This document shows positions 1-64,000 of a stretch of 64,000 nt of DNA, piece by piece; the first letter of the stretch is position 1, and each line of letters begins with the position of its first letter. The stretch is from positions 1,488,001 through 1,552,000 of the forward strand of contig OY253671.1 of assembly GCA_958009085.1 (NCBI GenBank), in the 5' to 3' direction. The position numbers were made by a program, and so were the translations under genes. The stretch comes from Protoeuglena noctilucae (Eukaryota). The notes below the pieces were generated by a model, which was not told where the DNA came from, ran no database searches, and saw only the letters and a program-made list of their open reading frames with translations.

Positions 1-84
1 TTGGTCCCGACCACAGGTTGGGCTGACGACATTGTTGCAACGGCGTTGTTGACTGATGCCTGTCGTTGCTTGCTGCCCCTGCAG

Positions 85-1115
85 TCTGCCTTGGCAAGTG
101 GATCGGAGCAAAGCGACTCAGAGAAGAACCCGGTCTTTTCCATGAGCCATCGTGTCTGCGTGTACCCCCTCGTCCCCACATCTGAGGCAGGGGAGGGACA
201 GGCGGCCGTTTTGGCGCCGGTGGGGGTGCCCATCGCAGCCCCTCGCGTGTCTGCAAAATCGGATGATGGGCAGGGACCCACGGGGGATGCACCGACCCTG
301 CGCGCTTACGAGGTCTTTGAGAACGAAAGGCGACAGCCCTTCCGGTGAGCCGCCGCGGTGTCTGCCACGCTCGGCTTCCCGGCTGCCGTGTTGGTCACTC
401 AGGTCGACGATTGCGGTCTGCACAACGCCCACCAACAGTGTGTGTTTTGTCAAAGTGACCATTGCAATCTGCATGACGATGGTGGGCGCTTTCCCTTGCA
501 GGGGTTTCGGGCACTCGTGGCCGGGCCACCTGCTCCCCACCGACCCCGCGCGCTACTCTGCCCGGTGTGGGGCGGATCCCGGCCCCAACGCCCACCGCCT
601 GTCCAGCCTGGAGCTGCGGCTGCCGCCCGGGTGGCAGTGGCGCGGGAGGTGGCGCGTCGACGTGGCGCCCAGCCAGTGGGCCGAGCCCGGTGAGACGCTT
701 AGTACGGGTACGCATGCAGGGTATCGCTGAGCGGTGCAGGCCCCCTCGCCACCATGTGAGTACCAGGGCCGCACTGGCTTTGGGTTTGAATCGACACAAT
801 GGCGATCCCCTCTCCGCAGGCTGCGACAAGCACGGGTGGAGCTACTGGCTCGACTTCCCCCGGGCGCAGTGGCCGCCCCCGCCGGGCCGGGGCGCGCGGA
901 CGGCAGGGACGTTTGTGCGGGTGCGGCGGTGGGTGCGAGTGACGGAGCGGACGGGGCAGGGCGACGAGGGCGCCGGTGCAAGTGCGGATGTGGGTGCGGA
1001 TGCGGGTGTGGATGCGGAGGGGGCGCTGCACGCGGCCCACTCAGTGTCAGAAACGGCGTTGGCTGAGATGAAAGGGGGTGCAGGCGAGGCGACGGTGGCG
1101 GCCGGGGCCGAGTAA
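85..1115 (+). CDS. 3' end of a peroxin/dysferlin (DysF) domain protein; exons 85-344, 502-689, 820-1115; 5' part lies outside the window
   Basis: Phase-consistent GT-AG splicing joins YEVFENERRQPFR|GFGHSWPGHLLPTD...LPPGWQWRGRWRVD|GCDKHGWSYWLDF...FVRVRRWVR, the typical DysF signature; stop TAA at 1113-1115. Confidence 0.7.
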
Positions 1116-1381
1116 GGGGTTTGGTTGAAGAGGAGGGGGCTTTGAGAGACATAGAGTGGAGAGGGAATGGGTGGGTTTGTTTTGGCGCAGAGATGCTATG
1201 GCGCAGCGATGTCTATTCAAGATGTCATGCTGGTAGAGCAAGGAGGAGAGGCGTAAGAGGCTGCAATGAACGAAAAATCGCGCAACACTTGGGTCCGGCC
1301 AAGGCTGGAAATGCTGCTGCCACTCTGCCAGCCGCACCCTCACACAAGGCCGTGCGATGCTTAGCCAGCGTCATCCACCGC

Positions 1382-4300
1382 TCAGCCGAGGTCGTCGAGC
1401 TCCAGCTCCACCGCCGCGAGGCCGAGGTGCCTGCGGTGGGACAAGAGTGGGACAAGGGAGGGTCACCTCGCCAGCTGATGCAAGGTCAGCAGCACAGGGA
1501 CCATGCGGTGACATCGATCCCTTCATAGACACGCGCAACGACACCACCTCCATCTCCATCACCCACTCACTCGAGGCCACTCCACCACGGCGGCAGATCG
1601 TCGTCCCCCTCGTCTCTCTCCGCGCCGTCCACCCCTTCCACCCTCACATTCCCCGTCACCGCCAAAACCGCCCCCGCTGCCACCACAAACCCCGCGCCCC
1701 CCCCGCCCCTTCCCGACCCAGCTTCGCCCTTCGCTGAGAAAGCGACCGCGACCCTATCCGCACCCGACTGCGCGGCGGAGAGCTCCGCGACGGTCCTGGC
1801 AATGCCGCCCAGCCGCCGGGGCGCGTTGCACGACCAGTCAGCCCGGTCCACCGCCACCACCTGCCAGCTGCGGCGCAGTGGGTGGGGCGGGGAATGAGAA
1901 TGAGAATGGCAATGCATGCACTAGACATCGCAAGGCGGGTTGCTGGGTGCAAAAGATACGCTGACAGGGCCACCGGTCATCTATGGGAGCAAGCAAGAAT
2001 GGTCGCATGAACCACCCCAACTCTTTTCTTCCTCACCTATCCTCGCCGTTCCTGGGCCAGTACTCGAGGCACGGGTACCCCAGCCATTCCGATTGCTGCA
2101 CGGACCCCGTAGCTGCGAGCCGCGCGGACAGCTCCCTCACCACCATCGCCCGCGCATGTTCGGGGGTGGTGGCTTGGGTAGTGAGCCTCGATAAGGCATC
2201 GGCGTGGGCGTCCACTGCGCGCTGGAGGGGCGCGGGGAGCTGCACGGCGAATCGCTGAACGGAGTCGAGGGCCTGGGGATGAGGGGCGAGGGGGGCTGTG
2301 GGTTGAGAGATGTGACTGCAGCGACTTGACTTGGGCGGGAGGGCTGTGAGAGAGACAGGCGTGTGTAAAGGGGGATTGGCATCTAAATTGACAGCGAGAG
2401 AGACGTGAAAGGGTCAGAGTTAATGAATGCGTACTACTCGGAAGCCTGACACTTTCAAAATCTGTACAGCCATCCGCCTGTTGCAGTAACTGCCCTCGTA
2501 TCCCCCGCCTCGCCTGCACATTGGGCGACTCATCGTCTGCCTCTCCCTCTCTCTCCCCACCCACTCCCTCATCGCCCAGCAGTGCTTCCTGCGCTGCCCC
2601 TGACAGCGCCTCCACCACCGCCAGTTGTGTTAACAGCGTGCGCCTCTCCGCTGTGATGGCACGCCCCCTGCCGTCCATGCGCACGGCAGCGACCCGCGCG
2701 GCCTCTGCGCTGCGGGACTTGCGCGACTGCACGGGCAGCTGCTTAGATAAGGAGCCGGGGGTGTCTACTGCATCGTCGATGCCTGGATCGTCGGTCAGTG
2801 GTGCAAAGGCCTGGGGGCCCAGTGTGGAGATGCGGTGGGCCACGTGGAGCATGACGGGGTGCCAGTGCATCTGCGGAGATGGGGAGTGACGCGAGGTGAT
2901 ACGTTGCGACGAAGTAGCACTGGCAAGTGGTGTTACGTGAGACACTGCCGTGGCACAGTTCATCGACTCACGTCCCTGTCAGCTCCACTGCTAAACAGCT
3001 AAATTGCTCCCTGCAATCGACACACCACCCGCACCGTGCCACTCCTCGATGCACCCCACTCGCCTGATGCGACGCCAGCGCCCACGCCACCTGCACCGCA
3101 TCCCGCGGCCCCAGGGGCAGCTCCGCCGTCTCCGCGTAGACCCGGTCTGACAGAACCTCAAGCAGCGACACCTCCTCCGCAAACAGATCACGGGAGTCAC
3201 CCTCCCCCTCCAGGCACAGCCCCTCTGGGCCGTACCCCAGCGTCGTCAGCGCCCACTGCGGGACGAATGACGGGCGTGCGATGTTAGTTGTGGTGTTCAA
3301 CGTTGCACTTGTGACGATTTCTACATGCATTTTACCATGATCATTAACAGACATGCAAACACCAACTCCACCTTGGTCATGCACTTCTCCGCTCACCATC
3401 GCTCAGTCCACACCCACACTCACCATGGTCATGCAGAGTTCCTTGGGCGTGAAGGAGGCCAGGTCCAGCTGCGCCAACCTCGCCGCGTCAGAAACGAACG
3501 CAGACCCGGGGTCGTGACGCAGCACGGCGCAGGCGTACAGAGCGTGCGCCAGCAGCTGACCGGGGAAGGCGTCCGATGCCGTCTCCACGCCCCACACCTC
3601 CCATTGACCGCCTTCCCAGGCCAGGGGGGCAGCAAAGGACAGGTCACTGGATCGCACGGGTGGCGAACCGTCACCGTCGATAGCTGCGGGGCGATGACTA
3701 GACTCTGGCGGGCTGGGTGGTGAGGAGAGGGACGGCCGTGGCGGTGAGGCGGGAGTATCGGAAACCGGGGCATCGACAGCAATGGAACCTTTCATGGAAC
3801 CGGAACCGTCTCCCGGGCTGGGCCCATCTGCCGTGTGAGACGGGGCGAGCAAGGCAGAAGAGACGGCAGAGCCAGCAGGTGTAGTAGAGCCAGCGGCACC
3901 ATCGTCGGCTGCCTTTCGAAGGGACTGCAGTGCCTGGACCAACAGGGCATGCAGCCGACGTACCAGGGCCGTCACCAAGGGGCCGTCGTAGTGATCGGAG
4001 GCAGCCAGCGCCCACAGCATGTTCGTGCAGTGCTGCGGGGCAGAGAGGGGTGAGCGGGGTGGGATGCTTGCAACATGCAGCGTTGCTAGAGGGGGGAATT
4101 CAGGTGGGGGCAACACCAGACATCACATAACATGGTGTCATATGAGTTGAGATGCTCCCCACCTGCGCTGTCATGCTCCCGGCCACTGCCTTGGCCCTCC
4201 CCGCGAGCGCCCGGAGCGGCCCCGGGGAGTAGAACCCCACCCGCGCCATCCCGTACAGCGTGGCAGCCACTCCCACAGGGGAGAAGCGTGGCGCCTCCCT

Positions 4301-7300
4301 CTCGCACACCGCGCCGATAAGTGCGAAAAACTCTGGGTCGAACTGCGACGAGAAGTATGAGAGACATTGTGGTGAGAGTGATATGTTGCAGAGAAGGTGC
4401 AGCAGCATGGGATGTGATGTGAGCGGTGGCTGCGGTGGGCGACAGGAGCGATGTGAGCTGTGGTGGGGAGCAGGCTTAAAAGTGACCCCGCATACCCACA
4501 ACAACTCAGTGGATAAAACTCACCATGGTCACCCACGACATTCAGAATGGCCCCACTCACCCATCACAGCCAAAGGGACCACACCCGACCTCACCCACGA
4601 GAGCCTTGCCGCCGACACACAGAGGGACGACACGGACAGGCTGGTGATGCTGCCCCTCTGCCTCTGCAGCTCCTCGTATACCTGCGATGATGAGATTCTC
4701 ATACCGACTGTCTCATCTACGCAACAAACAACGAGCCCCTCTTCTCATAGGCCCCTCTACTCTCCTGGCACGCACTTGCGATGTATCGACCGCCCCATCG
4801 CACACGACCCCGCTTTAACGCATATAGTAGATACCATGATACTGAATACCAACGTATCTATCGCATCTTGTCTGACACGTGAGTTGCATCTGTGTCTCTC
4901 ACCAGCGCGAGGTCGCGTGGGGACACGGGCACCGCCAGATCCGCACAGGCCCAGACGACCATGCAGATGCCCTTGACGGGGAACCGGGTGATGGCCTTTG
5001 GGGAGAAGACCGCACGGGTGAGGCGGTTGACGCAGGGCACCCCGGGGTGGTACCCCAGGCGAGCGAAGGCCCACAGTGCTGTGCTGACGGTGGCCGGGTC
5101 GCTCATGGTAACAGAGTCACTCATTGTGGCGGCCGGGTCATTCCTTGTGATAGCGTCGCCTGTTGTGACAGGGCCACCCATTGTATGAGTGGCCGGGTCG
5201 CTCTCTGCAGAGGGCTCTCCCAGCAGCCGGTCCGCGCATGCCGTGAGGAAGGCGCGGCCCAGTTCCCCAGACGAGTAGCCCGCCAGGGCAAAGGCGTAGA
5301 GGAGCGTAGCCAAGGATTTGCCCTCGAACGCCCTGCGGGGGAGCAATGGTAGTTACTGAGGTGTGACTGGGATTCATTGCAATCAGTCACTGCCTTGAAG
5401 TGACCCACGGTCACCCGTGCACTCGACCTCACCTGAGCAAGCAACTCGAGTTGCCTGTGCCACATAGACACCCCGCTCTCTTACCTGAGCGCCTCGGGCT
5501 GCCTGTGCCACATAGACACCCCGCTCTCTCACCTGAGCGCCTCGGGCTGCATGTGCCACATAGACACCCCGCTCTCTCACCTGAGCGCCTCGGGCTGCCC
5601 GTGCCGCCTCGCGACGGCGTCCAGCATGGCGTCCAGACCCACCGACACACCCGGCAAGCGCGACAGCCGCGCCACTGCCCACACCGCCCTTGCCAGGTCC
5701 CGGGGGCTCATGCGGCCCTGCGACGCCTCCACCAGGGCCGCCAGGTGCCGGCAAGCCTCGGACACCAAAGGCGCGCTCGCGGGAATCAATCCCTGGACCT
5801 CTCCCCGCACGCTTGAGGGCGCCGGTGGACCACCGGCCACCTGCCCATCGCGCCCGCTCCCGCTACGCTCCCATCCCTCGTCCCATTCGCCAGCGATGAT
5901 GTCCACGTCGTCGTGTGGCTGCCCGCGTCCACCCACCGATGCCCCGTCCTCCAGCACCCTCGCCAGGGCATGTGCGAACCGCCCCACGCTATTGGGCGCT
6001 TGGGTCCGGCACACTTGCGGGGTGGCCTCCAATGCCACGGTCACGAGGGCAGCCGGCGGGGTGTGCTTGAGCGCCGCGCAGGCGATCGTCAGCTGAGGGC
6101 GGAGGATGGAGAGCGGCGTTGCCTGGGTCGTCGCAGCTAGCGCATGCGAGGCTGGTTGTGCAGTCACTCGGGTGCGGTGCGGTCAGCGCTCTCTGTGCCT
6201 CAAAGCATGACTTGTTAGGTAAGGTCCCATTCTGTGCCACCCCTGCCCTTTCTCAACTTGCCGCAGCCATTTCAACACAGCCCCTCGCCCCTCACCTCCG
6301 TCACAGCGCGCAGCCAGTCTGCGTGATCCTGAGCCTCGGCCCCCGCTGGCGGCCGCTCGTCCGCCACCCTCGCCGCGATAGCCAACGCCGATGCTCCGGG
6401 GTCGATGCCGTGCGTGGCGAGGGCCCCCACCAGAATGGCCGCCTGCTGTGGCTCCAGCTCTCCCGCCTGAGTCAGCTCTCGCACCCGGGCGCTCAAGTTG
6501 CTGAGCGTGGCCAGGCTGCGGACGTCCGTATTTCCCATGCCCACCAGGGCCGCACGGACGGCGCAGGGGCCGAGGGAGGGCGCGCCGTCAGCGATCGAGG
6601 CACACAGGCGCTCGGCACAGCTGCGGTCCAGGCAGCCGCAGGAGCGGAAGGGGTGGCCGCCCAAGACGGCGAGGGCGCGGACGGCGAGGTCCGCCGGGAT
6701 CGGATGGTGCACCAGGGCTTGCTGCGCCTCTAAGGCGAGGTGGCGGCCGGGGCCGCGCTGCAAAGTGGGGCCGCAGCATCGCAGCACGTCGACGAGTCTG
6801 ACAGGCGTCAGCTGTGGGCAGGAGTTACGTGTGCAATGAGAGGCAGGCCAGATGTCCGGCCAAAGCACGAAACCAAAGCACGAAGCATGCGGCATGACAT
6901 TCACTGGTTATAACACGAAAGCAGACGTCGATGGGCGCTCGCCTGGCACAGGGCCTGGAAGCACGCCTCACTGCGAGGGCTGGACGGCAGGAGCGCATCT
7001 TCCCAAGCGGAGATGCTGCGGGGGCACGCATAGGGGGTCACGTGTCATGGCATGTCATGGCCACGCCCGGTGCACCCGTCATGAGCGCTTGACGCAAACA
7101 CGCTTGAAAGCAGCATGGCGGGGCTGTATGTTGAGCACTCGCCTCGCGTGCGCGTGGTATCCCAGCTTTCGCATGGAATCGAGGGCGCGTATGTAGTGCA
7201 CCACGTTCTTGGGCTGCTCCAGCCTCCCATCTGGCAGACGGGCACGGGTGCGGTGGTAGAAAGCAAGTCAACACAGGGTGGCAGTAAGCTGGTGTCCGGC

Positions 7301-8027
7301 AACTCGGGGTGTCCACCACCCTCGTCACACTCTCAGCGCATGCCCTTACCTCGTGTCATCGTGGCTACGACGTCCTCGCAGCTGGCGCAGACATCTTGGG
7401 GCACTGAGATGCCGTGGCTGGCGGCAGAGAAGAGCGCCTTGCATAGGCCGGGGGCAAAGGCGGGGTCCCGGATCGCGAGCGCCCGGTGGCACTGCGGGGA
7501 AGGTGCCAGGTGTCTCGTGGGTTGCCCTGGTTCCACCCTAACAGGACGTGCAGCCCTTGCCCACACGCCCCATGACCAAGCGTCCCACCAGATCGGCCAG
7601 CTCCCGTCTCCTCTGGGCGAGGACGTTGCGTGAAAGGGTGCCCCTCCTTTCGCCGCCCAGAAGCTCGACGGACAGCTCCTCAATGCGGTCCGACAGGGCG
7701 CAGTCTGGGAAGGGGGCGCTCGTGCTCGCCGTGCCCGGACGCGGCAGGCCCTCCACCCGGACTCTGCAACGCGGTAAGAGGAGCTATGAGAGACGCGATA
7801 GTGCGGTTCATGGACCGATCCAGCGAGGCCTCACGCTCTCTCGCTGCGGCACGCGGCCCAGCCGCCCCTTGCCTGCGCAGCAGAGGTGCTGGGGTCCGCT
7901 CCCACACATCCGTAGGAATGCGATGCGTGTTTGGGCTCGAGAGGTTTCTTGTTTGCAACGAGCCATGGCCTCTCCGCTGCTGACCATGGCCATTGCCCAC
8001 ACGGTGCGCCGCCGCGGAGGCGCTCAT
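1382..8027 (-). CDS. Multi-exon octotricopeptide-repeat (OPR)-like organellar RNA-binding protein with a degenerate C-terminal RAP domain; start uncertain
   Basis: Repeated helical motifs (MSPRDLARAVWAVARL, FEGKSLATLLYAFALAGY, TALWAFARLGYHP, FPVKGICMVVWACADL, FSPVGVAATLYGMARVGFY, NMLWALAASDHY, FTPKELCMT); RAP-like VVAVDRADWSCNAPRRLGG near 1800-1870; GT/GC-AG introns. Confidence 0.7.
5432..5600. repeat. About 3.5 copies of a ~48-bp tandem repeat spanning an exon/donor junction of the OPR gene
   Basis: Unit acctgagcgcctcgggctgcctgtgccacatagacaccccgctctctc is directly visible. Confidence 0.9.
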
Positions 8028-8408
8028 CGGCGCAAGCTCGCGGGTGATCTGAAGGAATCAACTTTTCAGCCATCAGGACTACGCCATGCGTCGCAACGGA
8101 ACGTGTCCACCCGGCATCATAGATGCAAGGCCTAACCAGGCGCGCTGAGTCCCGTGAGGATGGCCGCGCCGGTCACCGAGGTGCTCCTACTGCAAGCAAT
8201 CTCCCTGCCGAAATGAATTCGGTTCGCCCAGCTCAACTGGCTTTGGCGGGCAGTGACATATTTTCGCTGTCGCTGGTGTGACCGAAGGCGCAAAAGGCGG
8301 CCCTGACCAAGCGCACCGACACTTCCGCAGTGTAATGTAGGTGTTTCCTGTCCCTGGAATTTATGTCGGAGGCGTGTTGTGCGCTGGCGTAGCGAGTTTT
8401 TGGCGAGA

Positions 8409-10184
8409 ATGGCCGTCTGCTGCTGGATGGCCGTCTCTGGCGGCGCGATGAGGCTCCATGCCCTCATGCGCCAGAGCTGTACTGCCAGCACGAGCGGCCG
8501 CTCTGTCTGGGGCGCGCGCTCTTGGAGGGGACCTGCGCGGAGAGCAGCTACAGGTTCCGTACCCGCCCCAACAGAGGCTCCCTCAGTGACGTCGGGCGAT
8601 TTCTACGTCCTTTTCGTCACGTGCCACCCTGGGCTGGAGCGCGCCGTGACGAAGGAGCTGTGCGCAGGGCCCATCGGCATCCCAGGTGCTGGGATGAGCG
8701 TGGCTGCCACGCTTGGTACTGCGTGGGTCGGGTGTCTCGCGAACTGGCTTCGCTGCATAAACGCCGCCCTCGCTGCCCTCAGAAAGCGACATCCGGGAGG
8801 GCAAGGCCGGCGTGCACGTGCGCGTGCGGAGCCTGGACGTGGCCCTCCGGGCGTGCCTGTGGCTGCGCAGCGGCATCCGCGTGCTCGCCCGCCTGTGGGA
8901 GGGCGACCTGGACCTGGAGCAAGGGACGCACCCGGGGGACGCCGTGTATGCGTGCGCCCGGGAGGCAGCCGACTGGCCCGCGCTCCTGCCTAGCACCGAG
9001 TCTGCCACGCTCCGGGTGTCGGGGGCCGTGCACGACTGTGGGCCCCTCGTGAGCTCCCAGCTCCTCGCGGCGCGCATCCGGGACGCCGCGTGCGACGCCG
9101 TGCGCGACCGCACCGGGCACCGCCCCCCGCCCCCGGGGGACGCGCTCCCGGACCTCCCCCTGCACGCCGTCGCCAACCGCGGCCGCCTGACCATCTACCG
9201 GGACCTCTGCGGGCGGTCCCTTCACCGCCGTGGCTACCGCCAGGCCATGCACCGCGCGTCCCTTAACGAGGCTGCGGCCGCGGGGTGCCTGGTGCTGGCG
9301 GGCTGGCCGGAGATGGCGGCGGCCGACCCAGAAGCCCTCCTCCTGGACCCCATGTGTGGATCGGGGACCTTCCTGGTGCGTGCGACGGCCTCCGCACATT
9401 ATTGTCCCGAGTCCTGGTGCTGTTGCTGTTGTCCGACCCTGCTGCTCGCTGGCTGCCTTCGCAGATCGAGGGCGCCATGATGGCACGGCGCATCGCACCG
9501 GGCCTGGCGCGGCGCGACTGGCCCTTCCTGTCGTGGCCGGACGTGAGCGCCCGGGCGTGGGACGACATGATCGCGGCGGCCCAGGCGGAGGCGCAGGAGG
9601 GGGCGAAGGGGTGCCGGAACGTGCTGCTGGGGAACGACATTCACGCGGGGGCCCTGTCGCTGGCCCAGCGCGACGTGGCGGCCGCCGGGGTCGAGGGGGT
9701 CGTGAAGCTGCGCCAGGGTGAGGCGGTGGGCGACGTTGACAGGAACAGGCCGCGCCTCCTGCCTGTCAATGCGCGTGAGGCTGGCTGCGCATCCCTGCCC
9801 CCCGCAGGCCCGTGCCGCGAGCTGCCCTCGCTGCCCCGGCCGGCGAGCCTGGTCGTGACCAACCCGCCGTGGGGGCTGCGCCTGGACGGCGACGCGGAGG
9901 TTGACGCGGCTGCTTCGTGGCGCGATCTGGGCGACATGCTCAAGCAGAACTGCGCGGGCGCATCTGCTTTCGCCCTCTCCGGCAGCCGCGACCTCACCAA
10001 GCACCTGCGGCTGCGGGCCTCGGCGCGCATGCCCATCACGATAGGGGACGTCGACTGCCGCCTGCTTCGCTATGACATCCAAGCGGGCCCCTGGAAGGGC
10101 GCGGCGGCGCCCGGGGAGGCGCCCCGGGAGGCGGGCTCCGACCGTTCGCCGCTCGCGGCGGGTGCGAGTCGGAGGGGCCGCTGA
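8409..10184 (+). CDS. RlmL/RlmK-like THUMP-domain rRNA guanine-N2 methyltransferase, probably organellar; exons 8409-8685, 8783-9375, 9465-9717, 9808-10184
   Basis: Motifs FVTCHPGLE, LWLRSGIRVL, SLHRRGYR...ASLNEAAAA, LLDPMCGSGTFL|IE, GNDI, VVTNPPWG; phase-consistent introns; Ser/Arg/Ala-rich N-terminal extension. Confidence 0.85.
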
Positions 10185-10526
10185 TCGTCAAGGATGCCGG
10201 AGCATGTGGTCGACGTTTGGCACGCGATATCTAGAAAAATCTCGTTTCAAACAGTTTCGGGCGACTGGTCGGGCTCCTCGCCCCGCGTCCCCGTAGCGCC
10301 AGGGGGCCGCCAGCGAAGGGTAGGACGTGAAAACCGATCTCGGCGCATCCCGACCGGCCGTCCTAGCGCGAGCGACCGCGACCCTACGCGAGCCAGCCGG
10401 CAGACAGGTGCAAATCTCGCCCTCCGCGCGCCTTCCAGCAGCGGGCGAGCGCCTAGGGCGCGAATTCTCGCATTGCGAATCGTCAGGCAGACGCGGGGCA
10501 TCGGGACGAGGACGGGCTCGGGCCAG

Positions 10527-12567
10527 ATGCTGCCGAGGATGGTGAGGGCCGGGCGCCGGCACCCCATCGAGGCCGAGGGGAACCGCGCCGCGACCGGCGC
10601 ACCGGGCCAATAAATTCGTGGCGTTGGGACGGCTGGGTCGGCCCGCGGTCGCAAGGCCGCCCCGCGCGCGCCGGGCCGATCTGTGCTTGGCTGTTCCCCT
10701 CGCAGGCCGCGCCCGCGCGGCGCGCCCCCGCCACAGGCCTGCCTACCGGCGGGCTTGACTCGCATGGTTGCCCGCAATGCGCTCGGGTGACGCAGATCCA
10801 GTCGGTCTCGCTGCTACGGCGACGGGCGCCCAGGTGCGGCGCCACACGCCTTGTTGGCGGGGCTGCCGCGTCCGGGGGGTTCGGCGCGGAGACCGCCGCT
10901 TCGGTGGCTGGTTACGGGGACCATTTTATAGCCCCCGGCTGATCGCGGCGATCCAGGCCCGCCTGGCCGCGGCGGTATCCCACCCGGCAGTTACAGCGGG
11001 ACCGCCGCGCCTCGGGGCAGCGGGCGCCAGATCCTGGCGCCGAGTGGCGGAATTCATTTGCAGCTGTCGATGTTTCGCGCCCTCTCGGCGCCCCAGAGTT
11101 CCTGCGCACAAGTGAGGCCACCCGCGACCCCCCTTGCAGGCTCGTCAAGTCGGTGGAGGTGCGGAGCATCGCGGTGGGCCAGGGATCTCCAGAGCCGTTG
11201 GTGGACTTAGGCGAGATGGTGGGGAAGATCGACTTCGGCGTCAGGTGCGCTGCAGGGCGGGCAAGGCACTGCAGAGAGGCGAGCTGCGATGCCAATTCGC
11301 TGTTCCGACGCCCGCCCCCCGCCCGCGCCGCAGCTACAACAAGCAGTACGACGAGCTCTTCTCGCGGCCGCTGGTGCTGAACCGGCCCGTGCCCAAGCCG
11401 AGCAAGGAGGCCCAGTGGACGGAGGAGGGGGCCAAGCGTGTGCCCTTCTCTGACGTGTTCAGTCTGCCGCGCTTCGAGGGCCTGTGGAAGCGCCTGGTCG
11501 CCGGCAAGTGGGACAAGACGGACTACGTGTACGCGTCGTACATGTTCGTGGTGCACGCACTGTGCCTGGCGGCGCCCTTCACGTTCAGCTGGGAGATGGT
11601 CGGCCTGTTCTTCGCCACCTACTTCGTGTCCGGCTGCCTCGGCATCACCCTCAGTTTCCACCGGCAGCTCAGCCACCGCTCCTTCCAGACCCCCAAGTGG
11701 CTCGAGTACCTCTTCGCCTACTGCGGCGTGCTGGCCGTGCAGGGCGACCCGATCGAGTGGGTCTCGTGCCACCGCTACCACCACCTCCACACCGACACGC
11801 CCCTCGACCCCCACTCCCCTTACGAGGGCTTCTGGTGGAGCCACATGGGCTGGCTCATGGACCACAAGGCCACCAGGTGAGGGAGGGCTTTTGGTGGGAG
11901 AGCGGGAGGGGACCATGGGCTGGCTCATGGACCACGCGCACGCGGGCAGCTGGAATGTGTAGAATGCTGCCCTTTTGTGCAACGGCACCGACATCTCTGC
12001 CCAACTGCTCTCTGCAGGGACCGCATCTACGACATGTCCAACGCGAGCGACCTGAAGAAGCAGTGGTTCTACCGGTTCATCGAGAAGACGTACGCGTGGC
12101 ACGTCCTGGCGCAGTTCGTGGCCCTGTACGCCCTGGGCGGCTTCCCCGCCCTGGTGTGGGGCGGCGCGCTGCGGCTGGTCTGGGTGTACCATGTGACGTG
12201 GCTGGTCAACTCGGCCTGCCACGTCTGGGGCAGCCAGAAGTACTTGACGGGCGACCTGTCGACCAACTGCTGGTGGGTGGGGCTCCTGGCCTGGGGGGAG
12301 GGCTGGCACAACAACCACCACGCGTTCGAGTTCTCCGCACGCCACGGGTGAGGACGACGATGCGTGCGTGTGCGGGGAGCTGCAGGTTCTGCCTGGTCGG
12401 TCGGTCTCGCATGTGCGCGCCTTGCACCGACGCGCAGGTTGGAGTGGTGGCAGTTCGACATGACGTGGATGATCATCAAGTCCCTCGAGGTCGTGGGCCT
12501 GGCCAAGAACGTCAAGCTGCCGACCGAGGCGCAGAAGCGGCGCCTGCTCATCCAGCCTAGCGCTTAA
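10527..12567 (+). CDS. Membrane acyl-lipid desaturase (ADS/FAD5-like, delta-7/delta-9); exons 10527-10541, 10706-10833, 11140-11244, 11334-11876, 12018-12347, 12438-12567
   Basis: His boxes HRQLSH, HRYHH and HNNHH; [60 protein letters not shown]; all junctions phase-consistent; transit-peptide-like N-terminus. Confidence 0.92.
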
Positions 12568-12895
12568 GGACCTTGTTGAGAAGAGCTCGCAGAGTTTAAC
12601 GTCGTATGCATTCGTCGACGCGTTGCATCGTCTAAAACCTGTTGCTTACTGGCGCGCCGGCGCCTGGACGCTGGCGAAGTATCCGTGGGGCGCCGCACCC
12701 TCTCCCGGCACATTCGCGTGCCACTCTGTCCTGGAAAGCGCGCACCGGCCTTATCGGCACTGATCGTCGCGGGTCACTTTCGCCCAACTTTTTTGCATCT
12801 CCTCCCCCGACGAGCCCGCATTGGCCACCCCGAGCGGCGGACTGGGCAATCTAGGCGCGATTTTGTCGCACGGCGGGCAAATCATTCCTCCCGTC

Positions 12896-15863
12896 ATGTT
12901 CGCGAGCGGGACTTCGGGTCTAGCCACCACGGCTAACCATCCCGCGCGCCGGCTGGGCCCCACCTCCTCCGTCGGCGCCTCCTGCTCCGGTCGATCCTAT
13001 GTGATTGCGCACGCACCCCCTGTTTCCCACGCGGGCGGCCGCAACCGGGTGTTCGCCCGGTCCCGTATCTCGGTCGGGGCGACGTCCCGCGCGACAACGG
13101 CGGGCGCATTCCCCCTGTCGGAGCCCCGACGAGACGGTGCTAAGAAACCTCGCATCGTCGTCGCTGGCGGGGGCATCGGCGGGCTCGTGTTCGCTGCCGC
13201 GGCGTTGTCCAAGGTGCGGCTTCGGGACGGGCGCAATCGTGTCCGGGGGCCCGCGCGCGGCTTCGCGGCGACACCGTGCGGCGCGACGGGGTATCCTCTG
13301 CCGGATTGCACCGCGCTGCATTCCCCCACCGCGAGAGGCGGCGTTTCCAGTCGGTTTCCCATGCCCCCTGCCTCGCGGGCGTTTTCTTCACCTCAGCTGG
13401 CCCCACGACCCCCCTGCGGCACGATAGCGTTTCATCTACATGAAACGCTGCGCTCCGCGCTGTATCCGGCGCCGGGGCCTGCCCCGGCGGCCCTGCTGGT
13501 GGGCGCGATGTGTCGCCGTGGACGGTAGCCCATGCGTGCGCCCCGCGTCCCGCCCGCGCAGGGATACAATGTCGTCGTGCTTGAGCGTGACCTGACGGCC
13601 ATCCGCGGCGAGGGCAAGTACCGGGGTCCCATCCAAATCCAGTCCAACGCGCTCGCCACGCTGGAGGCGGTGGACCCAGAGGCAAGGCCGCGCGCCCGCG
13701 CCCTCTGCGTTCGAACGACCCTCGCGTTACCTCTGGCGACTCACGGATCACTACTTCCGCGACCGCAGCTGGCCGAGGAGGTGCTGAGGGAGGGGTGCAT
13801 CACGGGGGACCGCATCAATGGCCTGTGCGACGGCCTGACGGGCGACTGGTACTGCAAGTTCGACACCTTCCACCCCGCCGCCGACCGCGGCATCCCCGTG
13901 ACGCGCGTCATCTCCCGGATGAAGCTCCAGGAGATCCTTGCCCACACGTGCCAGCGCCTGGCGGGCAAGGACGTCATCGTCAGCGGCGTCCAGGTCGTGC
14001 GGTACGAGAACCGGGGCGACTCCGTGGTGAGTGACAAGTCAGATACATGGTATCGCTGATTGGCAGACTGTGCTATCAGAGCTACATCGACACTCTTGCC
14101 CCCATCTCAGGTGGCCGTGACCGACACGGGCGTGGAGTACGAGGGCGACGTGTTGGTGGGCGCGGACGGCATCTGGTCCAAGGTCCGCGAGCAGATGGTG
14201 GGGAAGACGCAGGCCCACTTCAGCGGCTACACGTGCTACACGGGCATCTCGGACTTCTGCCCCCCGGACATCGACACGGTCGGCTACCGCGTCTTCCTGG
14301 GCCACGGGCGCTACTTCGTGTCCTCGGACGTAGGCGATGGCAAGATGCAGTGGTACGCGTTCCATGAGGAGAAGGCCGGGGGCACGGACCCAGAGGTGCG
14401 TTGCTATGGGGACGACACGCGTGGCCGGGTGGCATCACCCCGTGTCAGGCTGACTCGACGGGTAGCAGCTGGGGCAGGCCCGTAGCTAGCGTGGCTGCGG
14501 CCGGTACCCGTGCGCGCGGCCTCAGCGCCAGTGCCACCCTCCACCCACCTTTGCCCCCTTCGTGCCTTTGCAGGGTACCCGCAAGGAGCGCCTGATGCGC
14601 ATCTTTGGGGATTGGTGCGACAACGTCACGGACCTCATCCGCGCCACGCCGGAGGAGGATGTGCTGCGGCGGGACATCTACGACCGCCCGCCCATCTTCC
14701 AGTGGGTGGATGGGCGCGTGACGCTGCTGGGCGACGCGGCGCACGCCATGCAGCCCAACCAGGGCCAGGGCGGGTGCATGGCCATCGAAGACGCCTTCGT
14801 GCTCGCGGAGGAGCTGGAGCGGTGCTTCGAGGGCGCCGCGGCGGCGGGGGCCACGGCCAAGGGCGTGACGGCATCGCTGCGCGCCTACCACTCGCGCCGC
14901 ATGATGCGGGCGGCCACGATCCACGGCATGGCCCGCATGGCGGCCTTCATGGCCAGCACCTACAGGACGCACCTGGGCGAGGGCATGGGGCCTCTCGAGG
15001 CCCTCACGCGGCTGCGCATCCCGCACCCGGGGCGCATGGCCGGCCGGCTGGCCATGCTCCTCTCCATGCCTGCTGTCCTCGACTGGGTGCTCGGCGGCTT
15101 CTCCCCCGCCATCAACCGCGAGCGCCCCGTCGCGTGCCGCCTGGGCGACCTGCCCCACGTGCTCCCGCGGGACAAGCTGGGCTTCCTCCGCCTCATGTTT
15201 GACGACGACCGCCTCCTTGCCCAGGCCCGGTGCGACTGGGTCCTCGTCCCGGGGGCGCAGACGGCGCGCGGGCTCGACACGGCCTACCGCCCCGTGCAGG
15301 GCCGGGACCTGGGCACCACGGGCGCTCGCGTCGACACGCTCTACCGGGGCCCCGTGGAGCTCTACGCTGCCGGCCACGCCCTGTCCGCCGCGGGCGCGGG
15401 GCAGCCCGTCGCGGTCATCGACCGGTGCAAGGTGAGACGGGGAAGCATGGCTGTGGCACAGTCATGGCGACTTGACACGAACCGGTGTGTCAAGCTTCTC
15501 ATGTTCATTGTTTGTGGAGGGTCGAGTTAGGTGGCCCTATCCCTTCTCACCTCCGCTCGCGTCTCGCCATCGCAGGGCAGCGGCCTCTTCGAGGTGAAGC
15601 CCAAGACGAGGGCGGTGTGGGTGCGCAGCCACACGGCGGGGACGGTACGGGTGGACCCCGGGTCCCGGCTTGTGCTGCACCCGGGGGACGAGCTGTGCCT
15701 GGCGAGCGACGCGGCGCCGGCCGACACGCTGGTGGTGAAGAACCGCCATGTGGCCCAGCGCCCCACCGCGCCGGCCAGGGCACAAGAGGCGGTGCCCGGA
15801 ATGGCGGTGGCTGGCAAGGCCTACTCGTACGCGGCGGAGGGGCAGGCGCCGCTGGCGTTGTGA
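12896..15863 (+). CDS. ZEP: Zeaxanthin epoxidase; exons 12896-13213, 13562-13681, 13769-14026, 14111-14395, 14574-15431, 15576-15863
   Basis: Motifs IVVAGGGIGGLV, AIRGEGKYRGPIQIQSNALA, GCITGDRINGL, DVLVGADGIWSKVR, SGYTCYTG, LLGDAAHAMQPNQGQGGCMAIED, RIPHPGR; degenerate FHA-like end (LHPGD). Confidence 0.95.
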
Positions 15864-16074
15864 GGAATCGAGGCATTTCTGTAACTCTCTCCGGACTATG
15901 CCGTTTTTGCAGGGCAGGGCTCAGCCCAGTGAGCCTGCCCGCTGTCCATGACCCGTCAGGGCGAGGTTTGAACAAGCAGTATGAAGTGCTACGCGGAACG
16001 TCGCAGCCGTGTCAGCGTGCGCGTGCATGACACTATGTAGGGTCAAAGGCATGTGCAGACGCACCACCATCGTG

Positions 16075-17046
16075 TCACGTGGTGAAGGACTCCCCACAAC
16101 CGCACGACCCCTTGGCGTTGGGGTTCTGGAACACGAACTCCCGCTTGATGCGATTCTCCACAAAGTCCATCTGCGGGTTGAGGAGAGAGGGTCTGGATTG
16201 CATTGGCACACACGTGGTAGTGCACGCTCGTCCCAGCCGAAGCCAGAGCCGCTGCGCACCTTGGTCCCGAGGACGTGCATGAGCGCAGTTGGCTCGATGA
16301 TCACTCGCACTCCATGGTCCTCATAAACCTGCGCCGGGAAAGGGCTCGCAGTGAGGGGTCAGGGCTCATGGCTTATCCGACTCGCGTCAGCTTGCTTGAG
16401 CCACACAAGCGAAAGGCAGGCCGCACGCCGTCTCTACGCCCGCCGCCACTCGCCTCATCGAACTTCCCGGGCTCGTCGGCGTAGTTGAGCGTGTAGCTCA
16501 GCCCATTACAGCCGCGGCGCTTGACGCCCAGCTTGAGGTACCCCTTGCCCCGCGCCTGCAACAGCTCCCGGAGCCGGGAGGCCGCCGCGTCCGTCAGTTC
16601 GATCGCCTTGACTTGCAACTTGAGCTCCCTGCGATGACGGACGCCGAAGGGCGGGTAGGAGATTTCCTCGCAAGGGAAAACGCTCCTCCCCGGGCGCAAC
16701 GATGCGGATTCAGCCCGGAAGACGAGGACGACGCAGCCGAGGAATCAAGGAGACACGGCGAATGGCTCCGCGTGCGCTGCACTCATCGGTGGAGCCCCCA
16801 CGTGCGGAACCTCGTCGTGGCTCACCTTCGGCGTGAAGTGGGCTCCTCGACCTTGGGCTGGGCGTAGAAGCGCGACTGCTGGCCCGTCGTCGTCCTGTCG
16901 GACGCGAACCCCCGCAAGCGCAGCAGCGTGTGAGCCGTGCAAGGCACGGAATAGCTGGTGCTCGCAGCCGCGGCACCCCACAGGGGCGCCGCCTGGCCCA
17001 CCGCCATCCCTATCAAACGCACGGCGCTGGCGACCGAGCGCTCCAT
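16075..17046 (-). CDS. IscA/ISA1-type iron-sulfur cluster assembly protein, likely mitochondrial; exons 17046-16826, 16628-16454, 16328-16260, 16170-16075
   Basis: Motifs [55 protein letters not shown]. Confidence 0.93.
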
Positions 17047-17423
17047 CCCGGCCAGCCTCTCCCGCTGTCTCAAAGGGTTCACTGCCACCAATTCACGGTG
17101 TGGGGTGCCGAGGTTCCGCGCCTGGAAAGGCCGAGTAGCACGACACGCGCAGAATGGAAACTTGCTGCACTGGCGACGCGGCTGTGGGCGCACGGCCGGA
17201 CGAATGGGCCATCCGGCGAAACCTCGGACTGGCGCCGGTTGGGCTTCCCGACTCTGAGCAGTTCTGGGCGGTCTCGTCGGTCTCTTGTGTGCAACTGAGT
17301 GCCACCGTGCGTCTCCTTGCTACTCGCAACCCTCCCTAACGACGAGGGAGTGCAAACCCGCGCGTTCTCCGCACGTCTTTGGTTACCAGTGCACATTGAT
17401 CCTGTCGCTGACTTTGTGAAGTC

Positions 17424-18668
17424 ATGGAGGGGGTTGGTATGCTGCGCATCCCCGCGCCATGCGCGCTGCTTCACAGGCGTGCTGCGAGCACCACACGCCG
17501 CCCCCCCTGCTCGCGCCGGGGCCGAGCCCCTCCCGCAATGATCGAGGACGTAGAGACGTGTCGGTTGTGCAGATCGCGGCGGCCATCGCTGATGCGCGCC
17601 CGCGCTGGGCGAGGGGGCGGGGGTCCATCCATGGCGAGTGGCCATCCCCTGGCTTCGGGCTCCCTGGGCGTCAGACGAACCTCACGATCGAATCGCTGCG
17701 CCTCCGCAGGATCCCCTGGCGGCCCTGCTGCCTGCGGTGCTGCTTGCCTCCGCAGCCATCACGGTGGTGGCGCAGCGCCCGCTTCTGGTGCAGGAGGTGT
17801 TGTTGAACGTTGCGCCACTAAACGCGCCCTTCTCTCTCGGCGACACCGCGGCGGTGCTCCTGTGGAGCGCGTCGCTGTGGTTCGTCTCCCCCTGGCAGCT
17901 GCTGCTGCTCTTCTTGGGGAAGGTGGAGACCGAGCGCCCTTCCGACTGGCTCCTGTCCCGGCTGGCGGCGGCAGCGGGCATCGACACCTCATCGCCGAGC
18001 TACGCGCATCCCCCGGCGCTGGTCGCCGCTGCGGGCGCTTTAACTCTCCTGGGCGGGGCGGGCGTGGCTGGGGCCCTGACCTGGTCCCTGCAGGGTGAGC
18101 GTGGTGACTGTAGCGAACAAGTGGGCTAAGTGGACTGGTCCATGCACAGCTAGTGATAAGTTAAGTGACACGTCCCACCTTTGCACCACACCTCACAGAC
18201 TGACTGCCCCCATCGCACCCCGACACAACCACCACCCGCACCGCACCGCACCAAACCATCCGCACTCACCATACCCCCTCTCCCTGCGTTCTCTCAGACG
18301 CCACCTGGGGCGTGAGCACGGGCATCGGGTCCCTTCTCCTCGCGGGCGTTTACGAGGTGGGTCGGCCCAAGCGCCTGAGTCCCGAAGAGGCAGAGGCAGT
18401 CGAAGCTCGGTGGCGCGACTTTGTCGATTGGGCGGACGTCGCGTTGGAGCAGACCGGGTGATGCCACGAGTCTGAGGTCTTCCGTGCTTACCGCGCAAGG
18501 CCGGGGAAGGGGTTGCGAGCGGAGGGGGCGGGTGCGGATGACCTGGCGTTGCGGGAGATGGTGCGAGCGTGGGCGCCCGGGGCGTCGCGGACCTCTCAGG
18601 GCTTCCTTAAGGGCGTAAGTCTCAAGTCTCGCATCGATCCCTTCACGGGGCAGCGGGTGGGGGGATGA
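17424..18668 (+). CDS. Membrane protein of unknown function, probably plastid; exons 17424-17633, 17710-18094, 18298-18668; in-frame TGA at 18459-18461
   Basis: Transit-like N-terminus; hydrophobic segments (SLWFVSPWQLLLLFLG, DATWGVSTGIGSLLLAGVYEVGRP); the frame continues 68 sense codons past the TGA. Confidence 0.6.
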
Positions 18669-19020
18669 TGTAGTACAGCTATGTCATGCTGGCCGATGAG
18701 GGGACGGTGCTTTTGTACCATATGTACCAGAGCATGTTGATATCAGATGTTTGTATGACACGTTGCATGGATCCTAAGAAGCCCCGCTCTGAGCTTCTCT
18801 GTGGTTTTTCTTCTACGCGCCCTCTACGCTCGCTCGCCAATCGTGCTCGCCATGGGTGCTGGCAACGATTTGAACCGCACCATTTAAGCAGCCTGGGCAG
18901 CTGTGCAGCTGGGCAACGTTGCGGGCTCACTCTAAGCAGAAAGATGGTGATGAAGCACACAAGGTGCTGAAAGCACACAGAAGCATCAAACACATGACAA
19001 CTCCCAAGCAAGCTAAGCCC

Positions 19021-22000
19021 TCACGCGTCCGAGTCGTAAGCGGCCGTGCAAGCGCTGCCCCGGTCCCCCTCCCCCTCGCTCTCCGCCTTCACCGACCCCC
19101 GCCCCCGCTCCCTGCCCCGCTCCCTCTTCCGCCCCCCGCCCTCGCTTTTAGCGTTGTTACCCCGCCCTCCCCCGGACGGCCCCAGAGCCCGCACCTCTTG
19201 CTGCACCGACGGCGGCAGCGTGGCGACGGCCGGCAGCGTGCCCGTGGGCATCGGGGGCGGGTGTGGGTGGCCTTGTGCCTCTAGCGCCGCCAGCACGATG
19301 GTCTGCTCGTGCTCCAACACCTCTGCATGTCAAAACGAACAATGAGGGATATTGTATTAGTAATATCAGTAATAAGACATAGAAACACACCTACAGGCGC
19401 AGTTGACGAGCTGAGACGGACTGCCGATGCTGGGGTAGCAGATGGTACCATCCCACGCACCTCTCACGAGGGCTGGTTCATCATCTCAATGGGTCTATCA
19501 ATCGTGCAACATACCAATAGGTCTACTATAACCATGACTACCTCCCCCACCCTTCACGCACCTCTCACGAGCGCGAGCGCGTCGTAGCAGTGGTCGACCA
19601 TCGCGTCCACCGGCATCCCCTGCACCTCCGCCATCGCCACCCCGCGCTCCACCGCCGCCTCCAGAGCCCCCAGCGCCCGTACCGCCGCCTCCCCGTGTGC
19701 GCGCGAGGGCAGCTGGGCCACCAATGGCCGCGTGCCGCCCCGCAGGCACTCGCAGGCCTGGCGATGGAAGTCCTGCCACGCCCGCAGCAGGGGTTGCAGC
19801 TGGCTGGAGGGCGTGACCTGGCAGCACTGCCTGCGGGGAGGGGAGGGGGGGGGAGGGGCGAGAGATGAGGGGGTGGGGTGGGGTGGGGAGACATGGGTGG
19901 TGGATGACATGCAATGACGATGGCTGAACAGAGACACAGCAATGGTATCACGCTTGGTCTTCGCATCCCATCATATAACTGGTCACGCGACTCTCACTGG
20001 TCAGTTGTCATTGCGATGGTCATTGCCGTGTTTGTCGATGATTGATAGTCCCATTCACCACGCGTGACTCCTCACCGCAGTGCCCTCTCATGCAACTGCC
20101 ACACTCCCACCACTGCCACATGACACTCACCGCAGAGCCCTCTCCCAGGGCTGCGGCACCCCGGCTGCCGGTCCCTGGAACATGAGCATGGCGTGCTTGA
20201 GCTGCAGGATCAGAGCCGCCGCCTCCGCCACCGCCTCGCACCCCCGCACCGCCCTCCGCCACGCCGCCCGCCGCCCCTTCCACGTGGCCAGCACGCAGGG
20301 CCAGGGGACCTTCTCTTCCAAATCCAGCAACTCCGCACGCAACTGCGATTTGAATAGGGGATGTGAATGGAATCATAGAGAGGGACCTTCTCTTCCAGGT
20401 CCAGCAACTCCGCGCGCAGCTGCGATGAGGGATGTGAATAGGTGATTGTGAGGTGAGGCATTGACAGGGACCTTCTCTTCCCTCCCCCTCTTCTGCCTCT
20501 CAACACTGCACCCATACACCCATACACCCACACCACCCCACCTCTCACCTGCCCCAGCGGGTCCCTTCCCCTCTTCTGCCGCCTCCTCCGCGCCCCCTCC
20601 GTCGCCGCCCCTCCCTCCGACGACCCCTCCTCCATATCCTCTGACACCTCCTCCGAAACGTCAGAGACGTCCGACGCGTCAGAAACCTCCACGTCCGACG
20701 ACCCGGACGACGACCCCGCGTCGCTGCCGGGATCCGAACCGGTATCCGATTCCTCCGAATTCCTCTCCATATCCGCAACGGCGTCCGACCCGCGCTCCCC
20801 CGCACCCGCGCTCTCCCCCACCGCCTCGCCCGCCTTGCCCACCCCCCCACGCCCCCCTGCTCCCCCCACCCGCACCACCCCAGGCCCCGCCCTGCGATTG
20901 GCCCCAGCCTCCACCGTCGCTAACACAGGTGGCCGCCGCGACCCCCGCATTCCCCCATTCCCTGCCTCTGCCTCTGTTGCTGCCGCTGTCGCTGCCACCG
21001 CTGGCCCGCCATCCTCGCCCTCTCCCTCCCCACGCTCGGAGGGGGGCTGGGACGTCGACGCCGCCGGGGCCGCTGAGGGAAAATGGCAAAGAAAGTATGG
21101 ATTGTGTGGATTATATATGATAGTATAAGCATTTGTAATGCGATTGCTTCTCATGCAGTGCACTTGCACACACCCCCACACCCACACCTGGGCTGCCCTC
21201 GCCCCCACTCCGCGACCTCCCCCGCCCCCGCTTCCACCCCCCAGGGCTGCCCCCCTCCCCCACCTCCCCACCCTCCGCCTTTCGCTTTCCAGCCCCACCC
21301 CTGCCCCTGCCTCTGCCCCTCCCACGCCCCCCACCACCCCCACCGCCCCTCCCCTCCATCCCCGCAGCTGACCCTGTTGCCACCCCGCCACCTTCCCCGG
21401 ACTTGGCCTGCAGAGCGGCGCTGGCGGCGGCTGCGGGCGGTGGGATGGGGTGGCGATGAAAGGGGTTGACGGAGAGCGGCAGTGGCCGAGAATAGCGGGG
21501 GTGAACAAGGGGGGTGGCTGGGGTAGGGTGTTAGCATAGGTACAAACCGTAGCCACATCATCGCATTCTTCACGCACCCGAGGGTGGGACGGGGATGGGG
21601 ACGGGGACCGGGGGGGCAGGGGCGGTCGACGTGGTTGTGGCCGCGGCTGGCTTGGCCTGCATGGGATGGGGAGGAGAGGGGCTTTGGTGATGAGTCGTGA
21701 CTCTTCGCATGTCATTATGAAGTCATATTACTCGGATCAGACACTGCGAGCACCATCCAATCCCGGTGCCACCACTATGCCATCACAATGCGATGTTCAA
21801 TAGATGCCAGCCACCCTTTTCCCCACTCACCGCCTCTGCTTCCGCATCGCCTGCTTTGGCCGCGGCCGGCGGAGCGGTGGCGGTGGCGGTGGCTGGGGCG
21901 GGGGATGGAGAGGCTGAGGCAATGGGCGCACCCTGCAGCAGAGATGGGCAGAGATGGGGATGTTAAGATGCAGGACAGCGAAGGGCGACAGCAACTCAGT

Positions 22001-23631
22001 GGATGCGGCAGGAGATGGGCTCGTATGGCGTGGCAACTGAGGCTAACCCAGCAGCCCCTTACCTGTGGTGCTGCCCGCACTGTTCCCAGCCCCTCACCTG
22101 CGTTGCTGCTTGCATTGATGCTTGCGTTGCTGCTTGCATTGCTGCTTGCGTCGCTGCATGTGCTGCTGCCTGCGTCGCGGGTGCCGCCTGCGGTGTGGCG
22201 TGCCCCACCGCCTGTGCCAGGGTGGTGGCGGGGCCGGGCATGACGGCGAACCCCAACGGACGCGGACCCACGGCGCTGCGGGGGTGCAAGGGGCGGGGTG
22301 AGTGTCGTTACAGCGTCACTTACAAGGCGGTGCAATTAATGAGGTAGATGGTCGATACTGGTTGTGGGGAGTGTTGTGCGCAGGAGCGCTGGTGTGACAA
22401 AGACCTCTTGGTATTTCATCCAACCAGTTAATTCCACACACCACTCGTGTGGATAGCACATACGACCTGTTTTATGACGCCCACAATGCAGCACCACCCT
22501 CGTACGCAGCTCACCTCAGTGCCGGCAGCAGGGGCATCCCCGCCAGGTTCGGGAGGCCTTGGATGTTGGGGTGGCCACCGGGAAAGACACCGCCGAGGAT
22601 GGTCTGCGGAGAGTTACAGGAAACATGCTATATTATATGAACATGGTGGCCATAGATGCTACAACCCCGACCGTGCCGTGCGGTGCGGGGCAGTCGGGCG
22701 ATCGGTGGCTGTGAGGGGCAAAGGGTGCGGTTGAGGTACACAGCTACCTGCGTTACTGTCACAAACAATCTCTTTCTCTTTCCTCTCACCATGGTGACGG
22801 GCGTGAGGTTGGGGATGCCCCGGATGGCAACTGAGACCAGGCCACCCCCCTGCATGCCCAGATCAGTGGCGTTGACCAGCTGCGTCACGCTGGGGAGGCC
22901 CGCGGGGAGACCGTGAGGCATTCTGCGGGATCGGAGGGGCGGCGGGGGGGTGCAACGAGAGACAGTCGACGTGTTGGGAAGCATACAGCGATCGCGGGAC
23001 ACGCACCCGAGGCCCATGGCCTGCAGACCGATTGGCTGCATGTTAGGACGAGGCATCGCGGGCAGTCCAGGCAGCGCGGGGAACATGGGCGCCGGAACAG
23101 TCATGCCCGGCGGGACGGGGGTGGCGCCCAGCCCAGGGGGGCGGGCCGGAGGCGCCGTCGTCGCGGTCGCCTGAGCCGCGCTGCAGATACAGGACAGTTG
23201 GCGGCGGGTAAGCGAGGGAAATTGCACAGAGGCAACAGGGTGGGGGGTAGCAATTTGGCGATTTCCAGTGCCGATTGCTCGAGCGCGGAGGCGCGGCGGG
23301 CAGTGCCGATGCCGTCCGCGCATAAATGACCTCCAAAGCATCCTGGTCCCGACACGGCGCCAGCGGCCATGGGACGCCGGGGCGGGAGGAGGGTCGTGCG
23401 CGTCGACTCTGTTACAGGGCCGCCTGGGCCACGGCGGGCCACGCCGACGCGCACCTGGGCGGGACAGGCTCTGGGACCTCCGTCTTGACCACATCCTGCT
23501 TCTCCTCGGCGACGCTGGGCTTAATCTCGTCCGGCATTGCTCGTGTGCCGACTCCACCACGCGTACCGCGCGGGATACGCCACGACGAGGCTGCCGAGTC
23601 ACTGTGGCTTCACCCTCTTTGCTCTGAGCAT
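19021..23631 (-). CDS. Multi-exon hypothetical protein with Pro/Ala/Gln-rich N-terminus, acidic region and a WHIM/WSD-like helical segment
   Basis: Spliceable exons; segment LRAELLDLEEKVPW...WKGRRAAWRRAV...LILQL resembles WHIM3-type motifs (inference); boundaries approximate. Confidence 0.45.
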
Positions 23632-23980
23632 GCCCTTCACCAGGTTGGCACGAGCGATGGGTCAAAAAGGAAGCGGTGGAGACGGGAACTCCGAATCTCA
23701 ACCGAAGGGTACGTGAAGCACACCGGCAGTGCATTTGCATCGCAAGTGAGAGGCAGGAGGAGGACGCGCACCTTTTGTCCGCCAGCGCTGGCGGCACGGG
23801 CAGCGCAGCGCCAGTTGCACCAGCCGACTGATCACGCGAGCGCACGGGTCCCCAGACGACGCATTCCGCCAAACCGCCATCGCTCCATTGCAGATTGAGT
23901 CCGGTTGCCGCACTATCTCCCCGCAGCGGATCGTCCTTGACCTCATTCCCCCTGCAAACTTCAGACCCACTTCTTGGCTC

Positions 23981-26522
23981 ATGGCCGCGTCCGATTGTGC
24001 GGACGGCGCCCTCGGTGCGTTGCTATGGTGTTGCATGATGCACGGGCGTGCCACAGCCAGCGCAGCGAGCGACGCATCGCTGCTTGCGTGCAGGCGCCAC
24101 AGGCGTGGTTTTGACGGACCTGCCGCGCGAGGTTCTGTGGTGCATTTACAAGGCGATCCCTCCAACCTGCGGAGGATCCCTCGCATGTTCTCTCGGGCGC
24201 CGCGCCTTCTACGCTGCGTGCCGCGCCACGCGCAGCGCCGTCCTCGAGTCGGCAACTGCCGTCGCCCCGCATCCCTGCGTGCTGGCGCCCCACAGCCAAG
24301 CCCCCGCGCCCAGCCTCCCCAGTCCGTCTCCGGACGAATCAGTGCTCCTGGGTGACGGCACGCTGCCCGCCCTCGCCACTCGCCTCCCGCACCTCTCGCG
24401 CCTTTCCCTCACCTTCCCCGCCTCCCACGTCAACCTCCTCCTCTGGTTGCACTCGCCGGCCCCTCCCAAGCCGCGAGCAGAGCGCAGCGGCAACGGCAGT
24501 GGCAGTGACCACCCCCACCCTGACTGCGGCCCTTCCGCTGTTAGCGTTTCTGGCGGTTTCTGGGCGATGGAGCCGGAGCTGTGGGACGTGGACCCGCCCC
24601 ACGTGTTTGTGAGTGAGGGTGCGGGTGCGGAGGACGCGTATCGCGACGTGCTTTGTGCTGTGGGGGCTGTCACTGCAAGGGGCAGGGAGCTGCGGGAGCT
24701 GGACATCCGGGGAGTGGCGCTGGGTGGCCTGGCGATGGCGTCTGCTGCTGGGGACGCACATTGTGGTGTCACGAGTGCGAGTGCGGGTGCGGTGCAGGGT
24801 GTGGAGAGAGCGAGTGAGCTGCTGGGGTCTTTGCGAGGGCTGGAGAGCCTGGGAGTGCGCGTGGATGGGTTGGGCGGGGGCCGGGACGCGTTGGCGCCGG
24901 TGGCGAGGCTGACGCGGCTGACAAAGCTGGCGGTGTGTCAGTGGGAGTCGCGGGGGGTGCGGAGGGGGCAGCCCGGGACAGCGGAGGTGCTGGGGAGGAT
25001 CGAGGTGCTGGGCGCGCTGCGGTGAGGCGCTCAAGTGCCATAGGCATACAGAACTCCACAGCCCTGTGCTACAGCGATGTAGCGCTAGCTCACTCTCCGC
25101 CACATGTGTCCACATTCACGCTGTGGCTGGCTCTACCTGCCATTCATCGTCTCTCACTCAGAGATCTGGTCATCGCTGGTTTCGACGACGTCCCCGGGGC
25201 TCTGTTCCCCGGCCTGGCCGGCCTCACGGCCCTGACGAGACTGGCAGTGACACGCCAGGAGCCCCTCTGCGACGCCGAGCAGCTGCGGCTGCTGCTGGAC
25301 CCATGGTGCGTGACGCGCATGTGCTGTGTCTTTGTCTATTCAATTTCATGCAATGGACGTGCGATGTGAGGGTCAGGGTACCGGCTGTGTGCAACCGTCT
25401 CACTTGCAACACCAATGCAGGGCTAGTGAGTATGATACACAGCTGTCTGATGTCCAGACACCCTGCGTCCCATCCTTCACTGTCCCCAGTCTCGGCCGCC
25501 CCCGCCTCCAGTCCCTCTGCATCCACAACCGCTCCCAATTTGGCACTCGTGCCAGTATCGCCGCCGTCGCGGCCCTCCCCGTCCCTCGCCTCCACCTCCT
25601 CGTCTCCTCGTATCTCCGCCGTGGCCCGGCGTTGTGGGAATCGCAACCCATCGAAGAACTCGAACAGTTGATGTCACAGTACTGTGACGATGCGGGTGGC
25701 GATAGCGATGACGACGTGGACCCTGGCCCCGCCCCCCCTGCCGGCACCCTCACACTGGAGGTGCAGGGGGCGAGGTGGGATGCACTTCACGGCTTCATGA
25801 CTCACGCAGACCCCCTGCATCTGCGCTACATCCTAGACGACGTCTACAGCGGTATGGGCGATGCATGCGCGTGGACTCCCTGGCCCTGTCCTGGTTCACA
25901 AAGTCGATGCGATTCGACTGCAAACGGCTCCTGGACGCGGGGCTGCGGCGGCTTGGCGTCCTGGTCGGGAGTGGGAGTTTCAATATGCCATGGGTAGTGG
26001 ATGCGCTGGAAGGGGGCGCGGGTGCGGGGCCGATGGAGGGGCTCACGTGAGTAACAGCCGCGTGGCGGCTATGTGGACTGCATGTTGTACTGCTATCGTT
26101 CTACTTTTACATGTTCTTTTGCTATCATTATCATTGGTGGCCCTGTCGTTACCGGGCCATCATGGGTCATACCAATGATACCAATGATACCATCATCGGT
26201 ACCTCAGCCCCACCGCTCCCGTCTCTGCGCGTGCAGAGACATCGTCCTCTCCGCCTTCACCGACCCGACCGGATTGACACCGGGAGCGATGGCCAGACTT
26301 CGGTTTCAGCGCATCGCTCCCAGCACCCGCGCACCCCTCGCCCTCACGGTGACGTTCTGCGCGTGCCCTGGCATGCCAGAAACGATCGAGAGAGTGTTGG
26401 GATCGGGGCACCGACTGGGTGCACCCGTGCGCATCGGGGGCGACGGGCTGGGATGGGATGGTATGGGGGGCATGAACGCTGGGGGAGAAGGCACGGCTGC
26501 CCTTCCCCCTTGGAACGCTTAA
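23981..26522 (+). CDS. F-box-like / leucine-rich-repeat protein; exons approx. 23981-24014, 24094-25021, 25162-25305, 25490-25774, 25837-26046, 26237-26522
   Basis: LTDLPREVLWCIY F-box-like start; LxxLxL repeats (LPHLSRLSL, LRELDI, LRGLESLGV, LTRLTKLAV, LTALTRLAV); phase-consistent junctions. Confidence 0.6.
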
Positions 26523-26635
26523 ATTTGAATACGAATGTCGAATTCAAACACCGGTAGCCATGCGTCGTCAAGGGTCACGCTGTGTCACTCGTATTCAAGC
26601 ACCCCCCGCCACGCGTCACATAGCATCGCATTGCG

Positions 26636-29600
26636 TCACTCGGCAATGACAGAGACGTGCCCGCCGCCCAGCGTGGCTGCCACGGCTGCGTCGGTGTACG
26701 CCGACAGCTCCAGCGATCCCGCGACCACCTCCCGCAGCGCTCTGTCGGACACCCACACCGCCACAGGCGCCCCGAAGTGCGAGGGCGATGTGAAGAGCAT
26801 CGCCAGCCCCGCCCCGGCAGCATCTGCAGCGCTCTCCGGGCCCAGTCCGGGGAACGCCACGTGCATCGGCGCATGAGGAATGGTGAGCGCCACTGCTTCG
26901 CGCGCAGTCAACTTCCCCTGCCTCGCACCGGCCGTCGACGTCCCTGCACTCTCCGCAGCCCTCGCACCCGACAGGTCCCACAGCGTCAGCTGCGTCACGT
27001 GCCCTGTGCTGCCCCTTGCCATCTTGCCCTCGATCTGTGCCAGGTGCGTGCCGGCAGCGTTGAAGTGGAAATCGGACCCGAACCACGCTGGCACATATAT
27101 GGCCGTCTTGTCTGTCACCGCCCCTGCGCCATCCCCTTGCCCCATGGCTTGCGGCGACCCAATGCCCCGCACCCACACGTGATCGTCCGATTCCGAAACA
27201 GTGAAGATCGCCAGAGCGCCGTCGGGACTGTAGCCATGGGGCAGAGCGACGGACGCGGGGATCGATCCCCGCACCTCCCCCGTCGCCACCTCCACCACCT
27301 CCACCACCCTGGACACTGCATTGCCGTCCTTCTCCTCACTTCCCTCCTTTGGCCCCTCCTTATCCCTCCCCCCCCGCTGCATCGCCACCAATGCCCCGTC
27401 ACCCACTCTGCCCAGCAGCGTACCGTCACTCCACTGCTCCGGGCGTTCCCCGGATTCAAACCGCCACCGATAGACGCCCGTGTCTGGACCGTCCAGGTCC
27501 TGCACCAGCACCATGCCCAGCGCCGCGCACGCCACGGCGGCAAAATCCCTTGCTTTGCGCTTCGTCCCGCCTGCTCCGTCGTCCCCCACCCCCGTACTAC
27601 TAGTGTCGCCACCACCTCCCGCCCCAGCGTCCCCCGTCGCATTGACAGACGCGCCCGTGAGGACGTCTAGCACGCGCACGGACACCGCGCCGCCCTCGGC
27701 GCCCTCGCAGAACACCGCAAAGGCGCGGCCGTCGCCTACCGCAAGCGCCTGAGGCCTCGCGGTGCCACTACAGTCGCACACCAGCCTCAGCTCCCCCCTC
27801 GCGACGTCATAGAGTCGCAGCTCGCTCCGATCGCTCGCGCAGAACCACCCCAGCGCCTCCCTCCCATCCGCGCTCACCACCCCGCCCTGCAGCCGCCACC
27901 GCGGCTCAGACCCACCCACCGGCCCCTCATTGCCCGGGCCGCCTGCGCCGGGTTCCGTCGACGGGCTCTCATTCGTCGGACTAAGCTCTTTCGGCTGCGT
28001 TTGCTTCTCGGGGCTGTCAGAGAGGGTATCCCCCAAATCGAGGATCTGCACCTCGCGCCTTTGGTCAGCGCACGCCAAGACGTAGCCACCCTGGTTGGAG
28101 GGGTGGAATGCCACCGCAGATACCCACTGGTGTGACTCTCCCGATGCCCGATCCCCCGCCACCGGCACTGTGACTAGACGGCCCTGGGAATGCACGTCCA
28201 CCAACACCACATCTGTGAAGTGAGGGACGGCCGCCCACCGCCCGTCGCTGCTGAAAGGGGCGAGGGGCTTGCGGACGCACGTGTCCTTTGGCACGCGGCC
28301 CGCCTCCTGCCCCTTCGCTGTATTCCACACCACGTGGCCGCCCTCGGCCGTCGCCACCAGCCCCGCACCGTCGCCGCTCGCCGCCATCGCAAACACCTTC
28401 CCGTCGTGCCCGCCCAAGACCCTCTCCACCCCGTCGTCCCACACATACACCGCGTCACCGCACGCCGCCGCCACCCACGCCCCGCCCCTGCGCACCTGCA
28501 GCGCCGCCACTGTGCCCGGGCACCGCATCGCCACTGCACGCAGCGTGCACCCCGGCAGGTCCAGAACCGCCACGGCGCCGCTTGAGTGCCCCACGGCAGC
28601 GCACGCGCCATCGTCGCTGAGTGCGATACACGTGGGATCGCCCTCTGCATGCCCCCACCACGGCGCATACACATCCGCCACCACCGCCCCCGTCGCCAGC
28701 TCCCATTTTCGGAATGCATGCCCCCCCGCTACCGACGCGTGGTTTACATCCACGCACGCGTCTTGGTACCCTCCTGGCACTTCATCCGTGAAAATAAGAG
28801 CCCCCGTCGCGCACTCCCACACCCGCACCAGCGCCGGCCCATCATGTGCCGCACACATCACCAGAAGGTGGTCCCCGTTCGGCGCAAACGCCGTGGCTTG
28901 GTGCCGGAATCGCATACGAGTATCTTCGTCGTCGGGAGGTGTCAGGGTGCGCAGGGCCTGGCCCGTGGTGGCGTCCCACAGCCGCACGGTCCCATTGTCG
29001 ATGTGACGCAGGGTCATGACAGTGGTGAGGTACGCCCCGCGGCGGGCGCGGCTGGGCGCGGCGTCGTCTTGAGGCGCGGAGAAGAGCAGAGCGGAGACGG
29101 ACAGCTCCCCCGGCAACGCCTGCACCGACGGCAGACGCGCCATGCACCCCGCCAGCTTGACGCGGCGCTCTGGCACCCGCGTGCCAGAAACAGCAGTAAT
29201 TTCCCAAGAGTCGGTCTCGGCCATCGCTGCTTTGGCCTGTTCCGCAGCGGTGCGCATCCAGGTCCCCTTCGGTGCCACCCCCGCGACGTCCACTGCCATG
29301 TCGGGCCTCTCCGCTAACATCGAGCCAAACACCCTGCGTGACAAGAGAAAGGGGAGTTCGTGAGGTGTAGGTCTAAAATGGAAAGCAAAGCTGATTGAGT
29401 TGGAGACCTGCAAGACCTAGACACGACAGGATGGGCCAGTGTCGCTCGGAGGTGTGGTCGTGTGAATTGCGTACTCTCTCCCGCATCCCTACCCATCCTA
29501 CACCTCCGCCCATCTCCACCCACCCCTCACCTGAGCCACGCCCGCGTCTCCCGCACCCGTCCCGCATGCAAATGCCCTCCCACAGCCCCCGTCGCCACCG

Positions 29601-32600
29601 CCACCCCCGCCACCAGACTCCCCACCGCCCCCGCCTCCGCCGCAGCCCTCAGGTAGCCCAGACTCGTGCACAGCGCCACGATCGTGTCTACCGCTCCAGC
29701 CTCCAACGCATGGTGCAGCGCGTACTGGGCAGGGTACTGACCCAGGGCTGCCAGGCACGCGCCAGAAACGCCCCCGGGCCCCACCCCCGCTGCCTTCCGG
29801 CCCCACACATCGGCGTGCACCATGTGGCCCTGTCGCAAGTCTACGTGCCACCCCGACTTGGTGTCCTCCACCAGCCAATCCACCACAGACCTGCAGGTAG
29901 TACATGGAAATGATTGCGATCGCTGCTGTCAGGTGCCACGCTGAGAGCCCTCTCTGTCCCACATGTGGGCGACAGTGTGCACATCCCGCTTGTCAACCCG
30001 CTTGCTCTCGCTCACTCTCACTTGTGAAAAGGCCGCACGCGCCCGTCGGCCCTGATGGGGAAGAGGCTCCCCATCGCCGCCAGCGCCCGCCCCGCCACCT
30101 CCTCCCCCACCCCCCCGTGCCCCGCCACCTCCTGCAGCTCCGCAACTCTCAAAGGCTCCATGGCCGCCACGATGGCGGGGAGTATCGACCCCCGCACCAC
30201 GTCCACCTCCCGCATTCTTAGTGACCGGAACTGTCGGTCGAAATAATCCTTGTACAACGCACGGTGACCGGCCGGCAACGCTGCGATGGGAACCTGCGCC
30301 AGCCCCTCGCTCACGCCGGCCCCCGCCTCTCGCTGCACCATCCCCACCAGCGCCGACACGTACGCAAACACCCCCTCGCTCTTGCCCAGCAGAGCCTCCA
30401 CCACCGCACCGCGCTCCTTGTCAGATAAACCCTCGGTTCGCAGGCAGCCGCGGATGTAGGCCCGGATGTCGTCCCGGTTGCGCTCCTCGGTGGGCTCCAG
30501 CGTAAAAGGATCGAATCTCGCCATCTGCTTGACCACGTACGCCTCCGGTCGCGACGTCACCAGCACCTTCACCCACGCGGGCAGCTCCTGCAATGCCCCG
30601 GCCAGCAGCTGCAGTACCCCGTTGCTGCGGGTGTCCGTCCCCGCCTCATCCACCGCGTCAATGACCAACGCCATGGGCTTGTCGTCCCAGGCCACCCCAC
30701 GCAGCGGCTCGGCCACCAGCCTGCGGGCATGGGTAGGGTATCATTGTCAATGCAAAAGAAGAGCACAGCACAAGCGGGCTCATGCAACCCGGTGCCACTG
30801 CGCTGTTGAGGTGTCAAGTGTTGAGGTAGGTTACGGCCACCTCATATTTCACCCCTGGTCATTTCCAGTACCAACTCACTTCTGGAACCATTCCGTGGCC
30901 GCCCCGTTGATGTCGATGCCCTTGAGCCCCTCCGCCACCGCCTCCGCCGCCCCCGGCACCGCCTCTGCGATTTGAAACGCCAGAGACTGCACCACGGCCC
31001 TCGCATCCGTGCGCGCCTCGTCGCCCGCCCTGCAGAAGTGGCCGCCTAGCAGGCGCCCCGCCTTGTGCAGAGACACGGCCACGTGCGCCACAAACGCCGT
31101 CTTGCCCATGCCTGCGGTGCAGGGCGGGGTGTGTTAAGTACTTGCTGAGTAGCGTGTTCGTTGGCTGTTAAGTTTGTTTCCATTCATGCGCATGAATGTC
31201 GCCGCACCTGGCAGCGAGAGTAGCAGGAAGACGTTGGCACGCTTCCCGGTCTGCGCTCCTTCCACCCACTCCATCACTTGGCCCTCCAGCCACACCCGCG
31301 TCCCCGCCTGCAAACAGCACCAGCCACACCCATTGCTTTATATCACGTGCCACCGGCTTGCACCACCTCACGCACTCCCTTTTCATTTATAGCACGCACA
31401 CACCCCGCGTCGCTGCACATCACGCATCGCGTGTGAAGCATCTCTTTGCTATCCCAGTCACCCCATCCCATCTCTCACCATGGACGTCGCCTCACGAGCG
31501 TCTGCGTCTTGCAGAAAGTCCCAGTGCTGCAGCACACCTCCCAGCCGCTGCAACACCCCTTGGTCCACTCCCTGTGTCCCCACCCCTTTCACTCCCTGTG
31601 CTTGCATCACCCCAGCCGTCCCCTGCATCGCCATCCCTTTCACTTCCTGTACCTCCACCCCTTTCATTCCCTCTCTCGCCACCGTCGCCAGTCTGCGCAT
31701 GCCAGCCTGTCGCGCCGCACCCGCACCCACCCCCGCACCCCCACCTGCCCCCGCAGTACCGACGGCGTTGGCGTGGACGTACCACAGCACGTCCCGCAGC
31801 CTCACTTCCGCGAACTCCATCTTCTTACGTCGCTTGGCGCCCTGCGCTACCTCGTACAGCCCCTGCGCCCGCACCACGTCAGTTGGCGCCAGCCTCTGCC
31901 GCAGGTGCGTCTGCACGAACATGGCCCATTCCGGAGGGTCCAAGCTCTCTTTATACCATTTCGCAGCTGATTCGATCACGTACAATTCGTCGTTGAGCAT
32001 GGCCACCTCAAACGTCGCCCACTGCATCTCCCCCGCCACCTGCCCAAACCCATCGTCCTCCGACACCCACATCTCCCGCAGCTCTCTCGGCAACTTCTTC
32101 ACCTCCTGTGGCTCGCTGTCCACCACCTGCCCGATCTTGAGCTGTGTCATCAGTACTTCCATCATTCGGTCCATCTGCGCCCCTAACTGCTCCACCTTAT
32201 CCCCCACGTTCTGCACTAATCCAGCCAGCACCTGCTCCCCCGGCGCCAGCATCCCAAACACCGCGTCCACCCGCTGCTTGTCCCCCAGCACCGCCCGCAG
32301 CTGAGCCGGAGACACGTCCTCCAGCCGCGTTGCCCCCGCCTCTTTCGCCAGCCGCCCCGCCAGGTCCTGACTCGAAAAGAGCTTTCCTCCTGATATAGCT
32401 GACCGTATCTCTTCGATACCCCGCAGCGACTGCACCTGCATGGCGGCCATCAGTGTCCCCACCTGGGCTAACACCTTTCCTGCCAGCTCCTGCAGACCAT
32501 CGGTGTCCCCTCGTGCTTTCACGAACCGACCCAGCCAGGTGCGACCCTCCACCTCCTCCACCACCTGCCGCGCCTCCTGAAGCAGGGCTGCGGGGGGCAG

Positions 32601-33616
32601 GGGCACCGCACAGTCACGCAGTTGCAAAGAGATGCATGCTAGTAGTACTAACCCGGTGGCCAAACTGCATGTTGCTGTGCCAACTGTCAGTTGCCACTGC
32701 ACCCTGTGTTACTCCACCCAGTGCCATCATTCAGTTCCTGGCAGTTGCTAGTGTAACACGTCTTGTCCTAACCACTCTTCGCCTGTCAGCTCCTCGAGTG
32801 CCCTCGTCTGCTGCCGCACCACCTCATTCGCCTCCACCACCACCTCCACCACGCCCACCACCACCCTCTTGAAGTCCTCCAGCGCAGCCCGCACCGCCAC
32901 TGCCTCCGCGATCCCCGTCATGACACGGGACGCCACCTCTGCCAGTGGACCCACCAGCGGGGCCCTCGCCAGGACCTCCAGGGCCTGCAGACCGCCCTTG
33001 GCCAGCACACGCAGCACATCCCCGGTCACGCTGTATTGCTGCGAACGGGCACGGGGAGTCGAAACACGCGTTGGGCCACCTGCGCATCCTCCTCAGGCAT
33101 GCAGCGCCCATGCATCAGGCTGGTATGCAAGCGCCAGCGCAGCGTGGGCACCTGGAGCATGGACGCGATAGAACCCGACAGCGGCTCGGCCAGGTTCAGC
33201 AGCTTCTGCGCGCACGGGGGCCTCGACAGGTGCTTCGATAGGACGTTAAACGCGTTTCCTGCCTCGGCCTCGGCTTTTCACCTCTCGCACGCGCGCAAAA
33301 TGCCCAAGCAATGTCGCATCTCGGGCGCCACGCACCTGCAGTTCGTCGAAGCGTTCCTGCGCGGCGCTCCCGATTTCAATCGCCCGCTGAGCGACCGTTG
33401 GCTTCGAGGGCTTGGCATCCTCGCCGGCGGGCGCCCCGGTGCCGGGCTCGCCTTGCCGCTCTGCCACATGCCTCTGCGAAAAAAAATATCGGGAGCATTT
33501 CAGCGCGACTCACGCCCCCAGCCGCAAGAATGTAATAATTTCCATCTGTCAAGAAGCCTCCTCGCCTCTGTCGGGCTTTCCGCGGTGGCCGCGGGCTTGC
33601 TCGCTCCGCATCCCAT
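26636..33616 (-). CDS. NLR-like STAND protein: N-acylation motif, helical MLKL/RPW8-like N-terminal domain, NACHT NTPase, WD40 propeller; exons 33616-33566, 33473-33336, (possible exon ~33260-33151), 33038-32783, 32587-31479, 31307-31208, 31111-30880, 30720-30022, 29890-29531, 29333-26636
   Basis: Start MGCGASK; AGTRVWL...FLLLSLPGMGKT (Walker A), GGHFC, SLAFQIA, LVIDAVDE (Walker B), KVLVTSRPE, KSEGVFAYV, PFHKSVVDWL; WD repeats GTVRLWD, VRVWE, GHDGKV, VSAVAFHP. Confidence 0.85.
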
Positions 33617-34117
33617 TTACGAAGCTGCCCGGTGGCAGCGCCGCAGTGCGCTTCTCCCTTCCCAGCGCGAAGTTGCGCGCCGCAGAGTGCCGGTGGACCG
33701 AAAAGCGCAGGCGCTGCCCTCTCACGTCGACTTGAAACACGCTTCATACGTAAGAAAGCCCACGTCACGATCTCATGCGCATCCGTTCCCCCCACGCACG
33801 CGGCCACCGATATACGATCGCCTAAATCCGCTTCACAGCGCGCGCATCGCGAGCATCCCCGGCGGGACGGGCGTCGGGACGTCCATCGACGCGCGCCCGT
33901 CCCCGGACTCCTCTCCCGCGCCCTCCGACGCCGCCTCGCCTCGGAACCCCGACGGCCCCGCCAAAAGGTCATTCTCGTTCTGCGAAGAATGCCAGAAGAG
34001 TACAGCGGTATCGCATGACGCGTCCGTCGACGTCATACCCATGCGACCAGCCACGTAGCTGCCTTAGTACACACCACCCCTCAGGCTCTACCATGGCCTG
34101 CGGAAGCATCACGGCTA

Positions 34118-37100
34118 TCACTTAACCCCTCCGCGCACCGTGGGAGGCGGCAGTTGCCTCAGATCCTTCTTGTAAGCCTCTGTTGTGGGGAACACGAAGT
34201 TTATAAGTGCCTGGCACGACTTCCACCCCACGTGCAAGTCGTGGCCCCCCGCCGCCAGCGTCCCCGCCACCCGCTCCGTGTCGGCCAGCTCGTCCTCCGA
34301 CAGCTCCCTGAAGCGAGGCAGACGAGGGTGTTGTTGATCGCGAGAAAATAGGCAACCAGGCGATGGTATGTATGATCATAGCAATGTTGCAACGTATGAA
34401 GTGCTCGCTCCCTCCCTGCGCCAAATTAGCCCCTCCCCGTGCCTGCACCTCTGCTTTTATCACCAACCCACCCACCCCATCTCCCTCACCCATACTTGAC
34501 GAGCGGCAGCGCCTGGCTGGACCCCACCGCCACCGCCTCCCGCCGGTGCAGCCCCGCCAGCAGCGCCCCCATCTGCGCCTCCTCCCCCCCGCTCCCCTCC
34601 CCCTCCTCCGCGCCGCCCCGCCCCTCCCCCCGCATCTCCGCAAGCGCCTGCCGATCCCTGACTGAGAAATGCAGGCCCATCAGATGACGCACCGTCGCCG
34701 GCACGCGATCATCACACTGCAAGAACTCCTGCACCCACTGCGAGACCTGCTCATATGAAGCATCCCTGTAAACGTCCACGAGAGGGTTCAAGCCCAAGGC
34801 TGTCAAAGAGGCCAGGGTAGGGGCCGCCGAAGGGTCCACGTCCGTGCGAGGGCGCTTGGCCACGCGATCAGCCCCCGTCCCGGGACCGCTGCTCCAGAAA
34901 GGCTCCCGCCGCCCGCGGCCCATCAGCGCGGACGTCTCTTCTTCGTCCCGCTCCTCCTCCTCCTTCAGCAGTTTCTGGCAGAAATCGAAATCCATCTGCG
35001 GCACGTGGGGACGGGGGGAGGGCAGGGGTGGCTGAGTGGGTGTTGGGAGCACGCATGGGTGTCGGGGCAAGCTTGTAGCTGTCGGGAGCAAGTTTGGTCC
35101 CATCACAACAGTGAAAAGCACGTTATCTGTTTGCAGATGTCGACAGCACGTACCGCGTCTCACCGCGAACAGCACGTGCAATGTGTCATCTAACACCGCA
35201 AACAGCACGACCCTTGTGTCACTCCCCACTCCTTCCCCCCCTAACCGCGAACAGCACGTGTCTTGTACCACCCCCTACACATCCCCCCCCTCACCGCAAA
35301 CGGCACGTGCCGGGTGTAGTCGACGGGCCTTGCATCACCTGTCACCTGACATCACCACTCACTACCTCACTATCTCCTCCCTCACCGCAAACAGCACGTG
35401 CCGCGTGTAGTCAACTGGCATGGGCCCGCCCCCCCCCGCCTCCTCCACCAGGTGCCGGCTCTGCTGCTCGTCCCACCCCACGACCCGCACCGGCTGCCAC
35501 TTCGTGCGCGGGAGCTTCCCCGCGTTCCACAGCATCACCTCGCGGCCCACCAGGGCGGGGCCACTGGCTCGCGATCGGAACATGCCCGCCTGAGATGGGG
35601 GAGAGAGCGGTGTGGCATGGTGAGAGTAAGGCGATTGCTAGCAGTTTTGAATGTTGTGAAGCTTCCAAGGTAATACATGTCAGGCATGCGGTGGGTCGCT
35701 CGCCATGCAAAGCCACATTCAGCGCACGCTAAGTGCCCCCAGCTCTCCCCTACCTTGCCGCTCCCCTCACCAGGCTGGGCAGCCCCTCCATGAGCCCCGC
35801 ACTCAAACCCTCATCTCCTCTACCCTCACCAGGCTGACCACACCCCTCCCCTCACCTACACCCCTCATCTCCGCTCACCAGGCTAGGCAGCCCCTCCATG
35901 AGCCCCGCGTCATACCACTTGACCCGGTCGAGCGTCTTCTCATCGTCATAGGCGTGACGGACCTGCTCCTGGATCAGCCGGATGTCCTGCACCTCACCGT
36001 CATCGTACAAAACCTGGTGGCGCCACGTGAAGGGGTCGAAGTCTGCAGGGAGTGGTTGGGGTGATTGAATTGGGGGTGAAGATAGCGGGGAGTTATAAGT
36101 GAGGATGGGGAGTGGTTGGGGTGATGGAATGGGGTCAAGACTGCGGGGAGTGGTTGGGATATCATCGAATGGGGTCCAGGTCTGATAAAGGCATGTGTAC
36201 CACTCACCACCCTCTGCACCATCATGCAACACTCCCCACCCCCATCACCCCTCACCCGTGATGACCGCCATGTACCACTTGCGCTCGTGAGACCAGAACA
36301 CGCCCACGCGCTTGCCGATGGCGCGCGACCTCTCGAGCGCCACCATCGCCGAGTAGACGCGCTTGTGGGCGATCTGCGCCGTGCGCATGAACAGGCACGA
36401 CTGCTTCATCTGGGGGTTCACGCACATCTGGCATTTGCCGCACTTCTCGATCGGGAAGGTCGGGTGGAACTGCGTCCGCTGGCTCTTGCGCTCCTGCGAG
36501 GGAGGGGAGGGGAGGGTGAGTGCGATGGGTCTCTGTGCGTGTGCTGAATGAGTGTGATATCTTGCTGCATGTGTTGGCTGCAGCTGCATCGGCATATCAC
36601 AGCTCTAACTGCATGCGCAAGCTCTTACGGTGCAGCTTAGCTGAGCCCTGCCCAGGGTGACGCATGCATGCCGGCCAGCACACACGGCGTGCCCTTTGCG
36701 TGCCCTGCCGTCCTCTCGTCACCTTCGCCGTGTGGTCCTTGGGATCGAAGCGCAGCAGGTACGACTTCGTAATCTGCACCATGCCTGCGGAAAGAGACCG
36801 AAGAAGAGAAGGTCTGAGGCCTTCCCACCGACACAAACAAGCGTGCTTCGGCGGGCAAAGGCTCTGCGGCGAGCACTCGCCGTCCTCCTCCTTGTGCTTG
36901 ACGACCACGAGGTCAATCTCCTTGAAACCGCCGTTGTACTCGATCGTGTAGCAGTTGCGGGACCGCTCGTAGCCATTGACGCGACCCAGCTTCCACTGCT
37001 GGTCCTGCGGGCCGGCGCAGTCCGGGCGTCGCGGGACACGCTCGCCGCGACATTTGCAGCGCGAAACACCCGGTGGACCGCGCGGCGGGCGGCCGAGCGC

Positions 37101-37190
37101 GGGCGCGGGAGCGGCAGCAGTCACCGTCTTCCACCATACTTGGCATTTCTTGCTGAGGATCCCCAGGGGATCGCTCGGCTTGGGCGCCAT
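34118..37190 (-). CDS. Multi-Tudor-like chromatin protein with a CxxCxxC zinc-finger-like segment
   Basis: Three Tudor-like units (KKCQVWW..WKLGRV..YTIEY; IGKRVGVFW..WYMAVIT..HQVLYDDGE; VGREVMLW..W..VRVVGWD..HLV); CGKCQMCVNPQMKQSC; phase-consistent exons; stop at 34118-34120. Confidence 0.7.
35117..35415. repeat. Degenerate tandem array (about 6 copies) of accgc(a/g)aacagcacgtg derived from the neighbouring exon end
   Basis: Copies near 35143, 35162, 35195, 35244, 35293 and the exonic copy at 35384. Confidence 0.8.
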
Positions 37191-37855
37191 GAGGCCCGAT
37201 GGAGTCCCTGACGCCGGGATCGTGACGCAGCCCCGCTTCCGGGGATCCCTGCGCGCAGGGGGAGCCGGGTTGGTCCGCAGCGCAGGCGTGCGCCCCTGCT
37301 GTGCCCGGGCGGCCCCCTGCCCCGCATGCCGGTGCCCCTGGACGAAGATGGAGGCCGTAAGGTGCGGCTGGCGCAGCGAGGCCCTCGCCCGTCGGTGAGG
37401 GCGCAACGGTCCGGCCGAGCGCGGTGGCCCCAACACCCTCCGGGCCCGCTCACCGACGCTCGGCGCTCAGCCCTGCTCGAATGGTGAAATGAACGTCAAT
37501 CCTCGCGAATGACGCCACGGGACGAGGTCCTGCGCGGACCACCCGGCGGATTTCGCGAAATGCGTGCAGAGGGGCGGCGATCCAGGCAGACTATGCGCCT
37601 CAGCAATCGTTCTCTTCTCCCGTCGTGCGACGGGCCAGGTGGATGCCAGGATGGGGCGTCGACGGGCACGCGCCAGAGCAATTTGCCAGTGCTGAGGCCC
37701 GCCACGCCTCCCGGGCTTTGAACCCACCCCAGCAGGTCGGCTGTCGATGCTTTAAGCACTGCAGCAAGTGCTCGTCAGGTCGGGTGGCTGCTGGGAGTCG
37801 TGGGATTTCAACGGTGGGGCGGCGACATGGGAACGCTAGGAGGGATGGAGGCAGC

Positions 37856-38838
37856 TCAGTTGCCGAGGGCCTTGAGGCCCAGGATGATGCCCGCCCCGAT
37901 CACGTGGCCCGCCGAGCCCATGGCGAACACGTCCACCACCGTGAAGCCCGCCGGGTCGGCCGTGCCCACGCCCGCCGACTGCGCACAGGCGTGAGGGCGA
38001 GGCGGTTTAGGCAAAGTGATTCCGCAGCTCCGGATGTCGTTTGGGAAGCCCGACCGCCCCGGTTGAGAACCATCGCGAGACAGCCAGCCCACCGGCGCGC
38101 AGCGCATCGCACCTTGTCCCGGAGCTGCAGGCCGTTGCCCCCGAGCGCGGGCTTGTTGGCCGTGGGCGCGAGGCCGAAGCGGCCGGCGGCTGCGGGGAGG
38201 GCGAGCGAGGCCGGGGTCGACGTCAGCGGGCAGGATGGGAGGGCCCTGGGTGACGCTGCGCATGCGGACGAGGCCACCTCGACTCACCGAGGCACGCAGC
38301 CGTGGAGGCCACCATGATGAGGTTGGTGGAGGAGCCGAAGAAGTCGGCGCGGGCGACCACCGAGCGGCGCGCGGCCTGCGTGGGCGGGAAAGGGGTGCTG
38401 AAGGTGACAACCCGCCCCGTCCCGCTCCCCTCGCGCGCTGGGCTCGACTCTCGAGTTGCCCCCGCGCTCCGTTCCATCTGATTCGGTCACGGCCGCGTCG
38501 TCGTCGCGCATCAGCCTCCCCCGGGCCCGAAACACCGCCCGGATTGCGACCCCGTATCCCGCCCCGAGCAGGACCCCTCCACGCCAATGGGCGCACCAGC
38601 ACGTCGCTCGAGCGCGGGGATCGCCGGCCGCGAAACCCATCACGCCCCCCGTCGCGTGTGCTCCCGCGCAAGGGGAGATTTCGACCGAGCCCCCGGGACC
38701 CGCGGGCCGGCGAGGCCCTTAGCCCGTCCCCCGGAAGGCGTGATATCTTCTCGCTCTCTGTAGCCTACTCACCACGCGGGCAGCCTTGGGGGCCGCGAGC
38801 TGGGTCCCGGCGAGGGAGGCGCGCATCGTGGAGGCCAT
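37856..38838 (-). CDS. PSAK: Photosystem I subunit K precursor; exons 38838-38773, 38375-38288, 38189-38113, 37978-37856
   Basis: Transit peptide MASTMRASLAG..RRSVVARA, then DFFGSSTNLIMVAST..AGRFGLAPTANK..DPAGFTVVDVFAMGSAGHVIGAGIILGL. Confidence 0.96.
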
Positions 38839-39521
38839 GGTTGCGCTCGGGGTCGCGTCGGGTGCGAGGGGTGCCAATTCTGCCGCGGCGGTCGCGGTCC
38901 CTGGGCTCTCGACGCGTCGCGGTGGGCTGACCCTCGACCTGGCGGTGTCACCGCCAGAAGTTGGCCCCTCGAGACGTCTCCCAGCCCCCGCGGACCCGTC
39001 GATCGAGTACACCGTGCGCATGCGAGGTGTCGCATCGCATCGAGCGACGCGGCCCGACCTTCGAGGACCTGGAGCAAGCGTCTGAGCCCCTGAGCTCGCC
39101 CTGCCCATGGCGTCATCGACCATTCCGTCGGAGAGATACGCGCCCGTGAGGCACACGACCATGTGGGGCGGGTCGGTGAGTCCTGGGGCTCGCCCGGCCG
39201 CGGGCACAAGCACCGCGTTCGTTGGGGCCGATCGCCGCGCGCCCGGGGGCTCTCTGACATCCCACGCGCGCCTTGATGTCTGTCGAGACGGCGGGCGGGG
39301 CCCTAGGGCTTCCTTTCGCCCCGCGACGCGGGGCAGGTGCAGCGAGCACGACCGCGGTTTTCTCGCCCCCCGCGGGTCGAGCTGCTGCGGCACCTCCGAT
39401 TCGGGTTGATTGTGTTGGGATCCGCGCGCCGGGGCCACTCGACGGCCGTCAGGGTCGGCCCGGGGGCCCGCAACGGCCATGTGCTGCAGCGGAACGCGGC
39501 GCCCCCTCCCCCCGCGCGCAG

Positions 39522-41650
39522 ATGAAGAAGACCAAGGGCCAAGGGCCCCTGCACGGCAACCCCGACGAGCTCATCGTCAACATCCGCAACAGCAAGGCGA
39601 GCGCCGGCAGCGCGAAGGGGTAAGCAGCGCGCGCAGCCGCGTTCTCATGGCCGGCGGAGCGCCCCGCGCCGTCCCCCGGCCCCGCAGATGTACTCGGAGC
39701 TGTTGGATTTCAACGACCAGATCTGCCGCGCCGAGGCGATGTTCAAGGTGCGGCGCGCCGGCGTCCGCGCGGCAGTTGGGAATGTGCGCGCCGCGAACAT
39801 GCGCTCGCATCCGCGCGTCCGCGCCGCTCCCGCCCGCAGCGGATGCGCAGCACGACGGACGACTTCATCGTCACGTGCACGGAGATCCTGGCCGGCAAGA
39901 CGCCTCACGTGTACCTGGAGCACGACTCGGCCCCGAGCGGGGAGCGCAACCTGGGCGTGGGCATGGACGCCAAGGCGATGCGCCAGGCGCTGAGCGACTA
40001 CAAGGACCGCGTGCAGGAAAAGGTGCTCAAGCCGATCAACGAGTGGAAGCTCGGGTTCCGCACCGCCAACAACAGCGTGGACCTGCTCAAGCAGCGGTGC
40101 GACGCCGTACTCGACCGCAAGGCGAGTGGATGCGGGGCTATTGTGTAAGGTGCGTTTGGTATGTGTGGATGTGATGTGCACTGCTGATGCATCGGTGGGG
40201 AGGTGCCATGCTGGCAAGCGCTGTGCGTTTCATGTGTATATGCGTCTCATGTTCGCAGAAGAAGCTCGAGAAGGCGCAGAGTCGGACGCTGCCGAAGATC
40301 GAGAGCCTCAAGAAGAAGATCCGGGTGAGCCAGAGCAGAGGGGGCGGGCTGCTGGTGTTGCGTGGATGCGGGGTGCGGCAGGGGCGTGCATGTGCATGCG
40401 TACCCTGTCCTAGTGGGCGTGTGAGTAGTATTGCACTGCTGTGCGTCTGCCACTGGTTGATGTCGCTGGTTGGCCACTCACATGATGCCCTTCTCTTGAC
40501 ACCCCTGCAGTCTCGCAAGGACGCCCGCAGCATCGAGCGCGGCAACGAGGCGGTGGAGAGCCACGAGCAATACCTGTACGAGAAGGAGGCCAAGCTGAGG
40601 TGAGGAGATGTTGTGTGTGCATGTGAGAGATGATGTGGAGTGGCATATGGTTAATACCTGTACGAGAAGGCCAAGCTGAGGTGAGAGTGTGATGGTGTGG
40701 ATGATGCGTGCTGGCTTGTGTGAGAAGGGGGCTCAGGTGAGAGGGGAGGGTGTGGGTGAGCTATGTGGGGCTGTGCGTGCTTGAGAGAGGGTGTTGAGCT
40801 GTGGCGTCGTGCTGTGGCATTGACGCGCCAGATGCCGGCTGTGCATGCCCATCCTTGCACCCATTGTTCCCTCGCCATTCACAGCTCTGCCCGCATGGCC
40901 TTTAACTCGATGGAGATGGAGGTGTTTGAGCAGCTCAAGAGCCTGGCCGAGGACTGCACGGGGATCAAGGCGCTGGTGGCTATGATGATGGACGAGAACG
41001 CCACGCTGGTGAGTTGTGTGTGTGAGGGGGATGTGCGGATGATAGAAGGGGTGCGAGATGAGAATGATGAGTGTGCGAGATGCGCTGGCGGTGGGGTGCG
41101 ATTTGGCTGCAGCGCTGCTGCAGTTGGGACATACCCAGAGCTCGCGACATACCCATAGCTTAGCTAGTACCCAGCGACATCCTTAGTAGCTATCCACTAG
41201 TAGCTTCCCTGTCATTCCCCACGTCTACCCTCACCTCTGCTGCACGTGTGACGCCGCCTGTTCTCTTCTCTTTTCCCTCTCAGATGCGGTCGGCCATCGA
41301 TGCCATGGGGGACCTCGAGGTGATTGCAGCCATAATAAGAATTAGCATTGATGCATTGCTTAGTTGTGATGGTATGCTTAGCTGTGATGCCGTGGGGGAT
41401 TTCGAGGTGAGATGGGCATTTGGGATAAGTGACATGCTCAGCAGTGGTGCGAAGGTCATGCTTCGCAGTGCAATGCAGTGCACTGCTGGGCGTCCTGGTG
41501 CATGTGAGCCGCCCGCTTGCTCCTGCGTCGAACACTGCGGCTCTGCATCCCTCACAAATCACATCTGACCAAATTCCCTCCACCTTCCTCCCCAGCTCGA
41601 GCCCCTCATCGCTGAGGCAAAGCGCAAGGGACCCGTGGAGATGGGGGCGG
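39522..41650 (+). CDS. N-terminal exons of a BAR-like coiled-coil protein; true start may lie upstream
   Basis: About 8 phase-consistent exons encoding long amphipathic helices (ALSDYKDRVQEKVLKPINEW; KKLEKAQ; EMEVFEQLKSLAEDC); BAR assignment is inference. Confidence 0.6.
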
Positions 41651-41803
41651 GTGAGGGGGGTGGTTGCATAATATTTAGTAGTTTTGGACATGCATTGCAT
41701 GCAGTTAAGCAATATGCATTGTTTGCCACACTGGAGCCCCAGCTGAAGCCCATGTTTCCCTCAATTTTTTCATCTGTTTTTGATCACCCTTATTTCACCT
41801 CAG

Positions 41804-44800
41804 AAACCCCCACCCCCCCCATGGAGCCCAAGCTGACGCCCGTGTCTCCCGTCAGCGAGGAGGTGGCTGCGATCGGTGGAATTGAGCAGGGCATTCCCCG
41901 CGCTGCCAGGGAGAGGGCGATGGGGGAGGTGGTGGCGATGGAGAAGCAAGAGGGGAGGTCCATTGGTGGGGGTAGCCAGGGTGAGATGTAGAAATATATA
42001 ATGTAGATATAGTAAAGTATATGGGTGGATATATATGAGTAGATATAAGCATGAGTGGGTAGTGTGATGGGGGAGGTGGTGGCGATGGATGGGTGAGTGG
42101 GGTAGAGAGAAGAGGGTTGGTTGGTATCACGTTTCCCTTCAAATTTCATCATAACAATAATCTCACTGTCCATCTCCCACCCCAGCAATGGAGGTGTGCT
42201 CCCCCGTGGGGCTGGAGGACCCCGACCGCACCCGCGACATCGCATCCACCTCCTACCTGAACGAGGCGAGAGCTGGGATGTATTGGTAATATAGATGATA
42301 TAGTGTAGTAGTAATGATGGTAATGGTTGTAATGGTTGTAATTGTAGTGGTAGTGGCACTGCACCCGCGACGTCGCATCCCCATATCAACGCCACTGCCC
42401 AGACACGTCAAATGCCAATTGACATCAATAATCTCCGCATAATTACAAAATACTAACCATACCACGCATTCCCCGTCATAATTTCAGGACGTCCCCCACC
42501 CCGACTCCCCCACTGCCAAGCACGCCCACACCCACGCCGCTGTGCTGGAGCCCGTGGTGAGGAATTGAGTGGATGCGATGGGTGCTATTAATATCATTAT
42601 TATTACTTAAAATAGTACAATAATACGACACAGAAGGTGAGTAAAAAAATTGATCATAGCGAACGGCATAGTAAATAAGAGACGCTTTTGATGGTGAGTC
42701 GATTACCACTGGCGGATGGCACGGCAACCAGCTAACAAGTGAGCACTGCGTTTCCTGACCCTTCCCGCAACCATTCGGGGCAAGCGCGTTTGGCTTGCCC
42801 CACCGCCACCGCACCACCATTGCACACCCACCCCACACCACCCCTGCACTTTCACCCACCCCACCATTCCGCACACCCACCCCACCCCTGCACCGCCACC
42901 CCACCCCACCCCTGCACCCCACCCCACCCCACCTCTCCCCATCTTCCATTCACCGCTGCCCCACCCCCCAAGGTCGCCCCCCCACTGCCGCTTGGCTGCA
43001 GGCCGCGGTGCGAGTGGAGGAGGCGGACTGAGGGGGAGTGGAGGGGCAAGCGAGCAATGAGAGAGATGGAGGGAGATGAGGGGGGTAGAATCCCTCTCTT
43101 GAGGGTGGTGGTGGTGGTGCTAGGGGTGGCATTGGTGGCAATGGTGGTGGTGGTGGGGGTGCAGTGGTGGTGGTGGCTGCGGTGCAGTGGTGGTGTGTGG
43201 TGCATAGCGAGAGCGATGCCAGTGCTTACTCGCGCTCGGTTGGCCGCTCCGGTTCTTTCTTTTGAGTTTCGAGACATGCTGTGTCGTTCACCTTTGAAGT
43301 CCCCTGTTTCACGCTCAAAGCACAAGTCTTGGCACATCACACATCCATGCCTGCCACCTTCTGTATTGCATATGCGGTGCTGCACCATCTATGCACCAGC
43401 ATCACCCACCAGCATCATTACCCATGCACCCCATATCGCAGCCCCACCATCACCCGTCTCTGCACTCACCAACCATGCACCCACCCCACCCCACCCGGTC
43501 CCAGGTTCGATCCCCACCTCCCCGCCCATTCCCTTAATCTCGCATTCCCCCCTCTTTCCCCCCAGGGCCGCCGCCACCGCCCCGCAAAACAGCAGGGCGG
43601 TGGTTCGGACGCCCACCCCACCTCTGCTGTTTATTCCAGCAAGCAAGGGCCTGCCCTGGTTTTAAACAAGCAGGGGCCGAGCATGCTGGCCCCTCTGGGC
43701 CCCTTCCAAGCTGCGTCAGCAGAGCGTGGGGTGAAAGGGTCAGTCAAGGCGCCAGTGAAGGGGCCAGTGAAGGGACCATATCAAGCTCAGTCAACTACAG
43801 AGCGTGTGATGAAGGGACCTATGACGAGCCCCTTTCATGCGCAATCGACGGAGCGTGCGATGAGGGGCGGCAGGGGTGGCATGGGGGGCGGGCTGCAGAT
43901 GGGAGCGGGGGTGGCGGAGGCGAGTGCGGATGGGGCGATGACGGCGATGTGTGTTGCTTATGTGTGCTGGTGTTTGCTGTAATGACAGTTACGAGTTATT
44001 GATCATGGCATGGCCATGCTGCCGATACGCTTGTTCCTTCTCTTATCGCAGCGGGAGGGTGGCTACGAGAGCGACGAGGAGGACCTGAGGCTGATACGGT
44101 GAGCGGGCGTTATTCGATGGATACAGGATAAGTAATACTTTATAATCTATCTATAAATGATGCTAACTAACCATGCATCTCAATAATGTTATCGTTATAA
44201 TCACTTTTATATTCACACATATGTATTTAATTACACATATAATTATAGTTGTGTTGATAATTTATAACTTTATTCATATATATATTAACAATATATTGAT
44301 CATCGTTTCCCTACCCCTTTCTGCAGGGTGCGAGAGGTGCACCCAGGCAGCCTGCGTGTGGGGAGGAGGGGGCCGGGCAGCGATGGGAATCGAAATGGGG
44401 ACGGCAAAAAGGGGAGAAAGGGGAAGAAGGGAAAGAGGGGCAAGGCGGCGCTGGCGAAGGTGAGACGGGATTTGGTTTAGTTGAGTATTTCCAATATCCA
44501 ATATTATTAGTAATGCATTATTATTACCAAGGCTGGTCAGCATGATGCTGTGCCGCCCTCGCCCCAGCACCCACCCCCACGCACCTTTCTTGTATCAAAA
44601 TGCCATTACTCATTCTATTGCTGGGAATTTTATTCCCGATGTTATTCGTATCCCCAATATTATTCGCAGTCGCTGCCCGGCGGCGCGGTGCGCAAGCAGG
44701 CCTCGGCTTTGCGGTGGTGGGCGCTGCTGCGGGGGCGGGGGAGGGGTGGGGGAGAGGAAGGGGGTCAGCAGAGCGTGGGGTCGGAGGAGGCAGAGAGGGG

Positions 44801-47800
44801 GTGGTACCAGGTGAATAATGGATATAATTGAATATGTTTGCATGGTAGCAATTGGGGTGGTCAGTGGTGGGTTATAAGGTGTCATCTGGCATGTACAGCC
44901 TATATCTGCGCTCATCATCCATCCAACCCATTAGTACTAGCATCAACGTGAAGTACCGTCAGTAGCGCACCACGTATAGCATCGTCATCGTGCCACGCAG
45001 GTGGGCCCGGGCCTGCTGTGCGGGCTGGGCGGTATGTCCCGCGCCCGCCGCACCCCACTGCGCGCTTCTGAGGTGGATGAGCTGCTGGGTGTTACCCCCA
45101 CTAACACGGCGCAGACTGGCGCACCGCGTCAGGGGGGGATGAGTCAGGGCGAGGGCGAGCGGGGGGGTGGGGGTGCGGGTGGGGGTGGCAGTGCGGGTGC
45201 AGAGATGGGTGCGGGTGCGGGTGGCAATGCGGGTGCTGGGGTGGAGGGTGGCAGTGCGGGTGTGGGTGCAGAGACGGGTGCCAGTATTGCCAGTCCCGAC
45301 ACACGAGGTGTGCTTTGGGAGAGGCGTGCTGTGGGTCACGGGTCGACCAACCCCGCCATTCTGCGGATGATGGAGCTGCAGAGGCGGGGGCTGGGGATGG
45401 AGGGGGCGGGGGAGAGGTCGGAGGTGAGGGGTGGTGGGGGTAGTTGGGGGTGGTGGAGGGGCGCAGGCATGTTAGACTAGTGAGATCTGGATCGCTGCAC
45501 CCACCACCACCCTCGCTCGTCGCTTTGCATTCACCACTTACTCGCCATCATTCACCACTTCGCATCTCTCTCTCCCACACAGACCGACACGCTGGGCTCC
45601 GTCACCCCCCCCTCGGAGTCCCAACTGCAGCTGCTGCCCGCATCCTACACACACCTCGCCACACGCACTGCCCTGACACGCAACCACCACAACAGGGGTG
45701 GGGATGGTGCTGTGCATGCCGGCCACAAGAACGGCGGTGGTGAGGGTGGCGGTGCGGGTGGCAGTGGGGGTGGCAACGAGGGTGGCAGTTGGGGTGGCAA
45801 TGGAGAGGAGGGTGCGCGTGGTAGTGAGGGTGGCGGTGAGGGTGGTGATAGGGGTGGCAGTGGGGGCAACAGTGGCGATGGTGGGGATGCGTACAATGGG
45901 TATTCCCTGCTGCCCGCCAACGTCGATGTTTCAAGCATACAGGGCAGTCCCCTGTCGTCGCCGGGCGCTGTGTCGGTGGGCGGGGTGGTTGGGGGTGCGG
46001 GGGTGGAGGGTGGCAGTGCGGGTGGTGGTGCGGGTGCGGGTGGGGGTGGCAGTGGTGTGGGTGCAGAGATGGGTGGCGGTGCGGGTGGCAGTGGGGGTGC
46101 AGCTGAGGGTGTGGATTGGTCGGGCGGGGACGTGTTTGGTGCGGCAGAGGGGGGTGCGGGTGCGGAGGGGGCGGGTCGCGACAAGGCGCGGGTGTGGGTG
46201 GCCGTGGATCAACTCAAGCACTCCCGGGTGAGTCACAGATGATAGCATTGCAATGCATGAGTTGTGTTGATCGACACCATCGGTAAGCAAGCATGTATGT
46301 GAGGGGTGAGCGAATGTGGGTGGTGGTGGATCAACACCCACTCACAGTGGAGTAGCGGAGTTGTTGGCTAGAAACGAGCAGAATATAGATACTTATGAAC
46401 ATAGACACAATTTGAATACCAATTACATGCCATGCACCTCCCCCCGCAGCGCGAGGCGTCCCGGCTGCTGTCGGGCGCAACGCCGGACTGGCACGCGTTC
46501 CGGCCCCTGACGTCAGTTGCCAGAATGGGCGCGGCGGCGAGGGGTGGGGACGGCCGGGCGGTGCGACGGGCGCTGCGGGAGGCGGGGGCGGGGGGGGAGT
46601 GGGAGCCGGTGTCGGTGTGTGAGATGAGGGAGGAGGGGTGGGAGGTGAGGGGGGTAGAGTTGATGTTAGAGTAGTAAGGAACTGTATTTAGTCTGATGCT
46701 CAGCCCAATTATCTTTCCCCAACACTCGCCCTTCACCCCGGTTGCACGTTTGCAAACCCTACTTGCACTCCCCATCGCACCCCCCATCTCTACGCACCCA
46801 CCACCCTCTCCCCATTACCCTCCCCGCAGCCCCGCCCAGGCTTTTTCGAATTCAGCGTCGGGGAGTCCTCTGTGCTGCACGCCAGCCGGGCACGCGATGT
46901 GCAGCACACGGGGTCATTACCCACGGACCTGGATTTGAATTTGAACGAGGGGGATTTGAATTTGAACGAGGGAGGGGGTGGTGGGGGTGTGGGGGGTAAG
47001 ATGGGTGGGATGGGGAGTGGGGTGGCGAGGGGGCGGTGGTGGGGTGGGCGCCAATGAGGGGGGCGGGGAGGGGAGGGGAGGTGAGTGGGATTGGGACTGG
47101 GTGGGAAATATGTGATAATATCGATTGGGGTGATAATTGGGGTAAGTGGGGTAGTGGTGTGAGCGCAAGTGATGGGTGATGGGGTGGAGTGATGAGGTAA
47201 TTATCATACTATTATTATTATCGTTATTCGATTTCTTATCATTTCTCTCCCCCAATTGCATCGCAGGGCAAGGGTGCGGGTGCGGATGCAGCTGCATTGT
47301 TGGGCGACAAGGGGGGCGTGGGTGGGGATGAGTTGGTGCGGAGGATGAGTGATTGGGGATGTTGATAAGAGATGGGTTGATTAGGGATGGTGTGAATTGG
47401 GCTGAATGACGGAGGTCTGGTTGTCAGTAACACGGGGTCATTAATAGTAACTACTATTGAGTGCTACCAATTACTACCTAAACAGCACACTAATAACCCT
47501 CATCTCTCCCCCAGACCCTCCAGCCCCGCATTGCTCTGTGGCACATGCGAGCGCGTGTAGTGAGGCATCACCCGATGAGAGAGGCGGCGACGGGGGTGGC
47601 AGTGAGGGGGGCGGCGAGGGGTGGCGGATTAGGTGTTGAGAATGCGCCGCCGTTGCAGCTGCGGGGGTGGGTGGGGGAGGGGGCGGCGGTGCGAGGGGCG
47701 GAGGAGCGGGCGAGGGCGGCGAGGGAGGGGAGGAGGGAGAGGGAGGTGAGGGGATGGGCAGGGCAGGGCGAGGGGTTGACATGGTTAGTTACTATTACCA

Positions 47801-50800
47801 CCTCATCCGCTCACGATGCTCACCCCTCGTACACTCGCTGTCACCCCATCCCACCACCCCACTCCACCCCTCTCATGTCTCCGCAGCTGATGCCCCTCAC
47901 CCGTTCCCGCGCCACCAACCTGTCGTCCGTTCTGGCACACACCGCTGCCAGTGCCAGTGCCAGTGCGACGGCTGAGCGGGGGCGAGAGGGGCTGGAGATG
48001 AGACGGGCACCCGCACCCGCAATGCCAGCCACTGCATACCCACACGCACCCGCACCCGCACATGCACCCGCACCCACCTCCACTCCCGCACATGCACATG
48101 CACAGCCAGCCACCGCACATGCACCCGTACCTGCACACGCACCCGCACCCGCACCCACCTTTGCACCCGCACCTGCATTCACACCCCCACCCCCACCCAC
48201 CTCTGCCCCCATGGCCACTTTGCATGCCGGTGCGGGTGGCGACGAGAGGGGCGGAGTGAGGGGCATGGAGACTGGGGTGGGAGCGAGAGAGCGTGCGGTG
48301 ATGGTGGGGCATGAGGGTGAGGGTGCGGGTGTGGGTACGGGGAGCGAGGGTGCAGCTGTGGGTGGCAGTGAGGGTGCGGGTGAGGTTCCGGGTGGTGATA
48401 GTAACGCTGGATTGGCATTGGGTGGTGGTGATGGGGAGGAGGGAGAGAGGGAGATGGCGGCGGCAGTCGCTGCGTCAGCTGACGAAGCCCGGAGGAGGGA
48501 GGAGGCTGAGGTGGCAGCTGCGATCGCTGCTGTGGCGATCATGGAGGCGAGAGAGAGGGATAAGGAGAGGGGGTGGGTGGGGGAGGGGAGCGGGGTGGGT
48601 GGTGGTGCGGGTGGCAGTGAGGGTGCGGGTGCGGGTGTGGGCGAGAGTGCGATGGTGGCCAGGGCTGTGGAGATGGAAAGAGAGAGGGAGAGGGAGAGGG
48701 AGGGCGGTGAGAGAAAAAAGGATATGAGGGGTGCGGTGGGGGGTGAAAGGGAGGTGATTGGGGAGGTGGGTGAGAGTGAGGGGAGCGGTGTGGGTGCTGG
48801 TGTGATGGGGCGAGCTGGGTGGATGGGGGGTGTGGGGATGCGAGAGTGGGAGTCGCATGCAGTGGCAGATAGGACTGAGAAGCAGGCAGTGGTGGGGAGG
48901 GGTGGGGAGGGGGAGGGGTATGAGAAGATGGGGGCGATGGGTGGCGGTGGTAGTGGTGGCAGTGGGGTTGGCAGTGAGGGTGAGAGGGTGGCAATGCGGG
49001 GTGGGGAGGTAGAGCAGCCGACAGGCCCGATGCTTGCTGAAATGAAAGGGACTGAGGGTGAGGGTGAGGCTGAGGTGGGGAGGGGTGGCGATGTGGGCAG
49101 TGGGGTGGGTGAGGGGGGAGTGGGTGGGGATGTTAAGGTGGTTGGGGATGAGTGGGCAGCGGTGGGAGATGCGGCGGCAGTGGCGGGGCTCCAGGCCGCA
49201 GTGGCGGAGCAAGCGGGGCGGTCCGCGATCATGCCAGAACCCGTGTCAGAACCGGTGTCAGAACGTACGCCAGAGACTGCGGTGTCAGGTCGGCTGTTTA
49301 GGGATGCGGACGCTGCGAGGGCTGCGGCGGAGCACCGGGCGCGGATGCGGGCGGCGGGTGCGGGTGCGTGGGTGGGTGCGCCTGTGAGTGCAATGGCGGA
49401 GATGGTGAGGAGAGCGAGGGAGGCGTGGAGGGGGCGAGCGAGGGGGGCTGCAATGGCTGAGAGAGAGGGGGAGGGGATGGGCAGGGCTGGGCCAGCCGCG
49501 GAGTCTGCTGAGGTCCTGCCGCAGAGCACGTTCGGAGGCACGGCAGATCGTGCTTTGGCCGGTGCGGGTGCGGGCGGTGTGGGTGCGGGGGCGCAGATGT
49601 CAATGCAGGGTGCAGCGGTGGGTGGCGGTGACGATTTCGCATCCCTCGCGCCGGCATCGGCGGCGGCTGCCGCGCCCGCACTGCCCCCACTCGCCACCCC
49701 AGCGCTTGCGGAGGGGGCAGCATCAATGCACCCACCGCCATCCGCCCCAACTGCACCCCCCGCCACCCCCACTCCCATTCCCCCGCTTTCCTCTGCTCTG
49801 CGGGAATCCCCGCACCCGCCGATTGCAGCGCCAGCCCCGGGATTCGAACCCCCGACCGCCGCCCCGGGCGTTTCTGGCGCCACCGCCGGCGTTTCTGGCA
49901 TTTATGGCGTTTCGCCCCCCGTCGCCTGGTCCGCGGAGTCGGTGGCAGGATCGGAGAGCGCCAGGGTGGAGAGCCTGGGGGAGGGTATGCTCTCGCAGGG
50001 TCAGGGTATGCCCCAGCCTGAGTCGGGGGCGGGGGAGGTGGCGGGGGTGGCAGCGGGGGTGGAGGGTGCGGGAGCGGCGGCGGAGCGATCGCATAAGGTG
50101 CGGGGACGCGGGGGTTGTTTGAATTTGAATGTTTCGAATTGCCTGGGGTGGGGTTTGCTGCGGCGTTTCAGGCGCCGGGCTGCCGGGGAGGTGGGTGGGG
50201 CTGAGATGGCTGGGATGGGTGGGGTGAGGGCGACAGGTGGGGTGGAGGGGGGTCGTGAATTGCGGGAAATGGGGGATGCGGGTAGCAGTGAGGCAGGGAC
50301 TGCGGTGGGGGTGCCGGTTGTGAGTGGTGGTGTGGGTGCGGATGTGGGTGCGGGTGTGGGGGTGGTGGAGAGTGAGAGTGAGGGCGATGAGGGTTTGGAT
50401 GCAATGGAATTGGGTCAGTGGGGATTTGGCAGGCATGGGCGTTACCATTATCACCACCACCACCATAGTCAGCGGCAGGGCCATTCCCACACCCACCGCC
50501 ACCGCCACGGCTCATCCCATTCCCACCGCCGATAATATATATGGGGATATCAATGAATGCGACTGTTGATAGTATACATACTTTCCCCCACACTGCCACC
50601 CCACCACCCCCGCTGCCACTCCCTCCCTCTCACCACCCTCACCGCTCAACCACCACCTTCCCTGCCACCCCACCACCCCACTCACCCCCCTCCCCTCCCC
50701 TCCCCCACCCCCACAGGCCCCCCACCGCTCCCCCCCCGCCCCCCGCCCCCATACGCCCTCCCCTGCCTGAGTCAGGGCCCTTTCTGGAGGAGTCAGGGTC

Positions 50801-53800
50801 TCAGGGTTTTTACCCGGAGGTCCAGCCCTCCCGACATTACGCCCCGGAGCACCGCACGGGGTTTCTGGCACCGCCGGTGACGCCAGAAACAGCGGCGCTG
50901 CCAGAGTTGGCGGAGGGGGGGGAGCGCGTGGGATCGGAGGAGAGTTTAGTGAGGAGTGGTCAGGAGGCACAAGCGAGGAAGCTGGCGGAGAGATTGCGTG
51001 GGGTGGTGGAGGGTGGGGAGGGTGAGGGTGCGGGGGTGCGTGGGGGTGGGGTGGGGGTGGTGGAGGTGCCAGCAGTGTTGGGGGTGTTCCCTATGGTGGG
51101 ATCTATGATTGGGTGGAAGAGTGAGGAAATGGTGGGAGAGGGGGGTGCAAGTGTGAGTGAGGGGAGCGAGGTGGGGGCGGGGGTGGCGGTGGCGGTGGCA
51201 GGGGGTGAGGTGGTGGGTGCGGGTGGCGGTGAGGGTGGCAGTGAGGGCGGGGAAGGTGCAAAAGATGAGGTTAGGGCATTCCCTGCACCGAGAGATGCGG
51301 GGGAGTTGCAAGAGAGGGCGGCGGTGGGGGTGCAGCCAATGAGGGCGGTGGCGGTGGGGGCGGTGGAGGTGGGGGAGGTGGTGGATGCAGAGACAGATAC
51401 ACAACCAGCAACGTCAACAACCCCTCTCTCTGCACCCGCACCCCCACCCGCGCCCATCCCAGCGCCCCTGGCCATGCCAATGCTCGTCGCAGCACCCATA
51501 CCCATCGCCACCCCAGCCACCCCCACCCCCGCACCGTCACTCCCACCCCCCACCGCTGCGGTTGCAGTACCCACTGCCGCTGCTATCCCACCACCCAGCG
51601 CTGTTACTGCGGCATCGGCAGCAGCGCCCACCGCAGCACCACCCCCTTCAGCCGTTGCGGTGTCTACACCCGCAACTGTACAGCCACCACCCAGCGCTGA
51701 GACTGCAGCACCATTACTGCCATCACCACCTTCTGCTGTTGCAGTGCCAACAGCAGAGCGCGCCCCACCCCCCGCAGCCACCCCTACACCCACCCAACCA
51801 CCACCCCCCGCTGCAGTTGCGGTGTCCACACCCGCAACCATTTCACCACCACCACCCGCCACCCCCACTCCTACTCAACCATCACCCCCTCCAGCTGTTG
51901 CGGTATCTTCACCCGCAACTGCACAGCCACCCACACCTGCCACCCCCACACCTACTCAACCACCACCCCCTCCAGCTGTTGCGGTATCTACACCTGCAAC
52001 TGTACAGCCACCCCCCGCTGCTACTACCCCCACGCCCGCTCCACCATCACCGCCCGCTGCTGTTGCGGTATCAACAACAGAGCACCCCCCACCACCCGCT
52101 GCCACCCCCACACACCCCGCACCGCCCCCCACACCCCCCACCGCAGCTGCATCCATCCCACACCCCGCTCCCGCTCCCGCCACCCCCACCGCACTCCCCA
52201 TCCCACCATCTCACCCGCTCCCCGCCACCCCTGCCCCGCCCCTTTCTGCCCACGCCCCGCCCAGCGCCGAGTCAGGGGCAGGTGCTGAGTCAGGGACGGG
52301 CGCAGTGTCAGAGTCTGAGGTTTCAGGAGCCTCGGCGGAGGGCGGGGAGGGGCGGGGGGTGGAAAAGGGCGAGCTGCCGGGATTCGATGCGGGGACGGGG
52401 GAGGAAAAGGGGGGGTCGCCGGGGTTCGATGTCCCGGCCCCTGTGCGCGCGGCGGAGGAGGCGGCGGGGCGATTGGGGCCGGGGATGGTGGGGGTGGATG
52501 AGGGTGCGAGGGTGGCGGGGGTGGGTGCGATGATGGGTAGGGGGGGAGTGGATGTGGATAAGGGTGAGGGTGAAGGGGATGAGGAGGGGAGTGGGGTGGG
52601 TGAGGGAGATGAGGGGGATAAGGGTGTTGGGGATGAGGGTAAGGGTGTGGTGAGGGTGGATATGGGGCGAGAGGGGGAGGGGGAGTTGCTGCAAGCAAAG
52701 GGTGCGGGAGAGGGAGCGGGAGAGAAAGTTGGAGTGAGTGAGAGTAGGGGATTGTGGGTGGATGCGCCGATTGTGGCGTTTGGGACAGCGGCGGGTGCGG
52801 GGATGGGTGCGCTGGTTGGGGCGGTGCTGGGGGGAGCGGGCGTGGGTGCGGGTGTGGGTGCGGGGGTGGGTGCGGGAGTGGGTGCGGGTGTGGGTGCGAC
52901 TGATGAGGTGGAGGGGGTGAGGGTGGAGGAGGTGGGTGCGTAGGTGGGGGAGGGTGAGGTTGGCAGTGAGAGCGAGAGTGGCGGTGAGGGCGGTGCAAAG
53001 GGGGTGATGGGTGAGGAGGGGAGCAGCGGTGAATTGGAAATCGTTGAGAGTGAGGGTGGCGGTGTGGGTTTAAATGTGGCGGGGATTGGGTTCGGATCCC
53101 CGGTGCAGCCGGCGGCCGCCAGCGCTGTGCCGGAAATGCCAGAGCCGGCGGCAGAAACGCCGATTCCGGTGTCGGAAACGCCAGCGTCGGTGCCTGAAAC
53201 GCCGGTTGGGAGGGGCGAGCAGGAGTCGGCGATTGCTGCGGGGGTGGGTGGAGCGGCGGGTGGGGATGGGGATGAGGCTGCGTTATGGGGGGGTGGGTTT
53301 GGTTTGGATGTAGCTGAGCTGGCGAGGGGTGGAGATGTGGGGGAGGTGGGGAGGGATGTGAGTGGGAAAGGGGTGGAGATAGAGGGTGGGGTTGAGAGTG
53401 GTAGTGAGGGTGCCGGTGAGAGTGAGAGGGAGGTGTTTGGTTTGGATATGGCAGCGGTGGCGTTCGGTGCAGCTGCGATGGAGAGTGCGATCATAGAAAG
53501 CGCACTCGAGACTGCATCATTGGGAGAGGGGTTTGGGTTGGATGTGGAAGCGGTGGTGTTTGGGGCAGCGGTGGAGGTGGCGGTGATGGGGGCGGTGATG
53601 GGGGCGGCGATGGGTGAGGGTGAGGGTGCAGAGGGGAGTGGGGAGGGTGCAGAGGTGGGGGTGAGAGAGGGTGGTGGTGAGGGTGGCAGTGAGGGTGGAG
53701 ATAAGGGCAGTGGTGGTGGTGGTGGTGTGACAAGGGAGGCGTTTGGTGGTGTGGTGGCGCCGTGGCGTGGGGTTGGGATGAGTGGGTGTGGGGGTGGTGG

Positions 53801-56800
53801 TGGTGAGGGTGCGGGTGGGGTTGTGAGTGGTGCAGAGATGGGTGCGGATGCAAGCGCTGGTGTTGAGCCGCTTTCTGACATTGCGGGCTTCCCCAGAGAT
53901 CGGGAATTAGCAGAGTATGAGGGCGGGGAGGGGATGAGCGCAGCGCCAGTGGGGATGCCAGAGACGGGCGTGTCAGAACCGGGTGCTGCTGTGGTGAGGG
54001 AGTGGCCGATTGGGGAAGGGGAAATGTCAGAAACATCGCTGGGTGCGGAGTTCGGCCTCGATTCCGCGGGACTGGCGTTTGGGGTGCCAGTGCCAGTGCC
54101 AGTGGGGGGGCAGGGCGAGGGGGAGTGGGAGATGGTAAGCGTGGGGGAGGTGGGGGGTGAGGGTGAGGGTGGTGTGGAGGGTGGCACTGCGAGTGCGGGT
54201 GCGGGTGGTGTGGTGGGTGTGGGTCATATGAGGGGTGTTGAGATTGGCCCCAGTCACGGTGGCGAGGGGCTGGGGCTGGAGTTTGCGGGGGATGAGAGCG
54301 GGCACAGCTGGCGGCTGCATGGGGATGAGAGAGAGGGGCGTGGCGATGGCGATGAGGGGAAGGGGGTGGGAGAGGGTGCAGAGGGGGCGCAGAGTGGGGG
54401 TGGCATTGCGGGAGCGGGTGCGGGAGTGGTGGAGTTCGCTGCAATGGGCGCTCCATCCGCACCCTCACACCCACACCCCACCCTTTCCCCCTCTGCTATT
54501 CGCCGCTCCCCTCGCCGCGCCGACCGCGGCTGGGGATCGGAAGGGCCGTTTACTGGCACTTTCACAGGCCCGTTTACTGACACGTCCACTGGCGCGTTTA
54601 CTGGCACCTGGGGCGGCCCCTTCCCTGGCACTGCGATGCTGACGGGGGGGAGGGAGTGGACGGAGATGAGTGGGGGAGAGGAGGTGAGGTGTTTGAATGT
54701 GGGGGTGTGGGTGTTTGAATGAGTGGGGGGGAGGAGGTGAGGTGTTTGAATGTGGGGGTGTGACTAGACCTGGGCATGGCGACATATATAGCGTATCATA
54801 TATTTTCATCACCAATCCAGTAACAGCCCCGTCCCTCCTCACCTCTCACTCCCAATCCCCACGCTCCATCCCCCACCCTCACCCAACTGCCTTAGCTATA
54901 TACATCAATTTATGATCAATACTCATCCTTATCCACTCGTCTCCCCCCCCCCCAGGACCTCCCTGTTTTCTCCCCGACTGCCATCCAAGCCACCCCATCC
55001 CCCACCGCCACCGCCGCCCTCCCCACGCAACCCACCCCACGCTCCGCCGGCCCATTCCAACCACAGCCCCACCCACTCCCCATCTCCCAATCCCAATCCC
55101 AACCACTCTCCCGATTGCACGTCCCATCCCACCCCACCAGCACTCCCCCAGCCCAGCCGCCCGCCCCTGACTCAGCCGCACCCGCGTCTGACAGCGGTGC
55201 CAGTGAGCCGGTGTCAGCAGAGGCACCCCCCACTGCGACGGGGCTGTCGGTTTCGGTACAGCCGCCGCTGCCGCTGCCACTGACGCCCCTACCCCCTGTG
55301 ATGGGTGGGGAGGTGGGGGGCGGTGAGGGTGGCGGTGAGGGTGGCAGTGGGGGTGCGGGTGCGGGTGCGGGTGGTAGTGCGGGTGCAGAGATGGGTCCGG
55401 GGGGCAGCGAGGGTGCAGTGTTGGGACTGCCCGTGCGTGCGCAAATGGGGGAGGAGGTGGGAGGTGGGCCTGTGGGCATTGTACTATCACCGCTGCAGAG
55501 CTTTGGGGCTAGGGAGGGGGAGAGTGAGAGCGAGAGTGGGAGTGAGGGAGCGGGGGTGGGGGAGAGCGGCGGGGGGGAGGGGAGAGAGGGAGAGGGAGTG
55601 GGTGAGGGTGGTAGTGGTGGTGGTGTGACAAGAGAGGCGTTTGGTGGGATGGTGGCGCCGTGGCGCGGGGTTGGGGTGGGTGGGGGTGAGGGTGTGAGCG
55701 GTGGTGGTGCGAGTAGGGAGGGTGGTGTGGGTGAGGGTGGTGATAAGGGCACTAGTGGTGGTGAGGGCGGTGGTGGTGGTGGTGGTAGTAGTGGTGTGAC
55801 GAGAGAGGCGTTTGGTGGTGTGGTGGCGCCGTGGCGAGGGGGGGGCTGGGTGTCATCATTGGGTGGGGCAGGGGCGGTGGGGGAGAGGGCAGCGAGGGTG
55901 TCATTGGATAGGGGGATTGGTGGGGGTGAGGGTGCAGAGAGGGGTGCGGGTGCGGGTGCGGGTGCGGGTGGTGGTGTGGGTGTGGGTGGTGGTGAGGGTG
56001 AGGATGGGGGTGAAGCAAATAAGGCTGCAAGCGAGGGAGTGGATAAGGATAAGGATAAGGTTTCGGGCGCGGGACTGGATAAGGCGGCTCGCACGGCTGC
56101 TGAGGTGGCGGATGCGGGTGTGAGTGCGGGGTTGGATGTGGGTGGGAGGAGTGGGGGGGTGAGTGGGGTTGAGGAGGGGACAGTGGGGGTGAGACAGGGA
56201 GAGGGAGAGGGAGAGATTGAGGGAGAGGTGGAGGGTACTGTTACAGCTGAGGGGTTGGGTGTGAGGGGAGGGGAGATGGGGGGTGCGGATGCGGGTGCGG
56301 GTGCGGGTGTGGGAGAGGGAGAGAGGGAGAGGGAGGGTGCGATGGAGGGAGAGGGGGGAGGGGATGGGTGCGGGTATGGGTGCAATGGGGGGTGGCAGTG
56401 AGGGGGAGGGTGTGACGGTGGCGGTGGGGGAGGTGGGGTCGCCTGTCGAGGCGTTGGTGGCGATGGCAGAGGAGGGGGCAGGTGAGGGGTGGGGGGGAGA
56501 TTCGAATATTTAAACATATTACGGCAATGATGTTTGAATGTGGGGGAATATGGGGATGTAGCATTGGTGGCGATGGCAGAGGAGGGGCAGGTGAGGGGGG
56601 GGGGGGGGGGGGTACTTTGATATTGAAATATGATGAAGAATGGTATTTGAATCTTACTAGGATGTGGGGGAATGGGGATGTGGCGTTGGCTGGCGAGTGT
56701 GTGCGATCATGCATGGTGCATGATGCATGCACGTTTCACACATTGCCAACAGTGCCACTCAATCCTGAACATGATTGCTAATCACCACCCCCCACCCCTC

Positions 56801-57400
56801 TCCCTTACTCAACCCCCACACCCCTCCCCTCCCCCGCAGTCCCCACCCCGCCCCTCGCCCCCGGCAGCGCCGCGATGCACAGCGCCGGGAGCGCGGGGGG
56901 CGATTCAAATTTCGAATTCGAATTCGAATTTGAATTTGTCGACGCGGCCAGCGAGCCGCCCCCCAGCGAAGCTGCAGCATTGGCGGAGGCTGTGGCGGCA
57001 GAGGTGGCGGNNNNNNNNNNNNNNNNNNNNNNNNNNNNNNNNNNNNNNNNNNNNNNNNNNNNNNNNNNNNNNNNNNNNNNNNNNNNNNNNNNNNNNNNNN
57101 NNNNNNNNNNNNNNNNNNNNNNNNNNNNNNNNNNNNNNNNNNNNNNNNNNNNNNNNNNNNNNNNNNNNNNNNNNNNNNNNNNNNNNNNNNNNNNNNNNNN
57201 NNNNNNNNNNGGCGGCGCGTGCCAGAAACGCGCCCCTGGCCCCCCCCATGTGCTGCAACCCGCCGCCCGCGCAACCGCGGCTGCCCCGCTCCGTTCCCCA
57301 TCGCTCGCCACGCCCTCAGCTGCACTCATGCCCCATACCCCATACCCCCCCCTCCCCTCAGCTGCATTAATGCCCCATCCTGTTTTGCAGCCACACTAAC
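41804..57400 (+). CDS. Putative very long low-complexity (G/E/A/V-rich and P/T/A-rich) continuation of the BAR-like gene; disrupted by a TAG at 52941, an apparent frameshift near 56400 and an N gap
   Basis: Chain of spliceable segments and long + strand ORFs (47545-50535, 50541-52943, 52944-54722, 55115-56401) flanked by donor and acceptor sites. Confidence 0.4.
51400..52270 (+). repeat. Coding Pro/Thr/Ala repeat (PPPxAVAVSTPATxxPPP..TPTPTQ units), mucin/extensin-like
   Basis: About 7 degenerate units visible in the DNA and in ORF 50541-52943. Confidence 0.75.
57011..57210. other. Assembly gap (200 N)
   Basis: Run of n. Confidence 1.
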
Positions 57401-57730
57401 CCATCCTTTGTTTGCTGCCAACAATACCACTAGCTAGCGCCACCACACCCACACCCACACCCACCCACCCACGCCAGCCGCCCCACCGCTGTTGTTACAC
57501 AGCTGCAGGGGTTGAGCTGCATTTCCGTTCCCGCATTGCATGGCCGCGTATCTTCCTTTCCGCAAAGCAAAGCAGAGCAAAGCAGCAAGGCATTGCAGTT
57601 TGAAGTTCAAACACACCCGTTACTGTTAATGCCAATGCCAACTCAACTGCCGTTCTATGCCAACCTTCGGTGCCAGGCCGACCCAAAAGCAAAACCCCAC
57701 GCCCCCAGAGGTCGCGGGTTCGAATCACGT

Positions 57731-60700
57731 TCACGCGGACAGCGCATAAGCGGGCAGCTCCCGGGCGTGCGCCCCCAGCATCGCCAGCACCGCCTCCACC
57801 GCCCGCACCCTCCCCGCGCCCCCCAGCGCCCTCGACGACTTGCTATTCGAATTCGAATTTGCGTCCTTTTTTGAATTTGAATTCCCGTCCATTTTGGCGT
57901 GAGCGGCGTCGAGGGTTGCGGCGGCCGAGGTGAGGAGGGAGGCGCGGAGATGGGCGAAGCTGTCGTGGTAGAGGGCAGACGCCCAGTCCTGGGGTTATGG
58001 GAGGGGTGTGATAGAGGGGATTGGTAACTGCATGATGCGGCAAATGACTATGTTTCTTATTCCAATCAATATGTTCCTATTCCCACCCAGCCACTCGCCT
58101 GCGTCAGGTAGAATACTATCGTGGCTACCACTCCCACCACAACACACCCAGTCTGCTCTGATCCCCTGTAACTATTATTCTTAATACTCATTCTACATAT
58201 CACATCTATAAAATCTAAAAATAATCCCACCCCACTCGCCTGCGTCAGGTATTCGTATAAATCGTCCACCTCCCCCTTGGCGTACATTTCAAACAAATCC
58301 CCCAGATACGCCACGTGCAAGCCCACCAGCCGGTCGATGCGATTGGACAGATCGCTCTTTTTTCCAATGTAACACGCGGCCACGATCGTGTGACCCCGGT
58401 CCAAGAGCAGGCGCACGGAGGGACTGCCGCGCTGCTTGGCGCTGTGGCCGCTCTTAAACAGCATCTGGGGGGGAAGGGGATGGGATGGAGTTATATAGTT
58501 ATATGCGGATTAAGATAATTATTTAAAACAATTACAGACAGTTGTGCAAAGTGCCATACCCACCCCATGCTGTGCCACCAACCGCATCTACCACATCCAC
58601 CATCAATCTAATATCAATAATACCATACCATCACCGACAACCATCCTATTTTTGCATATTTGAACCTCCAACCCCCACCGCCCTCACCTGGTCCGGCGCG
58701 GGCGTCCACGCCCCCACCCCTCACTCACACACCCACCCACCCATGCACATCCACTAACACATCTATAACCGATAATCCAATTACAACAACCAACCCCTTT
58801 ATTTGAATTTCCAACCCCCACCCCAGTTTCAAACTCTCACCTGGTCCGCCGCGGGCGTCCACGCCCCCACGCCCTCCCCCCCCTCCACCGCTGCTTTTGT
58901 GGCTTCCGCATTCCCCGCGAATACAAAAACGTCGCCGTCCGGACCGTCCACGCAGAATCGCTTCGCGCGCAGCATGAGCGGGGCGGAGGGGGGGGCGGGG
59001 GCGGAGGGGGGGGCGTCGGGGGAAAGGCGGTGGGTGAGGGAGCTGCGGGGGTGGGGGAGAGAGATGGGGTGAGAGTGAGTGAGCGAGTGAATGAATGGGA
59101 TGGTTACAGAGTGTGTGCGTGCTTCCCTGTGCAAGTGTGTATGCAATCATGTGCATTTGCACAACACCCACGCTGCAACACCCACACCCCACACCCCCCC
59201 CACCCCCACACCCCAAATGCTTTCTCACCTGAAGTGCGCCCGTATGGCCATCCCCAGGCACTCCCCCACCTCCACCGAGTGCATGTGCCTCATACGCAAG
59301 TCCTGGCCATATCGCGACGAAAAGCGCGCCACCGGCCCGGCCGCCAACACACACGGGTCATTGGTCCTAAACGCCCCATCCACCACAATGCCCTTATCCA
59401 ACACCAAAGCGGCATCGCGCGCGAGCGCAGCGATGGATGGGTCGATGGCGGGATTGCCGCAAAGCACGATTAGACGGGCGTCGATGCGATCGGCGCTTGC
59501 CGTGTCGGGGGTGGGGTGCGGGTCGGTGGGGGTGGGGAGGGGGGCGGGGGCGAGGAGGGCGGAGATGGATGCGTCGGTGAAGTCTGGGAGTGAGAGAGGG
59601 GGTTGGGGGTGAGATGGGAGTGAATGGTTGTTGTTGTAGTGAGAGTGGGTGAGATAGGTGTGGGTAGCGGGAGAGGCTAGCATCTAAGACGGCATCTTTT
59701 CTACCCCACACACTCTCACACCCACCCCCCCACTCACCCGCCACCCCCGTCACCCTCCACTCGCATCCCTCACTCACTCACTCACTCACTACCCCTCTCA
59801 CACCAACACACCCCCCCACCCAACCCCCCCCCTCACCCGCCACCCCCGTCACCCTCCACTCGCACCCCTCCGGCGCCACCCTCCGCTGCAGCCTCCCGAA
59901 CAGCCCCGCCGATTCCCCCTGCGCCCGATGCGCCAGAAACGCAGCCCCCGCGTCAGAAACGTAATGCGCGATGTAGTCGGCCGGCACCCCGCACGCCTGC
60001 AGCATCTCTACGGCTGTCAGAGATTCCGGGCCGTGGCCAATAACGGCGACGGGGAGCGCGGGATTCGATCCGATCGCCAGCTCGCGCCCCACTTCGACGT
60101 CCAGCGACGCGCAGAGCTCTTCGTAGGTGACGATCGGCGGTCGCTCCCCTTCCGGCAATCCCAGCTCGTCCAGTCCCGCGTCCTGCATGCCTGACGCGAT
60201 TGCCAGAATGTCGTAGGGAATCTGCGATCCGTCCTCCAGGCTGACGGTGCGGGAGGGGCGGTCCAGGCCAGTGACGGTGCCGGTCACGACCTGGGGGGGA
60301 GGGGAATTGGGATATGGGTGTGAGAGGGTTGGAGAAAAGGGTTTGAATGGTTGGATGATAATAGAGGTTAGTGTAATGGGACGATTGTATCGTGGGGATC
60401 ATGGGCGACGCACCTTGCAGGCACGTGCGGTCGACGCGTCACCCATCCCAATACTCACACCATTCAAACATACACAACCTATTCAAATTAACTCAAACAC
60501 CACCCATGTCACTCCTCTTTCTCACCTGCACCGCGCACTCCAGTCCCATGCGGTCGGTGGCGGCCCCAAACAGCGGCGACGACCGGGGCAGCCCCGCAGA
60601 GGACACCAGTATGAGAGACGGGAGCTTGATGTTCGAATTAACCAGCAGATTCTCGATCGCGCATAACGCGGTGGTGGACGCTCCGAGGAAGAGCAGCCGG

Positions 60701-63700
60701 TGGTGGGCGGTGGGGGGGAGGTGGTGGGACAGGCGGGAGGGGAAGAGGTACAGGCTGGGGGGGGTAAGTGGATGGGGGTTATGAATGAGAAGTGTGGTTG
60801 GAATGGGGGTGAGTGTGGCAGTGAGGGTGGCAGTGGGGGTGGTGATAAGGGTGGCGGATCATTGCAACTCACCGTCACACTCAACCACATACCGCATACA
60901 CCCCATCCCCTATCCCCTCCCATCCCCCCTCACCTGAACGGCGGCAGAGCCACGCTGGGCAGCTCCCGCACCGCCAACCACTCCCAACCCCACTCTTACT
61001 CAACCACTACCTCACACTACCCCCTCTCCCCAAACTCATCATCTCACCTGAACGGCGGCAGCCCCACCGTGGGCGGCTCCCGCACCGTCGGCGCCTGAAG
61101 GAACTCCCCCACGATGTCCTGAGGCGGCTCCCCCTTCGGCAATGCATAATACAAGCATGTCTTGCTCATCAATCGCATGCACTCTCGTAGAAAGTGCCTG
61201 GCGCGGCATGTGAAGACGGGGGATAGAACGACCATGTCGACCTCGGCGTGGGCGTTGGCGCGGTGGTGCTGAGATTGGGGGGGGGGAAGAGGGGGGGAGT
61301 TAGTGAGTGGAGGAGTGGAATGGGTGTTGTGGGGGGAGTGAGGGAGTGCGGCAGGTCTGGGGGTGAGTGGGTGGGCGTTGGCGCGGTGGTGCTGGGGGGG
61401 AGATGCGGGAATGGGTGAATGAGTGTTGGGCTGGACGTTTTGTGTGTATATAAAGTGAACCATGTGACGAGAGCGCAGTGCCCCACCCCCACCCCATCAC
61501 CAATTACTATTATCATTATTATGATTACTATAATTATTGATAATCCCTCACCGTCGGCTCCAGTATGGCGTCCAGTCGGTACAGCGCCGTCAGCGCCGCC
61601 AAATCCACCTCCCCAATGAGCGTGGCCATCCCCACCACCTCCCCCCCACACTCAGCCACGTACGCCCCGCTCGCGCCACGCTTGTCGCGCAGAGCGTCTG
61701 CGAACATGGCTATTATATTATATTATATTATATTATATTATATTATATTATATTATATTATATTATATTATATTATATTATATATTTTACAGCCCTGAAG
61801 AACGCCACTCACTTCTACCCCACCCACCAGTCAAAACCTTCTGTACTATCATCATTTTCAATTTCACATCCCACCCCGCATCTCACCCCGGAACGAAGAC
61901 ATGACGTCGTTCTGCGTGGGCAGCCCCTCTGTCAAGTCCATGACCTGCTCCTCGTCCGCGTCAGTGGCGTTTCTGACGATGAATCCCGGTGTCAGACCGT
62001 CCCGGTGAAACGCCAGAAGGACGTCGGGGAAGAAGACGCCGGGGAGGGAGGGGACGCTGTGGGGTGGGGGAGTGATGGTGAGATAAGCAACAAGAGCGAT
62101 GAACCAGTGGTGATGATGGCATTGATACTGATAGTGAAAAGTGTTACTTTTTCTCGACCATTCACACCCCACACCCACCCCCATACTCACCGCTGGAACC
62201 CCTCCAGCGCCCCCGGCTGCACTGAGTCATGCGGCAGCGTCAGAACGGCGTAGAGCCTGTCAGCGAACGCCGCGAATAGTCCCTTGATCAGGTCCCATCC
62301 CGCATAGTCCCACCCCGCGCGCACGCACAGCATAGTCACGGCAAAGGCGCTGGGGGGGTGGTCGCCCGTCCCCACAATCTCCTCCATCCCGCGCCGCACC
62401 GCGATCGCCTCTTCCTCCGCACTCATCTCCCACTCGTTATCATCACCGTCATTGTCACCGTCACCACCCTCCCTGTCACCATTACCACCCTCGCCGCCCT
62501 CGCCATCACCGCCCTGACTAGGCGACAACCCCAGGGCGTCCTTTGACCCTTCCGCAATCGCAGACAGCTCCGGAGCCGGCTCATCCTCATCCCCATCCCC
62601 CTCCTCCACCCCACCCTCATTCTCACCCCCACCGCCATTCCCACCCCCACCACCACCACCGCCCCCCCTCCCCCGCCGCTCCACCCCCTCCCTCGCCTCC
62701 CTAACTAGCGCATCATAGTCATCCGGCTGCATGAGCCAGTCGAAGGTATCTAGGTCGAAGTGCCGGTATAAGAGACGAAGGTCGACGTCCGCGCTTGCGG
62801 CTGCCATGGCCACCACGCCGTGGCCCTCCGCCTCGACCAGAATGACCTGGTTGGACTGCGGGGGAGGGGAGATGAGGGGGAATTTGAATTTGGATTTGAA
62901 TTTGGATGGTCTCTTAGGTGTGAATGAGTGACCGGGTTGGACTGCGTGGGTGGCCATAATGCCCATGCGCCTCCACCATCTGCAACCCACACACCCACAC
63001 CCACCCCACATCCACACCCAACACATAACACACACACCAACAGCAACACCCACACATCCCCACTCGCCTCATCCTGCCCCTGCACCATCTGCGCCAGCGC
63101 GAACTCCGCGTCCCCCTCCCCCTCCCCCCCCACGTACGGCGGCAGCTGCGCAAGAGTGGGGCACGCCACGCGCCCGTCCGCCACGATAGGCACCAACTCA
63201 TCAAAGTCCTGGGGCCGCGCGCGCCGGGCGGTGAGGCGGGGCATGACCGACGATCGGCGCGACACCACCAGGCCCACGCCCAGGTCGGCAGAACGGTCGA
63301 CTGCGGGGGGTTGGGGGGTGGGTAGGAGATGGATGGTGGTGTTGGGGGTAATTAAGGTGATGGTGGTGGTGGTGGTGGTGGTGGTAAGGTCAGACGAGCG
63401 GTCGATTGCGGGGGGTTGGGGGGTGGGGGATGGTGGTATGGTGTGGTGGTGGTGGCTAGTATGGTGATGGTGGTGGTAATTAGTATAGTTGTATACTAAG
63501 GTTAGAATGCAACGACAACGACCGCCACTGCTACCCTGTCCAAACAACCCTACTCATCCGCCAGGCGCGCACTCGCTTGCATACCCTGTTGCCGCCCAGT
63601 CAGTCACTTCGCAACTACTCACTTGTGGTGGCCAGGCCCTCCCATCCCTGGGGCACGTACAGCCCTGCCTGGGCGCGGGCGGGCGTGGCGGGGGCGCAGA

Positions 63701-64000
63701 CAGCCGCGATAGCCATGAGGTCCACGTCGAGCGCGAACGCCTTGCGCAGAAGCGCCGCGGGGATCTCCGGGAGCCCGAGGGGGAAGAGGAGGGCCGCGAG
63801 CCAGGCGCAGGCGGGGGCACGCAGGTCGTGCGACGTCGCGGACGACGTCGCCCACGCGAGGGCGCGCTGCGGGTCCGCGACGCCTACGGCGGGTGGAGAA
63901 ATAGTAGTTAGGTGAAGAACAAATGCAAATTTAGTCGGCGACGCGCGAGAGCGGGAGGGTGAGGGCGAAAAAGCGCACCTGTGGGCGCCTCCGGGGCGTG
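57731..64000 (-). CDS. CFAP61: Cilia- and flagella-associated protein 61; 5' end lies beyond the window; last exon 57988-57731
   Basis: RRARPQDFDELVPI, VILVEAE..DVDLRLLYRHFDL, AFAVTML, YAVLTLPH, FLRECMRLMSKTCLYY, IPYDILAIASG, IVVDGAFRTNDPCVLAAGP, LFKSGH, WASALYHD..LPAY match the CFAP61 N-domain plus FAD/NAD-fold layout. Confidence 0.9.
61711..61783. repeat. (TATTA)n microsatellite, about 14 units, intronic
   Basis: Directly visible. Confidence 0.95.

Follow-up and report, generated by a model that had tools for sequence, protein, structure and literature searches.

Tandem copies of exon ends and 5' splice sites within adjacent introns of a 64-kb window

A 64-kb stretch of DNA, hereafter the window, was analyzed, in which sequences from exon ends recur as echoes in the neighboring introns. 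The question raised by this locus is whether such copies are real and why they gather at exon boundaries. The sequence of the window is GC-rich and resembles that of a marine green alga. All statistics refer to this one window and mostly to an ab initio gene model made for this analysis. Five introns were fully verified by RNA, and the others rest on the gene model. One RNA contig (X8 record 17) yielded the exons 57637-57987, 58239-58464, 58841-59042, 59229-59583, 59837-60288, and 60524-60755, and the junction 11876/12018 is read through by P0001, a 384-aa database protein with 100% identity; the remaining junctions were taken from the ab initio model. Modeled and RNA exon ends agreed within 0-2 nt, except on the acceptor side of the exon 61048-61219. 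The echoes mimic exon ends and misled the gene finder, with false mini-exon calls at 20387-20419 and 56562-56590, and they are hence a hazard for annotation.

Echo copies and chance controls

A sequence-only reading had listed 19 pairs of exon segments and echoes. All of them were tested, and each produced a local alignment at its listed place, with aligned lengths of 15-70 columns and offsets of 60-162 nt. Four pairs were exact (11844/11914, 22/22; 20305/20467, 15/15; 41919/42066 and 61248/61371, both 24/24), and the other 15 contained mismatches or small gaps. Direct repeats at short range were far above chance: 43 ungapped matches scoring at least 15 were counted at offsets of 25-400, compared to 0, 2, 0, 0, and 0 in five equally wide far-offset bands, where the repeat-rich block at 43-56.4 kb and short-period matches were left out. 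Under the same filters, exact repeats of at least 15 nt within 400 nt included 27 direct and 0 inverted cases.

Both copies of the pairs 58091/58232 and 58683/58836 were found with 0 differences in a DNA contig from the marine metagenome of a separate study (X5 record 9, 57485-59532) and in a contig of organism A (X3 record 2, 57485-59757). Similarly, both copies of 60929/61043 lie within X5 record 12 (60826-61342). Wherever these metagenome and organism-A sequences (contigs, not raw or long reads) cover the copies, the copy number matches the window. The echo copies are real and not assembly stutter, as had been argued from their divergence. An artefact of stutter, or of chance matches in GC-rich low-complexity sequence, is extremely improbable: the window is rich in repeats (374 TRF rows) and short-read contigs break at some of them (for example, 59757-59835), but contigs from two sources cover both copies unchanged, the copies diverge from each other, and the far-offset and inverted controls are nearly empty.

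Unit structure and donor-side polarity

The duplicated unit, tandem and 48-153 bp in length, covered the terminal ~12-55 nt of an exon together with its 5' splice site and the adjoining first part of the intron (Table 1). Gapped alignments of the first and second units crossed the intron part in the 153-, 114-, 108-, 99-, and 91-nt units, where the whole unit was copied. Pooled over 15 events, identity was 78% (200/255) at positions -20 to -4, 87% (118/135) in the donor core from -3 to +6, and 67-73% in the intron bins, while it was at the random level of 45% beyond the unit (-60 to -41). Against a whole-unit reading, the match in three or four pairs is limited to a short exact patch of 20-24 nt between unrelated flanks and is not a whole-unit duplication. 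For 11844/11914 and 42228/42361, exon sequence was copied as proposed, but the donor was not; the supposed exon/echo pair 61248/61371 is a true copy that is wholly intronic.

Copies mostly differed from each other by ~5-20% in the exon-derived part. The proposed short-range duplication process exists and is direct and head to tail, but the description of it as active is only partly apt. The 48-bp array at 5432..5605 represents an undecayed example of duplication.

Echoes had been proposed at exon boundaries in general, and many do span a junction, but most occur on the donor side only. With one test and one null, built from other introns in the window, echoes were found at 14 of 76 donors (~18%) and at 2 of 76 acceptors (Fisher p=0.0026), and each echo matched its own exon only. 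The same test on intron tiles gave 12 of 253, at most 2 of them independent. At a cut-off of S>=13, the acceptor count was 4 of 76 (p=0.02), where one is an annotation artefact. The exon part made up about half of the unit or less in 14/14 donor events, which a uniform breakpoint model does not predict.

Table 1. Echo copies in the window, with predicted or RNA-verified splice sites
Position	Strand	Feature	Details	Support
5432..5605 (TRF 5445-5605, period 48)	-	48-bp tandem array, 3.4 copies, 94% matches	Unit of exon end, donor, and ~30 nt of intron; predicted authentic donor 5580/5581; echo donors near 5532, 5484, 5432; donor scores, sense-strand view, 11.6 / 11.6 / 6.9 / 12.2	TRF; own gene model
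11844..11935	+	Exact 22-nt exon-end copy, 11844-11865 to 11914-11935	First copy ends 11 nt ahead of donor 11876/11877; intronic copy without donor	Alignment; junction backed by P0001
19454..19571	-	Donor-spanning pair, unit 101 nt	Predicted donor 19561/19562; echo intronic, downstream of it	S 17.5, null maximum 10
20071..20144	-	Donor-spanning pair, unit 55 nt	Predicted donor 20130/20131	S 16.5, null maximum 10.5
20305..20481	-	Acceptor-side triple	Exon start 20349-20305 copied at 20426-20382 (unit 77), partial copy 20481-20459; middle copy with intact CAG, predicted as 33-nt mini-exon 20387-20419, then 44-nt intron (20343-20386)	Alignment; own gene model, not RNA
35159..35419	-	Exon end and donor (~35384) plus four more copies of ~20-nt core	Extra copies 91, 140, 189, 222 nt downstream, intronic; donor weakened in 2/4	Repeat families D17, D19
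35761..35908	-	Donor-spanning pair, unit 108 nt	Predicted donor 35878/35879	40 columns, 2 mismatches; S 33
36039..36158	-	Acceptor-side copies, units 60 and 98 nt	Just upstream of predicted acceptor 36042/36043; CAG kept in distal copy, CTA there in middle copy	Alignment
40569..40703	+	Donor-spanning pair, unit 84/81 nt	Predicted donor 40599/40600; 3-nt gap in exon-derived part	S 27
41299..41410	+	Donor-spanning pair, unit 87 nt	Predicted donor 41319/41320	S 17.5
41919..42102	+	Exact 24-nt copy, spacing 147 nt	Copy 1 in low-scoring predicted exon 41804-41980; copy 2 followed by donor-like GGTGAG	Alignment; exon status uncertain
42225..42380	+	23-nt copy, 2 mismatches, spacing 133 nt	Copy 1 in predicted exon 42186-42265; copy 2 intronic, without donor copy	Alignment; low-confidence exon
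56451..56606	+	Donor-spanning pair, unit 109-110 nt	Echo miscalled by gene finder as 29-nt exon 56562-56590	47 columns, 2 mismatches, 1 gap
58078..58251	-	Donor-spanning pair, unit 141 nt, RNA-verified GC donor	Donor CAG/GCGAGT (exon starts 58239/58240); echo donor identical	Alignment; RNA contig
58595..58900	-	Two complete 153-nt units	RNA-verified donor 58840/58841; echo donor near 58687	End-to-end alignment; RNA
59719..59870	-	Donor-spanning pair, unit 99 nt	RNA-verified donor 59836/59837; echo donor near 59737	54 columns, 2 mismatches, 1 gap; RNA
60929..61087	-	Donor-spanning pair, unit 114 nt	Echo donor near 60933	RNA contig (X9 record 24) starts 61048
61248..61394	-	Exact 24-nt copy, spacing 123 nt, intron-only event	Both copies in intron above exon 61048-61219	Alignment; RNA contigs
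62840..62953	-	Acceptor-side pair, unit 86 nt	Echo acceptor CAG intact	S 16.5
63282..63453	-	Acceptor-side pair, unit 105 nt	Echo acceptor CAA, not CAG	S 14.5

Intron length and decoy donors

The median intron length was 276 nt with a donor echo (n=13) and 172 nt without (n=63; p=0.025), while the echo-bearing introns minus the unit had a median of 181 nt (p=0.85). These lengths support the proposed lengthening of introns, by about one unit in those with an echo. Throughout the 14 donor events, units of 48-153 nt occurred in introns of 129-376 nt, where the echo is internal and followed by more intron. With the echo enclosed by an intron that exceeds the unit in length, it is an existing intron that grew. 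Growth, sliding, and gain had all been suggested from the sequence, and it is growth that is supported.

The creation of decoy donors was also borne out. GT or GC was kept in 13/13 events that copy the donor, and the echo donors scored 9.2-12.2, compared to 8.6 as the median over all predicted donors; a single copy of the array was lower at 6.9, and the 11877 echo has no donor. For example, one echo donor scored 12.2 and its authentic donor 11.6. Judged by these scores, the echo donors are competent and match authentic ones. The RNA contig splices at the authentic donors 58239, 58840, and 59836, and no use of an echo donor was seen in the RNA contigs, which drop rare isoforms, for the three RNA-verified echo-bearing introns. 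Stop codons interrupt the reading frame extended as far as the echo donor in 11 of 14 events. The AG was lost in 2 of 5 echo acceptors, whereas the donor was lost in 0 of 13 echo donors (Fisher p=0.065, counted from alignments).

Origin of the polarity and comparison with known systems

The best explanation, with a probability of about 0.6, is ordinary local head-to-tail duplication of 48-153 bp, retained where the upstream authentic donor still wins. A duplication would place two equally good donors in series on the transcript, and the spliceosome would presumably keep to the upstream, authentic one. As long as that donor is chosen, the mRNA would be unchanged and the intron one unit longer, while the downstream copy would become a silent pseudo-donor decaying neutrally. 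The exon-derived part of the echo would stay recognizable longest because its exon partner is constrained. The donor bias would arise from retention by a selective filter: a duplicated donor should be harmless if the first site wins, while a duplicated acceptor would create competition upstream of the authentic site, and would be removed or survive once disabled. Geometry would add to the bias because ~100-nt units rarely fit into ~180-nt introns without crossing a junction. The junction bias may reflect a generic duplication process filtered by selection, the alternative that the sequence-only reading had set against its own proposal.

A comparable arrangement is known from human F7, where a 37-bp minisatellite of intron 7 (IVS7) crosses the exon 7-intron 7 boundary. 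The authentic donor is followed there by identical silent donors (5' pseudo-sites), with splicing at the first of the series (Borensztajn et al. 2006, PMC1557585). F7 IVS7 shares with the window the direct head-to-tail copies and a unit of exon end, donor, and intron start; at the RNA-verified pairs in 58-60 kb, the downstream copy also appears silent in the RNA contigs. By its sequence, the array at 5432-5605 is built in the same way around a predicted donor, and the echo pseudo-sites are competent donors by score. In contrast to F7 IVS7, a single mammalian locus, copies in the window occur at ~18% of tested donors in ordinary genes, are mostly two-copy, diverged, and 48-153 nt long, and donor choice was read from sequence and RNA contigs. 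Repeats of the F7 type vary in copy number among individuals (VNTR), and no length polymorphism was seen here in the contigs that cover the copies.

Several observations count against the duplication-and-retention explanation, among them the limited exon share of the units and the short exact patches noted above. A core of ~20 nt of exon end and donor occurs five times at 35159-35419 with shrinking spacers, which looks like recurrence or preservation. Moreover, geometry alone does not account for the excess of donor over intron-only events: the expected donor share was 0.53 and the observed share 14/16 (p=0.004) under a model that includes geometry and a detection factor of 0.5 for intron-only events, and that takes in some long, possibly mis-annotated introns. 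This excess would fit a donor-proximal mutational hotspot, where the polarity is mutational and not selective, although such an origin seems rather unlikely. It is proposed that a G-rich sense strand over the first ~100 nt of the intron favors R-loops or G-quadruplexes, or that the polymerase stalls at the 5' splice site, and that breaks or template switching there lead to tandem duplications usually including the donor and little exon. Consistent with this, sense-strand GC skew over 55 introns was positive for the 5' halves (+0.30) and negative for the 3' halves (-0.25), with the sign changing in 36/55, the units are mostly intron with an exon share of just ~12-55 nt, and copies are recurrent at 35159-35419 and 5432-5605. 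However, R-loops, G4 structures, and breakpoints are conjectural here, about four acceptor-side events exist, and the sample is one window. Intron-only duplications in G-rich tracts are low-complexity and were filtered out, hence their counted rate may differ from the true rate. Slightly more doubtful still is a transcription- or splicing-coupled mechanism of duplication, aimed at intron 5' ends and repeatedly copying the exon end and donor genome-wide; it could act through G-rich intron starts prone to R-loops or G4 structures, or through polymerase stalled at U1-bound donors.

It is improbable that echo donors are functional and maintained, either as extra U1-binding sites that promote transcription or splicing or as alternative donors leading to regulated unproductive isoforms. 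Their intact state and high scores, the donor core as the best-conserved bin, and the recurrence of a conserved core at 35159-35419 would be expected from maintenance. Yet the gradient from core to exon part to intron part is also the prediction of neutral decay with only the authentic copy constrained, and the core differs little from the neighboring exon bin. Echo use is absent from the RNA contigs, most read-through paths meet stop codons, and 2 of the 4 extra copies at 35.2 kb have weakened donors.

Less probable still is intron sliding, or intron birth by tandem duplication of exonic AGGT, a model reportedly proposed by Rogers in 1989, where the echoes would be birth scars and not growth. 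The duplicated exon start at 20305-20481 contains AAG/GT, and the predicted 44-nt intron 20343-20386 beside the predicted 33-nt mini-exon is the only possible new intron, although this intron is a prediction of the gene model. With that possible exception, gain by the Rogers model was rejected, as the units are shorter than the introns, the echo is 48-153 nt from the donor and not at the intron 3' end, and the unit includes G-rich intron sequence besides exon. Published accounts of intron gain by tandem genomic duplication include a review of the AGGT proto-splice site (PMC3443670), Drosophila cases (PMC2891723), and Hellsten et al. 2011 (PMC3265369). In the reviewed model, duplication of an exonic segment yields an intron identical with the unit, whose two splice sites are supplied by the two copies of AGGT (PMC3443670). 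The window shares with these accounts a short local tandem duplication within a gene and doubled splice signals, while the unit here straddles an existing donor and enlarges an existing intron only.

Intron gain of the Daphnia type, at double-strand-break repair, leaves short direct repeats at both ends of the new intron. It was also rejected, since more intron follows the echo and the repeat is thus not at both intron ends. Gao and Lynch in 2009 reportedly described internal gene duplications in which exon-intron boundaries are part of the copied segment and the doubled splice sites are put to use again. Those events are likewise partial, within a gene, and inclusive of the boundary, whereas the units here are much shorter than is typical of internal duplications and have a strong donor-side polarity, for which we know of no report among internal gene duplications.

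Introners are transposon-derived introns of algae, dispersed as multi-copy mobile elements (PMC9860276). They are similar to the echoes as a process altering intron content in algal genomes, but each copy in the window comes from its own neighboring exon end. No dispersed family was found within the 64 kb (0-2 clean matches at far offsets). An introner or other transposon-derived origin was hence rejected as far as this window shows, in line with the earlier claim that no recognizable transposon is involved.

If a coupled mechanism were true, it would drive intron growth independently of transposons and would continually supply the genome with spare but competent donors, with mini-exons, and with alternative 5' splice sites. 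Should the frequency of roughly one in five donors apply to the whole genome, local tandem duplication would be a main route of intron growth in this lineage, free of transposons. The choice of 5' splice sites could then be studied in hundreds of natural experiments, where both donors are identical and the upstream one alone is used, and the asymmetry of donors over acceptors would allow mutation bias and selection to be told apart directly in the evolution of introns.

Local duplications at exon boundaries

The sequence-only reading had proposed that exon ends and splice junctions are copied inside the adjoining introns, and these copies (echoes) were confirmed, as 19 of the 19 tested pairs aligned at the proposed positions. 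In controls of offset and orientation, short-range direct repeats were far above chance. Among ungapped matches scoring at least 15, with short-period matches and the 43-56.4 kb block excluded, 43 were found at offsets of 25-400, while five far-offset bands of equal width contained 0, 2, 0, 0, and 0. Similarly, exact repeats of at least 15 nt lying no more than 400 nt apart included 27 direct and 0 inverted copies. The echoes do not represent assembly stutter, because independent contigs carry both copies. A contig from the marine metagenome of another study (57485-59532) and one from a run of a coded organism (57485-59757) each contained both copies of two pairs with 0 differences, and a further metagenome contig (60826-61342) covered a third pair.

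Gapped alignment of whole units (the tandemly duplicated segments) of 153, 114, 108, 99, and 91 nt revealed a similarity that extended from approximately 30-50 nt inside the exon, across the donor, and through the intron part. When pooled over 15 events by position relative to the donor, identity was 45% at -60 to -41, which is the level of unrelated sequence under the scheme used, followed by 66% at -40 to -21, 78% at -20 to -4, 87% in the donor core (-3 to +6), and 67-73% in the intron bins. The alignments and the identity profile therefore indicate head-to-tail duplications of a unit that straddles the 5' splice site, and this structure shows the process to be local tandem duplication. Such a gradient from core to exon part to intron part is expected if the intronic copy decays neutrally, since full constraint acts on the authentic core, partial constraint on the exon, and none on the intron. 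A little-decayed example of a donor-spanning duplication is the 48-bp array identified by Tandem Repeats Finder at 5445-5605, which carries four successive donors with scores of 11.6, 11.6, 6.9, and 12.2.

Templated-insertion repair, which would also give inverted copies, was not supported as the main process given that none was inverted, and three to four short exact patches remain. At 11844/11914, 41919/42066, and 61248/61371 (starts of the two copies), exact copies of 22-24 nt lie 70-147 nt apart between unrelated flanks, and 42228/42361 is perhaps a fourth such patch with unrelated flanks (20-24 nt for the patches together). These patches could reflect a second mechanism, with short templated patches, or could be short conversion tracts.

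Gene models and source of the window

Exon boundaries were predicted with a small, purpose-written Viterbi gene finder, for which the window supplied the training data. A metatranscriptome contig aligned to the minus strand in six blocks. When a placement ambiguity of 1-2 nt was allowed, four of its five donors read GT and one read GC (CAG/GCGAGT, 58239), with AG at every acceptor. Predicted exon ends were 0-2 nt from those of the RNA, except on the acceptor side of exon 61048-61219. In addition, the junction joining 11876 to 12018 was spanned by P0001, a 384-aa database protein with 100% identity across the desaturase query exon. Junctions outside this contig and this protein are model predictions, and protein searches with exons 39840-40121 and 5583-6092, run to verify further junctions, returned no matches. 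GC occurred in 28 of the 145 predicted donors, on both strands. The RNA-verified GC-AG intron at 58238-58239 keeps the same GC donor in its echo.

The window has a GC content of approximately 65% over 64 kb, and Pfam searches on single exons identified unrelated genes. Matches in the ESM Atlas were generic FAD-binding clusters and nothing more specific. The region 57300-63500 was found in runs of one coded organism, in marine metagenomes, and in metatranscriptomes. The top named relatives of the desaturase were green algae (66-70% identity), and the source was taken as a GC-rich marine green alga. A reading of the window as DNA of Emiliania huxleyi, where approximately 60% of donors are GC (PMC4028052), was suggested by the GC content and the GC donors; it was ruled out by the green-algal desaturase relatives and by GT at four of the five RNA-verified donors.

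Genes and other sequence features of the window
Feature	Coordinates	Remarks
RMKL-like methyltransferase	8.8-9.8 kb	Pfam, single exons
Fatty-acid desaturase	11.3-12.3 kb	Pfam, single exons
FAD-binding monooxygenase	14.6-15.4 kb	Pfam, single exons
NACHT/WD40 protein	28-31 kb	Pfam, single exons
CFAP61	58-63 kb	Pfam, single exons
G-rich arrays, 12-nt period	43000-56400, + strand	Dense, GGGTGC / GGTGGC types; gene structure hard to read
81-nt repeat, five copies	51603-52091	C-rich, proline-codon-like; within the 43000-56400 block
Scaffold gap	57011-57210	200 N; ~420 nt downstream of echo 56561-56606, whose surrounding intron has no definable end
Very high contig depth	58800-59250, 60616-61070, 62430-63110, within 57211-64000	Coded-organism run and marine metagenome
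Numerous odd contig joints	58800-59250, 60616-61070, 62430-63110	Same two datasets; G-rich/C-rich repeats here are common to many other genome places
AT-rich 5-nt microsatellite	61711-61782	TATTA type; intronic, in the CFAP61-like gene, which is GC-rich elsewhere

Polarity between donors and acceptors

Every predicted junction was queried with 45 nt of exon and 8 nt of intron against the adjoining intron, and null scores came from running this query on every other intron. Matches were considered positive when they scored at least 15 and above every null score, and the repeat-rich block was left out of the main counts. In this one 64-kb window, with junctions mostly from an ab initio gene model, an echo was found at 14 of the 76 donors and at two of the 76 acceptors, or four at a threshold of at least 13 (Fisher test, p = 0.0026 and p = 0.02, respectively). 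One of the four acceptor matches was an artefact in which echo 56562-56590 was miscalled as an exon, and the donor events at 56481 and, within the repeat block, at 46228 were outside the counts. Among the RNA-verified junctions, echoes occurred at three of five donors and none of five acceptors. Matches were also found for 12 of the 253 intron tiles of 53 nt, where seven were intron parts of donor units, three came from acceptor-side events, and two were located at 41.7-42.1 kb, in a stretch from which the gene model had lost a probable exon.

A donor hotspot of more than 10-fold, calculated from per-tile rates (14/76 versus 2-5/253), was withdrawn, since unit length is similar to intron length and geometry inflates the ratio. 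After unit removal the introns had a median length of 178.5 nt, close to the unit sizes of 48-153 nt, so that many of the conceivable duplications are bound to run across a junction. Allowed unit positions were summed over 76 introns and 14 unit sizes, with totals of 70370 for donors, 70370 for acceptors, 125202 for intron-only events, and 2177 for both junctions, in which some long introns may be misannotated. Intron-only events were weighted at half detection because intron parts were re-found in about half of the 14 donor-unit events. The expected share of donors among donor and intron-only events was 0.53, and the observed share was 14/16 (p = 0.004). The donor excess over the intron interior is thus much reduced by geometry and detection yet persists, and the asymmetry of donors over acceptors is unaffected by either.

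Proposed retention, intron growth, and known systems

Among accounts of the polarity, retention has the best support. Provided that splicing takes the earlier of two equal sites, duplication of a donor would leave the mRNA unaltered. A duplicated acceptor would insert the unit into the mRNA, and would be removed or survive only after being disabled. In the RNA contig, the authentic upstream donors alone were used at 58239, 58840, and 59836, a record that may miss rare use of echoes. Echo donors kept GT or GC in the 13 donor-copying events, with scores equal to or above the authentic site. Among the approximately four acceptor-side events, two echo acceptors had lost AG, namely that at 63300 (CAA) and, at 36.1 kb, that of the middle copy (CTA), while three retained it (62855, the distal copy at 36.1 kb, and 20.4 kb). 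Echo sites were hence lost in two of five acceptors versus none of 13 donors (p = 0.065). Selection for in-frame units was unsupported, where eight of the 14 units were divisible by three (p = 0.058) and read-through to the echo donor met stop codons in 11 of the 14 events.

A mutational hotspot near donors, as the source of the polarity, is a live rival to retention. It is kept in play by three observations that sit awkwardly with retention, namely the donor excess over intron-only events that survives the geometry correction, an exon part that never exceeds about half of the unit, and a core of approximately 20 nt (exon end and donor) that occurs five times at 35159-35419 with shrinking spacers. 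Among 55 predicted introns of 120-600 nt, sense-strand GC skew was +0.30 in the 5' half (G-rich) and -0.25 in the 3' half (C-rich), with a sign change within the intron in 36 of the 55. An R-loop or G4 mechanism at intron starts is conceivable because the introns are G-rich in their 5' half. The G-rich and C-rich halves could also pair with each other.

Every donor event enlarged a pre-existing intron. Median intron length was 276 nt with a donor echo (n = 13) versus 172 nt without (n = 63; p = 0.025), and subtraction of the unit brought the former to 181 nt (p = 0.85). The proposal that local duplication lengthens introns and creates decoy donors was therefore borne out by these lengths and by the competent echo donors, while its extension to intron gain and sliding is unproven. 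Echoes can also produce false mini-exons in annotation. The gene finder called echo copies at 20387-20419 (33 nt) and 56562-56590 (29 nt) short exons, of which the first could be a real duplicated exon.

A worked precedent for an upstream donor that wins over duplicated copies is intron 7 of human F7, where the first minisatellite unit lies across the exon-intron boundary and the downstream pseudo-sites are identical, functional, and silent, the most upstream donor being picked by 5'-to-3' scanning (PMC1557585). Duplication of an exonic AGGT is an accepted tandem-duplication route to new introns (PMC3443670, PMC2891723). This model does not fit the window, where units lie across a donor already in place and are shorter than their introns, with a candidate exception in the predicted 33-nt exon and 44-nt intron at 20343-20419. 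Introners are dispersed elements, whereas no dispersed copies were found in the window. Scanning of metagenome contigs for sister loci revealed a single distant locus (38% identity) and no orthologous introns. A search of a limited literature library found no report of an alga whose genes carry boundary duplications at high frequency and with a donor bias. Events of this kind are already known, and what is new in this window is their frequency and polarity.

Follow-up and report, generated by a model that had tools for sequence, protein, structure and literature searches.

Introduction

The HeLo-like (HELL) and Goodbye-like heads of fungal NLRs have been related to the MLKL four-helix bundle (4HB) and to plant CC domains (PMC10197012), and in the Podospora NWD-type NLRs treated there such a head is followed by NACHT and WD40 regions. 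In the chlorophytes, NACHT-WD40 NTPases have been reported from Chlamydomonas reinhardtii (PMC4773052), and in a haptophyte alga NACHT genes are among those highly transcribed in virus-recovered cells (PMC12489294). NPHP3 is a myristoylated ciliary STAND protein with C-terminal TPR repeats (PMC7202064), and the same layout can therefore serve a non-immune role. Within the green lineage, plant RPW8-headed helper NLRs (ADR1, NRG1) combine a STAND NTPase with a head of the four-helix-bundle type, and certain plant CC-NLRs, RPS5 among them, are tethered to the plasma membrane by acylation of the N-terminus. Infection sensing and death decisions in marine phytoplankton, which shape bloom collapse and carbon flow, are poorly understood; full-text searches of open-access papers and bioRxiv returned no description of a green-algal NACHT receptor that is MLKL-like or acylated.

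Here we analyse a gene on the minus strand of a 64,000-nucleotide stretch of green-algal DNA (the window), whose product is, as judged from its sequence, a variant of the fungal HeLo-like-NACHT-WD40 type that carries an acylation motif. With the fungal NWD-type NLRs it shares a head related to the MLKL 4HB, the order of parts, the motif series GTxxWL ... TSRPE ... FHxS and membership of a multi-copy family; it differs from them in its green-algal host, in the acylation motif and about 100 extra residues ahead of the bundle, in a family-specific region of ~300 aa between bundle and NACHT, and in a WD40 part without near-identical tandem repeat units; neither a listed HET domain nor a noticeable amyloid motif accompanies these parts. 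As in animal MLKL and plant MLKLs, the end of bundle helix 3 and helix 4 align to MLKL_N and to human MLKL PDB chains; unlike MLKL, the protein has no pseudokinase domain, and its activation would involve a NACHT-WD40 switch rather than phosphorylation. In contrast to MLKL, HeLo and plant CC domains, the bundle does not lie at a free N-terminus, and its MLKL_N scores fall below the Pfam cut-off. Plant helper NLRs, for their part, have an NB-ARC NTPase and an LRR sensor where this protein has a NACHT/NPHP3_N-type NTPase and WD40. The Chlamydomonas proteins, compared by description, share the chlorophyte host, the NACHT NTPase and the C-terminal WD40, whereas the main text of that report (PMC4773052) does not contain the term 'N-terminal', and no head or acylation signal is so described there.

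Gene structure

The gene spans 33616-26636, and its ten exons join into one intact frame of 1898 codons encoding a protein of 1898 aa. The features are as follows, with P0010 denoting an independently assembled homologue of 1119 aa and a slash marking splice sites.

Exon 1, 33566..33616, minus strand: 17 codons, start MGCGASK, N-myristoylation (Gly2) plus palmitoylation (Cys3) type signal; from sequence, in-frame join and P0010
Intron 1, 33474..33565, minus strand: proposed GC-AG, GAG/GCGAGG ... ttttttttcgcag/; from enumeration of in-frame joins
Exon 2, 33336..33473, minus strand: residues 18-63; charged, probably disordered linker; P0010 collinear from residue 33
Exon 3, 33152..33205, minus strand: residues 64-81; from spliced frame and P0010 alignment
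Exon 4, 32783..33038, minus strand: residues 82-166; a leading helix, then helices 1 and 2 and the first part of helix 3 in the MLKL_N-like bundle; alignable with P0007 and P0010
Intron 4, 32588..32782, minus strand: GC-AG, CAG/GCGAAG ... ccccccgcag/; from open frame and ungapped homologues
Exon 5, whole, 31479..32587, minus strand: 369 aa
Exon 5, start, 32397..32587, minus strand: end of helix 3 and helix 4 (LLQEARQVVEEVEGRTWLGRFVKARGDTDGLQELAGKV...); MLKL_N-matching stretch
Exon 5, rest, 31479..32396, minus strand: family-specific middle region of ~300 aa; conserved in 11 relatives
Exon 6, 31208..31307, minus strand: start of NACHT-type module (GTRVWL) to first P-loop Gly; P0010 matches NPHP3_N at full length
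Exon 7, 30880..31111, minus strand: Walker A (GMGKT), HFC, LAFQIA; PF24883 NPHP3_N, E 5.5e-9
Exon 8, 30022..30720, minus strand: Walker B (VIDAVDE), VTSRPE, EGVFAY, helical/winged-helix part ending FHK; PF24883, E 7.3e-6
Exon 9, 29531..29890, minus strand: helical linker from NTPase to propellers; collinear with P0010; no Pfam family
Exon 10, 26636..29333, minus strand: 899 codons and stop; WD40-type beta-propeller(s); Pfam and PDB matches

All features that a preliminary description had observed in the DNA were recovered at these positions. P0010 is collinear with the window protein over residues 33-1005 (36% identity, E 5e-134), and none of the nine exon junctions (0/9) falls at a gap in the alignment. 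The predicted architecture is thereby borne out: an N-terminal signal, then a helical domain, a NACHT-type NTPase and WD40, an order that P0010 has too. Intron 4 deserves comment, as with its acceptor at 32587 the frame stays open with GC donors only, and P0007 and P0006 align ungapped across the exon 4/5 junction; the GC donor is therefore forced. The paralogues P0012 and P0015 carry a read-through insert at the position of this intron.

NTPase, WD40 and middle regions

The NACHT motif series reported earlier was confirmed, all eight motifs lying in one frame: GTRVWL (residues 538-543), PGMGKT (569-574), HFC (594-596), LAFQIA (613-618), VIDAVDE (666-672), VTSRPE (701-706), EGVFAY (762-767) and FHKS (878-881). 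Both Walker A (GxxxxGK[ST]; LPGMGKT, 568-574) and Walker B (hhhhDxxDE; LVIDAVDE, 665-672) are intact. The NACHT-type model PF24883 (NPHP3_N) passes its curated Pfam cut-off of 24.8 bits in exon 7 (36.9 bits) and in exon 8 (26.7 bits), and P0010 matches it along the entire profile (positions 1-164 of 164) with 63.1 bits; PF05729 (NACHT, cut-off 26.7 bits) stays under its threshold at 13.2 and 18.9 bits in the window, the latter in exon 8, and at 22.2 in P0010.

The large WD40 exon is likewise borne out. Exon 10 matches 58 PDB sequences at E <= 0.001 (phmmer), with WD40 matches spanning 1.5e-18 to 1e-3, including the propellers of Tako8 (1.5e-18), ATG16L1 (5.8e-8) and WDR5 (about 3e-6). Eleven beta-propeller/WD40 families are listed for it in Pfam (E 1e-8 to 0.046), all under their own cut-offs (PF00400, 22.9 bits against 27). 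Clear WD40 matches lie at about 28304-29002, the remainder being degenerate with low-complexity inserts. At the DNA level, Tandem Repeats Finder detected no repeat units in this exon, its only hits in the gene being four short arrays of low complexity outside it. HET was not listed in any Pfam scan, so that of the proposed HET-E/NWD likeness it is the order of parts that stands, and neither a HET domain nor DNA-level tandem WD40 repeats accompany it.

Between the bundle and the NTPase, the middle region of exon 5 (31479..32396) gave no Pfam family and no usable Atlas match; it contains the conserved motifs GEQVLAG, PxEVKKLPxxLRxLW, WY, LAP and DFLxDAxxR, together with a low-complexity G/A/V stretch.

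The N-terminal helical region

The region 33038-32430 had been proposed as an MLKL/RPW8/HeLo-like bundle, and the MLKL part of this proposal has support at profile level. Pfam MLKL_N (PF22215; profile length 142, curated cut-off 27 bits) matches 100 aa of the window protein at E 0.022 and 14.7 bits, below cut-off, over profile positions 65-126 of 142. MLKL_N is listed for 10 of the 15 family sequences that were scanned with Pfam, each time in one and the same register (at about profile positions 50-130), and is the first-listed family in eight of those ten; the best member, P0006 (E 3.8e-6, 26.9 bits), is clearly related to the window protein (E 3.3e-19), and no member reaches the cut-off. Neither exon 4 by itself nor, at E <= 0.1, the whole of exon 5 (369 aa) gave a Pfam match. 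When two family profiles were compared with the PDB, the top six matches were all human MLKL, at borderline significance (E 0.0068-0.067 and 0.0077-0.051). The alignment to MLKL_N and the human MLKL chains covers the end of helix 3 and helix 4, with the conserved pattern EEA...E...R...RF..A..D......K.

A feature search of the Atlas with residues 150-340 of P0010 ranked second a cluster with MLKL_N in 36% of its members (score 0.94, with 201 features in common), and plant MLKL_N and RPW8 clusters scored 0.85-0.88. RPW8 (PF05659) is a minority annotation, in 16% of members, of one such cluster (score 0.85), and it was not matched in any Pfam scan of the window exons or family sequences, leaving the RPW8 part of the proposal unsupported.

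Two AlphaFold models of the helical region were poor (mean pLDDT 60.8 and 66.1, pTM 0.28 and 0.35), and the second places helices at H45-60, H64-89, H93-114, H117-124 (short) and H129-171, the order expected of an MLKL-type bundle. With these poor models, Foldseek returned nothing at E <= 0.001 and generic helix bundles among which MLKL did not appear; VIA-align likewise gave generic helical matches without MLKL, the best being Rsd (Z 9.0) and the metavinculin tail (Z 8.5), with a plant NRC3 chain at Z 6.7 over its residues 25-131, within helical-bundle noise. In the window protein the first bundle helix lacks strong hydrophobicity: its highest Kyte-Doolittle mean over 19 residues is 1.3, whereas P0010 reaches 2.1. 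The helical N-terminal domain is, at the level of profile comparison, a remote relative of the MLKL N-terminal (HeLo-type) bundle.

Family

Only 11 representative relatives of the N-terminal half were found among 1.84 billion proteins, and additional clusters, which share 54-63% identity with the window protein, are found on large contigs of their own. This is a small family, restricted in lineage and with several members that have diverged, and is therefore not a housekeeping orthologue. An orthologue of NPHP3 was also considered as an identity for the gene, and agrees poorly with the WD40 C-terminus, with the 11 representative relatives of the N-terminal half and with the several members at 54-63% identity. 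An exon 1 not spliced to the gene, a helical region without a bundle match and a single-copy housekeeping orthologue had been set down in advance as grounds for abandoning the preliminary description, and none of the three was found.

Proposed function and alternatives

We lean, by a modest degree, towards reading the gene as encoding a STAND (NLR-type) switch of ~1900 aa, acylated and with an MLKL-like head, that would act as an algal immune or cell-death receptor, a role that its domain content makes plausible. The interpretation first put forward is to this extent upheld, in its domain architecture and its MLKL_N profile relation, and falls away for RPW8 and for HET-E/NWD beyond architecture. 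In such a receptor, the Gly2 myristoyl and Cys3 palmitoyl groups would keep the resting protein on the membrane, and the WD40 propellers would hold the NTPase off until they bound a trigger, which might be a molecule from a virus, some other non-self molecule or a danger signal. Nucleotide exchange would then permit oligomerisation of the NACHT module, which could gather the MLKL-like bundles at the membrane and disturb it or open a channel, and the infected cell would die or arrest, an outcome of the kind suggested for MLKL, for the HeLo-like NLRs of fungi and for plant CC/RPW8 NLRs.

The main rival to the immune reading, which we consider unlikely, is an NPHP3-like flagellar role, in which a myristoylated STAND NTPase at the flagellar or plasma membrane would act as a non-immune scaffold, its helical region and WD40 propellers organising a signalling compartment, and the MLKL_N likeness would be that of a remote helical relative unconnected with killing. 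The two proteins share Gly2 myristoylation (predicted from the motif in the algal protein), a helical or coiled-coil region, an NPHP3_N NTPase and C-terminal repeats. NPHP3_N is the Pfam family that scores best for the NTPase, although NACHT modules from fungal NLRs fall under PF24883 as well. NPHP3 is N-myristoylated, it needs the myristoyl group to be targeted to the cilium, and its coiled-coil residues 83-207 precede the NTPase and C-terminal repeats (PMC7202064); those repeats are of TPR type (PMC7202064), whereas the window protein has WD40. Whilst a CFAP61_N-like exon in the window indicates that the organism probably has flagella, so few relatives, with members as divergent as those described above, are unlike a conserved ciliary orthologue. 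Fold searches with the poor models did not single out MLKL; in profile comparison the helical domain matches MLKL_N specifically and repeatedly. The algal family departs from ciliary, TPR-bearing NPHP3 in its WD40 part, its MLKL_N likeness and its several divergent members.

Start codon and predicted acylation

The membrane anchor in the receptor model depends on the first exon. The motif MGCGASK is read directly from 33616-33596. PROSITE-type N-myristoylation rules call for a Met-Gly start, a permissive residue 3, Ser/Thr/Ala/Gly/Cys/Asn at position 6 and no Pro at 7. GCGASK satisfies these, and Cys3 adjoins Gly2 in the pattern of dual acylation; the start MGCGAS is common to the window protein, P0010, P0025 and P0026. 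The dual-acylation motif described earlier is accordingly present as a conserved sequence pattern, and we infer that the protein is myristoylated at Gly2 and palmitoylated at Cys3.

It is distinctly improbable, in our estimation, that the NACHT-WD40 gene is real but starts elsewhere, its product having no lipid anchor and MGCGASK belonging to a chance upstream ORF or another transcript. The stretch 33182-33515 and the junction of exons 1 and 2 are free of RNA contigs; exon 2, however, has no in-frame ATG and an upstream coding exon is therefore needed, and P0010, P0025 and P0026 begin with the identical six residues before the same domains. The ATG at 33616 has an A(-3)/G(+4) context and is immediately preceded by an in-frame stop (TAA). 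The proposed donor, GAG/GCGAGG, is a non-canonical GC, and the introns confirmed by RNA in neighbouring genes are GT-AG in four cases of four; yet it joins in frame to a strong acceptor (ttttttttcgcag/AGG at 33473), and between exons 4 and 5 the same gene needs a GC-AG intron on independent grounds. At least two in-frame joins retain MGCGASK, the second using a canonical GGC/GTGAGT donor at 33514 and an intron of 53 or 62 nt, in which case the added 17-codon extension has a GC3 of 0.53, compared with 0.80 in the CDS. RNA contigs of the upstream gene on the same strand end at 33720-33748, and only ~100 nt are therefore left for promoter and 5' UTR, but the genome is compact, the RNA contig of the convergent downstream gene ending 168 nt from the stop codon of the NACHT-WD40 gene. 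RNA pieces are present inside the gene, three of the 17 listed continuing unspliced into predicted introns. Exon 1 (33616-33566, with its GC donor), as first described, rests on homology to P0010 and an in-frame join, since no RNA contig shows a splice within the gene.

That the locus is instead a family member fallen silent or in decay, an incipient pseudogene with a frame open by chance and no assignable function, seems to us very improbable indeed, for although RNA cover is thin and patchy and unspliced intron sequence occurs in run X1 (records 5, 6 and 8; this could be library DNA), the 5697-nt frame is open across nine introns with a GC3 of 0.76-0.89 in every exon (against a total GC of 0.50-0.67 in introns), every catalytic motif is intact, and in runs X2-X4 all nine listed in-gene pieces (9/9) lie inside predicted exons, a weak argument given that exons make up 82% of the span.

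Wider implications and host

A STAND receptor of a green alga that probably bears an MLKL-type killing head would be a concrete, testable candidate, and would bear on the origin of the four-helix-bundle heads found in animal MLKL, in the HeLo-like NLRs of fungi and in plant CC/RPW8 NLRs. More speculatively, and as a possibility that we hold only tentatively, the MLKL/HeLo-type bundle may already have been fused to NACHT-WD40 in chlorophytes, giving an acyl-anchored abortive-infection switch against giant viruses in which the middle domain holds the bundle inactive. Were this so, death receptors of the bundle-on-NLR kind would predate land plants and be common to the green lineage and fungi, this marine picophytoplankton family would represent an abortive-infection switch pre-anchored to the membrane by myristate and palmitate, and the middle domain of ~300 aa would be a new regulatory module restraining the bundle.

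Elsewhere, the window also holds a nuclear PsaK exon and a CFAP61_N match, consistent with a green-lineage flagellate host.

Gene structure and splice sites

Chaining the coding pieces of the minus-strand stop-to-stop frames from 26636 to 33616 gives ten exons, which splice into a single frame of 1898 codons plus stop containing all eight motifs of the NACHT series reported in the preliminary description.

Exons, from strand reading and splice-site placement, and the two introns that appear to be GC-AG
33616-33566, minus, exon 1
33473-33336, minus, exon 2
33205-33152, minus, exon 3
33038-32783, minus, exon 4
32587-31479, minus, exon 5
31307-31208, minus, exon 6
31111-30880, minus, exon 7
30720-30022, minus, exon 8
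29890-29531, minus, exon 9
29333-26636, minus, exon 10
33474-33565, minus, intron 1, proposed GC-AG, in-frame join
32588-32782, minus, intron 4, GC-AG, forced by frame and homology

GC3 is 0.76-0.89 across all ten exons and the total GC of the introns is 0.50-0.67; all nine acceptors read gcag, and the donors are of the GTG[AC]..-type in seven of the nine introns and GC in two. A 1119-aa homologue, P0010, assembled in short contigs of 3.7-4.1 kb, is collinear with residues 33-1005 of the spliced model (36% identity, E 5e-134), with gaps at none of the exon junctions. Since P0010 and two further homologues (P0006, P0009) run uninterrupted from the helical region into GTRAW...SLPGMGKT, junctions 5/6 and 6/7 are confirmed.

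At junction 4/5, LL(Q/E)EA follows the acceptor at 32587 in all relatives, so that homology fixes this acceptor, and the frame remains open with GC donors only. The donor CAG/GCGAAG at 32783 yields an ungapped alignment to P0006 and the homologue P0007, and in the paralogue fragments P0012 and P0015 an insert is read through at this position. Homology thereby establishes a GC-AG intron in this gene (intron 4). A blastn comparison found no similar copies of the nine introns (introner-type repeats) elsewhere in the window.

Contigs from four marine metatranscriptome runs, mapped to the window, match the gene exactly but thinly: none of the 17 listed RNA pieces inside it contains a splice joint, and three, all from run X1, extend unspliced into introns 4, 7 and 8. 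The neighbouring genes show four clean skips of 159-390 nt, all GT-AG, and one further, ambiguous joint (34303 to 34946). Apparent joints running backward, such as 30317/29593, were discarded as 19-nt low-complexity matches of other transcripts. The very high X1 contig depth at 32514-33181 (143-188) arises because short GGTGGTGGAGG-type low-complexity words are shared with other transcripts, and does not reflect expression of this gene.

Amino-terminal exon

Exon 2 lacks an in-frame ATG, and an upstream coding exon is therefore required. The ATG at 33616 stands directly after an in-frame TAA and encodes the start MGCGASK; the join proposed in the preliminary description, from GAG/GCGAGG to a T-rich acceptor at 33473, is in frame with a 92-nt intron. 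A canonical GTGAGT donor at 33514, giving a 53- or 62-nt intron, is equally in frame, and the 17 codons it would add (GC3 0.53, including AAA, TTA, TTA and CAT) look like intron sequence, for which reason the GC donor is favoured. MGCGASK is retained under both solutions; the four RNA runs give no contig cover at 33182-33515. P0010 likewise starts with MGCGAS, as do P0025 and P0026 from its cluster, and in all three the domain series that follows is the same, which chance can hardly explain. Between MGCGAS and the bundle, P0010 carries about 80 extra residues (about 18-113) that are missing from the window protein and for which no Pfam family is listed.

Helical head

Scanned singly at E <= 0.1, exons 4 and 5 return no Pfam family, because intron 4 splits the domain. 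MLKL_N (PF22215) nevertheless recurs in a single register in the homologues, being listed for 10 of 15 scanned family sequences; in the other five the region is partly or wholly missing. Queries for the fold and remote search tools were homologues and single exons.

MLKL_N matches (curated cut-off of PF22215, 27 bits)
P0006, E 3.8e-6, 26.9 bits
P0011, E 1.2e-4, 22.1 bits
P0007, E 1.6e-3, 18.4 bits
P0005, E 5.7e-3, 16.6 bits
P0015, E 0.011, 15.7 bits
P0010, E 0.015, 15.2 bits
Window protein, first 100 aa of exon 5, E 0.022, 14.7 bits
P0003, E 0.026, 14.5 bits
P0012, E 0.12, 12.4 bits
P0008, E 0.17, 11.8 bits

The six best PDB matches of two family-alignment profiles are human MLKL N-terminal domains (E 0.0068-0.067); a phmmer search of the PDB with P0010 alone gave nothing at E <= 1. 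As a lead only, an Atlas feature search with P0010 residues 150-340 returned fungal hypothetical proteins and a partly MLKL_N-annotated cluster at 0.94, and plant MLKL_N and RPW8 clusters at 0.85-0.88. Fold searches used low-confidence models and did not list MLKL among their matches, an absence that with models this poor speaks neither for nor against the likeness: the P0007 model (pLDDT 60.8) matched only BAR-like, long-helix folds, and the P0010 bundle segment (pLDDT 66.1) matched generic helical bundles in the Foldseek pdb, VIA wide and VIA second look searches. On sequence-profile evidence alone, the head is quite probably a remote homologue of the MLKL_N/HeLo superfamily. The MLKL/RPW8/HeLo-like bundle of the preliminary description is accordingly kept as a remote MLKL_N/HeLo profile likeness; by Pfam's own cut-off, MLKL_N membership is not reached, and the RPW8 part finds no support.

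The algal protein differs from MLKL, HeLo and CC heads in that its bundle follows a stretch of about 100 residues containing the acylation motif, and in that a conserved middle region of ~300 aa separates the bundle from the NTPase. Unlike those heads, the window protein also has a first bundle helix that is only mildly hydrophobic (best 19-residue Kyte-Doolittle mean 1.3, versus 2.1 in P0010). The middle region matches no Pfam family, and an Atlas search with 269 aa of it gave no usable match.

NTPase and WD40 domains

NPHP3_N (PF24883) exceeds its Pfam cut-off on exons 7 and 8, and its full profile is covered on P0010 (63.1 bits); Walker A and Walker B are both intact. The C-terminus matches eleven propeller/WD40 Pfam families (E 1e-8 to 0.046), each below its own cut-off, and 58 PDB sequences at E <= 0.001, headed by designed WD40 propellers, ATG16L1 and WDR5. 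Within the last exon, the clear WD40 repeats fall at residues ~111-343, and the remainder is degenerate with low-complexity inserts. Whereas fungal HET-E/NWD genes have near-identical WD repeats, this exon contains no tandem repeat units at the DNA level.

Distribution of the family

Only 11 relatives of the 369-aa exon 5 were found by HMMER among 1.84 billion representative proteins; a word-index search yielded no longer ones and, with P0010 residues 1-600, returned P0010 itself only. Metagenome contig scans confirmed none of 390 pattern matches with the family alignment and none of 40 with P0010. Among the few head-plus-middle relatives are five clusters (P0002, P0003, P0012, P0013, P0014) that share 54-63% identity with the window protein, and the fragment P0015 (74%). 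Separate contigs of 245-1066 kb carry members of P0002, P0003, P0013 and P0015; P0012 and P0014 lie on contigs of 1.7-2.2 kb, and the cluster mate P0029 on one of 148 kb. Such a pattern is at odds with a single-copy housekeeping orthologue, which the preliminary description had named as a refuting case.

Possible mechanism

The protein is most likely a membrane-tethered NLR-type switch, the parts of which are present and from which we infer each functional step. The WD40 propellers would sense a trigger and so lead to NACHT oligomerisation, which in turn would cluster the MLKL-like heads at the membrane, a mechanism with precedent in fungal HeLo-like NLRs, plant CC/RPW8 NLRs and MLKL (PMC10197012). 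The main competing explanation is an NPHP3-like role: NPHP3 is myristoylated, requires the lipid for ciliary targeting and has a coiled-coil ahead of an NTPase that Pfam assigns to the same family (PMC7202064). Against this role, the algal protein has WD40 where NPHP3 has TPR, and its family has several divergent members, a narrow distribution and a specific MLKL_N signal. NACHT-WD40 proteins are already published for a chlorophyte (PMC4773052), and bundle-NACHT-WD40 is described as a common fungal architecture (PMC10197012); in the open-access papers and bioRxiv preprints searched, no green-algal NACHT protein is described with an MLKL-like head or an acylation signal.

Neighbouring genes and other features of the window

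The genome is compact, judging by the two neighbours: only some 100 nt separate the MGCGASK ATG from the RNA contig ends of the upstream same-strand gene (33720-33748), and 168 nt separate the NACHT gene stop codon from 26468, where a contig of the convergent downstream gene stops.

33720-35428, minus, upstream gene, spliced transcripts in three marine metatranscriptome runs (splice joints 33979/34139, 34306/34489 and 34995/35386; stop codon near 33833)
25500-26468, plus, convergent downstream gene, RNA-confirmed GT-AG intron 26046/26237
37859-37975, minus, exon, C-terminal part of a PsaG/PsaK-type photosystem I subunit (PF01241, E 8.4e-12)
47497-56401, plus, chained very long open frames (1012, 824, 592 and 501 aa)
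62190-63068, minus, ORF, weak CFAP61_N match (E 7.4e-4, below cut-off)

The largest exon ORF of the upstream gene matches no Pfam family. All four clean RNA-confirmed introns of the neighbours are GT-AG, and two of nine in the NACHT-WD40 gene (33474-33565, 32588-32782) appear GC-AG. In the green lineage, PsaK is encoded by the nucleus, and the PsaG/PsaK-type exon points to a nuclear gene of that lineage; the CFAP61_N match suggests that the organism builds flagella. Together with RNA matches from marine samples, these exons are consistent with a marine green-lineage flagellate. The frames at 47497-56401, which match no Pfam family, may form one giant low-complexity gene, possibly for a cell-surface product; they are G/A/E/P-rich, show a strongly positive GC skew and repeat the motif FGLD...A..FGAA. 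Islands of lower G+C lie at 40001-46000 and 56001-62000 (0.56-0.59, against 0.61-0.72 elsewhere in the window).
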